Shown here: piece by piece, positions 1 to 64,000 of the stretch | Layout: every line of letters starts with the position of its first letter | Numbering within the stretch: the stretch's first letter is position 1 | Origin: Macrostomum hystrix | Taxonomy: Eukaryota > Animalia > Platyhelminthes | Length of the DNA stretch: 64,000 nt | Assembly (NCBI GenBank): GCA_950097015.1 | Contig: CATNEN010000002.1 | Span: 434,001 to 498,000 of the forward strand | Direction: 5' to 3' | The notes under the pieces: model-generated | The model's database searches: none | What the model was told of the DNA's origin: nothing | The model's input: the letters and a program-made list of their open reading frames with translations, nothing else | Made by a program: the position numbers and the translations under genes

Positions 1-2
1 AG

Positions 3-449
3 GCGTTCTCGGCGTTGCCTGCGTACGCCGATCTGCGCCGCTGCATGGCCTGGATTCGTCAGCGCGAGGACCAGCTGAGACGCTCGCAGCAGCTGCCTGC
101 CGGCGCTGACCTCGCGGCCGTCAGCGACGTCGCCGAACTGCTGCGCCGATTGTGCGCCTCCGTCATCGATCAGCGAGTCCAGATTAACGCATGCGAAGCT
201 GCCAGAGCCAGCCTGGCTGCCGGCGAGGAGCGAGAGACCTTCGACGGGCTGCTGGGCGAGCTTGACTCCGCCTATCGCGCCCTCCTGCAGGCGGCCAACC
301 GTCGCCAGGCTGAGACTGAGGACCTGCTGGCCTTCATGGAGAGCGCGGAGGCTGAGGTGGCCTGGCTGGTTGAGAAGGAGGCCGAGCTGCTCGGGCACGA
401 CTGGGGCACCGCAAGTCTGGAGACAGACGATGTGGAAGTCTACTTTAAG
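3..449 (+). CDS. shot: Spectraplakin exon 1 in window (plakin-domain spectrin repeat; 5' end outside window)
   Basis: Open frame with [19 protein letters not shown]; donor AAG|gtgaga at 449/450, phase 0. Confidence 0.9.
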
Positions 450-3400
450 GTGAGATAATTTACCCGTGATCTGGAGCTGAAAATTTGTCACTTATCAATT
501 AAAATTTGTTAGTTTTCACATCTAGGAGAATTCCATTATTAAGTTTTCGCACATATTTTTTTAAAACTATCTTCAGGTTGCAAATTCTTATGCATAAAAG
601 CATGCTGTGTCATGAACTCAATAAAATATTATTTGCACATGAAATTTTAATAAAGACGTCGAGATTCGACTAGTATTTTCAAGATTACACATCACATCGG
701 TTTTTAAAAGCTGGAAAACTTTGTCTCGATCCGTTCGGTTTTAGAATTGCTACAATCGGCTGAAGGTATTTAAGAAAATTGCGCTTCTGAAATTGGTACT
801 TTCTCAGTTCAGCTCACAGTAGCACTGCCACAGTAGTTATAGTATGCTATTTTTGTCGTGACAGTGACAAAAAATCTAATAATTTTGTCCAAGCACCTTT
901 GAAAAAGAGACTAATAGTTTCTAAGCAAAGTTTTCACCTGTGCATCGCTGTTACACAGGTAGGCTCACATATAATGTCAGTAATTAGTTTTAGACTTATA
1001 AAAATACACTTACCTTTGGTTGCTAGTATCCAAGCTCTACCTGCATTACACAACCGTTTTCCAATTTCATTTCTAAAGCATTTAATCAGAGAAGTTTTGT
1101 TAAAAAGCACTCCACCATCGCATTGTTAACCTTTATGATCACAATAACATGCACATTGTTGTCTCTGTGCCCTGTCTTTGTTGTGCTAACTCATGAACCT
1201 CCCAATAATCAGGTTAAGAATCTGTCCTAAATATTACTCCTATGTCTTTATTGCTCTCGTCAATAATGTCCCCTTTGTCAAATGAGGACAGTTGTTTTGT
1301 ACTTTGGCAGTGAGTGGCATCTGCATCTAACACCGATGACCCTGAGCTCGATTCGGCGGCGAGGCCACATTCACTGGAGGAAAGCCTTAGAGAGAAGGCT
1401 TGGGGGATTGTTGTGCAATTTACGCCATTTAGAGCCAAGCATCTCAGTCACAGTGAGAGTGTACATTGCCTGACAATCAAAGCACATAGTCGTTAGAGTG
1501 TGCTCATGGGTCAGCGCATTGGGATGAATGACCTCCTCGCTGGCTGCAGGACGAATGTCGTCAAACGATGCGTCCTACAAATAATAATTGTTCTGTATTT
1601 AGGACAGTATTTAGAAAAATTCCATACACTTGCATGCAGTCTTTCCGTATAAAAGTACTAATGTTTTCTTCAGCTTCTGCTGGCCCCAATATTATTGCTT
1701 TGTTTGTGTTCCTATTAACGCCCTGAAAAATCAACATTAAGAACTTACAGTTGAGTAAACGGATTTGAGCACATTTAAGATAGTCAAAAACCCACTGCTC
1801 ATCACTGCTCATCACCTCCAGAAACTCATGGAGAGCCTGGAGAGTCGCGAGGCCCAGTTCAACGCCGTCATCGGGCAGGGCGCCGAATTGCGTCGTCGCG
1901 GCCACCCGGCTGAGGCCACGGTTCACGAGACATCGGCCAGGATGGAGCAGCAGTGGACCTGGTTTCTCAGCCTCACAAACTGCCTGGAGCATCACCTGGA
2001 GATGGCGGTCAGGTCTGGACAATTCTTTGCCATTGCCAGAGAGCTCAATGATTGGACCGAGCACACTCAGCAGCGGATGAGCACGGAGTTCCTCCTGCAC
2101 GAGGGTCACAGCTCCGAGGAGGGTCACGAGATGCTTCGAGGCCTTCGAGCCGTTCGTGAGCAGCTGCTTCAGAAGTCAGCGGAGCTCGAGCACCTCAATG
2201 GGGAGGCTGTCCACCTGGCGCCAGTGCCAATTAGGCGCAATCAGCGCTACGAATCATTGAAAGGAGCAACAGGTGCCAGAACCCTGTGCGGCTTTCAGCA
2301 CCTGGCCCAGGGCGAGCCCCTGGAGCTGCTAGACGCGAGCGGGCCGAAGTGCTTGGCTCGGCCGCGCCAAGGACCTCCGATTTGGCTGCCGGCACTCTGC
2401 ATCCGTCTGTCCGGCCCCTGCCCGGAGGCAAGCGACGCTGCTAAGAAGCTCGGAGCAAAGTTTCAGCATTTGGAAAAGTGAGTTGGCCTCGTTTTCTATT
2501 AGCTCGTAGCAACCGCTGCCCATTAGCTTAGATTCACAAACGTACCCGTGAGTCATTTTCATCAATTCCTCATCATCAAGAGCCGCTGACTCTTTTCTAA
2601 CTCTCCACACCAATGTCCCTAAAGCTTGACGGGGGGGATTTTCTCATCGCTGGATGCCTGTCGACTGAAAAAAGACTCGAAAAATCGCCTCAAACAATCA
2701 CTGCCATTTCGCCACAGCTATAGTTTATATTATTCATTAGGGAGGTTGTGGTCCATTTGTTTAGGCTTGGACTTCTGACAGATAGAGAGAGGTCAGGAGT
2801 TCGATTTTCAAACCCAGGAGAAACAATTTTTGTTCTTAGTGTTCTTAGGCTTGGTGTGATTTCTATCCATTCCTGATTATCCTAAGCCCCAATGAACTCA
2901 CAACAGACTCATGCAGCGACGTGAATTGCGCATTCGTGAGCAACTGGTTCGCGCTGCAATGACCAGTCTGCTGCAGCAACCGCAGGAGGAGCTGGCCGCC
3001 CTACCCCTGGAGCATCGGAGGGCTCTCCTGGACTCCCTCAACCAGGACGCTGGCAAGCTGCTGCTGGATATGAAGGTGGAGGGCATCGCCCCCTTGGATA
3101 GTCAAGCTTTCACCTCTGACCTGGACGCCTGCAATGACGCGTTCTTCAGGCTAGCTCGCGGAGCCGGCAGGTTTGCTGATTCCGGCCGGCTGCAGGTGAG
3201 CTGAGCGAGCTTTTACTTGGGTTAGACGTCAAGAAATGAGTTTCTTCGTTATAATTTATCGAGTCAATTTCTTTCAGGAGGAGCTGGAGCGTCTCGACTC
3301 TAAGCTGGCGAGCTTTGAGGCTCGAATGCGTGCGCTGACGTCCGCTGGCGGCCCAGACGATCTGCCCTCCTTGGAAGCCGCTGTAGCTGAGCAGAACTCT

Positions 3401-6400
3401 CTGGAGTCCCAGCTCAGCGGTCTAGAATGGGAGATGAACTACCTGCGCCAGCGGCTGCAGCAGGAGCTCGGCGTCCTGCCAGAGTCGTTTCAACTGCTTG
3501 AGAGGCGGCGAGCCAGCGTCTGGGACGTGGCGCACGAACAAGTTCGACGCCTGCAATCGGCCAGAGATTTTCTAGCTCAATTGGAGGGCCTGGCATCAAG
3601 ACTGGCCCAGGCTGAGCAGCTGCTAACTGAGAGCCGAATCTTCCCGGTGCGAGAAGCTGAGCTGCACAGACACCTGACCAGTTTGCGGGTGAGAACACCT
3701 GGATATCGACAAAATGAATTATTCTATTAGTATGCAATTAAATATGCTGATAGACTTTATCCGCTTCGCACCCAACCCATTTCACTCCGCCTGTAGAACG
3801 TGCAGCAAATACTAAACGCCGCCCGAGCCGAACTGAACTCAGCAGAAGCCGCACCGCAGCTGAGCAAGCTGGTTCGACCCATCGGCGAAAAGTGGCGCCG
3901 GTTGAATGAAACCGCGGAGCAGAGACTCGCTCTCCTGGGCCACTGCTCCAGCCAGTTCGACAGCTACATGCGCCTGGCCAAGCAGTTCTCCGTCTGGCTC
4001 GCTGGATGTCATCGCCGTCTGCAGGCAGCCGCGCCAAATGATCCCGAAATTATCACGGAGGTCGGGAAATCAGCAGAGCAGGCGGGCGCTGATCTCGCCA
4101 GCCTCAATTCTACTGGCAACGAGCTGATCAGGGTGGCGCGAAACTATGATTTCTACTGCCAAAACGGCAGCGGCTCCAGCAGCGAAGGTGGGGCCGAGCA
4201 GCTCCAAGAAGAGCTTGCACGCCTGAACGGCGACTTTCAAAAACTAGTTGCGTCGCTGGAGCATCGCCAGAAGGTACTCTTGGCGAACAGGCAGCCTGAT
4301 TTAAGTCACGAAAGCGGTAACCTCGGTAGCTATGGAGACGCACACAGCGGCTACCAAGAGGTACCTAAACATGCCGTTTTAACTAACACACCTAGTCCAG
4401 CGTTTGGTGTGGCTAACCAGTTTGCTTCTGCAACAACTGTCAGAGACAGTCGCGACGGCTGGTCCGTTGCCGCTTTCTCTTCAGTCACCGAAGAGGCCGT
4501 ACAAGAGGCAGGCACAGCGCTGCTAGTTGGCAGCGACAGGGCGGTTCCTCTAACCCAGTTGCGCAGCCCGGTGCAGCTCACGGCGAGCACGACTGTGTCT
4601 CCTGTAGCCATGGTCACAGTGCACCCGCCCCCGGCTTTGCAGTCGCACAGATCAGGCGCGATCGATCGAAGTAAAATGGGTGGGGAAGAGACGATTAACT
4701 TCCCCAGAGCAGAGGAGGAGCTCCCGCTGAGCGCTCGCGGGTTTGAAAAGGCGCAGACAACGGCCGTTATAAGTGGAGGAAGTGAATCGATTGCCAGACC
4801 AGGGGAATTTGCTCCGCTGCCGGGACAGACTATTGTGAAACAGGAGCAGGCTAAAGCTGCGGCAATGGCGGCCGCAATGGCAGAGCAGCAACAGCAGCAG
4901 CAGCCGCAATCAATGCAACGAAAGCGACGATTAACTAGCGAAGAAGTGCCTGACGAAGAGACAGTTCGTAAGCAGCCACAGCAGCAGCAGCAGCAAGGCC
5001 AGCAACTGAAGGCTCTGCGTATTGATACTTCTCCTGAGGCAACAGCAGTGTCGACTACAGCGTCCAGGCCTGCTGCAACAGCTCCCACGCTAAATGAGCT
5101 GCTGACCCGCGGCCTGGTAGACGAGACATCAGGCTTACTGGTGCTCCCACTGCCAGGCGCGCCTTTCACTATAGCTGAAGCGTTGAATCGCGGCCTCATT
5201 GATCCTGTTCTATCGACGATTGTGGACCCCGACACTGGCGCCCAGGTACCTCTGGATCGGGCGATCGCCACAGGTCTCTTGAACCCAGACACCGGCAGTG
5301 TACGGTGTCGGAGCAGTGGACAAAATCTTACATTCGCAGACGCTATCCTGGAAGGCCTGGTGCCGGAAGAAACGCCAATGGCCACAGGTCACATGACTTT
5401 TGAAGAGGCCCTTAGCCGAGGATTTGTTGACTACAAGCGCAACATGCTGGAACTGCCGGGCCGTCCGGCCGTGCCGATCGATCGGGCAATCGCATCGGGC
5501 TGGATCGATCCGCCCCAGTCCGTCACCAGCGTTCGCAGCAAGGAGCGCCGCACTCCGACATCCCTGAACGAGGGCAGCTCCCGCTCGGTAATCGGCTCCA
5601 GACGAAACGCTGATACAGCGAGTGAAGGCAGCGAACTGACAGATGTAACACAGCTGCCAGGGGCTGGAGCAGCCTCTGGAGGACCGTTCTTGGACTCACC
5701 GGCCCCATCGTCGTCAATAGTAACATCCACCGCAGGATCGGAGCTGTCTGTTCTTGCCAGCACATTGCTCGCCCGTCGCACTGCGGTGCCAGCCGCATCC
5801 GCACCGCCTACAACAGATTCTGGGTCAAAGGCCAGCCAGTCTAGCCAGCCGCAGCAGCAGCAGCAGCAGCCTTCGAAACAGCAGTCAAGTGGAAAACAGT
5901 CTTCTAGCACTGACAGAAAGAATGGCGCCGATGCCAGAGAAGATCGCGACGACGGTAGGCCAGCGGGTGTGCAGCCGAGTGACATTGGTAGCTTTAGCAT
6001 GGTTGACAGTGGTCTGGAAAGAAACTGCGTGCTGGACATGCTGTGCCTGAAGCACGGCAGCACCAAAATTCCAGGCCGCGTTACTAGTCAGATGCTACTT
6101 AGCGGCGATGTGGATCTAGCTTCGGGAACTCTGAAGGATCCAGAAAGCCTGCAGCGCATCACTATTGTTGAGGCCATTCGAAAGCGGAGTGCCTACGCTA
6201 CTGTAGTGACTGTTGGCAAAGGAAAAATGTACGTGGAGCAGTACGATAGTCGGCATCACATGCACGAGATTCAGGGCGTCTACGACTCGTACAACCGTAC
6301 CAGAGTTTCTGTGTTTGAAGCTCTCGAGCGTGGCCTGATTGACCCGGTGCGGGCAACTTATCTGGACACAAAGACTGGCTACGTGTCTGTCCTGACCGAT

Positions 6401-9400
6401 GCCATGCGCGAGGGCCAGGTGCAAACCATACCACTGTCTCGCGCTCCCAGCAGTTTGACTCATCCGTTCGACAACTATCACGCTAGGACCATTGAGGAGG
6501 AGCTGACTCTTGAAATGCCTCACAAGCTGCCAAAAGATGTTCGCGACTCCGTTTCCGCCGAATCGAAGCAGCAGCCGGCGCGGAAGCAACCGCCGCAGCC
6601 GCAGGAGCAGCAGGAGCCGTTGGTTGCGGTGAGCACAGCGGCAACTTCGGTGCTGAATCAACCAGCTGCCGACCCAATGGACTCGTCAAGTCAGCCGCAG
6701 CGATTCCGACTGGGCCAGGGCTACGAGCTGACAGCCAATGGCCAGGTGAAAGATCCTAGCGGCGCTCTCATCTCCCTGGAGACGGCTGAGAAGCTCGGCA
6801 TCCTGACTGTGGCCGGCTCGGCCGCCGATCCAATGTCGCAGGTATGGCGCGCTGTGACGGCTGGCTGCAGCCTGATTCTCTGGCTCAGGCCATTGTTGTG
6901 GCCAGAGACAGGCTGATCGGAGACCCGAATAATAATAGTTAACTAATTGTATTGCTAAACCTTGCAGCTTGAATTGACATAACAATAGCTCTCTAAGTAA
7001 ACTGAAAACTCAGATTTTTTCAAGGTTTAGCAATGGGCATGAAGTGCTTGAGATTTGTAAGAATATATTAGATTTATGTCGCGTTACTAAGCAGCTCAGA
7101 TATTGGCAACATTGAAGGCATTATTAAAAATTTAATTATTTAATTTACTCTTTACTCTTGGTCGATGGGTTGCTATAACGGCACGTCTACTTTATTCTCG
7201 CAAAAGTCTCTTTTGCTTGTGTTGTATATGCATTATTCCTTTTTCCTATTTGGTGCGTGTCCAGTGTTATTCCACAGAGCTCTATATTTCTCATTGTCTC
7301 CGCCCAACTTGCAGCGCTAAATCCCATTCGCTACTCTCCACCCTCACTGGTTGCAGGCCTCTGACGCGGCTGTCTCCACACAGCCAACTTCGCACGCCTT
7401 TGGTGACGGTTTTTCTCAGCCTCCGCCTCTCCCCGCCTCTCCCACCCGCCCCGTTCCGCCCCATCATCCGATTGTCTCCGCCACTGCCGACCACCCTGGC
7501 ACCGACGACCAGTTGCATCTGCAGCAGCAAATCAGCTCGATGCGGATGCCGCGAGCTGGCGCTGATGTTCTCGGCCAAGCTTCGGGCACAGCGCCGCAAA
7601 ATATGTTCGGCGACAGGCGCCTCGGTAACCGCCATCAACGGCCGGACGAAGATTTCCCAATGACGGAAGAGGAGCAGTTGAAGCTGGAGCAGCAGTTCAA
7701 TGCGTTGCATGCACTGGCGGATGAGCTGGCTTTGGACGAGGATGAGGCAAGCCAGGGTGCCCCAAATCAGGAAGACTCGACCAGCATCGCAAGGCAACCA
7801 CTCGCGAGCAGTCTTCGAGCTCAATGGGCGTCTTCTGATCGACCGTCAGCTCTTCAAGTGGCCACTGAGGGCGCCTTTAACCCCAGCCTGCTCTGCTGCT
7901 ACCGCCCGGACTCGCTGGAACCCGTGTCCCTGGCTCGTGCTATTCGCGACGACTTTCTCAGCGGACAGGGCACTAAACTGCTAGTCAATTCGGCACCTGG
8001 AAGCGCCACAGAAATTAGTCTGCGTCAGGCGCTCGAATTGGGCATTGTAAATCGGAATGATCGAGATGAAGACCAGCTCACTGAACGACTGGCTAACGGT
8101 TCCCTTCGCGTCGCTTGCGCGCCCTACGCTGGCTGTCTGTACCTTCGACGGCTAGTGGAGGACAACTGGGATCCTGCGCGGCTGCTGTTCGCCGATCCGG
8201 CCGGACGTCTGGTGACGTTTCCGCAGGCCGTGGAGTCCGGCATTCTCTCCCCGGATCTCGTACTGGTTCGCGACCTCAGCTCCGGAGAGTCGCTGAGGCT
8301 GGCAACGGCGCTGCACCGTGAATTGGTGCATCCGGTGACCGGAGCTGTGCTGGACACGAACACCGGCTGCTCGGCTCCGTTGGAAGAGGCCGCTCGCATT
8401 GGAGTCATCACTGCTCCGCACGAGAAACAGCTGGCCAGATCCACTGGCGAACAGGTATGGCCCACACTTCTATTTTTCTAATCGAACAATACGGATTTGT
8501 GTTCTAGTCTGTTGCACCGCATTGGACTAAAAACAGGAAATGTCACAATTTAATTTTCAGGCCTACTATTACTACGTAGGTTGGAAGAACAATGAACCCT
8601 TAGAAAAAATGTATTCTAATCTGTATTCTGCCTGAACTATATTGATAAAAAGGTTAAATTCTTCGTTACTTAAGCCTACTACTATAACATACCCTCGATG
8701 AAAAACCGTGAATAAAATGATAAGATAATTTCGGAAATTTCCTAACTCAAAGAAGCACTCACTCTGATAAAACAACTACACTCAATTCTAAAGACTTGCA
8801 TGGCTTTTTAGGCTGAAAACTTTAGAAGACACTATGAGAATACTGATTAGATGCTATCGTCTAGTTTTAATGAAACACATTAGCGTTAAAAAATGCGCAC
8901 TTTATATGCATTAAAAAATTCTAAACTAGGCAAACAATTATTTGTTATTTTTGCACAGAATTTGTAAAAGCTACATAATTATATAAATGGCACCTCTCGT
9001 CCTATTATCGCGCTAACAAAGGCTAGAAAATATTTGATTTGCACGCTGAGTATAAATTTATTGTGTACAGATTTAACGATGTCAGTTTTGCTGGAAAAAA
9101 TATTTGTGAGTCAATTTTACCTATGTTATAATAGTGAACGTTTCGAAGGTATAAAATTTATGTTACCTTGAAAAATTGTTTGCCAATCGGCCCAGGTTCC
9201 CGATAGCAGCCCGCGCAGCAGCAAAAGCAGCAGCAGCAGCGGTGGCGGAGGCCCCAGTAGCTCTGAAGCGCGGCCGCCGCTGCCGCGCAGAGGCAGTGCA
9301 GAAATAGTTCAGACTGACCCGAACACACCGGGAACTTTTAGCCATACAGGGACAATCCCTTTAGGCTTCTCTGTCGGGATGTTCCCTAACTGCCTGGCTG

Positions 9401-12400
9401 TTCGCCTGGGTGAAAGAGGCGAGGTGACATTGTTTAACTTTAGTCGTTCTCAGTCGCCATCAATAGATCAAGACCCTCTGCTGGTTGGTCCCGGCAGCTA
9501 CCGTGCCGGTCTTGGCGCGGACTTTCAGCCAGTGCTGCTGTTCTTCGACAGTGACAACGGAGCGACGCTACATTTCGGAGACTGCCTTCAACGAGGCCTC
9601 TTCCACCTCATTGAGTCAACTGTTCTTGAAGAATTTTCTAGAGTCACTATCTTGAGCGAAGCGTTGAGCGACGGACTTGTGCATCCGCGCAGCGGAGACC
9701 TGATGAGTCACAAGCATCAGCATCGCGTACCCAATTTGGATTTTTCGCGAGCTCTGCGCGCCGGCAGACTAGTTTTGCGCCTGGCAGCTGAGCTCGCTGC
9801 GACCGTGCAGTCAGTCGACTCCCTGCCGACGCCCGTAGCTGACTCTCTGGCCGAAACTTTGAAACTCGAGTTGAGTCCTCTGGGCTTGTGGCACAGCTAC
9901 GCCGGTATCGAAGATCCGGCCTCCGGAGCTCGTCTGTCTCTCAGCGAAGCTGTTCGCCGAGGCCTCATCAGCCAGACAGAGGCTGACGCACTTTTGAAGC
10001 GCTTACTGCCAAGCTTTCGTGAACTGGCCGAATCCTACGATCCAGTGCGTCGGTTTCTTGTGAATCCAGCGAACGGACAGTTCATCAGTTTAGTGGAAGC
10101 TGTGCGACTCGGCCTACTCACAATAGACCAGCTGCACGAACTTCAGAGGTGCAGGTGCACCGAGTCGCAGTTCTTTTGCGACGATATTTTGGACCAGGAA
10201 ATCGGCTGGCAAGCTTCGGCTAGCGAACTGAACGGATTATCGGACTGGCGCGACTCTCGCACAGCGATTTCCAGCGCCAAGCAGGTCAGGAAGCGTGCTC
10301 AAATCCTTAGCGACAGTGAAAGCAACGCCGCAACTCACGGAGAGTTGACAGTCAGCGGCGACCGCCTAGGGACAGCTGTTTCCGAGCTGAGTCAGCCTGA
10401 GCAAACTCACCCATTGCCACCCCAGGCCAAGTTGGCAAAAGTGTCGTCGCTTGAGGACGCACTGAGTCAGCCAAGTCACGCTGGCACTACAACGAGCGAC
10501 TCGGCACTTTCACACCCGGCAGACAGAAGTAGCGATATCACTCGTGGTCATGAGAGTGGTGTGAAGCATGCTCAAGTGGCCCTAGTGGAGAGACAATCCG
10601 GTATTACTCGAGTGCTGTCTGAGACTGATTCACCCGTTAGCCCGTCATCCCCTACAGCAGAGCCAATGGATTATGAAAGCATAGCCAAAAATGCGGCATC
10701 TAAATTGACTAGAACCAGTCAGCAACCTATTAGGGAATCGGATCAATCAGAAAATGTGCCAGATGGAGGCATTATTCAGCCAACCCAGAAGCCGACCCAG
10801 AATTTTAATCAATTTCATAGAAAACAGAAGCAGGAATTGACCGAGCAGCAAATGACTGGAGCAAAACATTCTGACCAACAACTGGAAAAGGGCATGTCAG
10901 AATCCGGTCAGCAAGGATTCTTGTCAGGATCTGGTCAGCAACAAGATGAAGGTTTTTCAGGATTCATTGAGCAGCAAGATGGAAGCTTGCAAGAATCAGG
11001 TCAGCAACGAGACGTAAGCTTGCCAGAATATGGTCAGCAAAAATATGGAAGCTTGTCAGGATCTGGTCAGCAGCAAGACGGAAGCTCGCTAGGACCAGGT
11101 CAGCAGCAAGACGAAAGTTTGTCAGGATCCGGTCAGCAGCAAGACGGACACTTGCCAAAATTCGGTCAGCAAGACGCAATCTTGTCAGGATCAGGTCAGC
11201 AACAAGACGCAAGCTTGTCAGGATCTGGTGAGAAGCCAGACAGAACATTGCTAGGACCAGGTCAGCAGCAAGACGCCAGCTTGTCAGGATTCGGTCAGCA
11301 ACAAGACTCCAGCTTGTCAGGATCTTGTCAGCAACAAGACGCAAGCTTGTCAGGATCTGGTGAGAAGCCAGACGGAACATTGCTAGGATCAGGTCAGCAG
11401 CAAGACTCAAGCTTGCCAGGATCTGGTCGGCAGCCAGACGGAGCCTTGCTAGAACCAGATCAGCAAAAAGAATCAAGCTTGTCAGGTTTAGGTCAGCAGC
11501 AAGACGGAAGCTTGTCAGGATCCGGTCAGCAACGAGACGGTAGCTTGTCAGGATCCGGTCAGCAACAAGACGGAAGTTTGTCAAGTTCAGATCAGCAACA
11601 AGGACGCTTTTCAGGATCCGGTGAGCAACAAGACGAAAGCTTGTCAGGATCTTGTCAGCAGCAAGATGGACAATTGCCAAAATCCGGTCAGCAAGACGCA
11701 ATCTTGTCAGGATCAGGTCAGCAGCCAGACGGAACCTTGCTAGGACCAGGTCAGCAGCAAGACGCAATCTTGTCAGGATCCGGTCAGCAGCCAGACGCAA
11801 GCTTGTCAAGATCTGGTCAGCAGCATGACGTAAGCTTGTCAGGATCCGGTCAGCAACAAGACTCCAGCTTGTCAGTATCTGGTCAGCAGCCAGACGGAAC
11901 CTTGCTAGGATCCGGTCAGCAACAAGACGCAAGCTTGTCAGGATCTGGTCAGCAAAAAGAATCAAGCTTGTCAGGATCCGGTCAGCAACAAGACTCCAGC
12001 TTGTCAGGATCTGGTCAGCAGCCAGACGGAACCTTGCTAGGATCCGGTCAGCAACAAGACGAAAGCTTGTCAGGATCTGGTCAGCAAAAAGAATCAAGCT
12101 TGTCAGGATCAGGTCAGCAGCCAGACAGAACCTTGCTAGGACCAGGTCAGCAGCAAGACGCAATCTTGTCAGGATCCGGTCAGCAGCCAGACGCAAGCTT
12201 GTCAAGATCTGGTCAGCAGCATGACGTAAGCTTGTCAGGATCCGGTCAGCAACAAGACTCCAGCTTGTCAGGATCCGGTCAGCAGCCAGACGGAACCTTG
12301 CTAGGATCCGGTCAGCAACAAGACGCAAGCTTGTCAGGATCCGGTCAGCAAAAAGAGTCAAGCTTGTCAGGAACCGGTCAGCAACAAGACGCCAGCTTGT

Positions 12401-15400
12401 CAGGATCCGGTCAGCAACCAGACGCAAGCTTGTCAGAATCAGGTCAGCAACACGACTCCAGCTTGTCAGGATTTGGTCAGCAAAAAGACTCAAGCTTGTC
12501 AGGATCGGGTCAGCAGCAAGACGGAAGCTTGTCAGGATCTGGTCAGCGGCAAGGCGCAAGCTTGTCAGGATCTGGTCAGCAACAAGACGCCACCAGCTTG
12601 TCAGGATCCGGTCAGCAGCAAGACTCAAGCTTGTCAGGATCAGGTCAGCAGCAAGACGGAAGCTTGTCAGGATCTGGTCAGCGGCAAGGCGCAAGCTTGT
12701 CAGGATCCGTTCAGCGGCAAGAGGCAAGCTTGTCAGGATCTGGTCAGCGGCAAGAGGCAAGCTTGTCAGGATCCGGTCAGCGGCAAGAGGCAAGCTTGTC
12801 AGGATCCGGTCAGCGGCAAGAGGCAAGCTTGTCAGGATCCGGTCAGCGGCAAGGCGCAAGCTTGTCAGGATCTGGTCAGCAACAAGAGGCAAGCTTGTCA
12901 GGATCTGGTCAGCGGCAAGAGGCAAGCTTGTCAGGATCTGGTCAGCAACAAGACTCAAGCTTGTCAGGATCCGGTCACGGTGATCAGTTACTGGCCTCCG
13001 TGGATATTGATCAAGGCGTTACGTCACAAGACACTGAGCAAAAGCAGTTGCAAGAATTAGAAACAGCTGATGCTGTGAAGTCACAGCAGAACAAGTTCTC
13101 TGAACAGCAACGAGTGGCAATACCAAACAGAAGTCCTTCAGATTCTACAATTGCACTTGCTACAATGGAGCAGCCTTCGACTTGTCAAACAGACTTAAAA
13201 AAGTTACCTTCAGATGGCATTCCTAGTAGAGAACTGCAGAACGACAGCAAAATAACTATATCACAGCTGCAGCCTTCAACTGAGACAGCTGGAACACAAC
13301 AGCATTCAACTGACACAGCTGGAACAGAACAGACTTCAACTGACACAGCTGGAACACAACAGCATTCAACTGACACAGCTGGAACAGAACAGACTTCAAC
13401 TGACACAGCTGGAACAGAAGAGACTTCAACTGACACAGCTGGAACAGAACAGACTTCAACTGAAACAGCTGGAACAGAACAGACTTCAACTGACACAGCT
13501 GAAACACAGCAGCCTCCAACTGACACAGCTGGAACAGAACAGACTTCAACTGAAACAGCTGGAACAGAACAGACTTCAACTGACACAGCTGAAACACAGC
13601 AGCCTCCAACTGACACAGCTCTAACACAGCATCTTTCAACTGACACAGCTGGAACACAACAGCCTTCAACTGACACAGCTGAAACAGAACAGGCTTCAAC
13701 TGACACAGCTGGAACAGAACAGACTTCAACTGACACAGCTGGAACAGAACAGACTTCAATTTACACAGCTGGAACAGAACAGACTTCAACTGACACAGCT
13801 GGAACAGAACAGACTTCAACTGACACAGCTGGAACACAACAGCATTCAACTGACACAGCTGGAACAGAAGAGACTTCAACTGACACAGCTGGAACAGAAC
13901 AGACTTCAACTGAAACAGCTGGAACAGAACAGACTTCAACTGACACAGCTGAAACACAGCAGCCTCCAACTGACACAGCTCTAACACAGCAGCTTTCAAC
14001 TGACACAGCTGGAACACAACAGCCTTCAACTGACACAGCTGAAACAGAAAAGACTTTAACTGACACAGCTGGAACAGAACAGACTTCAACTGACACAGCT
14101 GGAACAGAACAGACTTCAATTTACACAGCGGGAACAGAACAGACTTCAACTGACACAGCTAGAACAAAAGAGACTTCAACTGACACAGCTGGAACACAGC
14201 AGCCTCCAACTGACACAGCTCTAACACAGCATCTTTCAACTGACACAGCTGGAACACAACAGCCTTCAACTGACACAGCTGAAACAGAACAGGCTTCAAC
14301 TGACACAGCTGGAACAGAACAGACTTCAACTGACACAGCTGGAACACAACAGCCTTCAACTGACACAGCTGGAACAGAAGAGACTTCAACTGACACAGCT
14401 GGAACAGAACAGACTTCAACTGAAACAGCTGGAACAGAACAGACTTCAACTGACACAGCTGAAACACAGCAGCCTCCAACTGACACAGCTCTAACACAGC
14501 ATCTTTCAACTGACACAGCTGGAACACAACAGCCTTCAACTGACACAGCTGAAACAGAACAGGCTTCAACTGACACAGCTGGAACAGAACAGACTTCAAC
14601 TGACACAGCTGGAACAGAACAGACTTCAATTTACACAGCTGGAACAGAACAGACTTCAACTGACACAGCTGGAACAGAACAGACTTCAACTGACACAGCT
14701 GGAACACAACAGCATTCAACTGACACAGCTGGAACAGAAGAGACTTCAACTGACACAGCTGGAACAGAACAGACTTCAACTGAAACAGCTGGAACAGAAC
14801 AGACTTCAACTGACACAGCTGAAACACAGCAGCCTCCAACTGACACAGCTGAAACAGAACAGGCTTCAACTGACACAGCTGGAACAGAACAGACTTCAAC
14901 TGACACAGCTGGAACAGAACAGACTTCAATTTACACAGCGGGAACAGAACAGACTTCAACTGACACAGCTGGAACACAACAGCATTTAACTGACACAGCT
15001 GGAACAGAACAGACTTCAACTGACACAGCTGGAACACAACAGCCTTCAACTGACACAGCTGGAACAGAAGAGACTTCAACTGACACAGCTGGAACACAAC
15101 AGCCTTCAACTGACACAGCTGGAACACAGCAGTCTTCCACTGACACAGCTGGAACAGAACAGGCTTCAACTGACACAGCTGGAACAGAACAGACTTCAAC
15201 TGACACAGCTGAAACACAGCAGCCTCCAACTGACACAGCTCTAACACAACAGCAGCAGCCTTCAACTGACACAGCTGGAACACAACAGCGTTCAACTGAC
15301 ACAGCTGGAACAGAAGAGACTTCAACTGACACAGCTAGAACACAACAACATTCAACTGACACAGCTGGAACAGAACAGACTTCAACTGACACAGCTGGAA

Positions 15401-18400
15401 CACAACAGCAGCAGCCTTCAACTGACACAGCTAGAACACAACAGCAGCAGCCTGCAACTGACACAGCTGGAACACAACAGCAGCAGCCTTCAACTGACAC
15501 AGCTGGAACACAGCAGCCTTCAACTGACACAGCTAGAACACAACAGCAGCAGCCTTCAACTGACACAGCTAGAACACAACAGCAGCAGCCTTCAACTGAC
15601 ACAGCTGGAACACAGCAGCCTGCAACTGACACAGCTAGAACACAACAGCAGCAGCCTTCAACTGACACAGCTGGATCACAGCAGCCTTCAACTGACACAG
15701 CTAGAACACAACAGCAGCAGCCTTCAACTGACACAGCTGGAACACAGCAGACTTCAACTGACACAGCTCTAACACAGCAGCAGCCTGCAACTGACACAGC
15801 TGGAACACAGCAGACTTCAACTGACACAGCTGGAACACAGCAGACTTCAACTGACATAGCTGGAACAGAAAAGACTTTAACTGACACAGCTGGAACAGAA
15901 AAGACTTTAACTGACATAGCTGGAACAGAGCAGACTTCAACTGACACAGCTGGAACAGAAAAGACTTTAACTGACACAGCTGGAACACAGCAGCATTCAA
16001 CTGACACAGCTGGAACACTGCAGCAGTCTTCAACTGACACAGCTGGAACAGAGCAGACTTCAACTGACACAGCTGGAACACAGCAGCGGCCTGCAACTGA
16101 CCCAGCTGGAACACAGCAGCAGCCTGCAACTGACACAGCTGGAACACAGCAGCAGCCTGCAACTGACACAGCTGGAACACAGCAGCAGCCTGCAACTGAC
16201 ACAGCTGGAACACAGCAGCAGCCTGCAACTGACACAGCTGGAACACAGCAGCAGCCTGCAACTGACATAGCTGAAACACAGCAGCCTTCAACTGACACAG
16301 CTGGAACACAGCAGCCTTCAACTGACACTGCTGGAACAGAACAGACTTTAACTGACACAGCTGGAACAGAACAGACTTCAACTGACACAGCTCTAACACA
16401 ACAGCAGCCTTCAACTGACCCAGCTGGAACACAGCAGCGGCCTGCAACTGGCACAGCTGGAACAGAACAGCATTCAACTGGCACAGCTGGAACAGAACAG
16501 ACTTCAACTGACACAGCTGGTACACAGCAGCCTTCAACTCACACAGCTGGAACACAGCAGCCTTCAACTCACACAGCTGGAACACAGCAGCCTTCAACTG
16601 ACACAACTGGAACCGAACAGACTTCAACTGACACAGCTGGAACAGAACAGCATTCAACTGACACACCTGGAACACAGCAGCAGTCTTCAACTGACACAGC
16701 TGGAACACAGCAGCAGCCTGCAACTGACCCAGCTGCAACACAGCAGCGGCCTGCAACTGACCCAGCTGGAACACAGCAGCGGCCTGCAACTGACCCAGCT
16801 GGAACACAGCAGCGGCCTGCAACTGACCCAGCTGGAACACAGCAGCAGCCTGCAACTGACACAGCTGGAACACAGCAGCAGCCTGCAACTGACACAGCTG
16901 GAACACAGCAGCGGCCTGCAACTGACACAGCTGGAACACAGCAGCGGCCTGCAACTGACCCAGCTGGAACACAGCAGCGGCCTGCAACTGACACAGCTGG
17001 AACACAGCAGCGGCCTGCAACTGACCCAACTGGAACACAGCAGCAGCCTGCAACTGACCCAGCTGCAACACAGCAGCGGCCTGCAACTGACCCAGCTGGA
17101 ACACAGCAGCGGCCTGCAACTGACACAGCTGGAACACAGCAGCGGCCTGCAACTGACACAGCTGGAACACAGCAGCCTTCAACTGACACAGCTGGAACAC
17201 AGCAGCCTTCAACTGACACAGCTGGAACACAGCAGCGGCCTGCAACTGACACAGCTGGAACACAGCAGCGGCCTTCAACTGACACTGCTGGAACAGAACA
17301 GACTTTAACTGACACAGCTGGAACAGAACAGACTTCAACTGACACAGCTGGAACACAGCAGCAGCTTTCAACTGACACAGCTGAAACACAGCAGCCTGCA
17401 ACTGACACAGCTGGAACACAGCAGCAGCCTGGTGACGATGTCATGGAGACTAGCCAGCCATCAGTTTTGAAGCCGAAAGGACCAAGCGAAGGCATAATCG
17501 CTTCCATTGAAAACCTGTTAGCTGGTTCCAATTCAGGGCAGTCCCAGTGGGTTTTGGGTCAGTCTGAGCTTACGGCAGAGGCGGCGGCTGCGCTTCTAGC
17601 GATTAGTCTCGGCCAGGTTAGTACAGGTGGTTCTAGGATTGCTGTCACGCTGCTTGGCTTCATTAGTGAGAATAACTTCAGAAACAGAACTGGAACTAAT
17701 ATCGGAGATTTATTTAACAGTCGCGCAGTTAAAATTTAATATACCTTGCTTTCCCCCATAACGGCTAAAAAGGATTTTCAGTTCCCTGCAGAATTGTCAC
17801 ACTTTTTGCGGTGGATCGCACCAGGTGTGAATAATAACGACTGTTGACTTCAGTAGCTCGTGTGTTTCAGCGTTCAGCTTTGCAAACTAAAATCCAGTAA
17901 ATTGCGCACCCATTCGCTCCTGACTCAAAAATTTATAAATTTTAGGTTTTGAATCATGCTTTTTACCTTTGCGTCTAATGCTTATTTAATTTTGAAAACT
18001 GCGCTATATTTTCACCTATTTCGCCTATAATAATAGCATAACAAGTCCGTTCAACCCACCCAACTGCTTGGCAGCCCGCACAGATGCTCACTTCCACAGC
18101 TTCTAACCAGCAAAATCAGCTACAAAGCGCTGATGGTTCCTCCCTACTTAGCCCACAACCCACAGCGCAGGCTAGCTCGGTTGGTCTGTCGGGTTCGCCA
18201 ATCAAAGACTTCGACTCTGAGGTTCGCGATTTCGACGATGTCGTCGATGAAGAAATGCGCGCGGTTCAGGCCGTGAAGCTTCATGCTCCGATGCCGCTTC
18301 GAGACTCCAGAAAGCCAGGTCCTCTTGATATCGTCGATCCCAGTGCGGTGACTGAAGAAAACTTAATTAATCCTCAAGAATCTTCGACGCTTAGCGCCCA

Positions 18401-21400
18401 TCGGCAGCGAGGTACCAGTTCTTCGAGGAATGATACCCCGTCTGTCAAGGTTCAAGATCCCATGTTGCATCGTCACCCTTCGCCTCAAGCAGATTCTAGC
18501 GAATGCGCTGAGTCCGGCTCTCAGGATTTTGAAGAAGTGGTGAACCCTGTGATGTCCTCCAGAGTTGACTCTCTGACGGTTAGTCGAGACCCCCTTGAGA
18601 TGACGAGTACCAAAGAAACTGCCAAGCCTAGCTCTCAGAGTGTCGATGAACAAGTCGATCAAGTCCCAATAGATTTGCCTAAATATAGTTCAAGTGAAGA
18701 ATTGGACCCTAGCTTTGTGACTAGTTTACCGCCGGTTGATCAAAGTTCCCAGGTCGTTGATGACGTCATTAAGCCTTCGGCAAACTCTACGTCTCAGGTT
18801 CCAGTATTCAATCATCATCCTAAGCTACAAGTGGATTCTTCCGAACAGCTCAATCCCGGCTCTCAATCTATTTCGCGAGCTACTCCGATTGAGCACAATC
18901 AGCTAGCTGGCGAATCGGATAGAGGTGATGCTTCTGAATCAAGCGATGCTGATGAGCCTGTATTTGGTCGTACTGCATCTTCTCTGGTTAATGCTCCTGT
19001 TACAGGAGAGCATAATCGGACTAGCCAAGAAGTCGCTTCTCGCGATCTAGTTAACGAAATTACCCAATCTACTGATGATGTGATGACAGGAAGTGTATCT
19101 GCCAGCACCGAAGAACCTATTGTGCGGTATCAGCTGGCACCGAATGCTCAAACAGATATCTGGAATGAGCAAAATCCTCGGCTGCCATCTGAGGATGAAT
19201 TCATGGACCTTTCTGCCAGCTCAAACGCTTCCAGTTTGTCATTTGAAGACATAATTCACGGCCGGCAGGTGGAAATCGATGTTTCGATGATGATCGAGCT
19301 AGAAGAGGAACAAGCTGCGCCTTGCACCGAAACGGTAGAAGCCGTTGAGCACCTGGTCCAGGAAGCACCAGTCCAGCTAGCCGCTGCCGTTGATTATCCA
19401 GTGTACGCACGAGCGAAGATTGCTGAGCGGCTGGTATTCGAGTGCACAGATGAAGACGGGCCCATTTTGAAGTACAGATCCGATCGCTCGGTTTCTGAAA
19501 CTGAACAGGTAGCCAATATCGATCGCTCTGAGTCCATACTGAGAGCTGACTCTGTAAAGAATCAAATGTCACCATCAAAATCGATTGCGATGCCGCAGCC
19601 TGTCACCGTGGAAACTCCAGTCGAGGATCAAATCATTGCAAATGATCAAGCAGGGCCACACCTGCTTCAACCCGAAAACATTTGCTCGCCGAGCCCACTG
19701 ACGCCTGCAACAAAACGCAAACTACCAGAGCAACTCGAGTTTGAGCCAAGCGATGGCAGTTCTTATAAATCAAAGAGATCAGTGTCCGAAACCGAAATGG
19801 TGGCAAATATCGACCGGGTTGAATCTGTGCTACATCCACATCAGAACAAGCGACATGCTATTTTCGCCAATGAAGAACCTAGTGTTGCGACCATCCCCGA
19901 TTCCGACAAAGTGGCACAACTCGATGATGACGAGACTTTGATTCAACCAGGTAGAGGAGCAGCAACTCAAGCTTCACCAGAGTATTCTGTAGGAACAGGT
20001 GGTGGAGTTGTAAAAGTGGTTGATACTGAGTTTCACGTTCTTGCCGTACAACTGAGCAGAGATCCAGCTGGTGATAAAAACAAGGACATGAAAAATGGTG
20101 GAATCGAACGCACCGAGCAATTGCTAGATAAAAGTCATTTATCACAAGATTTGACAATCCGTGACGATTCTGAAGTAAAGCATCGGGATAAAGAGAATCC
20201 TCCACAAGTCGAGGATCATTCCCAATCTGAATCCTGCCAAGACGTTGCAGAGACAACACGCGACTTGGTGCGCAGCAGAAGCGATGAGAATAGGTCTAGC
20301 AACTATCGTTATGCTGAAGCCGACCGCATCGGAAAAGTGCTCGAAAGCCAGGATGTTGCAGCGACAATGCCGCAGATTAAGGATGCCAAATCTTGCGAAG
20401 GGCAAGACGATGGCGAAGTCGAGGAACAAACCCTTGGCGTCGAAACCCTTGGACACGAGGCAGCTACACCTGGCCCTGCAAGTTACGCAGATCAGTTATC
20501 AACCGCTCCACAGCTTGACTCGCAATTTGAGCAGAATGACTCAGCAAACGAAGAAGAGCTTACATCGACTCAAGATGAACCTGGGTACACCGCTGTACCC
20601 AGGGATGACAAAAGCGACGCTCAAGCAGCAAAGACTACCACAGAAGCTAAGGAGTATAAAGATGATACTATTTCACTGGAATTTAATTATCAAGCCACGC
20701 CTAATGAATCTATTCCAAAAAGAACCACAAAAAAATTGGAAGAAAACTTAGCATCTGAATCTGCTGACTCAACAACAAGCAACGATGAAGACAGCGACAC
20801 GAAGTTCGAAACAGTCGTTTCTGAGGCTGTTTCTGAGGAAAATCCAACGTCAAAAAGTCAGGACTCCGAAACGAAACTCGAAAGTGTCGTCCATTCTGAT
20901 TTCACAACTAGCCCTGGTTCGCCGGTCGACGATTCCAAAGAAGTCAAATCCAGTGAGCATGAAGTTGCGGAGATCAGACAGGATGTCGTGGAGAGCGAGA
21001 CTTTAGCCCTAGCTGTTCAACAACTGCGCATGCCTAGTCAAGAAGAAGACTATGATACCGATGTGAGTTCAGTATCGGATGTGGAAGAAGTAACTGAATT
21101 CATTTCTGTAGTTCTTAAGAATCCGGACGAGTACTTTCACCAAGAAGCTCACGAAGCGGCACTAAGTATTGAGCTACCCAATCCAGTCTACTGGAAGACT
21201 TCTTTCGATGACAATGACCAACTGGGTCAAGAACGAATATCATCAGACAGTGAGTCTTCTCATGAAGAACCACAAGCAGATCTTGCAAACGAGGATCTTA
21301 TGGAACATTCTTCAAGCGGGTCTGGTGACGCGCAGCAGGATTTGCATAAGTCCCACCTTGGACCAAATCAAGTACCGATTAAAAACTTACGATCAACAGC

Positions 21401-24400
21401 ATCGCAGTTTCTTACTGACCTGATCGATAAAAGCCTGGTTAGCAATGATTCAGACACTTCATGTAATGACCAGAAGCAAATTGTGGAAACAGAAACTCAT
21501 GTGCTCGCTGTGAAATTGTTTACCAGTGAGACGCCAGTGTCACAAACTGAAAATGTAAACTTGGACCTAAATAATGAAACTGAGAGTAAATTGGCGTTAC
21601 TGAAGCCGATCGCAAGTGTTCAAGGGCAGACGAAAGAGACTGAAGAAATCGAGGATTGTGTGGGGCAGCTGAGTCCAACTCAGTCCAGCAGTCCAGGCAA
21701 TGCTAGTCACAGATCTGAAGCGAGCATCGGTAACGAGCAACTTTTTAATGAAGAAACAAACGAGGAGATCATAAATGTAGAGCTAAACACCGAGAAAAAG
21801 CAAAAGCTAGATAATGATGTATTGCTACAGACTTCGCCTCAGAAGCAGCCAGTTTCTGCTGCACAATGGACTGGCAAGCCCGAAGAATGGAATTCTGATG
21901 AGTCAGCTGAGGTAGAGTTTTCTGACAACCTTATAGCAACTGACAGCCAAGAAGCAGTGTCCGACTCGAATAGTCAAACTGATGATCATCCTACAGGTCT
22001 GATTGTACATAGAGAGAGTCAAATTCTTTCAGTTCAGTTTCGTGAAGACGAGGACGACAATGAGTACGAGTCGGATTCTGTCTCCTGCCCTAGTGACGCT
22101 ACGGTTATTCTCAAGTCAGTTGAACCAAAAACAGAGGAAGAAAATACTAAGTTACCGCTGCCGAGTAGCAAGCCCGACCAAAGCCAGCAAGAGTGCAAGC
22201 AAACTATTTTGGAAGACAGAAAGCCTAATGATTTAGGACTTCTTGAATTCGACGGTGAAGGAAGCCTTGTTAGTCAACTTCTAGAAACCCGAGATTACCA
22301 ACAGTCACCTTTGCAGGCAGGTTTGCGTTCGACTGCCTCGCAGTTCAACAGCTCTAGGGAAGCCAATGATGAACTTGGGCATGAAAGTAACATTGGTACG
22401 GAAGCTGAAGTGACACCGTCAATGAGCCCTGATAATTCCACGATAGATACAGCTGGAGATCTTGCGAAGTCCTCAGAATCAAAACAGGACTTTGTTTCTG
22501 ACACACTGAAGCCTGACGCACCGTCTGAAAATTCTGAGACCCCATTGGTACTCTCTGATAGTTCGAAAACTCGCAAAAATAATGACCATGAAACGATTTC
22601 GCTTTCTATCGAGCTCGATGAGCCAGAAGATGTCGAGCATCAATATTCGTCCCGGCCACAAAAGCAACCTACCGAAGCTATAACCAGGGCCACATATGAA
22701 GATTGCAAAGGTACTGAAACAATCACTATTTCAATGGAACTGGATGAGCCAAATGAGTTCGACGAGGGTACTCAGGTACGAGCTAAAGATCGCGATTCGT
22801 CAGTGCCACTCGGAGAAAGCGTTGCACAGACTAGACTTTCGTACAAATCAATCTTCCAGTCTGGTGAAACAAAAGTTGTTGACTCAGAGTTTCACCTGCT
22901 CGCTGTGCAGCTGCGCAAGGACCAAGGCGAAAATAAGGATGAGCATTGTGAAGAAATGGCTGCTCAAGAGCATCAACGCAGCTTTCACGAAAGTCTGCTC
23001 GAGAAACCGAATCTGTTGGATGCATCCGGCAATCACGAGTCATGCCCTCCAGCTGTTACTTATGTAGCCGTACCAGACCTGAAATCTCTTACAAATGGAT
23101 TCCAAACACTGAGCATTGCCTTCGAGGAAGAAAGTAGACAGATAGGCTTCAGGGACGAAATATTACAGGAAGAAGGCTCTTCCAAGGCGAATGCGGAAGA
23201 AAGTGAATTCGAATTCCCGAGTGATCAGGCAGATAAGACGATCAGACAGGATGACCTGCAATCCCTCAGCATCTCCCTGGAGCCTCCATTTGATGAAGAG
23301 GTTACTGAGGCTAGCTTGCTAGATGAGTTCAGAAGGCCGGTGCAGAAAGTGAAGCATGAGTATTCGGTAGATGATGAATCTGCAGAGGATTCTGAGAATG
23401 ACGAAAGGCTTAAAGGGCATCGAAACAATGAAAGTGAAATCAGTTCGGACCATGAGAACATGCACGAGTCTGAAATTGATGAAGAGGAACTCAAAGCCGA
23501 CACTGAGAACATGGTGCTTGCGGTCACATTGCAAGTGCCTATTCAGGAAGCTGTTAGCACTGACGAAAATATCATGCAACCTGAACAGGAATCCAGGGAA
23601 GTTTCAAACGTACCAAAAGAAGCTTCTTGTCTTGAGGTTACCATGCCATTTGACGATGAAATTCCCGCAAGTAGCCTGAGAGATCCAGAGCGAACAATTG
23701 TTCAGGCAGGTCCGGTTGATGACTTTGGAAGTAAGCTAGAAGATGGTACTCTTTCAGCAGATGCTGGACATGGTTGTGCTTCCCATCTGCCAAAAGACAA
23801 TGAAGACAGTTTCGACAATGATCGTTTGGGCTTTGACTTTACCAATAAAAGCAGGAATCGGCCCGATTTGCGAAAAGGTTCTTTGAATCAGTCGGAGAGC
23901 GACTTCGAAGTTCTCGGAGAAGATGAGACTGAATCGATTGGCCGAAGGGTATCTGATGCATTCGATTTGGACACAACTGCACTAAATTCAATGTCCACAG
24001 CCACTGATTCACACGCAGGTGTTTCGCCTGTTTCACTCAGGCAATATGAGAACAGCTCACAAGATGCTGAATTTGGACTGGAATCAAACGTCGACATTGA
24101 GAGGAGCTTCAGTTCACCCGCTGATTCAAAGCTTGATGGAGGAAGCTTTGACATGGAGCCGTCTCTGCACATTGACAGTCGAGAAGAAGCTCAAACAGCC
24201 CAGTCTACTTTTGATCCCGCCATTCAATTACCTGCAGAGGCGAGCGATAACTTTGAAAAGCTATTAGCAACTGAATCGCGAATCGCCTGTCATGACTTGG
24301 CTCCTCAGGATGACAGTGAAAACCTGATTTCACCATTAGGTGTTGATAAGCTTATCTCTAGGCCAGAGGATGATGTTGAATTAAGCCAGGGAGTCCAGAA

Positions 24401-27400
24401 AAAAGAATTAATCACGAAGATAGTCGAATCGGAGACTCGAGTGCTCGCTGTTTATCTCAGACTAGAAGCCGACATCCAAACGGCGGGTGTTGGTCCGAAG
24501 CCAGAACTGTCACAGCTAACAGAGGAGAAGATTCATGATGTTTCCGAGTCAGTGACTCCGTTGCGGTTGGCGCTGACTCAAGAAGCAGCGAAATTGGTCC
24601 ATTCTAGCTGCGATCCGGCTGAAGCCTTGCGAGTCATACCAGAAGAGGAGCTTTCTTTGGCCAGCCAAGGAGAGTCGGCCACATTATCTCCTTTATCGCC
24701 AGATGCGGAAGAATGCATGCAGGGAAAGGATTCCAATCCAGAAACTGTCAGCGATATTGAAAATGAAGATTCAATCGGCAACTTCACGCCGCGCAGTGAC
24801 GACCTTTCAATGTCGTTTCCCTTGCCAAAGAAGTCAGCCAATATGCCTCAGCAAAGACGATCGAATGCAGATCAGAGTCTATCGTCTCCCCAGTTTGATG
24901 ATTCTTCTCTTATGTCTCTGGGATCAATGTCCATGGACATTGTGTACACATCAGATTATCCTGAGCCTGAGCTCAAGCTTAGAACTGATGGCCTGTCTCC
25001 TATTCTCGATGACAGAATCTCTTACGACGAAAGCAGCCTGGCTAGTCCATGTCGTGAAAATACGCTGGTTGTGGTCGACGGCAAACCTTTAACCTTCAGA
25101 GAGGCTATTGAAACTGGAGCTATTGATCCAAACAGTATCACGCTGTCATTGGACACACCTATCAAACGGAGAATCACTCTGCAAGAAGCAATCGACGACC
25201 TGCTAGTTGATCCAAACTCAGGAGTGCTTCATGTGCCTCACGGCCCAGCCTACCCGCTGTCGATGGCTGCTCAGCTTGGTTACCTGCGTGGAGTCGACCC
25301 TGCAGACCTGGTCGCCTCAGCAACCCGCGCCTCACTCGAAAACGTCAGCAGCAATGACCATCTAGTCAGCCGACCCGAAGCACCTTCGTCCACCAGGACT
25401 TCAGTCGCCGTTGAAGAACCACTCAGCATCGATATTGAGTGCCTGAATCAACTCGCGGACCCTGAGTCACTCACACCTGAGGTGACCGACCGAGCTAGCA
25501 ACCTGTCCCCTCCCATGATCCCATCCCATCGTCCAAACCTTCACCATAACGACCTGCTGGTTCTCGCTGAAGCGAGCAGCGAAAACCAAAACAACGCTGA
25601 CAGCGACAGCATCGACAAAGAATCTGTGTCGCCGCAGTCTGAAGACACAGTGGTATGCATTTTTCGTAGCTTTAAAGCAAGAGCGAGCCAGTTGTTTATG
25701 CAGTTTTCTTTTAAATCCTACGTGTGCTTTGATTGTTGTATTGGCGAATCTATGCCAATTTTTGTTGTTTAGCTCTCTTTTTTGCAGCTCTGATTCCGAC
25801 ACTATCGTAGTAGTTTTCTTCCTCAGTTTAATTTTCTTGCAGCACAATACCATTTCGCTTGCTCAATTTCCTATTGGTTTCGGCTGTTTGTTGTGTGGGT
25901 ATCTGAACTACCGACAACTGAGTTGCCAATTCTGAGCATTTAGATAGCACTTTTAGATTGTTTTAATGAGAGTTTCTGAATTAATAGCTTCTTGATTATT
26001 GAAATTTTAGTTAGAGCAATAGGTAAAATGAGGGAAATATATGAATTACTTAGTTAAAAATCCTCAATAGTAATTGACGATTTGTAAATAAATAGTAAAT
26101 TATTCATTAACTGTGTAACATGACTCACCGATTCGCATTATCATTCTGATTCTTGGTCTAGTCCGTGATCATCTGGCGAGTGGACAATCTGAAAGAAGTA
26201 CGTGATCCAGAGATATAGTCAGACTGTGAAACCTGTTGGTTGTTGTTTCCTTTAAATTTTATAGCTATCAGGTTAGTTGAAAGCCTAGGCCTTGGTTTGT
26301 GGTGTCTGTTGTCGCTGAGTTTACAATTTCTTGTTGTCCTAGATTTTCTGTATCTTTGCGGCGCGATGGTTGCATTCCTATTATACGAGCTATTATAGCA
26401 AAAAATGGCTGCAGAAAATTTGCGCTTTAAATGCTTCATGTTTGACTTTTTTATTGGCTCGAGCTTATTTCTATCGATTTTTGCCTTTTAGCTTTAGAAA
26501 GCTACTAATATGAGCGTCCATACCGGTTAATTTCATGTCTGGCAGATTTTAAGCATAATTTAATAAACCAATCATTACAATCGACCTCCTAGATTGACGC
26601 CAAGAAGATGGCCGAAGACCTGCTGAAAGATCTGGAAAAGGAGCTGCAATCGCTCGCAAGCATTGAGGAGTGGCTCCTGACGCAAGGACCCGCTAACCTG
26701 GACGAGCAAAATGACATGAAGCTACTAGAGGGACACCAGGTAATGCCCCTGCGATTCAATCCCGACAAGATTTATCTTATTGTTTCTTAAAATTCGATAA
26801 AAAATGTAAGTTTTTATCTCCGACTAACATTAAACATAACAGGACATCAACAACGAACTCCTGGCGCGTCAGTCGCCACTGCTCACTCTGTATTATCAGA
26901 CTGAAAATCTGGTGCAAAAGTGTCCGGAGAGTCTGACGACCGACCAGAAGGAGCTGCTGTCCGGCCAGACCACCACTTCCCGCAGCAAACTGGAGCAGCT
27001 GAGGCGAGAGGCAGACTCGCGAATTCGCCAGCTCACGTCCGTGCAGGACTCACTGGAGCACTTCAACGACCGGCTGCAGACTGCTCAGGTGAGTTATTTC
27101 AAGCGAATTTATCCTGATTTTGCTGCTTTATGTATCGATAAGTACAATACACCTGTACTTTTATTACACCCGAACAGACCTGGCAGGATTGTACTTATGT
27201 ATCGACAAGTACAATACACCTGTACTTTTATTACACCCGAACAGACCTGGCAGGATGGAGTCGAGAGACGTCTAAACGAAATCGGCAAAGCATCACCGAA
27301 CAAGGCTGCAGCAACCGATCCGGCTGAGCTGCAAACTCTCATCAGCGAGCTCAAGGCGTGCGAAGGCGAGCTGAGCGCTCATCAGGGTGACTTAAAGGCC

Positions 27401-30400
27401 CTCTCAGCCGCCGGTCACAAGCTCATTCACTGCCTTCGCGCTACTGATCAAACTCAGGAAGCTTTCGCGACCGCTCGACGTCGCGAATTCATCGGTGCTT
27501 CAAACGTTTGTGAAGCCGAAATTCGCAAAGCTGGCAGTGCCGCTGGCGAGCGTCAGGAGTCCCTAGCAGTCCGTTGTCGCGACCTGCTTCAGCGGCTCAA
27601 CACCGAGGCAAACCAACGACGTGAGTTCGCCGATCTGCTGCGCCAGACGGATACGCAGTTGCGCGCCAGCGAAAACCAACTGGCTAAACTGGAAGGCCAG
27701 CAGCCCACCAGTGACATTCAGCTCAACGCTCTGGCTGAAAAAGCCCAGAACCTCAGTGCCGATCTTTTCGCTCTCGACGGCTGCGTAGAAAAGTTGCGCG
27801 CCGCTTGCACTGCATTCGAACCTAAGTCTGGAGACGGAGAGACGCCCGCTCAGAGTGAACAGCACCGCCTCACGGAGGAGACGGCTGCGCGCCATGAAGA
27901 TTTGAAGGGACGTTGCGCAGATCTTAGCGGCCGGCTGCAACAGCAAGCGCTTGCAGCTGGAAGCCTGCTGGACACATTGAACGGTCTGCAGAAGTGGCTT
28001 GATGGCACCAATCTTAAACTATCCGGCATGCGCGCAGTCAGTCTCCGCCCGGAGCTCCTAGATGAGCAGAGCCGGCAAGCAAAGGTGCTCGACGCCGATC
28101 TGCAGTGTCGACGCGCTTCGCTTGATCAGGCTAGCGAAAGCCTCGCCGCAATGTCCGAAACCGATCCAACCCACAAGCAGGCAGACGCAAAGCTGCGATC
28201 CTGCGCCGCGCTGTTTGAGAGTGTTCGCGCACAAATCGATGCTAGACGTGCCAACATCGATGAGGTGCGCTCCAAGGTGAGTGCCTTCAAAGGCGCCGCT
28301 GGAGCAGCCCAGGTGTGGCTCAGCAATCAGCTTGAAGCTTTGGCTGCGCGCTCATTCGCCAAACTGGACGACGAGCGGCTGGAGGAGCGGCTGAATGAGA
28401 TTGGCCAGATGCGAGACGAGTTCGAAGCTGGACGATTGGCTGAGGTTAAGTCGCTTAGGGCCAGCTTGCAACTCCTGCAGCATTGTTCCGAACAGGTACT
28501 GATCGGTTACATTTGATGTGTTTGAGCTTTTCTATAACTCACGTTTTCTATCTTTCAGAACTATCCCACTGAAACTTGGCAAGAGCTAGAGCGTCTTTGG
28601 CAAGAGCTGAACAACGCCCTTGACGCACGTCGCAAGGATCTACTGTCGCGTCAGGCTCACGGCCACGACTACAACAAGGTGAAGAAGGAGGCTCTTGATT
28701 GGCTGGTGAGGGCTGAGGGCCGGCTGCGCATGATGGACTCGGTGTGCCTTGAAGAGGCCGGACTAACCAAGCAGGAGGCTGAGACTCGGCAGCTGGTAGG
28801 CGAGCGCGATGAGTTTCAGACAGCCATGGAGCGCTTCGTGGATCTTGGCCACGCATACGACGCTCTGGTTCAGGGCGCCTCAACGGCATCGACGCCTGAC
28901 TTGGCGAGGGGCAGTCCAAGGCGACCGCGTAAGTTTTCATGATTTCTGACTTTGTTTTTTTATGCAGCGATAACTTTCCGGATTTTTTATAATATTCAAT
29001 AAAATGATTGGGCGTTTTCACCTTCGTCCTAACCGATGATCACTCACAGTAAGAGAATATAATTCAAACGTATTACTGATTAAAGAAGTCCTGAAGTTTA
29101 TTTAATATAAATCCTAATAAAACTTTGAGTATATTTCTCACTATCCAATCTATGCCTGAGTGCAAGTGGAGTATCTGATCTGTTTCGCAATAAAAAATGA
29201 TTTTGTTATAAATTCAGGCGTACTTAGACAGCCACAGTTGCGATCACCGCTCAGTCCGCTATCGAGCTCGGAATCCAGCGGTGTCTGTAGCGTTGATCCC
29301 ACAAACTACCTGCAAGGTAAAGTAATCTATTAAAACAAAGGCCACTGAAGCTGTGGTATCAGGGAAATATTAATTTCCTCGAACTGGTGTTGTCATATTG
29401 TGATAATTATAATTCTTATAATTATGTTTTATTTTTTTGTCTATCAATTTCCTTTCGGTATTATCATTTGTAGCTTTCAATGTGATGGATCTCATCAATG
29501 AAAGAGTTTTTCAATCGATATAGATTTTTTCTCAAATAAAAACTTTTTGGAATGTAGTTTTCGTTGTAGTCACTCATCATGTTTAACTTCTGCACCTTAT
29601 GAAATTATTTTACTTTTACATATACCAATGCTCTAATTTAGTTTCTCGAACGCTGAAGGTGCAAATGGAAGTTCCTTAAGGCTTTGAATAACCAAAGCTT
29701 TGTCTTCTGCATTTTCACCTCCAGAATTGTCAGACATCGCCCAGGAGCTGGAAGACTTCCAAACTCGTTTTTCTGTGCTAGGCGAGAAACTTGTCGACCG
29801 CCTGGCAAGCATTGAGGACACCAGAGACCGTCTGAGCCGCTACCGCACCGCTCACGCTGAGGTCACCCGCCAACTTGACGGCCTATCAGCTGAGTCCGCT
29901 ACCCTGCTGAAGACCTCGCCAGGCAACGAGTCCGAGGCTGCTGAACAGCTGCGAGCTGTGGCTGACTTCCACAGATCACTCGAGGCACTGGAGCCGCGCC
30001 TCGACGGTGTGCGCTCGATGGCCGAGGCGCTGCTGAAGAATCGCGACTTGGCGGCTGGGGCTGCAGAATTGCGAGACTCTGTCAAGCAGCTTGAAAGGCG
30101 ACTATCAGATTTGAAGGTGCAAAAATTAATTTTTATTTTCATTTTCCATATCATGCTTTACTATGAGCTACTTGTCTTACCATTCCAGGACTTGTCACTC
30201 AACCGACAAGCCAGCCTGCGCACCCTCGGCCAGCAGCTCGATGAGTTCGCTCGTGACGAGCGCGCCTTGGCCAAATGGCTGGGCCAGAAGGCCAAGCTGG
30301 TGAGCGTGCTCGGCCCCCTGGTCACCACGCCGGGTCTGGCCGCGTCCCAGTTGCAGCAGGTTGGCGTTCTGCAAGAGGAGCTGGAGTCCAAGCTACCAGC

Positions 30401-33400
30401 TGTGGAGCAGTTGCGGGCCGTGTGCGACTCTCTGCTCCAAAGACTGCCGGAGCACAGCGCTTCCGCTGGCGACATTCGGGCCGCCATGACCGCCGCTGAA
30501 GCTGGCGTCGACGATCTCAAACGCCGACTGGAGGAGAGAGAATTGGCACTCAACCAGCTCAGCGGACCGACCTCCGAGTTCTACGAGTTGGTCAACAGTC
30601 TGAGCGATCGTCTGGCCCAAGCGGAGTCACCCGACGAGAACGCCATTACAGACGACGACATAGCAGCTCAACTGCCCGGACTTCGCTCGGATCTTGATCG
30701 CGCTGGCGAGCTGTGCAAGCAATTGTGCGATGCCGCCGGCGACCCGTCAGTTCAGTTTGATCTAAAAAACAAAGTGGCCAGTCTCGAGCGCCGTCTGAGA
30801 GATTTAAAAGCGAAGCTGGACGACACCGAGCAGCGAAAACTTCTGGCCGGCCAGGGCGAAGCGATGGCGGCTCAGCGCGCCAAGCGACTGAAGCTGTGGG
30901 CCGATGACGCTCGAGCGAAGTTGGAGTCAGAGCGACTTGCTGAGCCGGATGAGGCGCAGGTGAGAAGGGACTCCGTCGTTGTAAGATTCTAATTGCTCTT
31001 AATTTTTGTTCCTGACATGTGTATGTGACAATTCATTACCGCTGTTTCTCAAATGCACAGATCGCTGCCCAGTCAAAGTCTGCTGCTAAGCTGGCGGGCG
31101 ACGTGAACTGGCACGAGGCAGAGCTGCGCGACCTGGCCGCACAGGAGGCGGCGTCTGACAAGGATTCGCCGCTGCGGCCGGCCGTGCAAGCCGCTCGTGA
31201 GAGTCTGGCAGCACTCGAGACAGCTCTGGATGCGAAGCGCAACCAGCTGTCCCGCCTGGCTGATCTGGTGGCAAAGTGCGCCGACAAGTCCAAGCGGCTG
31301 CGTGCCTGGCTGCAGTTGGAAGAAATGAAGCTCGGTGCCAAGGAGGCCATCGACCTTAGCGAGATCACTGATGATCAGGTTAGTAGTAAAATAATCGAGT
31401 AAACGTAAAAACTCTGAGTTCTGCTTTTGTCTTGCTTCACTACTTTCAGCTGAATGTATTTATTACTCGTCTATCTCTCAAAAATTTGCAGACCGCAAGC
31501 CGCCATGCTATGGACACCCGCCAGCTGCTAGCTGAACTCGACCGCAAGCAGCTAGACATTCACGAACTCGTCGACTTAGTTGCCGACCTCACATCCGCAG
31601 CTGCCGCAGCTTCCACGTCTGAACCGGTAGCTCAGCGGGCTGAAGCTACTGACCTCGCTGGTAGAGTCGCTGACGGCAGAGTTAAAGCTACCGACTTGGC
31701 TGAAAGGTTTGAAGCATTGGCTGCGAGACTTCGATCAAACCAGCAGCAACAGCAGCAGCCAAGTGGTGTATCATCAGTTGCGCCAACGCCAACAAATGCA
31801 GCAGCCGACATCCCCACAACAACTGGCATTCCGGAAGAGCTGCGCACGCGAGCGAGCCAGCTGACTGCAGAGCTAGAGAACGCTGAGGCAGGCCTTGATG
31901 GCATGCCTGGAGCTTCTCTAGACGCCGACACCCTGCGCGACCAGTTGGATGATGCCAGGGCAATCGGAAACCGCCTGGCGGGCCTAGACTCCGAACTGGA
32001 AGCTTTGGCAGAAGCGGCGGCAGCTGCTGGGGGACCAGCAGGTGACAAAATTGCGCAGCGACTTGGGCGACTCGCGGAGCGAGCGAAACGAGCCGGTAGA
32101 CGAGCTGGCGATCGTCAGCAGGAGTTGCAGCAACGTTTGGATAATTTGGACGCTTTCGCCACGCGACTAGCCGAATTGCTGTCTACTGCCGAAGCTGCGG
32201 CTGGCGAGTTAAGTGCAACTCCGGACTCTCAACTGGGCGAATTCCGTCGCGGCCGAATGGGCGCTCTCGAACGCGAAGCTGAAGCGACCTCAGCGGAGGG
32301 TCGCGCACTGCTCCGCTCAGCGCCTCCTTCTCTCTCAGCGGCGCGTCTTAACGGCGAAATCGAAGCCGCACAGGCAGCGGTTCGACAACTCCAGGCGGAG
32401 CTTGAGAGGCGCTCGCGCGAGGCGGACGCCCAGGCGGCGGTTGCCGGGCGACTGGAGGATGCTCTCAGCGCCTGGCGCGAGTGGCTCGCCGAGGCCGAGG
32501 CGACCCAGCGCGCGGCAGAGGAGCCTTCATGCGACGCTGATCGCGCAGCTCAGCAGATGGAGAATCAAGCGGCCTTCCTAGCAACTCTGGCTGAGCGAGA
32601 TCCACTTCTCGCTGATCTAGAGCGCTCTATGGCGACGGATCCCCGCTCAGCTGCGGAAACTGCCGGCCTCAGAAAACGCTTCGACGCGTTGAAAGCGGCT
32701 GCTCTGGACCGTCGAGAGAAGCTCCGGCGAGCGCAGGAGGCGGCAGCCGAGTTCCGGTCGAGGCTGGACCCGCTGCTGGCTGCCATGGATGCCTGCAAGA
32801 AGCGAGTGGCAGCACTTGGCGGCGGATCCACGGACCCGGAAGGCACCAGCAAGCAGATTGAAGAGCACAAAGTGAGTCCACCGTTGATGTTCTAACTTTA
32901 AGGATCTCCTGCCTATTTTTTGCCAACTTGAGCATTTAGCTTTCGTTTTTAGAAGGTATGACGAAAGTCCAAGCAAATATTTTAATTTTTGTTTCTTTTA
33001 ATGTCAAAAAATTTAAAACACTCTCCATCTACTAGTCAACACTACTCAATGCATGATATAAATTAGTGCAGAGAACAAACCAGATAAAATTGCATGCTTA
33101 ATTTTAAATGTTATGCATCCTTTTCTGTCCAAACTATGATTGGTCAGGGATTTTACTTTGGTGACGGATTCCATTAACAATGCACCCAATTCCGATGTAA
33201 TCAATGAAACACCAGGCTATAGTTGGCAGTCTGTCAGAGCTGCAGCCCCAGCTGCGTAAGGCTGACTTGGCAGGCAAGCAGCTCGCCGATCTCGTTGGCC
33301 AGCACGACGGTCAAGCCGTGCTGCAGGAGCTCTCGGACGCAGAGCAGCAATTGAACGGACTTCGCGCTGCGGTGCAAGACAAAATGGAAGCCCTGTACCA

Positions 33401-36400
33401 GGCAGCCGATGCTCTGAGAAACTTTATCGAGCTGAGCAACAATCTGTCCGAGTGGCTGTGCCTGGCAGACAGTCAGCTGGAGTCAGCATTCCTGCAGTTG
33501 AACTCGGTCGCGGAGGACCGAGCAACGGTGGCCGGTCTTAGGGTAAAGTCAGGCTCAGGATTGCCTCAACGCAGCTTAGCACGGCAGTTGCACCATAATT
33601 CTGTGCTCTAACGCCATCGCTTTTTAAATCCGCGCTTTTTTTAACATTAAAAGATACTGCTATCTATTCTAATCAAATCTCGTATTTTTACCGATTATCA
33701 ACATCTTACGTGTTTTTATATTTTTTAACTTGCTTAATTTTTACTCGTATGACCTAACTGATTGAATATTTAGAGTATCGAATAACAAGCTAACAGGTAG
33801 AAATCAAAATAAGATTATTTAACGTGCTAAACATTTTTGTTTGTTTCAGCTGATTAATTGCGCAGTATAGAGATTTTATTGCATTATTGTTTCGATGACC
33901 TAATTAAACTAATCGTGGCTAAACCACCTGTCCATTGAATACAGCAACTGGCAGAGGAACTGGCACAGCGGCAGCTGGATATCAGCCAGCTGCAACAGGA
34001 CGCCGACGCTCTGGCCCAGTCCACCGGCAGCGGACCGGAGGAGTCGCTGGCCCTTCAGCAGCGCGTAGCGGCGGTAGCTGAATACTATCAGCAGCTCAAA
34101 CAGAAGGCCGACGCAAAGCTCGACCTACTTGAGGCTGCTCTGGATCCGGCCGAACGATTGACGACTGCGCATGCTCAGCTGGACTCGGCGCTGTCACCGC
34201 TGGAGGCCGATCTTCGCGCTCGACGTGCTCCCGCCTCGGGCCGACTTGAACGCCTCGCGCCTCTAGCCGAAGCTGTCCAGCGTCAGGGCGACGAGCTGGC
34301 TTCAATCCTTGGTGGCGTTGGCGGAGTGACCGAAATTGAAGATGAAGGTGACGGTGCCAGCCGTCAGGCGGAGCTGGTTGAACGCCTGGTCGAGCGCGAC
34401 ATGACCCGAGTTCGCCACGCCATGCAGGGCGCCGGTCTGGCAGCGCAAGCATCTACACTTGGCGATGGAGTCGGCGATGGCGATGCCAACGGAGAAGCGG
34501 CGACAGCCAATCGGTTGGAGCGTCTCGAAGATTGGATGCGAGTTCGCGAAAGAGCGCTCGCTAGCGAAGCGCCACCGACGGCGGAACCTGCTGGCCTGCG
34601 ACGCCAAGAAGCTGCTCTGGCCGCCCTTGACGCTGATCATCGTCGAACTGCGGCTGACGAGCTGGCGCCAGCGCTGCAGACGGGACGCGAGCTGTTGCTA
34701 GCCCGGCCGCCACCTCAGCACGGAGGTCGTCTGGCTGACGCGATGGAATCCGCCCGAAAGGCCGACACCGACTTGGCTCGACTTATCAGCGAGCGACGCC
34801 GTAGATTAGAGGAGGTTCGACCTCTCGGCGAGGAACTGCGCGAAGCCGCCGACCAGCTGGAGGCTTGGCTGGGCGCCAAGGAGGACGAGGTGCGAAAATT
34901 CACACCAGCCAGGTTGAATGCCGACCAGCTGCGCAGTCTGCAGGGAGACGCCAAGGTGAGATCTCGAAAATGTGTTTCATGCAATTCCTGAGAGTTCGCG
35001 ATCATTATAAATATCATTTCACATATGCTTTGCTTCCACAAACATTTTCTCAGCTATGGACTGACAACATTTTGGTAAGTGACTGGCACGGCATGAAAGC
35101 TTCGTCGAAGTCGCAATTTTTGGGGCCGGTTGCATGAATTTACGTTGAACTGTGCGATGCCTTTGCACTTTATCATCCCACTTTAATACTTTCAACGCTT
35201 CTTTACTAGGTAATTGTCTCCTATTTATATTGCCACCGGGTTAATCATTTTCCTCGTATATATTTTTCAATGTGAGTGCATATTTACTGCTTTCCTCAGT
35301 GCTCCTAGTAGCAATGTTCAGTCAAGTAGTGCTTATATTTATGCCACTGATTTCTATAAGCTGTTACTCAAAGCTTTATTGAGGGTCGCATTTAAGTGCC
35401 ATAAAGCACTACGTGACGATTAAAAAACTATTTGAATAGTTATTTGAAGAACATTTACGATAGGTCCATTTCAATTCCGATTTTTATTCATGCTTAATAA
35501 CTGTTTTATCATTACTTTAGTACTGCAACGTCACATTTCACACCTTTGTCACCAACAACCAATGCACCACATATATGCATGAGGTTTAAATTCTTCTTAA
35601 AGTACTAATGCTGTGCTTCTTAACAGTTTATTGGAATGAGTTGGTGCACACTGAGGCTTGAGATTCAAAACTTGACTGATTGAATTCAATTCTATCAGCG
35701 CCTTCAAGAAGAAGTGGACGACAAGAAGGCCTTGCTCGACAGGGTCAAGAAGACCTCGCCAGCTCTTGCTGACCTTCTATCACCCGCCGAGGCAGCCACA
35801 ACGCAAACTCGAACTCGCGACCTCGACCGACGCTACGGCGACCTCCGGCGTCGAGTTCGAGACCGACTTGCTGAGCTGGACAATCTACTAGCGCAGACTG
35901 CTGACATCACCGAGAAGCTAGACGCCGTCACCGAGAACCTGGCCGTCACAGGCGAATTGGTCCGCGCGCCGGAGCCCGTGTCAGCCAATCCGGCTAAGCT
36001 TCGCGAACAACTGCAGGACAACGCGGCGCTGGACCAGGAGCTGCAGACTCGACTCGACGCGCTCATGGCTGTCAAGGCCTCCGCTGAGGACCTGTTGAAG
36101 GCTACCGGCGAGGGACAGCCAAGCGAAGATGTTAAGAAGGATGCTAGCGATGGTGAGGAGAATGCTAAGTTTGCACATATTGGTTGCTTAACTTTGCTTT
36201 TACAATACTCGGGCATCAACTATCATGCTAAACAATAACATGCGAGAAAACTAAAATGCCCTACTTGATAGCCGTGTGAACTAACCACAGCAACAAAAAA
36301 CACGCTTGTAGCCGTACAAGAGAGATGCAGCAAGGCCGTGGCTGACAGTGAGTGCCTAGAATTTATCGCGCTGAGAGAAGCTGCGATTTTTTAATAATTT

Positions 36401-39400
36401 GTCGTCGAATCATCGTTGTGCTTTAGCACTTCTACTAGCTGATTGTTGTCATTTCCTTATGCTACTGGAATTTCCTAAGTTTCATATTGAGCTTTATCTA
36501 TGTAGTTATTTCTGCCTGGTGGTGAATGTGCGCAACTATTTGCCTCTCTATCCCGATTGCGTCACCGATTTTCAGTTTTTTACCTGTGTGCGTGTTATTT
36601 TTCTCCTTGAGTATAAATCGCGGATTTGCAAAGAACTCTGATTTGATGTTTCGACCCTCGCACATTTGTCATCGATAGTGGGTGCTTCTGGCATGTGTTG
36701 AAGTTCTCGACTTCCACAGACAAAAGGAGATGTCAAATTAAGGCTCTAGAATGCAGATCGAATTCCATCATCGAACCAAACTGACAAACGGGGAAGTTTG
36801 CCGGGGTACCCAGGGAAGAACTGGGGTGAGATATCTCGGCGTTTCTAGTCGACCTGATCGACCAGTTACTGATTTCAGTCGGTTTGGTTCAAGGATTAAC
36901 CTCGGGCTCCATTCTAGAGCCTAAATTTAAAATCTTCTATGACAAGGCCATTTTATTATAACGTGTAGCTCCTGTTTTAAACAAAAAATATCATGAATTT
37001 AAACCATATCCGAACCCTATTCAACAGCAATGATTCGTTGTGAAATTCCGTCTTCTAATTGTCATATTTAATGCTCGCGGCAGAGAATAATGGCGCAGCT
37101 TGTAAACAATGACAAATTGTGCTCACTGTCAAACCAATTCTAGTTCGCGACCGCGTCGACCAGCTGATGCGCGAGTGGCAAGATCTCAAGGACTCGGTCG
37201 ATCAGCGCGGACAATGGCTCGGCGAAACACTACCTATCTCAGAAGCCTTCTGGGACGAGACGGCGCGCCTGACGGAGCAGCTGCACGACATCGAAGCTGT
37301 GCTTCGCGCCAACCAAGACCTCGCCGCCAGCCCTGATTGCCTGCGCGAACAGAAGGCGACGAATGCCGAGCTGCAGCAGGGGCTGAACGATGCTAGGGAT
37401 GAGCTGGTCGGTGTCAGAGACACTGCCGGCAAGTTGGAGTCTCGCGTCGGTGCCTCTGAGGTGCCTGACGTGCGCAATGCTGTTGACGACCTGCAGAAGA
37501 CCACAGACGGCCTGACTCAGGACCTTCAGGAGCGCCAGAGCCAGCTAGACAGCCAGTACGCTGCCGCTTGCGAGTTCCAGGACGCGCTACAGACCTGCCT
37601 GGACCTGATGCAGGAGAAGGAGGCTGAGCTTGCGGATCTGGCCAATGTACCAGAGACCGCAGCTGGTGTGAAGGATCAGGCTCAGAAGCTTGCTGAGTTC
37701 CGTGAGTGCCTGAGCCCTCTGAGAGAAGCTGTCGAGAAGGCCAACCAACTCGGACAGGACGTCGCTTTGCGAGCCTCGCCAGACGATCGGAAAGTTGTTG
37801 AAGCAGCGCTGGACGCGGCCAATACTCGTTGGGACGCCTTCATGGACTGCCTGAATGATTCGGAGCACAGGTTGGCCAGCTGCCTGCTGAACCTCGGCGA
37901 GTTCCAGCACGCACTGGACCACTTGCTGGACTGGATCGCCAAGACGCACGTCACCCTGGATGGAATCAAGGTGCCAATCGGAGAGCCTCGACTAATTGAG
38001 CTTGAACTGGCCAAACATAAGGTGAGTTTTGGATCAGTTTAAGTTAACGAATTTTCAAAGCACTCTCGAAATACTATTATAAATTGATCCGAGTGTATTA
38101 TCCTGTCTTCGTTAATTGATTAGCTGGTCGTCAAAGATGTGGCTAGATACGATCCGATGAAGGAGATAATTCTGGCTCAGGTAGTGAACCTGCAATTCTA
38201 GCTTTGGTTTCAGAGAACTTTACTCTTAAAAGGAGACTTTACTTTTGGTTATCAATATTCGGTGCCGTCTATACCTCTGAGATGTGCGTGGAAAACGCTA
38301 CGTTTCGATGCTGAACTTATTATTTGTCTGCTTTGCTTCACAGTGCTGGTGCTAGACAAATAACATTTTTAAAGCTTGTTTAATGAAAATGTCTCACTCA
38401 ATAATTAACTGACTAATCTACAATTATAAAAACAACCAGACCGTTCACCTCGACATGGCTGCGCATGGCGATTCAGTCGCCAAGGTCGAAGACAGCGGCC
38501 AGCAGCTGCTGCGCTCCAAGGAAGCCAATGCATCAGCGGGCGACACGCGAGCTAAACTGCACGACCTGAAGGAGCGCTGGGACAAGCTGCTTTCGGCTGC
38601 GCGCGACAAACAGCTTAGCCTCGAGAAGGCTCTGCGTGAATCGCGCGCATACCACGCTGACGTGCAAGAGCTGGCTCAAGACCTAGCAAATCTGGATGCG
38701 CAGCTCGCTAAATCGGAGCCCATTGGTGGCCTACCAGACTCAGCCAAGCAGCAGGTGGCCAAGTTCGAGGAGCTTCTGGCCGGATTCCCGGCTCTTCGAC
38801 GACGTCTAGATGATGTACACGAGGCTGGTGAGGCTCTGGCGGAGCAGGCCGACGTTTCCGGTGGCCTCCGACTTCGTAGCGACCTATCGGCTCTTGACAA
38901 GCGCTGGGCTGCCATTGAACGTCGTGCAGAGGAGAGACGAAAACAACTTGAGGAAGCTGCTAACACGGTGACGAACTTCCATGCTGATCTGACTCGCATG
39001 ATCAACTGGCTGACAGGAATGGAGCGTGAACTGGCTGGTCTACAGCCGGTTTCCCGAGTCGTACCAACCGTTGATGCGCAGATCGACGCTCACACTCGTC
39101 TTAAAGCAGCTCTAAAACGTCAGCGGGAGCCTCACAATCGCCTAGAGAGCGCTGGAACGCATCTGAAGTATTTCAGCCGGAAGCAGGACGTAGTCCTAAT
39201 CAAAAACCTACTGTCAAGTGTCCAGCATCGCTGGGATCGGTTGGTGTCTCGCGCCGCTGAGCGCACGCGTCAGCTAGACGTTGGTCATCGCGAGGCCAGC
39301 AAATTCCTGACCATGTGGCGCGACCTCACTGCGTGGATGCGCGCCCAGTCGGCAGCGCTGGACTCGGACCAAGCCGTGTCCAGCGAGCCTCAGGCTCTCA

Positions 39401-42400
39401 ACGAGCAATTGGCTCGCCACACTGAGTTCCAAGCCGCAGTTGCTGCGAAGCATCCTCAGCTGGACGCGGCAAGACGCTACGGTCAGCAATTAAAAGAGCG
39501 AGCGCCAGACTTTGACCAGGCCGAACTGACTACCATGCTGAATGACCTCAAACAGCAGTGGAAGGAACTTTGCGATCGGGCGTTGAAGCGGGAACGAAAA
39601 CTGGGTGACGCTCTTACATGTTCAGGTAAGAATTCACTTCAAAAATATATTATCGAATTTTTTTGCTCTTTTCTCTATGCAAATATTTACTCGATTAATT
39701 TTTTATGATGAAAGTATTGTACATTTTTTCATTTCTTCTTGAAAATAAAATATTCAGGTCGCTACTTGGAAGCTATGCAAACACTAATCGACTGGTTGAA
39801 TCGGGCCGAGCCAGCGCTCTCACCGGAGGCACTCGTTGGCGGCGACCTGGAGACGGTTACCGGCCTGTCAGAGCTCCATCGCCAGTTCGAGCAAGAACTC
39901 GACCGAAAGCGTGACACCCTCGAGTTGATCCAGAACTCTGCTGCTCAGCTGCTTCGAAACAGTGTCGCTGACGCAAACGCCACCCGTGTTCAGGACCAGC
40001 TGGTTGACCTGGAGACGCAATGGGACCGTGTCACTCGCTTGTCTGCCGGTCGGCGTCAACAACTGGACGAGGCGGCGGCAAACGCCGAGGCTTTCGCGTC
40101 GAAGGCTCGAGGTCTTCTAGCGCTGTTCACCAAGGCTGAGCAGCAAATCGAGGCCTTGGGCAATCCGCCAGATCCTGAGACAGAGGCTGCCTATCAGGAA
40201 CGTATCAACGAGCACGCCAAGTTCCACGAAGATTTCAGCAGTAAGCGACCTCAGCTGGACGAAGCGCTTGCTCTTGGAACAGCGATTCATGACTCTGCGC
40301 ATCCCGATGGTCGACCCAGGGTGCGCCAGTGGCTGCTGGTGCTGCAGAGCCGCTGGGATCAAGTATTTGAATGGTCGCTGCAACGTGGCGAGAAGCTTCA
40401 AGAGGCGAAGCAAGCAGCAGCCAACAGGTAAGTTAAAAAGCATATTTTTTGACATAGAGTCTATGACATTGTTATTAATCAACCATATCCATTCCATCAA
40501 CAGACGTCATCTCCTTCGCGAGCTACTCGACTGGCTGGCCGGCGCAGACGCAGCTCTGAAGGCCAGCGAGGCGAAGCCGCTGCCATCCGCCATAGAGGAA
40601 GTCGAATCCCTTCTGGACCAACAGAAGCTGTTTGAGGCGGGCATTGAGGCCAGGCAGCCGGATCTAGACAGCGTCATGACGCACGCCAAACGCACCGCCC
40701 CGGAGTCAGCACCGGCGCCGAAGCGACCCCGACGTTCCGGCGGCGGCAGCACGAGCGGAGGCGACTTACACCATCACCACAATCTGCATCACCAGCTGCA
40801 GGACCAGCAGCGGCAGCAGCAGCAGCCAGCTTCTCCGGGCTTCAAGGATCCGGCTTTGAACAAGCTGCAGGCGGGTTGGAAGCAGCTGTGGCTGGATGTT
40901 ATTCAACGACGACAGAGGCTAGAGGCGGCCCTGCTGCAGGCCAGAGAGGTGAGTTGTTGTGCACATTTTACAAGTTAAAAATTAACAAGCAAAACAAAAC
41001 AGAGTCTTTCTACGTTCCATTTTCATGTTAAATTCTTAGCAATTTGTTGTGTTTTCGCTGTTACAAAAATTCACCAAACTCGAACTCATCCCAGAGGACG
41101 GCAAAAGAAGCGAATCGAAAGGCCCAATTGGCGCAAGTCAGTATTCCATTCAGCTCAATTAGCGCGTAGTGACGAATTGCCACTTGTTGATGCTCTTGAC
41201 GAAGGCTATTCATTACTCAATCATATTGATTTATGTTTTTGGAATTTAGCTAGCTGAAGTGATATCAGTCCGTGCATAAATGCAACGCAATAAATCAAGC
41301 TGCTTGAATTTCGCGCATTTTAGTTTCCACTAAAATCCAGCGACTCTGTGACATCAGACCACCAATATACGTTATATCCGTATGATGAGATTTTGGTAAA
41401 AAAAGAATCTCGAAAGTTATCATTAAAGTCGATTTTATCGCGCGCAAATGTATGTTTTATTTGAAGTCAGAGGTTGAAGCCCTGGCCTTTGACACAAGCG
41501 GCTATCGTCGCCAATGCCGCTCGTGTGAAAGATCATTGCCTCAAAATCTGATTTCGTATTATCATACTTGCTTAGAATTTCAATTAAAACTATAAAATGG
41601 TCATTGCCAAGAAGATGAATTTTAGGCAATGTCCTTGTAAGCTGATTGTGCTCTCGATATTTTGTCTCTAGATTTCCAAGTAAAAATATCATACTCTCAT
41701 CGCTGGCTCCAATTTATCGCCAGATGAAACGCCTGGAAGCTTTCGACTTCGACGAGTGGCGCCTGCGCTACAAAGACTGGATGGACGCCAACAAGTTCCG
41801 CGTGATGGACTTCTTCAAGAAGAAGGACACGGATCACGACGGCAAAGTCTCGCGGCAGGAGTTCATTGACGGTGTCCTGGAGTCGAGTAAGTCGCTGCTC
41901 AGATTTCATTGGGTTCGGTTTCATGCACTTTACGAAAATCAAAGTGCAATTAAATATTTAACAAAATTAACCTTCTTCACAAGGAAGATTTGACGAGCAT
42001 AAAATTATCGAATCGTATGTATTTTTATTTTCTTCCAGCTCCAATGTCCAGATATCCGCCGAGATATTGTAAGCCATAGATTTGTTTGCGAATTTGTCCA
42101 ATTTAGTCAATGAATGATAGCCTAGCCATTTGTTGACTCTTTGTTGTCTAGTGAGGTACATGCCATATAGACCTTGCACGAAGTGATATTTTTTCTCCAT
42201 TCACCTTTATTTACTATTTACTCGTTTGTGCGCCTCTCTCTAAAGTGGTTTTTGGTTTCAAAACTCAATAAATTTGGTCTCTATTACCCACTGAATAGTT
42301 TCAATACTCTTGTATTATGTAGAGTGATAGCAGAATTCTTCAAAGGACATTATCATGCCGTCTCTGCATATAGCATGTCTAGAAATTTAGAAAAATATTT

Positions 42401-45400
42401 CCTATTGCTTTTTCTCGACTGCAAGTATGCACCTCAGGTACAGAAAAATATCAGACTGGGTAAAAGAAATGAAATTGAGTGAGTTGGTCCACGTTCAGTC
42501 CACGGACTGTGAAAGCCGCCACATCTACTGGATTCCAGGTACCTGAATCAGTACTGCTGGTACACAGAAGGACTAAGGGGATAAAATTAAATGCTCAAGC
42601 TAGGACAAAGCTTTCTGAGGCTGATACTTTACATCATTTTGGCATTTAATACTGCCAAATACATATCGATATGACTTTTTTCCAGGTGCACATGGCTGCT
42701 TGCCTTATTTACTAGTTTTATTTATCGGTGAATTTTTAGTTTTTTGTGTTGTAAATATGCACTTTTTGTATCATTATGCATGCTGTGTCTGCTGCAATAA
42801 CTCGGTATTTCAAATGCTGATGCTTCATCTGCAGTAATTTTAAAATGTAGAAAAGGAATAGAAAATACCCTACCCGAGCCGGGTGCACAGTTAGTAGCAC
42901 AGCCACTCGCAAGTACCCATTTTTAAGCTGGGTGAAATAAATAAACGTGGAATTAAGCATCTTGCTCAGGGATGCAGTTTCCCCTAGGGCTGAGATGCGA
43001 ACTCCTGACAATTGTGTTTATAAGAAATCAACTTGGAACATTGTCTGCAGACTTTCCAACGTCCCGTCTTGAGATGGAGAAAGTGGCCGATCAGTTCGAC
43101 TTGAACGGCGACGGCTTCATTGACTACAAGGAGTTCGAGGCGGCGCTGCGCCCCGGCTGGAGGCAGCGGCACCCGGCAACCGAGGGCGAGAAAATTCACG
43201 AGCAGATGCGCCAGCTGGCCAACACTTGCACCTGCTGCCGACCCTTCCAGATCAAGAAGATCGGCGAAGGCAAGTACGTGTTCGGCGACAACCAGAAGCT
43301 GCGTCTTGTTCGCATCCTGCGCAGCACCGTCATGGTGCGGGTCGGCGGCGGGTGGCAGGCGCTGGACGAGTTCCTCGTCAAGAACGACCCATGCCGAGGT
43401 GAGTAACGAAATTAGATTTCAATATAGGCGACCGAAACAATGGAACAACATTGTAGCGTTTTTTGGCATCTGTTCTAACAAAGAGTTGATAATAATTAAT
43501 AATAATAATAATCATCATCAGTGGCCCTGACTGAGGGGGGGCGAGCGGCAGAGTGGTTTACGCGTTTGTCTCTCGCACCAAGGTCCCTAACTTCGATTCC
43601 GTGGCAAGGCCACATTTACTTGGAGCACTGCTACGGAGAGAAGGCTTGGGGTTAGTCGTAAAATTTACTCCCTAGAGGGTCAAACTCCAAGGCACAGTGA
43701 GAGCGTACACTGCCTGACGATGAAGCCCGAAGTCAGGGCAGATGTACACACCTGTGTGAGCGTGTGAGGGTCTATTGTGTCACCAAATGATGTGCCACTG
43801 CCCGCTTGCAATTATTGTTATTATCAACAAAGAGTTACTTAATTTGCATTTCTTCTGTTTCCAAAATACTCATATAAAAATGTTTTCGAAAGGCGACTTC
43901 GCCACAGAGAACATCTACGACTTAGAACTGTACTGCAAGCAGCAGGGCATACTGCCACCTGACAGTTTACACACCTCCTGCTGCTCACTTTTTGACGAAG
44001 ATGATTGTAAGTAGAGTTTAACAATAGCCTTGGTTAAAGGTGATATTTTCTGCAAAAGATTTCTTCTGGTACGAGCTAGCAAGTTGTGTAACTTTGGTTT
44101 CGGTGATAAGCCAGTTTACGATCGATATTCGATTGATGGTGTTGAGACTTTATTGCGCAGCTTCTGGTTTAGTGATCGGCAGTTAAATTTCCTTCGTCTT
44201 TTTTTCCAGTTGTTCGAGGGCTTTCAAAAGTTTGGCAAAGGACAACAGGTTGATCTAAGAGTGCATATGTAAATGCATGCGCATACTTTCATATAAGACA
44301 GGAAAAGTTGAGCTTTTAATTCTACTGCATACTCCAGTGCAAATTAAACTAATAAATAATATGATTTGAATTGTTTTCTCTTGCACGGTTAACACTGTAA
44401 AAGAATGGGTATTTAAAAAGAGTTGTACACAGTAATTGCTCAGTTGCGTTTTACTACGCAATGTACTGATTCCCAATCCATGGACTTAAGGGTGCCGCCA
44501 CACGCACAGAAGTGCAAGCAGAACCTCAAAAAAGTAGTGATGTATTAATAAATGGTCTATGCCTGCCATAAACTTAGTTCTGCAGCCAACAGTATATCCG
44601 CAGCTGTTGCACGACGCTTTTGAAGGCCTCCAGGAAGGGAATTTACGTGGGGGACGACACATCCACCCTCAATTACCCCAGCTAATACCGATTCTTTTAT
44701 TAATCAAAAGTGAATTCTAACAAATGCACACTTCACTAAAAAACAACACACTCAGACTTTGAGTTCGTCTTCGTGGTTGTGGATGACTGCGATGGTGAGG
44801 GCCAAAGGCACCGTGTTTTTACGTGCTAAATGTTGTCTCCTGCACTTTTATAATTTACCTTCCGCTTTCCCAATCTTGTTTAGTTGCCACAACTTACAAT
44901 GTGATATACTTGTGTTGTGTCTATCAGCGCTACAGTTTATTCATGTGCTTACTATTTCTGTGATGCATAATTTTCCTTTTGCTGGCGTGCCATTGTGCAT
45001 TTTATGTTGTCGAGGTGAACTAGAAACCTGACTTTGTTTCAACTTAGTGTCCCGACAAGGATGAGTGGCAGAGCGGCTAGGGGCGCAGGAAACTTAGGGA
45101 CTTGTTATGCATATGTACATCCCTGTGTGAGAGTGTGCCTGGATACAGTATCTGAGTCCGTGTGTGCTCAGGAGTCAGCGGTATTGGTATAATTACCTTT
45201 CGCTGGCTTCGGGTCTACTGTCACCAAATTATGTCCTAGAACCCCAAGTACTCATACAAATATTTACTTTTATTTACTACGAGTAAGTATATCTTATAAG
45301 TAGCAGATATATAGCTAAAACACAAAATTCGTAAGATAAATGAGATATTAGTCGTTGGCCAGGCATATAATTTGTGAAACATTGGCTGGGCCAAACTGGA

Positions 45401-46075
45401 ATTGAAGTTTTTAGGAATCCGAAGAAAAAACAACAAACATTGAAACTAATATATATATACCAGCTTTAAGAAATAAGAAGTCTTGATAGAAAATTAATTT
45501 ATTTATCTTGCACGTCAGTAAACTTTCCTATTCACTTAACTTTCCTCGAAATCAAATGCTGAACACTTTACCTTAACTTATGTCAAATCCATCAGTAAAA
45601 CCCTTTAAGTTTTCAAATGCAGCATTATATTTGTTTAACTGATTCCAATGCTTTAATCGCAACATCGCCTCTCGCAGCCAAAGGCCGCACCAACATTGAA
45701 TTGCGAGAGAAGTTTATCCTAGCTGACGGTGTCGGCCAGTCCATGCAGGCCTTCTCCAGTCGTCCACCGCCTCAGACGCCGAGCTCAACGGCTGCCACAC
45801 CGTCGCCAACTTCGCCTAACGTTGGGCCAATCACCAAGGTGCGTGAGAAGTCCGTCAACGAGCGACCCTGGCGCCAGCAGCCGCAGCAGACAAAGCGTAG
45901 CAGGGGCGCCCAGGGTGGCGGCCTCAGGCCGCCGAGTAGGGCCGACTCCGAGGCAGCGACCTCCGATGCCAGCGGCGGCGCAGGACACTTGGAGGCTCCG
46001 ACTTCGGAGTACGCGTCCAGGTCGAGGCACAGCTCCTCAGGCAGTCGGAGATCGCAGCAGCCCATGTGGCACTGA
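3..46075 (+). CDS. shot: Giant spectraplakin (shot/MACF1/dystonin orthologue), 5'-truncated by the window; 27 coding exons, about 10,930 codons in window
   Basis: Plakin-type repeats (HPAEATV...[19 protein letters not shown]), SH3-like segment, plectin repeats, spectrin repeats, EF-hands ([13 protein letters not shown]; [13 protein letters not shown]), GAS2 domain ([31 protein letters not shown]) and the post-GAS2 motif [18 protein letters not shown]. All GT-AG junctions join in frame. Confidence 0.95.
1295..1552 (+). mobile_element. SINE family A copy (degenerate)
   Basis: Shares ccctgagctcgatt..cggcgaggcc, gagaaggcttgggg, cacagtgagag.gtaca.tgcctgac and cctcctcgctggc.gcagg with the copies at 43528 and 57262. 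Confidence 0.7.
1822..2477 (+). CDS. shot: Spectraplakin exon 2 (plakin domain plus SH3-like segment)
   Basis: Acceptor cacctccag|AAA; donor AA|gtgagt, phase 2; [30 protein letters not shown]...WTWF; [16 protein letters not shown] resembles plakin SH3 VPSVCF..PPPN.EA. Confidence 0.9.
2907..3195 (+). CDS. shot: Spectraplakin exon 3
   Basis: Acceptor caacag|A completes the phase-2 codon; donor CAG|gtgagc. Confidence 0.85.
3278..3688 (+). CDS. shot: Spectraplakin exon 4 (spectrin repeat)
   Basis: Acceptor ctttcag|GAG; donor CGG|gtgaga; helical repeat with W (RRASVWDV). Confidence 0.88.
3797..6841 (+). CDS. shot: Spectraplakin exon 5 (spectrin repeat, polyQ/low-complexity linker, plectin repeats)
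   Basis: Acceptor ctgtag|AAC; donor CAG|gtatgg; plectin-repeat motifs such as [27 protein letters not shown] and [19 protein letters not shown]. Confidence 0.88.
7357..8454 (+). CDS. shot: Spectraplakin exon 6 (plectin repeats)
   Basis: Acceptor ttgcag|GCC; donor CAG|gtatgg; [44 protein letters not shown]. Confidence 0.85.
9196..17616 (+). CDS. shot: Spectraplakin giant exon 7 (plectin repeats plus two coding tandem arrays), 8,421 nt; alternative acceptor possible at 9454
   Basis: Frame is open from acceptor cccag|GTT (9196) through ORF 9379 to donor CAG|gttagt (17616); [21 protein letters not shown]; phase 0 at both ends. Confidence 0.78.
10921..12975 (+). repeat. Coding minisatellite, 33-bp / 11-aa unit ([11 protein letters not shown]), about 62 copies
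   Basis: Unit tcaggatccggtcagcagcaagacgcaagcttg with variants; in frame within exon 7. Confidence 0.95.
13270..17430 (+). repeat. Coding minisatellite, 30-bp / 10-aa unit ([10 protein letters not shown]) grading into 33-36-bp units ([11 protein letters not shown]), roughly 130 copies
   Basis: Unit actgacacagctggaacagaacagacttca; strict 30-bp period 13270-15240, mixed unit lengths afterwards. Confidence 0.95.
18084..25652 (+). CDS. shot: Spectraplakin giant exon 8 (acidic disordered region, terminal plectin repeats), 7,569 nt
   Basis: Acceptor gcacag|ATG (alternative in-frame AG at 18074); donor GTG|gtatgc; [14 protein letters not shown]...[17 protein letters not shown] near 25060-25310. Confidence 0.8.
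26593..26739 (+). CDS. shot: Spectraplakin exon 9 (start of spectrin rod)
   Basis: Acceptor cctag|ATT; donor CAG|gtaatg; [11 protein letters not shown]. Confidence 0.88.
26843..27088 (+). CDS. shot: Spectraplakin exon 10
   Basis: Acceptor taacag|GAC; donor CAG|gtgagt. Confidence 0.88.
27128..27256 (+). repeat. 67-bp tandem duplication spanning a 3' splice site
   Basis: ttatgtatcga(t/c)aagtacaatacacctgtacttttattacacccgaacagacctggcaggat occurs twice at a 67-nt offset. Confidence 0.95.
27245..28495 (+). CDS. shot: Spectraplakin exon 11 (spectrin repeats)
   Basis: Second of two duplicated acceptors (gaacag|ACC) restores frame; donor CAG|gtactg; [17 protein letters not shown]. Confidence 0.85.
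28559..28928 (+). CDS. shot: Spectraplakin exon 12
   Basis: Acceptor ctttcag|AAC; donor C|gtaagt, phase 1; ALDWLVRAE. Confidence 0.88.
29218..29316 (+). CDS. shot: Spectraplakin exon 13 (99-nt Ser/Pro linker, phase 1-1)
   Basis: Acceptor aattcag|GC; donor G|gtaaag; [32 protein letters not shown]; GC-rich island in an AT-rich intron. Confidence 0.75.
29725..30116 (+). CDS. shot: Spectraplakin exon 14
   Basis: Acceptor ctccag|AA, phase 1; donor AAG|gtgcaa. Confidence 0.85.
30189..30959 (+). CDS. shot: Spectraplakin exon 15
   Basis: Acceptor ttccag|GAC; donor CAG|gtgaga; ALAKWLGQK. Confidence 0.87.
31061..31378 (+). CDS. shot: Spectraplakin exon 16
   Basis: Acceptor gcacag|ATC; donor CAG|gttagt; [10 protein letters not shown]. 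Confidence 0.85.
31492..32871 (+). CDS. shot: Spectraplakin exon 17
   Basis: Acceptor ttgcag|ACC; donor AAA|gtgagt; [12 protein letters not shown]. Confidence 0.87.
33216..33542 (+). CDS. shot: Spectraplakin exon 18
   Basis: Acceptor caccag|GCT; donor AGG|gtaaag; LSEWLCLAD. Confidence 0.87.
33945..34955 (+). CDS. shot: Spectraplakin exon 19
   Basis: Acceptor atacag|CAA; donor AAG|gtgaga; [18 protein letters not shown]. Confidence 0.87.
35699..36152 (+). CDS. shot: Spectraplakin exon 20
   Basis: Acceptor tatcag|CGC; donor G|gtgagg, phase 1, matching the next acceptor. Confidence 0.85.
36742..36921. mobile_element. 180-bp MITE (PIF/Harbinger-Tourist-like) in the intron between exons 20 and 21
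   Basis: Imperfect TIRs of about 44 bp (ggctctagaatg...gaaccaaactgac / gtcggtttggttc...cattctagagcc); TAA on both sides (36739-36741, 36922-36924). Confidence 0.75.
37144..38021 (+). CDS. shot: Spectraplakin exon 21
   Basis: Acceptor ttctag|TT; donor AAG|gtgagt; [21 protein letters not shown]...IELELAKHK, typical of the MACF1/Shot rod. Confidence 0.92.
38440..39625 (+). CDS. shot: Spectraplakin exon 22
   Basis: Acceptor aaccag|ACC; donor G|gtaaga; [37 protein letters not shown], a highly conserved MACF1/Shot segment. Confidence 0.95.
39758..40427 (+). CDS. shot: Spectraplakin exon 23
   Basis: Acceptor attcag|GT; donor AG|gtaagt; [14 protein letters not shown]; [15 protein letters not shown]. 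Confidence 0.93.
40504..40948 (+). CDS. shot: Spectraplakin exon 24 (last spectrin repeat with loop insertion)
   Basis: Acceptor caacag|A; donor GAG|gtgagt; LLRELLDWL...[17 protein letters not shown]. Confidence 0.92.
41724..41886 (+). CDS. shot: Spectraplakin exon 25 (EF-hand 1)
   Basis: Acceptor cgccag|ATG; [14 protein letters not shown]...[24 protein letters not shown]; donor A|gtaagt. Confidence 0.96.
43051..43398 (+). CDS. shot: Spectraplakin exon 26 (EF-hand 2 plus GAS2/GAR domain)
   Basis: Acceptor ctgcag|AC; [28 protein letters not shown]; CTCCRPF...[18 protein letters not shown]; donor G|gtgagt, phase 1. Confidence 0.97.
43528..43830 (+). mobile_element. tRNA-derived SINE family A, most complete copy
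   Basis: A-box-like ggcagagtggtt (43547), B-box-like acttcgattcc (43590), shared body, 3' gtgtcaccaaatgatgtgccactg and a (tta)n-like tail. Confidence 0.75.
43893..44006 (+). CDS. Candidate alternative cassette exon after GAS2 (114 nt, phase 1-1)
   Basis: Acceptor gttttcgaaag|GC (weak, AAG); strong donor T|gtaagt; 38 codons, stop-free, in frame with exons 26 and 27; GC-richer than its flanks. Confidence 0.55.
44640..44690 (-). mobile_element. SINE family B fragment
   Basis: gggggacgacacatccaccctcaattaccccagctaat matches 61970-62010. Confidence 0.55.
45055..45235 (+). mobile_element. SINE family A copy (internally deleted)
   Basis: gagtggcagagcggct head; tgtgtgctcaggagtcagcg; ctgtcaccaaattatgt match the 57262 copy. 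Confidence 0.65.
45678..46075 (+). CDS. shot: Spectraplakin last coding exon (Ser/Arg-rich tail, stop TGA 46073-46075)
   Basis: Acceptor tcgcag|CC; [26 protein letters not shown]; [10 protein letters not shown]; PSRADSEA. Confidence 0.93.
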
Positions 46076-48310
46076 GTATTGAATGCCTGAGAAACCGTTG
46101 AAGTTTGGCAGAATCAATCATCCAATGCAGATGCCTGAACATAAACATAAACCTAAAATAGAAACTAAAACTTAAAACTAAAACTAAACTATTGATTAGA
46201 AAACTGCTAACAATTGGTTGATCCATTCTGCCAAGTCTTTACACTCAAGACTTTTACTAGCTCTAGTTTCTAGCAAAACTTTCTTCCCACTCGTACATTG
46301 AGAATCATAGCGAAATAGATAACAAATTTCTGAGGGCCTTTCGACTATTTTTTGCCGCAGACTTTCTTGCTAGCTCATTAGAAGAGCGACTTTTCATAAC
46401 TTTATAATTTTAGCTGGAACTCTACTCGAGATTGGCGCAGCCGAAAGTACATTGCTTTCATATTCATGTACAATTGTTCCATTATATTATTTATTTAGGT
46501 CGTACACTGCCATTGTCATCTTCCGTGTAGCATTTCATTGCAAACATTTTGTTTCCGTCGTTGCTTTTTTTCTTTGCGGAATTGTGTGTTTTTGTATTGA
46601 TTTTATATAGGCATATATTATCAATTCATAGGCATATACTTCTGGCAGTAGTTTAAGTACAATTATAAAAAATATCTTCGCAAACGCACATTCCTTATGG
46701 TAAAATTCTTGTTTAAACATTAATCTGCCAAATTCTGTTGACATTTCTCGCTGCCCTAGTTATTAGTTTTTTATAAATTAACAAATTGACTGCATCTTTT
46801 ACGCTGTTTAAACTAACTTTCTGTCACTTGGCATCGCTGTGAACTGCTGGTACGTTCAAAATTGAAATCACTTCGTGATGAACGAGAAACTGCAGTGAAA
46901 TTAACAAAATTATTTATCCATAATTGCTGCTTTTTTATTTTATATTTATGTTATATCGATCGATTTTTATGAATTTTGGCTGATAGCTGAGTTGCTGTCC
47001 TTGAGTCAATTATCGGCGACAACAGATTTTTGTTGCACATTTTACAATTCTTTCTGATATCCTTTAAATTAGCAGTATCATTTGGCTCTGTGTTTTTTAT
47101 TTTGCCTTTTAAGTTTGTTTGGCTGTGGTTAAGCGGATGATTAATATTTTCTTTCATAACCGCCTATCTTCTAAGCTGTGCTGTAGCCATCTACGATGAC
47201 AATTTCAAAAAGCCCCTCAAAGCTAAGTTGCTATGTAGAATTTAGATGTTTTTACTTTTCTTTCTCTCTTTCTTTGCAATTTCGTCAGCAGCCAAGCCTC
47301 AGACCCAACTAGGAGGAAGCCGGCCTCTCTCTTTCGTATGCGAACTAATCGCATTGTCATCTTTCTGTGCCTTTCAATGGGCATCTCAAAATTGGTTGGT
47401 ACTAGGAGCTTCAGAGAGTGAAAGCTCTACAGATCTGGTGGAACAATAGGTGGTGAATTTCAAATAAGGTAGTCGTTTTTTACTCTTTGAAGGCTCATTG
47501 GACATTTCGTGTGAAGCCATGCTCTATACAGCGCACTTCTAATCTTCTAATCTATTTTTATTACTAATCTTGTCGTTCCTGTTTTGACTGCCAGCAACCT
47601 TTCGATCGCTCTCATGAAAGCACTGAGCACAATTGGCACTGTTTAGTAACTTGCCTGCGATTTTGTAGAAAAGAGTTACAGACTACTGAGAGACCACGAT
47701 GATATAATATAAATATACGATTACCAATGAAACTTCATTTATTGCGCACATTTTATTAAAACTTTTGAGTCAAGCGCTACTGATAAATAGATGCTGAGTA
47801 GTAAAGTAAAAATATCTTTCTAAATTTATTTTATTAGGTTTTTTAAATCAAACCTGAATTCCGGCCAAAGTTGTTTTACCTCGTATGTGTGCAAAGCATA
47901 AGGCTACACTAATGTGCATAACTTAACTTAGTACGGTTTAGCACACATTCGAGTGTATATCTGTGTAATGCGCAGTACATTAGCAAGAAAATGATGCGCT
48001 CTGTTAGAGCTTTTTCTGCACCCATGAAATTGGAAGCATTTTCAAGATGCACAATAATGGTAGTGAAGCAGTGGCATTAGAGCCTATGTCTTTCTCTGTC
48101 AAAACGAGCGTATTTATAACTTTAAACAAAGCTACCAAATGATCTACCTCAAACTTCGAAGTTCCTAGTAGACAGTTTTCGCTTTCGTTTTCTTTTTAGC
48201 ACCTGAATTTCTCAGTTTTATAACTGATTCGGAATATAGTGAGAATTTAATATTCAGCTTTCTAAAGATATAAATATTAAGGTTGCATATCCGAAAACTA
48301 GGGACCAAAA

Positions 48311-51300
48311 ATGTCCACCGACGAAAGGTCTCTCGTCGATGAATTGTCTGGAGCCATGCATCGAGCGGGATTCAATTCAACAAATGCCAGAGTTCAGTCT
48401 GCGATGAGTGACGTATTCGGTGACTCCTTAAAGTGCATATTGAACATGGAAGAGCTGCATGTGTTCGGCAGCTTCTCGGAAGGATGGGGCAGTTGCTTGA
48501 GTCAGCTGGATGGGAGCATCGAAGAAGGCAGCGATATTGACATCACGGTGATTACTGACGTAAAGCCAACTCACCTTTGTGACGAATCCATGAGCGCTAG
48601 CGACTGCGCGTCCGAGCACACGTGCGCCCGACTAGCGGACGGTCACGTGCAGTTTCGAACTCAAGGTCTGTACAGAAAACTGCAAACTCAATTGCATTGA
48701 TAAAATGAACTAGTATTAACCATGGCACTGTTAACAAGAAAATTAAAACTACATGGCTTTCAGTGACTATGCCGAACTTCAGCATAGACAGCTCTGGAGT
48801 TCACGGCTTGACATGCGCCTTCGACATCATCCTCGCCTTGCCCTGCTGCGGCTATCCTCCAGTCGCCGTTCTCCAGCCAGACTACAGGAACCGCGTCGGT
48901 CAACCTTCCTGCATGCCTGAGCCCATCATGAAGCTGCTCAGAGACCAGGTGTTCGGAGACTCGCCCAAGTGTCACGCGGTCTCGGCGTCGCCTCCAGGTG
49001 AGGAAGGCGGATACCTGCGAGTGAGCACAACCTTCCTTGAGAGAGTTGTCTTGCGCAACCTCAGCACCGTTCAGGGTCAGTTCTTCATTATTGTCAAGTT
49101 CCTCATCAAGAGGGTGATTAGCAAAGAGGTGAGCGGTCTGAAGACGTACATGGCCAAGAACTTGCTGTTCTACATGCTCGACGAGACTGCAGCAGAAGAG
49201 TGGAAACCGGAGAACTTAGTGGAGCTGACTAGGCGGGCGCTTAAAATGCTTTTGAGTATGATCGAGTTATTGAATCCCAAAGAATCAGAGGACGTGCTCG
49301 TGTGCATGAAGCATTTCTTTCTGCGTGATGCCAACGTGTACTTTAAGAAAATCAAGACGGACAAAAATCTATCTAATCCTCCGAAACCGCAGAGGCGAGA
49401 TATTGTGGCCGCTGTTAGAATGACAGTTCAGAATCTTTCCGCTGAACTAAAAAACTTCAAGAGCCAACTCAGTGAATTCGAAGTAACGACGGTGTCTTTC
49501 TACGCCTTCCACGCTTTTCTTCTCGTCTCAGAGATCTTCCTGGCCAGTTTACAGAATACCGATTTTATGAGCATAATCAGCATGCACAAGGCTGTGGTTA
49601 GCGCGTACAAGACGATCGCAGAAAACCGCAGTCACTCTTCGGCAAGCAACTGTTTGCCATTCCTTCTTAACAAAGTGGCAGAGATTCCTGACAAGGTGCA
49701 AGTCACCAGAGAGTGCCTTAGAGCCATGGCTTATCGGAGAGCTGGAGTGCCTGTGACATCTTTGAACGATAAATTCGGATTTGCCATCAGTAGAGAAATC
49801 GATTGCAGTGCCATTTCGGGAGAAATCTCTCATGAAGACGCAAAGGCAAAAGTGCTGAAAGTACTCGAGGAAACCGATCCGTTCCGGATCCAGCTGCATG
49901 ACGGAAAAATAGTCAGCTGCAACATGAAGAAAGAGTGCGAAGGATTAGCTTCCTGCATGGCCTCTATTAGACGAGGCGAGGTGATTCGAAGCGAGCAACT
50001 CCTACAGTCTGTGATGCTGGTTTCTCCGCTTGTTCCGCTGCTGTTTAGCTATAATGTAAGTTTTATTTGTGTCTTCATATATGAACTGGTAGTCCCTTTA
50101 CTGCAACCAATTTTTATGTCCATTTCCTTTTGTCCATACCATAGACCCTTCTATACTTAAAGACATAAAAAGTCGGTTCCTTTGGGAAGGAGACATCTTG
50201 TTATACAAAGCGTGGCTTAGGATGAACTATTGTGCAAGGGTTTTATGTTACGCCTGCAGTCGCCGTCTGCTTTCGTCAGCAGCGTGATAATCGCAATGGC
50301 CGAATTCATGCTCACAACTTGTCAAAGCGGCAGAGTGATAAAATAAGCGTAGCAGTTTAGCGTAGAGCAATTTTAGACGGTTGTCAACAGAGGTAAGAAT
50401 GAATGGAGCTAATGTCACGCGCCGGCACCGAAAAATACGGTCAAAGCCTTCACTAATTGTCCGACGGCTGGCTGGGTACAGCTATTCTTAGTACAAAAGA
50501 CTTAACAAGCTGTGTGGGGCTGCGTTCCAACCAGAGATGAAGAAATATCTGCATTTTCAGCGCCTACAGAAGCAGGACTTTTAATAATATATCATATATA
50601 GGCTCGAAGGTTTATCTAAACACAATTAAGTATAGAATAATACCCCCCTGATTTCGTTTCTTTGGCCTAGGAACGGCTGAGGACGCGTCTCTTGGCCGAG
50701 GCGAAGCCGAGGCCCAGAAGCGCAGTCCGGAGCCGTTCCTAGGACTTTTTAACCATAGACTGCAAATTGAGCAGCCACTATTTTATATGAAATTCGATTT
50801 GGTTTGGCGCCCATTATATGGTTTAATGGGCCCCGTTTTTGGGACCATTATATGGCACACTGGTTCAAGACTTCGCATTTCCAACGATAGACGATAGATT
50901 CGTGGCTCAGAATGCGCCCATTAAACGTCCATTAACGACGAAATCGGATTTTATATGACTGGCTTAGGCCAGTTAAATAATAAATACGTAGAATAGGCCG
51001 GGCCAAGCTGGGGATTAACAATAAGTGAGCTCTGCAGCTTAACCAGAGGCTATGATTCTATGTCATCTTGAGCATTCATTGGGTGGCGCATTGAATGCAA
51101 GCTATAAGATCACCGGTTTATATTTTCAGTTTTTTGGAATTTCAATATGCAGCTTGATTCCTTATAAATCGAGTTCTCTATGGTCTTAAGTTGTAAGTTT
51201 ACCCCTCAGCCGGTAACTGGAGGAGGTTCCTCATGCAGGAAATGTGGATTCGACGAAAATCCTCATAGTGGGAGTAAAATAAGAACAAAAAACCAATGTC

Positions 51301-51812
51301 TTAATAGTGATTAATGGAGATTCTGAGACACCCCGACAAGAATAGTTGAACATCTCGACGATGACGTTGTTTCATGATCCTAAAAGTTGTTTCATCGGAT
51401 AATGCGAAAAAATCTAGCCCGTCTTCTGGATTTTCATGATGATTGGTTGAATATTTTAGGAGATAGAGAAAAAAGAAAAATGTGGCTATTTGATTATAAC
51501 CCCATAGTCTGTCGATCCTTAAACTACGCTCGTAAAAAAAACTTAACTTTTTAGAGGGTCGAGGAGCCTCGCGCCAGACAGGCTCTGACCCGTCTCACTC
51601 GGCAATTCCGAGCGTTGCTGGCAGGCAGTGAGCAGAATAGCACCGGCGATACCTTTGCCGGTTCCATTGAATCCGCTGATCATCTGGAACTGATTGGCAT
51701 GCTAGTTGAAGAAGAAATTGATGCTGACGATAATGAAACAGCTGATGCCATTTCGAAGACTGATGAGACACAGACGACACCTTCTGGGCTGACCGAAGAT
51801 GATATTGATTGA
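48311..51812 (+). CDS. Mab-21 / cGAS-like receptor (cGLR) nucleotidyltransferase paralog 1; exons 48311-48665, 48764-50055, 51555-51812
   Basis: GSFSEG...SDIDITV (first two catalytic acids), AFDIILAL (third Asp), YLRVSTTFLERVVL, LKTYMAKNLLFYML...W, CMKHFFLRDANVY (Mab-21 C-lobe). Junctions G|gtctgt..tttcag|TG and AAT|gtaagt..ttttag|AGG are in frame and at the same positions as in paralog 2. Confidence 0.85.
50666..50743. repeat. 78-nt symmetric hairpin capped by GGCGAAGCC in cGLR1 intron 2
   Basis: cctaggaacggct (50666-50678) / agccgttcctagg (50731-50743) perfect outer stem; inner ggac/gtcc and ggcc/ggcc pairs; centre at 50704. Confidence 0.8.
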
Positions 51813-52004
51813 CAATATGAAACCGAAAGAGCATGCCGTTTAAAATTGATAAAATTTGAGATTCTTCCAACTCATCGCTGTCATTTAGATTTGCAGTTTC
51901 AAGTATTCATGTAAAATGCAGTTTGTTGCACCTTAAATTCCTCAAATTTCTACCCTTTTCTCATGCAAAAATTGACTGATTCGCAAATACGCTAAATTTG
52001 CGAA

Positions 52005-52476
52005 GTCACTCTGTTCCTTGGTCACTCTGTTCCTTGGTCACTCTGTTCCTTGGTCATTCTGTTCCTTGGTCATTCTGTTCCTTGGTCACTCTGTTCCTTG
52101 GTCACTCTGTTCCTTGGTCACTCTGTCCCTTGGTCACTCTGTCCCTTGGTCACTCTGTTCCTTGGTCACTCAGTTCCTTGGTCACTCTGTTCCTTGGTCA
52201 CTCTGTTCCTTGGTCACTCTGTTCCTTGGTCACTCTGTTCCTTGGTCACTCTGTTCCTTGGTCACTCTGTTCCTTGGTCACTCTGTTCCTTGGTCACTCT
52301 GTTCCTTGGTCACTCTGTTCCTTGGTCACTCTGTTCCTTGGTCACTCTGTTCCTTGGTCACTCTGTTCCTTGGTCACTCTGTTCCTTGGTCACTCTGTTC
52401 CTTGGTCACTCTGTTCCTTGGTCACTCTGTTCCTTGGTCACTCTGTTCCTTGGTCACTCTGTTCCTTGGTCACTCT
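52005..52476. repeat. 16-bp minisatellite (gtcactctgttccttg), about 29.5 copies
   Basis: Near-perfect head-to-tail array; a few variants in the first third. Confidence 0.97.
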
Positions 52477-52551
52477 TCCGTTTTCATGTACTCGTAGATA
52501 TACATTATTCATTACCTGTGAGATAAAAACTGACTTAGCTACTTTTAGTAG

Positions 52552-52706
52552 TGTTGTGCAGTTGATTAATGCACGTACATAGTTCGTACATGTACACCTC
52601 TGATATCGATTGGCGCAGAATATATATAGTCCAAATACGGAGAGCCAACTTGGCGTGAAAGTTTCGGATACTAACTTGGCTGACTCGCTACTATTCATTT
52701 ACAACA
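52552..52706 (+). repeat. 5' LTR (155 bp)
   Basis: tgttgtgcag...tttacaaca; terminal inverted tgttgt/acaaca; TATA-like tatatatag near 52621. Confidence 0.97.
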
Positions 52707-52707
52707 T

Positions 52708-52725
52708 TGGCATCGCAAGCTCAAG
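52708..52725 (+). promoter_or_regulatory. Putative primer-binding site
   Basis: tggcatcgcaagctc starts 1 nt after the 5' LTR; TGG complements the tRNA CCA end; priming tRNA not identified. Confidence 0.6.
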
Positions 52726-52837
52726 CGAACACCCACCCCAATAAGCCGGGGTCGGAGTAGACTGAAGTGAAGTGACTGCAAGCCTGCCAAGCCAAGCGTA
52801 AACAACAGCGCCAAACTGCAAAAGTGCAAACTGAAAC

Positions 52838-55800
52838 ATGACGAGTGACAGCAACTCAGCAGAAGCGCCGCGGATCAGCGTATCGCCGCCGGATCAATTC
52901 CTGCCGCAGCCGGGCCGACCGGCGAGGCCGTGGAAAGAGTGGAAGGCCCTCTTTGAGAACTACTTACTTGCGGCCGGCTGCGACACTTTGCCGGAAGCGA
53001 GGAGGCGCGCGCTGTTGCTGCACTGCCTTGGCGTGGAAGGGCAGCGAGTCTTTGCGGCTGTGGCAGCAACGAAGAGGCCGAGTCCGACAGAACTCGCGGC
53101 GACAGTCGCGATTCTGGACGAGCAGTTCGGAGCCAAAGTCAACGTGGTGGCGGAGCGCCACAAGTTTCGGCAGCGCAGTCAGCGTCCGGGTGAAAAGATT
53201 GCGGACTTCGTGGCGGCTCTGTATGCTCTGGCTGGCTCATGTGAGTTCCGCGACATGATGGAAGAAATGATCCGCGACCAGATCGTGGAGAAGGTCAGCG
53301 ACAGGCGAATTCGAGAGCGCTTGCTGATCGAGGACGGCCTGACGCTGCAGAAGGCAGTGACGCTGAGCCAGCAATGAGAGACCAGCATCGCTGAGGCCAG
53401 CGCGATAGAGACGGAAGGCGCAGCCGCGGCCGGAGCACAGCTGGAAGAAGAGGTGAAGAGAGTCCGACTACAACCAGACAGGAAGAACACAGGACAAGGG
53501 CGACCAGATCGAGAGTCATGCTCCAAGTGCGGAGGCGGGCACAACAGACGAGCCCGGTGTCCAGCTGAAGGCAAGAGATGTCATGTCTGCGGGAAGGCGA
53601 ACCATTTCGGCCGGATGTGCAGGTCGCAGGGCGCCAAGGTCGCCGAGGTCATGGACGAGAGCGGCCAAGCCGTGTACATGGTGCGCGGCGCCGCCAGTCC
53701 CGACATCCGCTGCCGGCTGAATGTGCATGGCATCTGGCTGAATCTGCTTGTAGACTCGGGAGCCAAGGTGTCCATCCTGTCAGAGAGGACCTTCAGGAAG
53801 CTCGGAAACCGGTCGCCACTCCAGCCGTCGACCAAGAAACTCATCGCGTACAACGGCAAGGCAATCGATGTCGTCGGCGAGGCGGTGCTGTCCGTCAGCT
53901 ATCGCGGCCAGCTGGTGCCATTTTTCTGCTTTACCGTGGTACGGCAAGGCTCCGACATCATGGGAACGGATCTGATGCAGCACCTCAGCTTCCAGGTGGT
54001 GGACAAGGACGGCGACCTCGTGCGCACAGTCGAAAAAACGGCAGAGCTACCGGTCTGGCTGGCCGAGCGCTTCAAGCCACTGACGCAGGGACTCGGGCGG
54101 ATCCGAGGATTCGAGCACCGGCCCAGGCTGAACCCCGCCGTGCCCCCGGTGGCGCAATCGCTTCGCCGCATCCCACTTAGCATCAAAGACAAAGTCCAGG
54201 CGGAGATTGACCAGCTGCTGGAGGATGACATCATCGAGGAGATCCAGGCTTCAGAGTGGATTTCGAACCTGGTGATCGTCCCGAAGCCTGATGGCAAAAT
54301 CAGGGTCTGCAATGACCTCAGGTGCCCAAACAAGGCCATAGTTCAGGATAAGCAGCCGCTGCCGACATTCGAGGAGCTGACAACGGAGTTCAAGGGCTCG
54401 ACCGTGTTCACTAAGCTGGATTTAAATTCTTCGTATCTGCAGTTGGAGCTAGCAGAAGATAGGCGGGACTTAACGGCCTTCATTACGGAGAAAGGGCTGT
54501 ACCGGTACAAGCGCGCATGCTATGGCCTAAACAGCGCCCCGGCGGCCTTCCAGAAAGTTCTCAGCAAGATTCTCCATGGCTGTTCCGGGACGCTGCACTA
54601 CATCGACGACATAGTGGTGCACGCTGCCAACGAGGCGGAGCACCTGCGGCGGCTCACGACAGTGCTGGACAAGCTACTCGCCCATGGCGTCACGCTCAAC
54701 GCCTCAAAGTGCCAGTGGGCTGCAGAGACAGTGCAGTTCCTGGGCTACATCGTCTCCGCGAGAGGACTTCAGCCGATGCAGTCTAACGTTGAAGACATCG
54801 AGGCGGTGCCGGAGCCCCAGAACGCCGAGGCAGTGGCCTCATTTCTGGGAATGGTTAAATTCTATTCCAACTTTCTGCACAACTTGTCCGACATCGCCGA
54901 GCCGCTGCTGCTGCTACTTCGCAAAGAGCAGCCCTGGAACTGGACAACAGATTGCCAAAAGGCTTTTTGGAGGCTCAAGAAGATGGTGGTGTCCCCAACA
55001 TGCTTGCGATTCTTCAGTCCCGACGACAAGATCATCGTGGCCTGCGACAGCTCCGCGCACGCTCTGGGGGCCGTGCTGATGCAAGACGACAGCGCCGGGG
55101 TTCGAAGACCAGTTGCTTTCGCGTCAAGGACCCTGTCAGCGACCGAGCGCAAGTACTCCGCATCAGAGAGAGAGGCTCTCGCGTGCATCTTCGCGTGCGA
55201 GAGATGGCACTATTTCCTGTTCGGCCGGAGATTCGAGCTGCACACGGACCACCAGGCTCTGACGACGCTGCTGACGGCTCAAGGCAGCGGCCACCGGCCT
55301 CTGCGGCTTCATCGATGGGCCGACCGCCTGCTCGCGTACGACTTCCAAGTCTGCCACGTTCCTGGCAAGAAGAACATCGTGCCAGATTTTTTGTCGCGCC
55401 ACGGCGCTCTCGGAGCAAAATGTCCAAGGCAAAGCGAAGAGGACTCGACCGAGCTCAAAGTGAATGCCGTACTGCTGTCGGGCGCGCTGGAGATTGTCAG
55501 TCCAAGCGAACTGGCCGAGGCATCCCTGCAGGACCCGGTGATCAATGATGCGGTCACAATGACGCTCCAGGGGTGGCCTAACTCCATCAAGCAGCTGAAG
55601 CCGGAGCTACAGCCGTTCTGGAGGATGCGGACGCAACTGGCGCTCTGGAATGACGGCAAGTGCCTGGCCAACGGCACCCGAGCAGTAATCCCCGCATCCC
55701 TGAGGGAGAAGACGCTGCAGCTGGCGCATTTCGGGCACCTCGGCGTGAGCAAAATGAAGCAGCATTGCCGGGACGCAGTCTGGTGGCCGCAAGTCGATCA

Positions 55801-56836
55801 GCATATCGAGGAATTTGTGCGACATTGCCTGCCTGCCTGCCTGCTTAGCGAGAAGAACTTTAAGCCACCCAAGACGGTCCTGACGCCTACGAAGTGGCCG
55901 ACGCGTCCATGGGAGGAACTCCAGCTCGACATCTTCGGGGAGCTGCACTCTGCACCGAACTCCTGTCGCTTCATCCTGGTGCTGTACGATTTGCATTCAA
56001 AGTGGCCGGAGGCTGCCTGCATGTCGACTGTCACAAGCGCGGATGTCATCGACGCCCTGACAACGTGGTTTAGCCGCTGGGGCCTGCCGAAGAGCATTAA
56101 AACAGACGGAGGTCCGCAGTTCGTGTCCGGCGATTTCGAGGATTTTCTTCAGCGCTGCGGCATCCGGCACCGGCAGTCACCGCACTACCACCCCCAGGGC
56201 AACGCGGCCGTAGAGCGCTTCAACCGTTTTCTCAAGGACGGCCTAAAGACGCACCTAGAGGAGGGCTACGACTTCAAGGACGCGGTGAAGACGCTGCTGT
56301 GGTCGTACAGGGCCACCCCACATGCACTGACTGGAGTGTCACCGGCGGAGCTCATGACAGGCCGGAAGATCAGCACCCCGTTGACAGCTCTGCAGCCAAG
56401 GACAACAGCGCGGCACAGACTGGCGGCCAGCATCAAGCGGAGGCAGCAGCGCGTTTTCGATCAGCTCAACACGACCCGGAGGCCGCCGCCCACGTTCATA
56501 GTCGGCGACTGGGTGCGCGTGAAGCGGCCGTTCGCCCGCGGCAAGCTGAGCAGCCGCCTGTCCGAGCCACGGCAGATCTCCCGGATTGCGAGCGCGACCA
56601 CCGTCATCCTCAGCGATGGCTCCCGCTGGCACGTCGACAACTGCGTCCGGGTACCGCGGCCAGCCGGAGCGCTGCCGCACTGGCCAGCGCCGGCTCCCAG
56701 CGCAGCCGGGACAGCCGCGGAGGCGGCGACGACGGCAGACCCAGCGAGACAGCAGCAGCCAGCCCAGACAGCGATCCGAGTGAGCTCAAGGCCGCGAGCG
56801 CCGCCGCAATGGTACGGTGAAATCGTGACTCACTGA
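52838..56836 (+). CDS. gag-pol polyprotein in one frame, interrupted by a single TGA (53375-53377)
   Basis: Gag (WKEWKALFENY..LLLHCLG), knuckles CSKCGGGHNRRARC and CHVCGKANHFGRMC, protease LLVDSGA, RT YIDDIVV, RNase H ACDSS..SEREAL..TDHQAL, integrase HFGH..C..C and D..D..E (LDIF, KTDGG, AVERFN). ORFs 52838 and 53453 share a frame. Confidence 0.92.
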
Positions 56837-57004
56837 CTCGTTTATTAAGGACGGTTATTCAGCTGTTATTAGCGATCAGCTGTTTCGATTTAATTCTCTT
56901 TGAAGTACCTGTTGCATAAAAAGATCATTTTACTCCTTCGATGCTTGGTAATGCACTTTTATTTCCTGCTCAATATTTGCATAATTATTTTCGTTGCTCT
57001 ATCC

Positions 57005-57022
57005 TTTGAAAGGGAAGGTGAA
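57005..57022 (+). promoter_or_regulatory. Polypurine tract
   Basis: tttgaaagggaaggtgaa immediately before the 3' LTR. Confidence 0.8.
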
Positions 57023-57177
57023 TGTTGTGCAGTTGATTAATGCACGTACATAGTTCGTACATGTACACCTCTGATATCGATTGGCGCAGAATATATATAG
57101 TCCAAATACGGAGAGCCAACTTGGCGTGAAAGTTTCGGATACTAACTTGGCTGACTCGCTACTATTCATTTACAACA
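57023..57177 (+). repeat. 3' LTR (155 bp)
   Basis: No mismatch to the 5' LTR on manual comparison. Confidence 0.97.
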
Positions 57178-57261
57178 AGTAGTTTACAGACATTTTATAT
57201 CGTGTAGCTTAGCTTTACTCGGCTAACTTACCCCTGTGTAGGTTTTATCGGTGTATAATTC

Positions 57262-57557
57262 GTATAGCGGTCTAACGCGTTTGCCTCTGGCACCAAGGTC
57301 CCTGAGCTCGATTTCGCGGCGAGGCCCCATTAATTTGTGGTGCAGAAGGCTTGTCGCGCAATTCACGTCCTTTTGGGCCAACCTCCAAGGCACAGTACAC
57401 TGCATCACAATGATGAAGTCAGGGCAGATGTACACACCTGTGTGCTCAGGAGTCAGCGAAATGGGCAGAATTGCCTCCTCGCTGGCCGCAGGTCTAGTGT
57501 CACCAAATGATGTGCCACTGGCCGTAGCCCTCCTGCAAGTTATTGTCATTATTAGTA
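57262..57557 (+). mobile_element. SINE family A copy
   Basis: gcaccaaggtccctgagctcgatt, ctccaaggcacagt, gaagtcagggcagatgtacacacctgtgtg, gtgtcaccaaatgatgtgccactg shared with 43528-43830. Confidence 0.75.
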
Positions 57558-57817
57558 AGTTAACTGGCTTTCCCCAATCAGAATAGGCTGATTAACTTCC
57601 CTCAGATGAAGAAGATTAGCTTTCCTGTGGATGAGTAGATTGCAGCGTTCTTTCCAAATCGATACTAAGTTTTGCAGGAGTTTTCTTTCAGTAGGAAGTT
57701 TTGGTCCCTGAATTTCCGTCAACAGTCTGTAACTATTGGCAACAAGCGACAAAAAAGTAAAATTTGGCTTTATTTGACAAAATTTCTTTAAATCCCGATG
57801 TTTTAGCCGCTGAACAG

Positions 57818-58416
57818 TATCTAAACGGTTACTGTGTATCTAACAGGTTCCTGTGTATCTAACAGGTTCCTGTGTATCTAACAGGTTCCTGTGTATCTAA
57901 CAGGTTCCTTTGTATCTAACAGGTTACTGTGTATCTAACAGGTTCCTGTGTATCTAACAGGTTCCTTTGTATCTAACAGGTTCCTGTGTATCTAACAGGT
58001 TCCTGTGTATCTAACAGGTTCCAGTGTATCTAAAAGGTTCCTGTGTATCTAACAGGTTCCTGTGTATCTAAAAGGTTCCTGTGTATCTAAAAGGTTCCAG
58101 TGTATCTAAAAGGTTCCTGTGTATCTAACAGGTTCCTGTGTATCTAAAAGGTTCCTGTGTATCTAAAAGGTTCCTGTGTATCTAAAAGGTTCCTGTGTAT
58201 CTAACAGGTTCCTGTGTATCTAAAAGGTTCCTGTGTATCTAACAGGTTCCTGTGTATCTAACAGGTTCCTGTGTATCTAATCGGTTCATGAATATCTAAC
58301 AGATTCCTGTGTATCTAACAGGTTCCTGTGTATCTAACAGGTTCCTGTGTATCTAAAAGGTTCCTGTATATCTAACAGGTTCCTGTTTATCTAACAGGTT
58401 CCTGTTTATCTAACAG
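57818..58416. repeat. 19-bp minisatellite (ctgtgtatctaacaggttc), about 31 copies
   Basis: Head-to-tail array; taac/taaa variants cluster in the middle. Confidence 0.96.
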
Positions 58417-59661
58417 TAAAAAACGCAGCCAAAATTCCACTGGAAGGTTGCGGCAGCGAATCGCAGGCCTTCCGCGCCTTGGCAACAGCAGCAAGTGCAT
58501 CGCTGGGCAGCTTCCTCGAATTCTAGTCTGCCCTATCGAACAGCCACCTGCCTGTCGATGAGAGGCGGGCTTTGGCGACCAGAAAACCTCAGCGAATGCG
58601 TCGATCTGACCAACCTGCTGATTTCGGAGCTCAACCTGTGAGCACCTTCGAGCTCAAATCCTGTCGAGTCGATGATCTAATTAGCTCATTCACATTCAGC
58701 TGGCTTGTCTTCCATCTCACCCTCCTGTCACCCTCCTTCCTCAAATTTCTACCCTTTTCTCATGCAAAAATTGGCTGATTCGGAAATAGACGAAATGTAC
58801 TTTCTTATAGCAGCTGGAACGCCAAAAACAAAAAAAGATTTTTCAAAATCAATTTTATGTTCTACCATGCACTATCATAAGTCTACAGTAAAAATATCAC
58901 TTAATCCTACATTCTATGTATTGATTGATTAGTCTTTGAATCAAATGCGGTCGGTTTTACAACGGTTTCTCGACGTCATACGACGCCATAGAATCTCGAC
59001 GTGACTCATACCAGCCAATCAGATAGCTCGGATTTGGCTGGCATAGAGGGGTCCAAAATGGCTATAAAGACGAGACACTGGTGCACTATAAAAGTCAATT
59101 ACCTAAAGTTTTCTACGAGTGTATGAGCTGAAAACGAAAAACTTTTTATTTTTGTTTTCGCTAAAACGTCACAAAATTTACAATAATACATACTTACTTT
59201 CGGAAAGTATTAAGGGCTAGTGTCGCAATACATTTGTTGCTAAGTCTTAGAGTACAATAGTACCTGACACGTCCTGAGAATTCTCTCAGGATTTAGTTAC
59301 GTATTTCTTGGCCCATCCTGAGTTACAAAAATGAAATATCACACAACCGCTACTCTGAAACGCGCAACCATATAGCACAAGTGCACAAGTCCAGCTTGTG
59401 ACAAACCTAAGAGAAGGAAAATTTCGCCATTTTCACAAGTAAAGCTGTGCAAATGTTCACGAGACTTTCAAGCAGAGAGTAATCTTTGCAAGGTAGTAAA
59501 GCGCAACTGTTGAGTTAAGCGCAACCACAGCACAGCTCCGATTTTTATAAAATTGCGGCTATAAAGTCTTTTTTGAATCGGAAAAGGTATATCAGCAATT
59601 GTGACATCATCTATAAACTCGTATAACTAGTTTGTGGCAGCCACGAGACAAGTTTCAAGAA

Positions 59662-61633
59662 ATGAGCAGCGAAGAGGCACTGAGCATGAAGCTGTCTGAA
59701 AAGATGCAGCGTGTTGGATTCAACTCGCGCAATGCCAGGGTTCAATCAGCCATCGCTGACACGTTGTTCGATATTTTTAGATTCCTTTTCAAGCTGGAAG
59801 ATCTGCATATGTTTGGCAGCTTCTCTGATGGCTGGGGCAGCTGCTTGACTAAACTGGATGGTAGCGTGGAAGATGGCAGCGATATTGACGCCACTGTCAT
59901 CTTCTCTGACCTGGATGTGGTACACCTATGTACTGCGTCTATGACAAACATTACCTGCAGCGCGCCAGGTAATACGTTTTCTGACTACAGAGATGGTCAT
60001 ATCAGGTCTCCAATCAAGGGTTAGTTTAATTGATAGTTAATATCACGTTTTTTTCATCCAACTTTGATATTTTAATGTTAATACTGATCAAGTAAAAATG
60101 TTAATTTTTAGCGAACGCGCCAAACTTATGCTTTCCTAAGCCGAAGAACAACACGATCTGCGCCTTCGACCTGATATTCGCCCAGCCCTGCTGCGGCTAT
60201 CCTCCAGTCGCCGTTCTCCAGCCAGACTACAGGAACCGCGTCGGTCAACCTTCCTGCATGCCTGAGCCCATCATGAAGCTGCTCAGAGACCAGGTGTTCG
60301 GAGACTCGCCCAAGTGTCACGCGGTCTCGGCGTCGCCTCCAGGTGAGGAAGGCGGATACCTGCGAGTGAGCACAACCTTCCTTGAGAGAGTTGTCTTGCG
60401 CAACCTTAACACCGTTCAGGGTCAGTTCTTCATTATTGTCAAGTTCCTCATCAAGAGGGTGATTAGCAAAGAGGTGAGCGGTCTGAAATCGTACATGGCC
60501 AAGAACTTGCTGTTCTACATGCTCGACGAGACTGCAGCAGAAGAGTGGAAACCGCAAAACCTGCTCCGCCTTGTGCGGAAGTCGCTGAATATGCTAGCAG
60601 ATATGATGGAAAGCTCTGACGCTAACGACGTCTGCATGAAGCACTTCTTTCTTAGAGACGCAAATGTTTATTTAAAGAAGCAAAAATTAAACACAGATTA
60701 TTATATACCCAAAGGTGCAATAATCGCCGTTGTGAAGAAAACGGTTGAACAACTCACCGTCCACGTGCGTAGCTATCTAGACATAATTCCAGGACCCGAA
60801 GTAAGCGTTGTCCACTTCCACGTATTTTATATCTTTCTGGTTTACGTAGAAATTCTTGAATCAGCCGGTGACAAGCACATCTCGATTCTCCAAGGCCTAT
60901 TCGAATTGGTTGCGAGTGTTAAGATCTCCATTGAAGACTTTCACAGCTCATCCGAGAACTCGCGTCTCGAATTTATTCTCAAGAGAGTGGCGGAGATTCC
61001 AGAAACATTGCCAGCCACCAAAGAGCACCTCAAGGTGATGGCCTACCAGAGAGTTGGAATACCTTTCTCTGATTCAGGCAACAATTTGGAATATTCCTTC
61101 AACAGAGGCATCGACTGCAATTTCATTTCCGATGAAACAACTCACGAGGAAATAAAGTCACTGGTGCTGATGACATTGTCAGAGGTCAACGCCTTCGGAA
61201 TCGTTGCTTCAGGAGAAAAAATAATCAGCTGCAAATTCGAGGACATGATCGGAGGCCTTCTTTCATACTTCACTAATATTCGGCGCGGTGTCATTCCTAG
61301 GAGCGATCTTCTGCTTCAAGCGATATCTAGAATCTCGCCGATAGTTTCTGAGCTGCATGAGTGCGATGTGAGTTCAATTCTGGTTGAAATGCTGCTTGAA
61401 ATTTCACGAACTTTGATTAGCTTACATGACTGAACCCCAAAATGTGTGCTTTTCTTTTCAAGAAGCTGCAAATGTTGCGCACCAGAGCCAATCTGATCCG
61501 GATGATGGGTCAGATACGCAGGTCGCTGCCCTTGGCCAGGCGGCCTCGAAATTTAAATTCGACTGGCGAGTCCGATGTCTACAGTCGCCCACCTGGCCTA
61601 GAAACATTGTTGATTGAAGATGATCTGGATTGA
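59662..61633 (+). CDS. Mab-21 / cGAS-like receptor (cGLR) paralog 2; exons 59662-60019, 60112-61367, 61463-61633
   Basis: GSFSDG...SDIDATV, AFDLIFAQ, LKSYMAKNLLFYML, CMKHFFLRDANVY; junctions G|gttagt..ttttag|CG and GAT|gtgagt..tttcaag|AAG in frame; ends EDDLD* like paralog 1 EDDID*. Confidence 0.85.
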
Positions 61634-61697
61634 GTCCGATGTCTACAGTGGCCCACCTGGCCTAGAAACATTGTTGATTGAAGATGATCTGGATTGA
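61568..61697 (+). repeat. 64-bp tandem duplication covering the cGLR2 stop codon
   Basis: gagtccgatgtctacagt(c/g)gcccacctggcctagaaacattgttgattgaagatgatctggatt twice, one mismatch. Confidence 0.95.
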
Positions 61698-61937
61698 GGC
61701 TTGCTTTATTTGACTAACGCCACGAGTGCTTTTGACATAAGGAAACAAGCAATCATTTGATTGTTTATTGTATACTAATAGTTAATTTCTTCATTGCTAA
61801 GGTTGTGGTCATTGTTACTACGGCTCTCGACAATGGATCTTTTTTAGAATCCAATATATTTTATATTGATTACACCTGCCCTAATCGGGAAAGATGTGCA
61901 GCCGACAGCACAGCCGCAGCTATTGCGCGGCGCATCT

Positions 61938-62150
61938 GCAGGCTGCGTACGGCTGTTCAGTCCATGGACTGGGGGGACGCCACACCCAACCTCAATTACC
62001 CCAGCTAATGCGGTACCCATTTAACATCTGAGTGAATACAGAGTCTTGCAAAAGGATACAAATTGTTCCAGTGGAGTCAGGAATTGAACCCCCGACCTTC
62101 AAGTCGTTTGTAAGTAGTTTGTCGTTTGCGCTCCAACCACAAGGCCAAAA
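61938..62150 (-). mobile_element. tRNA-derived SINE family B copy
   Basis: Shares ctgcgtacggctgt.cagtc.atggactggggg, aattgttccagtggagtc.ggaat.gaa.ccccgac and aaccacaaggc with 63222-63435; Pol III boxes on the minus strand. Confidence 0.75.
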
Positions 62151-63221
62151 CCTCCCTTTTAGAATCCAAACAGTTATAGAACTGCACTGTCCAAACTCTA
62201 CTAGTTGCTAGCCAGAGAAGTCAATGAAACAAACATACACAGAAAAATATACTCAATGTTAATAAAATTATGCAGGAAAATGTTAGCGCGTGGAACAACC
62301 ACGAGCCTCAACTTTTGCTGCTGGTCATAGCCCATGTGAAACTGGTTGTGTCTACGTCATGTTCGCTTCTATTATCCTCCGTAACAGGACATGCGTGGGA
62401 TTCAAGGGCCATTCAAATGTGATACCAAAAAGCAAACTTATAGCTGACTCTCTTGATCAAACACAAGACCCAAGATCATGTATCGATCAACTATACATTT
62501 CATAGCTTCACTGTAACGTTAGGCTCATTGTTGCTACGGTTCCCGTATGATGATTTTTACCATGCAATACTTTTTAGAACACATGCTATTTATCTAAATC
62601 TAAGTAGACTTTTTCTTTGGTCCAGCTAGTTGCTTATTTAACTACTTACAGTAGCATGTAAAGTATGCGGTAGCTACGAGCGTATTAGTGATTACCATAA
62701 TCGAACACTTCACTGCTCTTGAAAATTTTCTGATCCAGACTGCACTTGTCCTGCAGATTCATTTGTTAATTAACCTGTCACTTAATTGCCTAATACAGCG
62801 AAATAATAAAGTTCTAATAAGCTTGTCACAGTCAAGTGGGCAAAAGCAAATTGTTATTTCTAAGAAACACTGCATTCCAAGAAACAGAGAAGGGAGCTAA
62901 AATATATTATCAGTTGTCTGCTTGCCCCTCATCAGGTAGATGAATGCTAGTCGACCGAGTGCAGGAAAGTCAACGATGCAAAAAACTAAATCAGATCACT
63001 TGGCGAGTAGCACAGGATAGTTACCGACAAAAACAAAAAGCACTTCGAAAGATGATAGCAAACGAGGAAAGCTGAAACTTGTCACAGGTCAGGCAAGAAG
63101 AGACAAAGAATGACTTGAGTTATCTATACTTAAAAAGTTGTTAATTGCTGCCACGGAAGACAATAAGATGCGAATTTCTGTCTAAACAAAAATTAACTAT
63201 AATAATGAATTTGCTATGTGA

Positions 63222-63435
63222 AGCCTGCGTACGGCTGTACAGTCTATGGACTGGGGAGACGCCACACCCAACCCTTAATTATCCCAGTTGGTACCTTTTC
63301 AACAGCTGGGTGAGCTGAAGCAAAGCAGCGTTAAGTGTCTTGCAAAATGACAAAAATTGTTCCAGTGGAGTCGGGAATCGAAGCCCCGACATTTAAGTCG
63401 CGTGCCCGACGCTCTAACCACAAGGCTACAACCGC
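63222..63435 (-). mobile_element. tRNA-derived SINE family B copy with CORE-like central domain
   Basis: Minus strand reads tagccttgtggttagagcg (A box), ggcttcgattcc (B box), then gcaagacacttaac...cagctcacccagctgttgaaaaggtacc, resembling the CORE-SINE consensus. Confidence 0.72.
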
Positions 63436-64000
63436 CTGTGTCTAAACAAAGAACACCATAGATCGATTTAGGCGCTCTAAGAAATAAGACAATGCACAAG
63501 CATTCGATGAGTGGTCCGAACTGACTGACTGACATCTTGACGCAAGGTCGCCGGATTTCATTGGCTGCAGCAATCTCTCTTGTCAAGCAGCGGTATAGGA
63601 AATTGGTTTTGTCAGCCGTTAGCTACAGTTCCACGAATTTATTATTCTAGCAAGGGCTCGATACTGAACTTAGCTGCTACGCGAGCTAGTTTCATAGTAA
63701 TGCTACAACCCGAAAGAATATTTTTTAGAAAATTTACCTCTTTCTCTTGTCAAGAAAAGTGGAGAATTCAGCTTGGGAACCCCGAATTCTAAAGAGTTCC
63801 TGAACATCAAAATAATCTGAATAGAGCAAAAAACAGAGTTTTCTTCTATGCGTGTGGGGTAACCTCTTCCGTCTTCTGCTGCAGCCACTTACTGCGCTGC
63901 GCTGGCGTATCCCCATACCCCATGCCAAATTCTGCCCCGGAGGAAAGAAGGGCCTGTCAGATGGAATAATGGTGGGGGTGGCTTAGCCAGGCGCATCACT

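Follow-up and report, generated by a model that had tools for sequence, protein, structure and literature searches.

Spectraplakins are the main linkers of actin–microtubule junctions in animal cells, but what their internal plakin-repeat region does is not yet clear, not even in flies and mammals. The plakin-repeat isoform of fly Shot is 8,846 aa long (Roper & Brown 2003, PMC2173965). In Shot-PH, very large exon(s) encode an insert that separates the plakin domain from the spectrin rod and produces ‘gigantic’ isoforms; its plectin repeats are divergent, gapped and not arranged in canonical 4.5-repeat domains (PMC2173965; bioRxiv 10.1101/122010). In mammalian MACF1b and dystonin-b (BPAG1b), plakin repeats with an uncertain partner sit at the same position in the protein, are alternatively included and form plakin repeat domains (~20 and 9–11 repeats, respectively), without long polyanionic or tandem low-complexity segments (bioRxiv 10.1101/122010).

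In this work, we describe the spectraplakin locus of the flatworm Macrostomum hystrix, a single-copy gene for an actin–microtubule linker whose insert has counterparts in the plakin-repeat inserts of fly Shot and mammalian MACF1b, of which it is an extreme form, and does not make a new kind of protein. It shares with Shot-PH its position, its very large exons and its divergent, gapped repeats, and with MACF1b and dystonin-b its placement; its own exon phases would permit the alternative inclusion seen in those two. Whereas Shot holds ~33–40 repeats in ~3,000 aa of one exon, the 6,711 aa encoded by the four exons of M. hystrix include ~14 clear units. Beyond what is found in Shot, there are also two tandem peptide arrays, together ~2,070 aa, and an acidic orphan segment of 2,523 aa. 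By arithmetic, an isoform with all exons would be ~25–30% longer than Shot, the comparison being with the 8,846 aa of Shot only.

A spectraplakin gene with four large internal exons

We analysed a window of 64,000 nucleotides (contig CATNEN010000002.1, positions 434,001 to 498,000), to which all coordinates refer unless given as contig positions. Pfam searches recovered CH, plakin-domain spectrin repeats, plectin repeats, rod, EF-hands and GAS2 in collinear order, on the + strand throughout, which agrees with the first-pass annotation of the locus as a spectraplakin. The CH domain lies upstream, 1.2 kb before the window (PF00307 match, contig 432732–432854). For comparison we used PAA81789.1 and PAA91820.1, models of the Macrostomum lignano orthologue; the CH region of the former aligns to two loci upstream of the M. 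hystrix window at 54–85% identity. The features are as follows:

~3–449, 1813–2478, 2905–3195 and 3272–~3685, + strand: plakin-domain exons, 5′ of the insert (Pfam Spectrin and Spectrin_3)
3797–6841, + strand: exon 5, 3045 nt, 1,015 codons; Spectrin_SYNE1 match at aa 3–156, Q/S/A-rich linkers, plectin-type clusters at 5147–5542 and 6290–6376 (Pfam)
7357–8454, + strand: exon 6, 1098 nt, 366 codons; four plectin-type units at 7906–8364 (repeat-unit analysis)
9196–17616, + strand: exon 7, 8421 nt, 2,807 codons; unique N-terminal 575 codons, two arrays and a 64-codon unique tail
9916–10155, + strand: two plectin repeats inside the unique N-terminal 575 codons of exon 7 (PF00681)
10920–12977, + strand: array 1, 33-nt/11-aa unit, 62.5 copies, 79% matches, ~686 aa (Tandem Repeats Finder)
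13270–17425, + strand: array 2, 30-nt/10-aa unit, 134 copies, 88% matches, ~1,385 aa (Tandem Repeats Finder)
18084–25652, + strand: exon 8, 7569 nt, 2,523 codons
24756–25058, + strand: conserved, predicted-disordered block of exon 8, aa ~2225–2325 (M. lignano alignment and AlphaFold2)
25080–25235, + strand: plectin-type repeat pair of exon 8, aa 2333–2384 (in-house profile)
26593–26739 and 26840–~27628, + strand: first rod exons (tblastn with M. lignano PAA91820.1 and PAA81789.1)
26912–43406, + strand: spectrin-repeat rod, EF-hands and GAS2 (Pfam)

On the 5′ side, Spectrin and Spectrin_3 matches mark the plakin domain (15–458 and 1765–2481), whose exons are 73–85% identical to residues 558–~1150 of PAA81789.1; the donor of exon 4 near 3686 and the acceptor of exon 5 at 3797 agree with the M. 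lignano junction. On the 3′ side, the first two rod exons reach 86–88% and 58–63% identity to M. lignano in tblastn, with the V|I-D-A junction residues agreeing on both sides, followed by rod spectrin repeats over 26.9–41 kb (best Pfam Spectrin E 1.3e-42), EF-hands at 41646–41993 and 42972–43150, and a GAS2 domain at ~43195–43400 (E 1.6e-31) within 42972–43406. These flanks place the four exons as first proposed, between the plakin domain and the rod.

All four are genuine coding exons of the spectraplakin gene, and the insert is real. All four have AG|exon|GT borders, a length divisible by 3 and phase 0-0, and they are covered by + strand open reading frames (3800–6916, 7351–8481, 9379–17739 and 18084–25772), so that the coordinates, lengths and phases of the first-pass annotation hold. 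The introns that follow them measure 515, 741, 467 and 940 nt and are AT-rich with a flat profile, whereas the unique parts of the insert have a GC content that varies with codon position. Together the exons comprise 6,711 codons; the insert was earlier given as ~6,550 aa, and this is consistent because the first ~160 codons encode the last plakin-domain spectrin repeat. As all four exons are phase 0-0, splicing can keep or drop each one, in line with the proposal that they can be skipped independently.

Transcripts of the congener support this architecture. The M. lignano models so named in GenBank derive from genome-guided RNA-seq transcript assembly (PMC5730564). PAA81789.1 (5,543 aa) runs from CH through the plakin domain and the homologues of exons 5, 6 and 8 to the first rod exons, and the exon 8-to-rod junction is identical in PAA91820.1; both use exactly the junction predicted at the outset, 25652 to 26593. 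These 3′-partial models link the head to exons 5, 6 and 8 and to the first rod exons. Intron retention is possible in them because they come from short-read assembly; the frame is nonetheless open throughout. M. lignano transcripts thus show how exons 5, 6 and 8 are spliced, and expression of exon 8 within the linker is almost certain.

Bounding the rod and C terminus between ~2,900 aa (the eight longest open reading frames only) and 4,500 aa (all + strand open reading frames of at least 60 aa), the sum of exons gives an all-exon isoform of roughly 10,800–12,400 aa. A length above 11,000 aa is arithmetic and not observation, and would require inclusion of exon 7.

Plectin-type repeats and an acidic segment

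Plectin-type repeats occur in each of the four exons, which therefore constitute the internal plakin-repeat region of the gene; together with the matching position, this bears out the earlier likening to the inserts of Shot, dystonin-b and MACF1b. The region is not made up mostly of repeats (about 20–40 units): there are ~14 strong units and a few weak ones, which cover <10% of the 6,711 residues, and low-complexity linker, the two arrays and the acidic exon 8 account for the remainder. PF00681 matches exon 5 (66.4 bits, E 1.9e-18) and exon 7 (35.9 bits, E 6.5e-9) above its cut-off of 20.5 bits and exon 6 below it (16.1 bits). Exon 5, with six strong units, is 71% identical to PAA81789.1, exon 6 is 50–74% identical, and exon 7 also has weak envoplakin and desmoplakin matches.

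The repeat pair near the end of exon 8 was detected with a profile built from the units of exons 5–7 only (E 1.3e-6, compared to at least 0.56 in 20 shuffles). It is the sole part of exon 8 that matches proteins from outside Macrostomum, all of them plectin-repeat proteins (E 1e-9 to 1e-4). AlphaFold2 predicts aa ~2325–2414 to be folded as three hairpin-plus-helix units (pLDDT 66–84); Foldseek did not confirm the fold of the pair.

The remainder of exon 8, which is single copy in the M. hystrix genome, is Ser-rich and as acidic as first described (D+E 20.1%, K+R 8.0%, P 6.3%, net charge −304 over 2,523 aa). It has no Pfam domain, a word search with its first 300 aa gave no match, and a search of 1.84 billion representative proteins gave no relatives of its acidic part beyond Macrostomum. 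The M. lignano homologue is similar in length (2,290 aa) and in D+E (20.8%) at a global identity of 31%, with conserved islands of up to 84%. Aa ~2225–2325 are 62–82% identical over 50-residue windows and have an AlphaFold2 pLDDT below 50. Six copies of [ST]-E-x-x-[LIVM]-L-[AS]-V-x-[LF] (0.0035 in shuffles) and two I-S-h-S-h-E-L-D-E-P motifs are present, and these short motifs are kept in M. lignano. Judged from composition and one AlphaFold2 run of 206 residues, the insert, whose acidic and repetitive sequence evolves fast, is probably unstructured outside its plectin repeats.

Exon 7 and its tandem arrays

Exon 7 is rich in T (17.5%), Q (15.5%) and S (12.7%), with a net charge of −246, and contains the two tandem arrays noted in the first reading, which Tandem Repeats Finder resolves as 33 nt × 62.5 and 30 nt × 134. 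Array 1, whose unit has an 11-residue consensus (letters not shown), has 41 distinct DNA units out of 51, and third-position changes are not in excess. Array 2, with the consensus D-T-A-G-T-Q/E-Q-P/T-S-T and 33- and 36-nt unit variants, varies most at first codon positions and contains irregular higher-order duplications, with marker variants recurring every 80–250 aa. The array units show no codon-level constraint and no synonymous excess.

Between M. hystrix and M. lignano, tandem arrays differ in unit, position and presence. Whereas the M. lignano orthologue shares the head, exons 5 and 6, the acidic exon-8 homologue, its junction to the rod and the short motifs, its transcript model has no equivalent of exon 7, and its exon 6 has a 12-aa array of its own (~434 aa) at the point matching 7776–7804, where M. 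hystrix has 9 codons. As the arrays differ in sequence and position between congeners and their units lack codon-level constraint, array growth looks like tolerated expansion and not tuned length.

We infer that exon 7 is included in mRNA. It is conceivable, although doubtful, that it is instead a rarely used or non-functional species-specific cassette and that the giant isoform passes from exon 6 to exon 8 (~8,000–9,000 aa). PAA81789.1 splices the exon-6 homologue straight to the exon-8 homologue and holds no orthologue of exon 7, its unique part included; the array units lack protein-level constraint, and a protein word search with exon 7 matched no database protein. Yet ~740 non-repeat codons are free of stops and have coding-type GC periodicity, the plectin repeats exceed the Pfam cut-off, every array length variant stays in frame, and canonical splice sites in phase 0 border the exon. 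The absence from M. lignano models counts for little because the GenBank annotation was filtered, dropping transcripts that overlap annotated repeats. The exon 6-to-exon 8 join fits either skipping or absence of exon 7. An isoform lacking exon 7 would fall into the size class of Shot-PH, and the arrays would then be a minisatellite expansion, effectively intronic in most transcripts.

The insert as a possible charged tether

The explanation that we consider probable overall is an inflated internal plakin-repeat region made of real coding exons and yielding giant linker isoforms. The region would have been inflated in this lineage, leaving small plectin-type clusters in exon 5, in exon 6, at the start of exon 7 and at the end of exon 8, spaced by ~6,000 acidic, Ser/Thr/Gln-rich and predicted disordered residues. 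Exon 8 would be an older, lineage-restricted acidic segment in which length, charge and a few short motifs are kept and the remainder drifts; because conserved length, charge and motifs amid drift are its signature, a flexible polyanionic linker with docking motifs is the suggested role. The arrays of exon 7 may be young products of replication slippage or unequal crossover, tolerated because the region need only remain in frame and unstructured. Isoforms that include these exons would then connect the actin-binding/plakin head to the microtubule-binding EF-GAS2 tail by a long, highly charged and flexible tether carrying a few filament- or junction-binding plakin repeats.

The first-pass annotation had gone further and suggested a titin-like, length-tunable spacer. 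This is an analogy that the data do not uphold: the insert does not resemble PEVK in composition, and its arrays change from one congener to the other and have units that lack codon-level constraint. The likeness to titin PEVK is conceptual only, a long, low-complexity and probably unfolded segment in a cytoskeletal giant whose in-phase exons could vary its length. PEVK is Pro/Glu/Val/Lys-rich and built from many small exons, whereas the M. hystrix insert is acidic, Ser/Thr/Gln-rich and built from four huge exons. PEVK-type composition was rejected on the D+E, K+R and P contents of exon 8 and the T/Q/S-richness of exon 7.

A bolder reading, which we regard as unlikely, is that the macrostomid plakin-repeat region is a new kind of rod, polyanionic and disordered over 2,300–5,000 residues, with conserved beta-strand-like motifs that dock a partner or zip molecules together. 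The motifs in question are the six copies of E-x-x-V-L-A-V-x-L and I-S-h-S-h-E-L-D-E-P. If true, and with exon 7 included, this would make a linker of more than 11,000 aa.

Less probable still is that exon 7, exon 8 or both are separate transcription units, through an internal promoter, spliced-leader trans-splicing onto the acceptor or termination once the donor is read through. In favour of this, read-through past the donors of exons 7 and 8 runs for 40 and 39 codons, respectively, before an in-frame stop, and the intron downstream of exon 8 has AATAAA or ATTAAA 435 nt from its start; in M. lignano, 38.8% of genes undergo trans-splicing (PMC5730564), and dystonin has short isoforms that end in plakin repeats (bioRxiv 10.1101/122010). 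However, M. lignano transcripts connect the head to exons 5, 6 and 8 and continue past the exon-8 homologue to the rod, and the intron after exon 7 has no polyadenylation hexamer. Products of separate units would be plakin-repeat-only or rod-less isoforms, comparable to VAB-10A or BPAG1e, in place of a single giant protein, and such units can coexist with the inflated plakin-repeat region. An assembly artefact, with near-identical 30- and 33-nt units expanded or collapsed, is a very improbable source of the array lengths and of the part of the size claim that depends on them: although the units are 79–88% alike, with irregular higher-order duplications, and copy numbers come from one assembly, 25 and 41 distinct sequences among the sampled units are divergent enough for long-read placement, the frame is unbroken over 6.2 kb of array, and 42 contigs for 220 Mb suggest long-read data.

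Read as an inflated plakin-repeat region, the locus shows how far such a region can be remodelled, with repeats down to a few clusters, selection retaining its length, its negative charge and some short motifs, and peptide arrays gained and lost between congeners. As a natural experiment, it could help to distinguish action via the repeats from action as a long charged tether, in a genus for which transgenesis and RNAi are available (PMC5730564). It is an annotation-level curiosity and not a new mechanism, unless a binding partner of the exon 8 motifs comes to light. Similar low-complexity open reading frame stretches occur at >100 other sites of the M. hystrix genome.

The plakin-repeat insert in its gene context

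What lies between the plakin domain and the rod of the window gene is a real insert: an extreme variant, backed in part by transcripts, of the internal plakin-repeat insert known from spectraplakins. We ran the database searches exon by exon, taking each exon singly rather than as part of a joined spliced protein, on a genome assembly (G000) of 220 Mb in 42 contigs, in which the window is C2:434001–498000; the closest relatives of the window proteins are those of Macrostomum lignano, with identities that range from 37 to 88% between domains. Upstream of the window there is a CH-domain match, and the 20 kb preceding the window align with CH and plakin-domain residues of M. lignano. Judged from domain matches, the predicted architecture is that of a complete spectraplakin on a single strand.

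Features of the window gene (window coordinates)
3–3685, plus strand: plakin-domain spectrin repeats (domain matches, M. lignano alignment)
3797–6841, 7357–8454, 9196–17616 and 18084–25652, plus strand: exons 5, 6, 7 and 8
10920–12977, plus strand: array 1 in exon 7, 33-nt unit, 62.5 copies (Tandem Repeats Finder)
13270–17425, plus strand: array 2 in exon 7, 30-nt unit, 134 copies (Tandem Repeats Finder)
20025–24459 (exon 8 aa 648–2125), plus strand: six copies of a ten-residue motif, spaced 174–488 aa apart and conserved in M. lignano
Exon 8 aa 1505 and 1547, plus strand: two I-S-h-S-h-E-L-D-E-P motifs (sequence)
26.6–41 kb, plus strand: spectrin repeats of the rod (domain matches)
3' of exons 5–8, plus strand: EF-hands on two exons, and a GAS2 domain (E 1.6e-31; domain matches)

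Exons 5–8 coincide with four long plus-strand open reading frames (ORFs), all bordered by AG before and GT after, and their lengths (3,045, 1,098, 8,421 and 7,569 nt) are each divisible by three. As ORFs, splice borders, lengths, junctions, arrays and charge composition all match, the four large exons proposed in the first-pass annotation are therefore confirmed. Exon 8 occurs once in the genome, and neither it nor the non-repeat parts of exon 7 (roughly 740 codons) contain stops. The GC content by codon position at the exon 7 N-terminus (0.61/0.49/0.54) resembles that of exons 5 and 6 and the rod, and the four introns have a flat GC of 0.31–0.44.

Several other features lie nearby. In L002, a locus upstream of the window, a SURF2-like ORF (L002:1793–2485, minus strand; G000:C2:415793–416485; E 1.2e-12) stands on the strand opposite to the spectraplakin and lies upstream of L002:6971–7144, the first exon with a match to the N-terminus of the M. 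lignano spectraplakin. In a second upstream locus, L004:1480–4509 (G000:C2:425480–428509), within the spectraplakin 5' intron, several frames are open on both strands (ORFs of at most 759 aa) and have no match in a Pfam search; it is probably one more tract of repeats or low complexity. Within the window, a 1,127-aa open pol-type ORF of a Ty3/gypsy-like retrotransposon (53453–56836, plus strand; protease, reverse transcriptase, RNase H and integrase) is flanked by two Mab-21/cGAS-like ORFs (48763–50160 and 60258–61433).

Transcript models and protein size

A cluster look-up of the exon-8 match led to PAA81789.1, a 5,543-aa M. lignano model named 'CH domain-containing', which maps on the window in order from the CH and plakin-domain exons through exon 5, exon 6 and the exon-8 homologue to the rod, with identities of 71% in exon 5, 50–74% in exon 6, 88% at 26593–26739 and 63% at 26840–27628. 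Its exon-6 homologue is joined straight to the exon-8 homologue, and another M. lignano spectraplakin model, PAA91820.1, independently has the identical junction from exon 8 to the rod. The agreement with the M. lignano models is residue for residue at the exon 4/5 and 8/9 junctions, the end of exon 6 and the start region of exon 8. The GenBank annotation of M. lignano is a transcript assembly made from RNA-seq under guidance of the genome and then filtered; its genes have names of the form MligNNNNNN.gN (PMC5730564), which we infer to correspond to the BOX15_Mlig locus tags. Given these junctions and the RNA-seq origin of the models, homologues of exons 5, 6 and 8 form part of the transcribed spectraplakin mRNA in M. 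lignano. Transcripts joining exons 7 and 8 to their flanks, on which the first-pass annotation had let its proposal depend, are thus found for exon 8 in the M. lignano models, which answers half of the matter and does not cover exon 7. A word search for transcript fragments from M. hystrix itself, for which the query was exon 8 aa 1–300, returned nothing.

PAA81789.1 contains no orthologue of exon 7, for which blastp gave weak paralogous plectin-repeat matches only, and no database protein in the accessible length range matched the full exon in a word search. The inclusion of exon 7 in the mRNA is putative, based on sequence features. The part from the N-terminus to the end of exon 5 amounts to roughly 2,190 aa (M. 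lignano numbering), exons 6–8 add 5,696 aa, and ORF bounds place the rod and C-terminus at roughly 2,900 to 4,500 aa; summed, an all-exon isoform would then have roughly 10,800–12,400 aa, and one without exon 7 roughly 8,000–9,600 aa. The largest published Shot has 8,846 aa (PMC2173965), and the record size of the window spectraplakin hinges on the putative use of exon 7.

Plakin repeats and the acidic segment of exon 8

Pfam plectin repeats were detected in exon 5 (E 1.9e-18) and, above cut-off, at the exon 7 N-terminus (E 6.5e-9), with weak matches in exon 6; a pattern scan and profile gave six, four and two strong plectin-type units in exons 5, 6 and 7, respectively. This profile, built from the exon 5–7 units and free of exon-8 sequence, recovered a plectin pair at exon 8 aa 2333–2384 (E 1.3e-6; 20 shuffles gave 0.56 or higher) and its M. 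lignano homologue (E 6.5e-10). When the C-terminal 1,200 residues of exon 8 were searched exhaustively with HMMER against 1.84 billion representative proteins, four matches resulted: the orthologue from M. lignano (E 1.3e-136) and three plectin-repeat proteins, aligned at the exon-8 pair only (E 1e-9 to 1e-4). A half-confident AlphaFold2 model of exon 8 aa 2225–2430 has three hairpin-plus-helix units at aa ~2325–2414 (pLDDT 66–84), the predicted secondary-structure pattern being that of plakin repeats; for this model, nothing in the PDB was a significant match by Foldseek, and plakin repeat domains were among the weak rows only. Sequence searches of solved structures found none with exon 5, nothing meaningful with the exon 8 C-terminus, and weak matches to envoplakin and desmoplakin only with the exon 7 N-terminus.

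As plectin repeats were detected in each of them, exons 5–8 form a single plakin-repeat region that has repeats towards either end and long non-repeat sequence inside. Shot-PH, MACF1b and dystonin-b have an internal plakin-repeat region at the equivalent place (PMC2173965 among the sources). A second plakin-type gene lies on another contig (G000:C39:9406532–9413588, minus strand; CH match at C39:9421182–9421613), where 40 or more plectin-repeat matches with almost identical scores are spaced regularly, at 150/300 nt; this suggests a homogenised array, in strong contrast to the window's spectraplakin with its sparse repeats.

Asp and Glu make up 20.1% of exon 8, Lys and Arg 8.0% and Ser 13.1%, and the exon has a net charge of −304. 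Its identity to the 2,290-aa M. lignano homologue is 31% (global alignment), their acidic, basic and Ser contents are nearly identical, and identity reaches 62–84% within aa 2201–2400. Just before the plectin pair, a block of roughly 100 residues (window 24756–25058, aa ~2225–2325) is 62–82% identical to M. lignano yet predicted by AlphaFold2 to be disordered, which suggests a candidate conserved docking segment; an SxIP motif in this block was rejected by inspection. The ten-residue motif [ST]-E-x-x-[LIVM]-L-[AS]-V-x-[LF] occurs six times in exon 8 against 0.0035 expected. Self-blastp of exon 8 revealed no shared similarity in the flanks of the six copies, nor any beyond the short motif, so the idea of a decayed old array is unsupported. 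The acidic part matched nothing in Pfam, a PDB sequence search or the ESM Atlas (1,800 aa queried in the latter).

Conserved length and charge, drifting sequence and embedded motifs would fit a flexible polyanionic tether from the head, which binds actin and junctions, to the microtubule-binding tail; isoform length could vary through the phase 0-0 exons. As the composition is not of the PEVK type, the earlier description of a titin-like spacer is an analogy at the level of function and no more. The sparse plakin-repeat clusters may be contacts for a filament or junction. Flies are without cytoplasmic intermediate filaments. Such filaments are present in Macrostomum (PMC4016567).

Tandem peptide arrays of exon 7

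Exon 7 has a net charge of −246 and carries arrays of 11-aa (array 1) and 10-aa (array 2) units. Mean entropy by codon position is 0.38/0.54/0.49 in array 1 and 0.45/0.23/0.16 in array 2; in both, differences between units are not concentrated at third codon positions, and marker variants recur irregularly. PAA81789.1 has a 12-residue array of its own in the exon-6 homologue (residues 2335–2769, roughly 36 copies, roughly 434 aa), at a site that corresponds to window 7776–7804, where this genome has nine codons and no array, so the peptide arrays of the congeners arise independently at different sites in the same region. Given the lack of third-position bias, the irregular variants and this difference between congeners, arrays 1 and 2 are therefore young and labile, and constraint on them appears limited to frame and composition. 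LC8-type TQT motifs in array 2 were rejected, the unit being T-E-Q-T or T-Q-Q-P and not T-Q-T.

This genome commonly has low-complexity arrays within ORFs: S/T/Q/D-rich stretches with a composition like that of array 2 occur at over 100 further places, many of them within long open frames (for example, on other contigs, C11:4642592–4643722, C38:23549669–23550727 and C32:1937069–1939948). Its giant genes seem prone to the expansion of peptide arrays.

Follow-up and report, generated by a model that had tools for sequence, protein, structure and literature searches.

Non-allelic (interlocus) gene conversion is the probable source of a nearly identical 370-bp piece of exon 2 in two anciently duplicated tandem cGAS-like genes, designated A and B, of a Macrostomum-type flatworm; we assign this reading a probability of about 0.8. 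The two genes are paralogs on the same strand, 11.3 kb apart within the window (the whole 64-kb stretch of DNA that was analysed), and each has at least three exons. Their parts are listed below.

48311-48665, plus strand: gene A exon 1, encoding spine helices (assigned from the open reading frame and its translation, the donor AAG/GTCTGT and alignment to exon 1 of the M. lignano homolog P0001)
48467-48472, plus strand: GS motif of gene A, in exon 1
48533-48541, plus strand: DxD catalytic pair of gene A, in exon 1
48666-48763, plus strand: gene A intron 1, 98 nt, GT..AG, phase 1, at a position matching that in the P0001 gene (in L001)
48764-50055, plus strand: gene A exon 2, encoding a family-specific C-terminal domain as well as the remainder of the cGAS-like domain; GTAAGT donor at 50056
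48823-48825, plus strand: third catalytic Asp (GAC) of gene A, in exon 2
48840-49209, plus strand: proposed conversion tract, copy A, 123 codons
59662-60019, plus strand: gene B exon 1, counted from the first ATG and carrying the GS and DxD motifs; donor AAGG/GTTAGT
60020-60111, plus strand: gene B intron 1, 92 nt, phase 1
60112-61367, plus strand: gene B exon 2; its GTGAGT donor at 61368 aligns with the gene A donor position
60168-60170, plus strand: third catalytic Asp (GAC) of gene B, in exon 2
60185-60554, plus strand: proposed conversion tract, copy B, in which Asn (60408-60410) and Ser (60489-60491) are derived

Both genes retain open frames and the acidic triad, and their introns agree in position and phase. 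Pairwise alignment of the first introns was attempted and they were not alignable; neither was the intergenic DNA around the two copies. A similarity search for exon 3 of A and B did not find it.

When the two tract copies were aligned, 366 of 370 nucleotides (98.9%) were identical, at a constant offset of 11345 and with no gaps. The positions that differ, given in gene A coordinates with the gene A base first, are as follows.

49062: C/T, silent
49064: G/A, Ser/Asn
49143: G/A, silent
49144: A/T, Thr/Ser

This realignment reproduced the four differences and two amino-acid changes (S/N and T/S) of the original prediction, which had been made from the sequence alone. It had also described abrupt divergence directly outside the tract, and the flanking peptides it quoted (TCAFDIILAL and ICAFDLIFAQ before; ENLVELTRRAL and QNLLRLVRKSL after) were verified. 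The sliding-identity comparison that it proposed gave a sharp drop on either side. In 30-nt bins, identity at the 5' edge falls from 30/30 through one bin of 22/30 to 4-10/30, and at the 3' edge it falls from 30/30 to 18, 17, 12 and 8/30. The tract begins five codons past the third catalytic Asp, in keeping with the predicted start just after that residue, and extends into the first third of the helical Mab-21_C lobe. In a Sawyer-type test on the aligned exon-2 sites, the longest identical run was 222 nt, and 20000 shuffles gave none longer than 41.

Silent sites were compared by the Nei-Gojobori method. Across the 123 codons of the tract, dS is 0.024, dN 0.007 and pS 0.02. In contrast, dS is 1.89 in exon 1 and 2.2 in downstream exon 2 (about 1.8-2.2 for the two regions), both saturated, with pS of 0.69-0.71 and nucleotide identity of 52-61% in these regions. 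Silent divergence in the tract similar to that of the flanks, which the original prediction had named as evidence against itself, was therefore not observed, and its statement that the introns and C-terminal halves are far apart agrees with the unalignable introns and the downstream dS. Silent-site identity of this kind is explicable only by DNA transfer between the paralogs.

Conserved blocks elsewhere provide a measure of what constraint alone produces. Within the same gene pair, nucleotide identity is 73% in the exon-1 GS/DxD block and 79% in the CMKHFFLRDANVY block. Among unconverted family members, the block equivalent to the tract is 69-73% identical, with pS of 0.53-0.59. At the protein level, A and B are 0.98 identical over the tract block and 0.38 identical in their flanks, whereas 52 family pairs of similar overall divergence average 0.65+-0.05 over the block (maximum 0.75). 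None of these 52 other pairs shows a comparable conversion signal. About 30 codons inside the tract (exon-2 residues 36-65) have a pairwise identity of only 0.23-0.34 across the family but are identical between A and B, and protein-level constraint is thereby excluded as the cause. The same stretch bears on the idea that a conserved block fixes the tract edges; the fit is only rough, with the variable codons lying inside the tract and conservation running about 20 aa beyond its 3' edge.

Constraint acting on the nucleotides themselves (a structured RNA, an antisense gene or a small-RNA target) could in principle have preserved identity since the duplication with no transfer at all, and minus-strand open reading frames do overlap both tracts (48760-48975 and 60126-60557). 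However, these antisense frames do not have the same extent in the two copies and are consistent with a GC-rich coding strand, the Rfam search gave one sub-threshold match only (17 bits; gathering score 60), and the block is just 69-73% identical in the DNA of other family members. Such constraint has the slimmest of chances. A reversed history, in which A and B are recent duplicates whose flanks were later replaced from divergent paralogs, leaving the tract as the sole remnant, formally fits the mosaic of identity. It would require two long replacements spanning exon 1, the intron and all of the intergenic DNA, none of which is alignable, and A and B are still each other's closest relatives in the flanks. 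This history is highly improbable. In trees, which included no A/B orthologs from sister species, tract and non-tract sequence give the same topology, with A and B as sisters; their branches are 0.54/0.93 outside the tract and 0/0.017 within it.

An artefact of assembly or polishing, in which reads from one copy replaced the divergent tract of the other in the consensus, would also give very sharp edges of identity. No independent copy of A or B was available from protein collections or metagenome contigs to set against it: an exact look-up of the gene B exon-2 open reading frame in protein collections gave no match, word searches of these collections, one using exon 2 and one using the tract and its flanks, returned only M. 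lignano relatives at 57% identity or less, and a junction-spanning DNA pattern had no match in metagenome contigs. However, true sequences expected to differ by about 28% would be much too divergent for reads of one copy to be placed on the other. Any long read spans 370 bp, and the window contains zero Ns and continues without gaps across kb-scale tandem arrays, as a long-read assembly would. The four retained differences imply that the two copies were resolved separately, and frame and register are perfect. We infer that the tract is genuine and consider an artefact very unlikely.

In the favoured reading, interlocus conversion, one copy would have served as template during repair or recombination and the other would have been overwritten in register. 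The event appears recent relative to the duplication, given about 1% divergence in the tract against saturated silent sites outside it. Conversion at the expected identity of about 72% is mechanistically hard unless earlier events kept the block alike, and the event may be the latest of a series that kept the block similar enough for continued recombination. An identity gradient at the tract edges, which would betray earlier events, was not seen in 30-nt bins. The four differences fall into two tight clusters (P about 3e-4), a pattern which counts against simple point mutation following a single conversion event. Nested conversion events were also considered, as all four differences lie within the 3' 148 nt, but when the four are counted as two mutational clusters the skew is not significant, and the candidate was rejected. 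In the family alignment, gene B is derived at both replacement sites, where the columns hold Ser/Thr and a near-invariant Thr.

The proteins encoded by A and B are predicted to have a cGAS/cGLR-like (Mab21) nucleotidyltransferase fold, as modelled on P0001 rather than on joined A or B. Sequence searches used single, unjoined exons; the full domain was modelled on P0001 as a natural full-length homolog, 45% identical to A. Its AF2 model has a pLDDT of 80 and a pTM of 0.85. Residues 6-335 match cGAS with Z 14.1 (264 aligned, rmsd 3.9, Foldseek probability 1.00) and Cv-cGLR1 (PDB 8gjw) with Z 13.8, and the scores against MAB21L1 (Z 12.8) and MiD51 (Z 12.7) are nearly as high as that against cGAS. 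The GS motif and acidic triad can be read intact in gene A (FGSFSEGWGS, DIDITV, AFDII) and in gene B (FGSFSDGWGS, DIDATV, AFDLI); equating them with cGAS residues relies on the fold match and not on a residue-level alignment. Pfam Mab-21_C matches gene A at exon-2 residues 112-199 with 24.1 bits, equal to the curated cut-off (E 4e-5), and gene B with 30.3 bits (E 5e-7), whereas the N-terminal Pfam Mab-21 model matched neither gene.

As compared to cGAS and Cv-cGLR1, these proteins are alike in fold (from P0001) and in the GS..DxD..D motif (in both A and B), with a Pfam Mab-21_C match at or near the threshold. They differ from cGAS and the cGLRs in having no match at the sequence level and an additional C-terminal domain of about 200 aa. 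A profile search of PDB sequences did not recover cGAS, and no solved cGAS or cGLR was matched by sequence. The search for a fold of the C-terminal domain gave no known one (Foldseek E > 1; the best VIA hit, Z 6.1, is generic helical).

Gene conversion requires no selective purpose. An adaptive account, which keeps conversion as the mechanism and addresses only why the tract persists, is nevertheless conceivable, in which selection retains the tract so that both proteins keep the same second messenger or partner while their other parts diversify for different inputs. The tract does include the family's most conserved residues, among them RVSTT, QGQ and GLKTY..KNLLFYMLDET, which by inspection lie at putative cGAS nucleotide-pocket positions, and the flanks are strongly divergent. 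An equivalent argument has been published for TLR1/TLR6 (PMC2077338). On the other hand, neither the GS motif nor any of the three acidic residues falls within the tract, and the family-variable stretch within it was copied as well, as mechanical copying predicts. Purifying selection alone holds the block at about 65% amino acid identity across the family where there has been no conversion, and one recent event, with 0 of 52 other pairs showing another, needs no selective account. In characterised cGLRs, ligand recognition is a function of the back face of the nucleotidyltransferase domain and not of terminal extensions (Li et al. 2023, PMC9980059). With the ligand surface on this same domain, the tract is likely to make part of that surface uniform as well. 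Taken together, these points make the adaptive account unlikely.

The original prediction had described the tract as homogenising the catalytic core. A sharp sub-genic tract within a cGAS-like fold stands, but "catalytic core" does not fit a segment that leaves out the GS motif, the DxD pair and the third Asp. Its further proposal, of a uniform product-determining core combined with diversifying terminal sensing regions, is unsupported on the grounds given above for the adaptive account. A bolder possibility, which we regard as quite doubtful, is that the tract is a self-sustaining island of concerted evolution, recurring with the same limits in other Macrostomum pairs of the A/B type. A module comprising an invariant CC...CH cluster together with the strands and helices of the nucleotide pocket would then be kept matched between co-operating cGLR sensors (for example through a shared product, partner or heteromer), with diversification left to the spine helix and the novel C-terminal domain.

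The A/B pair is a new example of a well-known process, observed as a single event in a single genome. Classical interlocus conversion in tandem duplicates such as the globin genes usually involves paralogs more than 90% identical overall. The A/B pair resembles these cases in its tract of hundreds of base pairs, non-reciprocal copying, nearby paralogs on the same strand and sharp mosaic, and differs in having a background only about 52-61% identical in nucleotides.

A closer parallel is provided by TLR1/TLR6, where conversion was proposed to restrain the divergence of a shared functional region as the remaining domains diversified (Kruithof et al. 2007, PMC2077338). Both are pairs of tandem paralogous pattern-recognition receptor genes in which conversion, probable in the case of A/B, has made a defined sub-genic region far more alike than the rest. 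However, the TLR1/6 tract covers about 300 codons and has recurred independently with near-identical limits in nine mammals (PMC2077338), whereas the A/B tract covers 123 codons in one genome, and the A/B flanks, with their saturated silent sites, are much more diverged. A literature search found no report of gene conversion in the cGAS-like receptor family, and A and B would provide a clean sub-genic example from its invertebrate members. Recurrence of the tract across species, if it occurs, would point to a module in which paralogous sensors have to remain matched, and would supply natural chimeras with which to separate the product-setting from the ligand-setting parts of cGLRs. In practice, such tracts should be masked in phylogenies and selection scans of the cGLR family.

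The flanks of gene A and gene B are similar in composition and so carry no donor or recipient signal. GC content at third codon positions is 0.72 in the tract as compared to 0.52-0.59 in the flanks. This difference does not point specifically to GC-biased conversion, as unconverted M. lignano genes show the same rise (0.705 versus 0.563).

Genes A and B are arranged in tandem on the same strand, 11.3 kb apart, and share a near-identical 370-nt tract in exon 2. Their nearest database relative is P0001, a full-length Macrostomum lignano homolog that shares their intron position and has a short exon 3; an exon 3 was sought in A and in B and was not found. The only relatives found, with each exon of A and B searched on its own, were M. 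lignano Mab-21 proteins (≤57% identity) and one metagenome protein, and neither gene itself had an independent copy in the protein collections or metagenome contigs searched. These relatives mark the genome as that of a Macrostomum-type flatworm. One family member, P0009 (504 aa), is intronless on L003, a 2867-bp contig of JGI metagenome 3300040801, which could be a transcript-derived contig or come from a different flatworm.

Features of genes A and B (same strand)
48311-48665: gene A, exon 1
Gene A, intron 1: 98 nt, phase 1
48764-50055: gene A, exon 2, GTAAGT donor at its end
59662-60019: gene B, exon 1
Gene B, intron 1: 92 nt, phase 1
60112-61367: gene B, exon 2, GTGAGT donor at its end, aligned in position to that of gene A
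48840-49209 (A) and 60185-60554 (B): tract
49062: difference 1, C in A and T in B, silent
49064: difference 2, G in A and A in B, Ser/Asn
49143: difference 3, G in A and A in B, silent
49144: difference 4, A in A and T in B, Thr/Ser
49062-49064 and 49143-49144 (A), 60407-60409 and 60488-60489 (B): difference clusters
48844-48849 and 48970-48975: Cys-Cys...Cys-His set, inside the tract, copy A
49468-50055 (A) and 60786-61367 (B): family-specific C-terminal domain, about 195 aa

The tract is real and very clear. Its two copies keep a constant offset of 11345 in an ungapped alignment and are identical at 366 of 370 bases, which upholds the predicted count of four differences with two amino-acid changes. 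The paralogs also diverge abruptly outside it, as had been claimed, with identity in 30-nt bins collapsing on both sides. On the 5' side a single bin, containing the conserved CAFD motif, has 22/30 matches and farther bins have 4–10/30; on the 3' side successive bins have 18, 17, 12 and 8/30. Comparison of the window with itself detected no strong similarity between the A and B loci apart from the tract, and the weak matches outside it are conserved coding blocks (73% at 48345-48552; 79% at 49303-49349). An assembly artefact, in which reads from one copy were mis-placed on the other, is, on indirect grounds, an unlikely source of this identity. The window contains no Ns and continues across tandem arrays of kb scale, as a long-read assembly would, and long reads would span the 370 bp many times over. 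A and B would be expected to differ truly by about 28%, too much for reads of one copy to be placed on the other, and the four differences kept show separate resolution of the two copies.

Silent sites distinguish the tract from its flanks. Nei-Gojobori dS between A and B is 0.024 in the tract; for exon 1 it is 1.89, and for exon 2 downstream of the tract 2.2. Similar values in tract and flanks would have counted against the original prediction. Against the M. lignano genes for P0001 and P0004 (on DNA L001 and L002), the same block of A or B is 69–73% identical, with pS of 0.53–0.59. Protein identity across the block averages 0.65±0.05 (maximum 0.75) in 52 family pairs of comparable downstream divergence and is 0.98 between A and B. 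About 30 tract codons (exon-2 residues 36–65) are poorly conserved in the family (0.23–0.34) and identical in A and B, and the longest run of identity between the two genes spans 222 nt, as compared to at most 41 in 20000 shuffles. On this evidence constraint at the protein level is insufficient, and is ruled out as the cause of the identity, whereas copying between the paralogs is sufficient. The best explanation of the tract, as originally proposed, is interlocus gene conversion between two tandem cGAS-like paralogs of old origin.

Conversion between A and B would have occurred once, recently, or the tract would be the latest of several such events. Repeated conversion, keeping the block competent for recombination, would be favored because conversion is difficult at the expected identity of about 72%; a gradient of identity at the tract edges, which would point to older and longer events, was not seen in 30-nt bins. 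In trees, A and B are sisters in the tract and in the non-tract part alike, so that the topology is not incongruent, and the contrast is one of rate (branch lengths for A/B of 0.54/0.93 outside the tract and 0/0.017 within it). The four differences fall in two tight clusters, each within 3 nt (simulated P about 3e-4) and each made up of a silent substitution next to a replacement. At both replacements it is gene B that has the derived residue, in one case at a Thr near-invariant in the family. Candidate origins of the clusters are multi-nucleotide mutations (repair-associated ones, for instance), short patches that escaped conversion, and re-divergence driven by selection.

In the case of the protein class, Mab-21_C was the sole Pfam match of A and B, at or near its threshold, and a family sequence profile matched no cGAS among solved structures. 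The full-domain fold was modelled on P0001 as a natural stand-in for A and B (AlphaFold2, pLDDT 80, pTM 0.85). The best Foldseek PDB matches of this model were all cGAS and cGAS-like receptors (cGLRs), with probability 1.00. Residues 6–335 align with cGAS at Z 14.1 (264 residues, rmsd 3.9) and with Cv-cGLR1 at Z 13.8, and MAB21L1 (Z 12.8) and MiD51 (Z 12.7) score little below them. The GS motif, DxD pair and third Asp are retained in both genes. Because of the P0001 fold matches and these motifs, A and B are plausible cGLRs with a family-specific tail. The tail is the most divergent part of A versus B; folded from gene A (pLDDT 70), it is mostly helical with two small hairpins, and a search of solved folds recognized none (Foldseek E > 1; best VIA Z 6.1, generic helical bundles). 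Inside the tract, a Cys-Cys...Cys-His set (C28, C29, C70 and H71 of exon 2) is invariant in 14/14 aligned members and, judging from sequence, may be a metal site in place of the cGAS zinc thumb.

The tract corresponds to P0001 residues 142–263, within the cGAS-like domain. It begins just past the strand of the third catalytic Asp, as predicted, and takes in two strands and several helices before reaching the first part of Mab-21_C. From the motifs and the fold-level alignment, we take its CHAVSA, RVSTT, KFLIKR helix and GLKTY segments to match several nucleotide-pocket residues of cGAS. The tract leaves out the GS motif and the entire acidic triad, which does not fit a uniform catalytic core. 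The proposed split, in which the core is kept uniform while terminal sensors diversify, is not established, because the primary ligand surface of characterized cGLRs is the back face of the nucleotidyltransferase domain (PMC9980059), the tract's own domain. It further counts against the proposal that a single conversion requires no adaptive reason and that such a tract was absent from every other family pair sampled. The functional part of the original prediction is thus unproven. Its concept, that conversion limits divergence, was already put forward for TLR1/TLR6 by Kruithof et al. (PMC2077338); the literature searched yielded no report of cGLR gene conversion, and the A/B tract adds a new case to a process already known.

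Between A and B lies an LTR retrotransposon (52552-57177) that looks like a young insertion. Its 155-nt direct repeats (52552-52706 and 57023-57177) are 100% identical, and its open frames are gag-like (52838-53377) and Ty3/gypsy-type pol (53453-56836, 1127 aa). Tandem arrays flank it at 52005-52476 (16-bp unit, about 30 copies, 98% identity) and, on the other side, at 57817-58416 (19-bp unit, about 32 copies, 93% identity). Self-comparison also revealed degenerate tandem-repeat regions at 10892-12977 (about 2 kb) and 13260-17431 (about 4 kb), with 77–87% self-identity at many offsets, which are probably repetitive coding exons.

Follow-up and report, generated by a model that had tools for sequence, protein, structure and literature searches.

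A tandem pair of predicted cGAS-like receptor genes from Macrostomum hystrix belongs to an already catalogued, Macrostomum-specific clade

The usual account of flatworms is that cGAS/cGLR-STING immunity has been lost in them. The closest described relatives of the genes reported here come from Li et al. 2023 (PMC9980059), which lists a Macrostomum clade among the cGAS-like receptors (cGLRs), annotates ankyrin domains on Macrostomum members (Table S2) and gives five M. lignano members, #89-93, as cloned for a 140-protein biochemical screen (Table S3). According to the text of that paper many cGLRs are inactive in vitro, pI is higher in the cGLRs responsive to dsDNA or dsRNA, and the active-site motif is h[QT]GS-X8-20-[DE]h[DE]h-X50-90-h[DE]h. 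Beyond the motif, its definition of the family asks for homology in sequence over the NTase core as well as the C-terminal helix bundle, for a predicted structure resembling known cGLR or CD-NTase enzymes, and for ligand-activated production of a nucleotide second messenger. The M. lignano numbers 89-93 lie outside those cited there for analysed enzymes (-03, -07, -08, -09), and the five screened proteins are neither named nor assigned a product. That text reports enzymatic activity for no member of the clade, which agrees with the statement of an earlier note on this DNA that ligand and product of the subfamily are not known. The same note had called the subfamily and its signalling module undescribed, a view overtaken by the catalogued clade and its five cloned members; what is new here is two further members of an already catalogued cGLR clade.

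The window, that is, the whole stretch of 64,000 nucleotides of M. hystrix DNA that was analysed, carries on its plus strand two neighbouring intact three-exon genes, A and B, 11 kb apart (Table 1). Each of the four introns follows the GT-AG rule. In either gene intron 1 is in phase 1 and intron 2 in phase 0, at homologous positions, so the identical exon structure reported in the earlier note is borne out, as is, from the gene models, motifs and Pfam matches, its tandem pair of cGAS-like genes with a complete catalytic motif. Intron 2 measures 1502 bp in gene A (acceptor AG at 51553-51554) and 95 bp in gene B. Between the genes there is a young Ty3/gypsy element whose LTRs are identical, along with two minisatellites. 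Exon 2 of gene A is 45% identical to the M. lignano protein P0001, and exon 2 of gene B matches M. lignano proteins at 34-50% identity. Exon 3 of gene A aligns weakly, though in collinear order, with the last part of P0001 (residues 532-553 and 550-567). The terminal LIEDD(I/L)D of exon 3 of gene B matches P0001 at its C-terminus; judged from sequence, this exon is the weakest assignment of the pair.

Table 1. Predicted features of genes A and B, in window positions.
Feature	Position	Strand	Content
Gene A	48311-51812	+	633 aa; one open frame, single terminal stop
Gene A exon 1	48311-48665	+	Start codon, N-terminal helix, GS, 20-residue loop, DxD, Cys/His segment; phase-1 donor, GT at 48666; family HMM positions 1-105, E 1e-34
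Gene A GS	48467-48472	+	Residue 53
Gene A D-I-D	48533-48541	+	Residues 75-77
Gene A exon 2	48764-50052	+	Third-Asp strand, Mab-21 C-lobe, most of family-specific C-terminal region; phase-0 donor, GTAAGT at 50053; family HMM positions 105-503, E 4e-131
Gene A third Asp	48823-48825	+	Residue 139, GAC
Gene A exon 3	51555-51812	+	Acidic tail, TEDDID end, stop; in frame after exon 2
Gene B	59662-61633	+	594 aa; one open frame, single terminal stop
Gene B exon 1	59662-60019	+	Start codon, GS, 20-residue loop, DxD; phase-1 donor, GT at 60020; family HMM positions 1-101, E 2.5e-31
Gene B GS	59815-59820	+	Residue 52
Gene B D-I-D	59881-59889	+	Residues 74-76
Gene B exon 2	60112-61367	+	Third Asp, Mab-21 C-lobe, C-terminal region; phase-0 donor, GTGAGT at 61368; family HMM positions 107-502, E 7e-128
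Gene B third Asp	60168-60170	+	Residue 139, GAC
Gene B exon 3	61463-61633	+	Tail with LIEDDLD end, stop; in frame
Gene-conversion tract, A copy	48814-49215	+	Third-Asp strand through Mab-21 C-lobe
Gene-conversion tract, B copy	60159-60560	+	Gapless partner of 48814-49215

In both proteins the spacer between GS and DxD is exactly 20 residues, and the spacing from DxD to the third Asp is 58 residues in A, where the context is FDI, and 59 in B. Both fit the active-site motif of Li et al. except in one place, where Phe stands for Q/T ahead of GS; VFGS is likewise found in the catalogued M. lignano #91. The GS-DxD loop contains an 8-residue insertion when compared with bivalve Mab-21 proteins, and it is strictly conserved as GS-x-x-D/E-G-W-G...D-G...S-D-I-D. 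The long spacing of about 20 residues pointed out in the earlier note is therefore real, although as a mark of this pair it does not stand. Every one of 22 distinct paralogue copies (20 sampled loci and the window) retains GS, DxD and the third acidic residue, as do nearly all of the 10 M. lignano relatives, and because the motifs are kept in all 20 sampled loci we take the long loop as a signature of the clade. A Cys/His segment described for the end of exon 1 is indeed present; what is conserved in it family-wide is only the His of xxH(L/I) and a DGH(V/I) element, and the Cys positions vary.

The closest relative of the pair is M. lignano #91 (PAA57558.1), which matches the protein P0002 over the part of the construct printed in Table S3. 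Together with P0001 (PAA BOX15_Mlig010774g2) it is 41-45% identical to A and B over exon 2, and in a quick tree both M. lignano proteins group with the window pair (SH-aLRT 90-91). Like A and B, P0001 and P0002 have the GS-x20-DxD loop, the Cys-Cys and Cys-His landmarks, the C-terminal region and the acidic end. Unlike these relatives, the window pair comes from another species, arose by a lineage-specific tandem duplication and carries a conversion tract.

Family membership was assessed with profiles and a structural model. One part of the Pfam check proposed in the earlier note gave a positive result, Mab-21_C matching exon 2 of gene A (24.1 bits, exactly at the cutoff), exon 2 of gene B (30.7 bits) and 10 of 10 M. 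lignano relatives; the NTase-domain model PF03281 matched neither A nor B. By hhalign, the family profile aligned to bivalve PF03281+PF20266 proteins with a probability of 99.7% (E 7.6e-26, 304 columns), from the N-terminal helix through the end of the C-lobe, with GS, DxD and the third Asp in matching columns. No PDB sequence was matched by the profile at E up to 10. Evidence on the fold was taken by proxy from P0002, a natural relative in M. lignano with 41-44% identity to the window proteins, which was modelled by AlphaFold2 from an alignment that included the window exons as rows (pLDDT 75.6, pTM 0.81). The best Foldseek matches to this model were Cv-cGLR1 (PDB 8gjw) and cGAS, with E values of 2e-6 to 1e-4. 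VIA-align gave Z 15.3 against 8gjw and Z 14.9 against 6ct9 (human cGAS), with an rmsd of 3.5-3.6 Å over about 260 residues, and the aligned part, model residues 1-320, is essentially the whole cGAS catalytic domain. The structural comparison with cGAS called for earlier thus yields a predicted Mab-21/cGAS fold by way of this relative, and taken together the profiles and the model make the assignment of A and B to the cGLR (Mab-21 fold) family solid.

As modelled, the family shares with Cv-cGLR1 and vertebrate cGAS a bilobed fold over the catalytic domain (Z 14-15) and the same catalytic triad, whereas sequence identity is 13-16% and no PDB chain was found by sequence. Compared with these enzymes, the family core is about 40 residues shorter and the activation loop 8 residues longer, and the window proteins, with a pI of 5.25 (A) and 6.16 (B), are acidic instead of basic. 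The predicted layout is a cGAS-type core of about 320 residues followed by a family-specific, mostly helical tail; this tail is an extra C-terminal extension of 250-300 residues in which no fold could be placed. For the C-terminal region of gene B the ESM Atlas returned no usable match. An acidic peptide closes the tails of both A and B.

The window pair also has the Mab-21 fold and the Pfam domain Mab-21_C in common with MAB21L1/2, which in other animals are single-copy conserved developmental genes, in contrast with the 100-copy radiation found here. A and B might accordingly be Mab-21-fold proteins without enzymatic signalling, with a binding or scaffold role such as has been proposed for MAB21L1/2 and a motif that serves nucleotide binding or structure only. 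The Phe before GS, a GS-DxD loop at the extreme of the published range and the lack of a named product for the screened M. lignano members in the text of Li et al. would suit such a role. We nevertheless consider it unlikely, since the retention of all three motif elements in the 22 copies and nearly all of the M. lignano relatives is hard to account for without catalysis, and the best structural matches to the P0002 model are active cGLR and cGAS enzymes. MAB21L1/2 were absent among the best 50 structural matches to that model.

A comparison of A with B is informative about their history. The two proteins are 53% identical in amino-acid sequence overall, and one tract of 402 bp is 97.0% identical without gaps, as against 66-78% in its flanks. 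Inside the tract dS is 0.06, in the flanks 1.7-1.9, and outside the tract dN/dS is about 0.26-0.33. A and B are thus old duplicates in which a core segment has been re-homogenised by a recent 402-bp gene conversion. The tract is sharply bounded: the catalytic core was homogenised while the N-terminal and C-terminal regions diverged, which points to these two regions as specificity determinants of the pair. The same values bear on whether one or both copies are recent pseudogenes that merely look intact and are not expressed. Two word searches of the protein collection found nothing beyond M. lignano relatives (34-56% identity) and a JGI protein (37%), and hence no M. hystrix transcript-derived protein for A or B; the unusually long (1.5 kb) intron 2 of gene A and the young retrotransposon and minisatellites between the genes could also be read in favour of decay. 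Such decay is nonetheless very improbable, given that both genes have canonical splice sites and an open frame complete over three exons, and that dN/dS is well below 1 over saturated synonymous divergence, which indicates that both have long been under constraint.

The pair is one small part of a large family. The M. hystrix genome holds at least 100 paralogue matches among 159 candidates, nearly all of them without stops. Within the sample of 20 loci that was read in detail, six (L017, L021, L022, L024, L026 and L030) have ankyrin repeats in exon 1, and ankyrin repeats occur in many M. lignano homologues as well (P0011-P0032). These Macrostomum fusions have the NTase core, the motif and the phase-1 intron position in common with A and B. 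Unlike them, A and B have no ankyrin repeats, and a stop just upstream of the ATG closes each exon-1 frame. A hidden ankyrin exon upstream of A or B was considered and rejected on the strength of this stop, which lies a few codons 5' of each ATG; the stand-alone M. lignano relatives have their start at this same point, and no other match of the family HMM occurs in the window. A and B are therefore three-exon tandem duplicates of a Macrostomum-specific cGLR clade, with the full motif and no ankyrin repeats. As 2 of at least 100 paralogues they are not special. The size of the radiation, some of it ankyrin-fused, fits a diversifying immune-sensor repertoire.

What, then, would the pair do? We favour, as probable on balance, that A and B are intact tandem stand-alone cGLRs of the Macrostomum clade acting as ligand-triggered second-messenger enzymes; the receptor role and the cyclic dinucleotide product are putative and drawn by analogy. 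As in characterised cGLRs, the proteins would rest inactive until a ligand shifts the GS-bearing activation loop. Once activated they would condense NTPs into a nucleotide second messenger, to be read by a downstream receptor, for which a weak STING-like family elsewhere in the genome is a candidate. Because the proteins are acidic, the trigger may perhaps not be nucleic acid.

This STING-like family consists of about 12 paralogous open frames whose matches to PF15009 STING_LBD reach 25 bits at best, short of the cutoff of 27. The match spans HMM positions 3-145 of 182 and is found in six of nine members. By sequence, its PDB matches are STING chains at weak E-values together with coiled-coil noise. 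An AlphaFold2 model from a 9-row alignment reached a pLDDT of 39, and the ESM Atlas gave Roc/Ras leads only, at chance level. Pfam found nothing on the exons flanking the domain, and within 1.5 kb of it neither a four-helix membrane region nor a transmembrane exon was seen in a hydrophobicity scan. It is conceivable, if distinctly speculative, that the Macrostomum clade is a distinct cGLR subclass in which the lengthened, invariant GS-GWG-DG-SDID loop and the private C-terminal domain sense a non-nucleic-acid trigger and signal to divergent, radiated and possibly soluble STING-like receptors.

The catalytic triad is common to OAS and cGAS, and this leaves room for A and B to be active nucleotidyltransferases that are not pathogen sensors, working for example in a lineage-specific way in reproduction or self/non-self interaction, or making a linear OAS-like oligonucleotide in place of a cyclic dinucleotide. 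Their acidic pI, which speaks against classical dsDNA or dsRNA binding, and the candidate status of the STING receptor lean the same way. No OAS Pfam domain was detected in A or B at E up to 1, however, the top structural matches listed for the P0002 model are all cGLR or cGAS with no OAS among them, and immune sensors typically show radiations with repeat-domain fusions, so that we hold a role outside pathogen sensing to be quite unlikely. The reading of A and B as ligand-triggered cGLRs is retained.

Taken alone, the pair adds little. A and B are clean, compact stand-alone models, each about 600 aa long and free of ankyrin repeats, handy for ligand and product biochemistry, and they fall in one subclade with a protein that the Kranzusch laboratory has already cloned. 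Should the STING-like family be confirmed, it would be of greater interest than the gene pair; if the proposed signalling holds, a cGLR-STING-type axis would be complete in a phylum that is generally said to have lost it. With its very large private radiation, the free-living Macrostomum lineage is the exception to the flatworm loss.

The two + strand cGAS-like receptor (cGLR) genes in the window, A and B, belong as ordinary members to a flatworm cGLR radiation that is large and has already been catalogued. Each is built from three exons with shared intron positions and phases, which bears out the common exon structure described in the earlier note. The four introns all have GT-AG borders. The first (phase 1) measures 98 bp in A and 92 bp in B, the second (phase 0) 1502 bp and 95 bp, and both lie at homologous positions. 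Exon 3 is the least secure part of both models. In A it gives a collinear match to the C-terminal 36 residues of M. lignano P0001 (BOX15_Mlig010774g2), and in B the match to this protein is limited to the terminal LIEDD(I/L)D. A tandem duplication of 64 bp (61568-61695, 98% identical) places a second copy of B's final 21 codons and stop directly behind the stop codon. Single exons served as queries in the database searches. The joined coding sequences were used for the frame check, identity, dN/dS and pI, and the fold was modelled on the natural M. lignano relative P0002 (PAA57558.1), not on A or B.

Coordinates of the two genes, the DNA between them and the STING-like frames elsewhere in the genome (window positions unless a contig is named)
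Feature	Position	Strand	Description
Gene A exons	48311-48665, 48764-50052, 51555-51812	+	one open frame, 633 aa
Gene B exons	59662-60019, 60112-61367, 61463-61633	+	one open frame, 594 aa
Putative gene-conversion tract	48814-49215 (A), 60159-60560 (B)	+	402 bp, 97.0% identical, ungapped
Minisatellite, left of retrotransposon	51893-52588		16-bp unit, 90-98% identical over central part
Ty3/gypsy-type LTR retrotransposon	52552-57177		between A and B
Its flanking direct repeats	52552-52706, 57023-57177		155 nt, 100% identical
Its gag-like ORF	52838-53377		weak PNMA match
Its pol ORF	53453-56836		1127 aa: protease, RT, RNase H, integrase
Minisatellite, right of retrotransposon	57684-58530		19-bp unit, 90-98% identical over central part
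STING-like family members	C2:8.97-9.10 Mb (L002-L010); C39:4.23-4.25 Mb and 19.16 Mb (L011-L013); C38:7.50 Mb; C7:13.14 Mb		

The catalytic residues are kept in both genes, as had been claimed. GS lies at residue 53 in A and 52 in B and is followed by exactly 20 residues and D-I-D (75-77 and 74-76); 58-59 residues further on, Asp139 of both proteins supplies the third Asp in the strand A-F-D-(I/L)-I. Both fit the published cGLR motif, h[QT]GS-X8-20-[DE]h[DE]h-X50-90-h[DE]h (Li et al. 2023, PMC9980059), with the caveats that the spacer, at 20 residues, is the longest that the motif allows and that Phe stands for Q/T ahead of GS. The spacing is as long as the earlier note had it, with 8 inserted residues when compared with the Mab-21 proteins of bivalves. 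The loop pattern GS-(F/Y)-x-(D/E)-G-W-(G/S/C)-x-x-(L/F)...(D/N/C/S)-G...(S/A)-D-(I/M)-D and the same GS-DxD spacing recur in all 22 distinct copies (20 sampled paralogue loci and the window) and in the M. lignano relatives; the third residue is acidic in all 22, being Glu in one. Judged from these alignments, the long loop is common to the clade, not private to the pair. The Cys/His segment said to close exon 1 is present, with conservation limited to one His and a DGH(V/I) element, and no part of the core has lower confidence in the AlphaFold2 model of P0002.

The cGLR assignment of A and B is well supported. The Pfam scan agreed with the expected domains in part: Mab-21_C alone was matched in both genes, at 24.1 bits in A, which equals the cutoff, and 30.7 bits in B, and PF03281 matched neither (PF03281/PF20266 had been named as the check). 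Close protein relatives are all from M. lignano, at no more than 34-56% identity, which places the genome in a Macrostomum-type flatworm distinct from M. lignano. A profile of ten of these relatives had no match at all among PDB sequences. An exhaustive profile search returned 306 proteins, 71 with E < 1e-30; all seven strong matches looked up were M. lignano (E 4e-186 to 2e-56). In the next tier (E ~1e-10), two of the three looked up were bivalve and the third was a Logan protein, and nine of ten scanned carry PF03281 and PF20266. Profile-profile alignment of the flatworm family with twelve next-tier proteins reached 99.7% probability (E 7.6e-26, 304 columns), with GS, DxD and the third Asp in matching columns. 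The model of P0002, for which the window exons were added to the alignment as rows, had a pLDDT of 75.6 and a pTM of 0.81. Its best Foldseek matches were oyster Cv-cGLR1 and cGAS, and VIA-align gave Z 15.3 and Z 14.9, respectively (rmsd 3.5-3.6 Å, ~260 residues), over model residues 1-320 and the whole cGAS catalytic domain. The proposed comparison with cGAS thus succeeded for this relative, through which the predicted fold of A and B is known by proxy. Beyond this core, the model has ~240 further residues, mainly helices (pLDDT 73-87 at 371-470, lower beyond); no fold match for this part was placed in the structure search or in an ESM Atlas search with the C-terminal region of B.

A search of the 220-Mb, 42-contig assembly with exon 2 of B yielded at least 100 scored matches from 159 candidates, nearly all of them stop-free open frames 400-600 aa long; the family HMM found no further fragment in the 64-kb window. 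In all 20 loci read in detail the HMM breaks at position 104-108, which marks the phase-1 intron as ancestral. In six of the 20, ankyrin repeats lie immediately upstream of the NTase start and share its exon-1 frame, as they do in many M. lignano homologues. Genes A and B lack such repeats, and each frame is closed by a stop shortly before its ATG. L023 and L032 (C1:23.58 Mb) form a head-to-head pair on opposite strands within 9 kb. L021 and L022 (C33, C10) are identical, and L018 and L020, at two C9 sites, are very similar; such copies may stem from recent duplication or represent haplotigs that were left uncollapsed. For P0161 and P0163, the 90%-identity cluster around the M. lignano Mab-21 protein P0018 includes members annotated as Skp1 or BTB domain-containing proteins, which hints that some M. 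lignano gene models fuse a BTB/Skp1-like piece to the family, or that clustering merged fragments.

The subfamily had been taken for undescribed, a claim that falls. Ank_2 domains are annotated on M. lignano PAA accessions in Table S2 of Li et al. (PMC9980059), and five M. lignano constructs (#89-93) stand in Table S3 among the 140 proteins purified for their screen; construct #91 (PAA57558.1) equals P0002 over the printed part of its sequence. Macrostomum goes unmentioned in the main text, the enzyme numbers cited for in-depth analysis are -03, -07, -08 and -09 only, and according to the authors many cGLRs showed no activity in vitro, probably for want of the right ligand (PMC9980059). The subfamily is therefore described and screened, with its function uncharacterised.

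A and B are 53% identical overall, and the flanks of the 402-bp block are 66-78% identical where alignable. Inside the block dS is 0.06, compared with 1.7-1.9 (saturated) outside, where dN/dS is ~0.26-0.33. These values indicate an old duplication under purifying selection followed by recent gene conversion, which the aligned sequences point to as covering the third-Asp strand and the C-lobe. A quick tree joins P0002, P0001, the paralogue L014 and the window pair in one small clade (SH-aLRT 90-91); part of the apparent sister relationship of A and B reflects the conversion tract. Between the genes, the identical direct repeats indicate that the retrotransposon inserted recently. The 60 nt at 51938-51997 reappear at 58737-58796 (92%) and, together with the minisatellites, suggest that the spacer belonged to the original duplication unit.

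To our knowledge, STING is usually said to be missing from flatworms. A genome search with PF15009 picked out a single open frame at C2:9.10 Mb, which scores 25 bits (cutoff 27) over HMM positions 3-145 of 182 and is part of a ~12-member family of paralogous frames on C2, C7, C38 and C39. They are 300-390 aa long, clustered in tandem, and conserve an N-terminal helix motif, GE-(A/S)-FAW. PF15009 was matched by six of nine members, below threshold (<= 25 bits against 27). All 14 PDB sequence matches of a single member were STING chains, all of them weak and restricted to the first helix, and the best STING match of the family profile (E 0.0025) stood beside coiled-coil noise. An ESM Atlas search with the domain gave chance-level leads only, a word search found no close relative, and no membrane exon was seen near the domain. 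The chances that these putative STING ligand-binding-domain proteins are what they seem are about even, and we regard the family as a lead rather than an established result.

By analogy with established cGLR biology, A and B would be ligand-gated nucleotidyltransferases making a nucleotide second messenger. In cGAS, the activation loop is reordered on ligand binding. The lengthened, strictly conserved GS-DxD loop may be the counterpart of this loop and a candidate clade-specific gating mechanism, and the divergent N-terminal region and the C-terminal domain, like the ankyrin arrays of sister copies, are candidate determinants of ligand or partner specificity. Both proteins are acidic (computed pI 5.25 for A and 6.16 for B), whereas nucleic-acid-responsive cGLRs have higher pI (Li et al., PMC9980059), which makes a trigger other than nucleic acid plausible for A and B.
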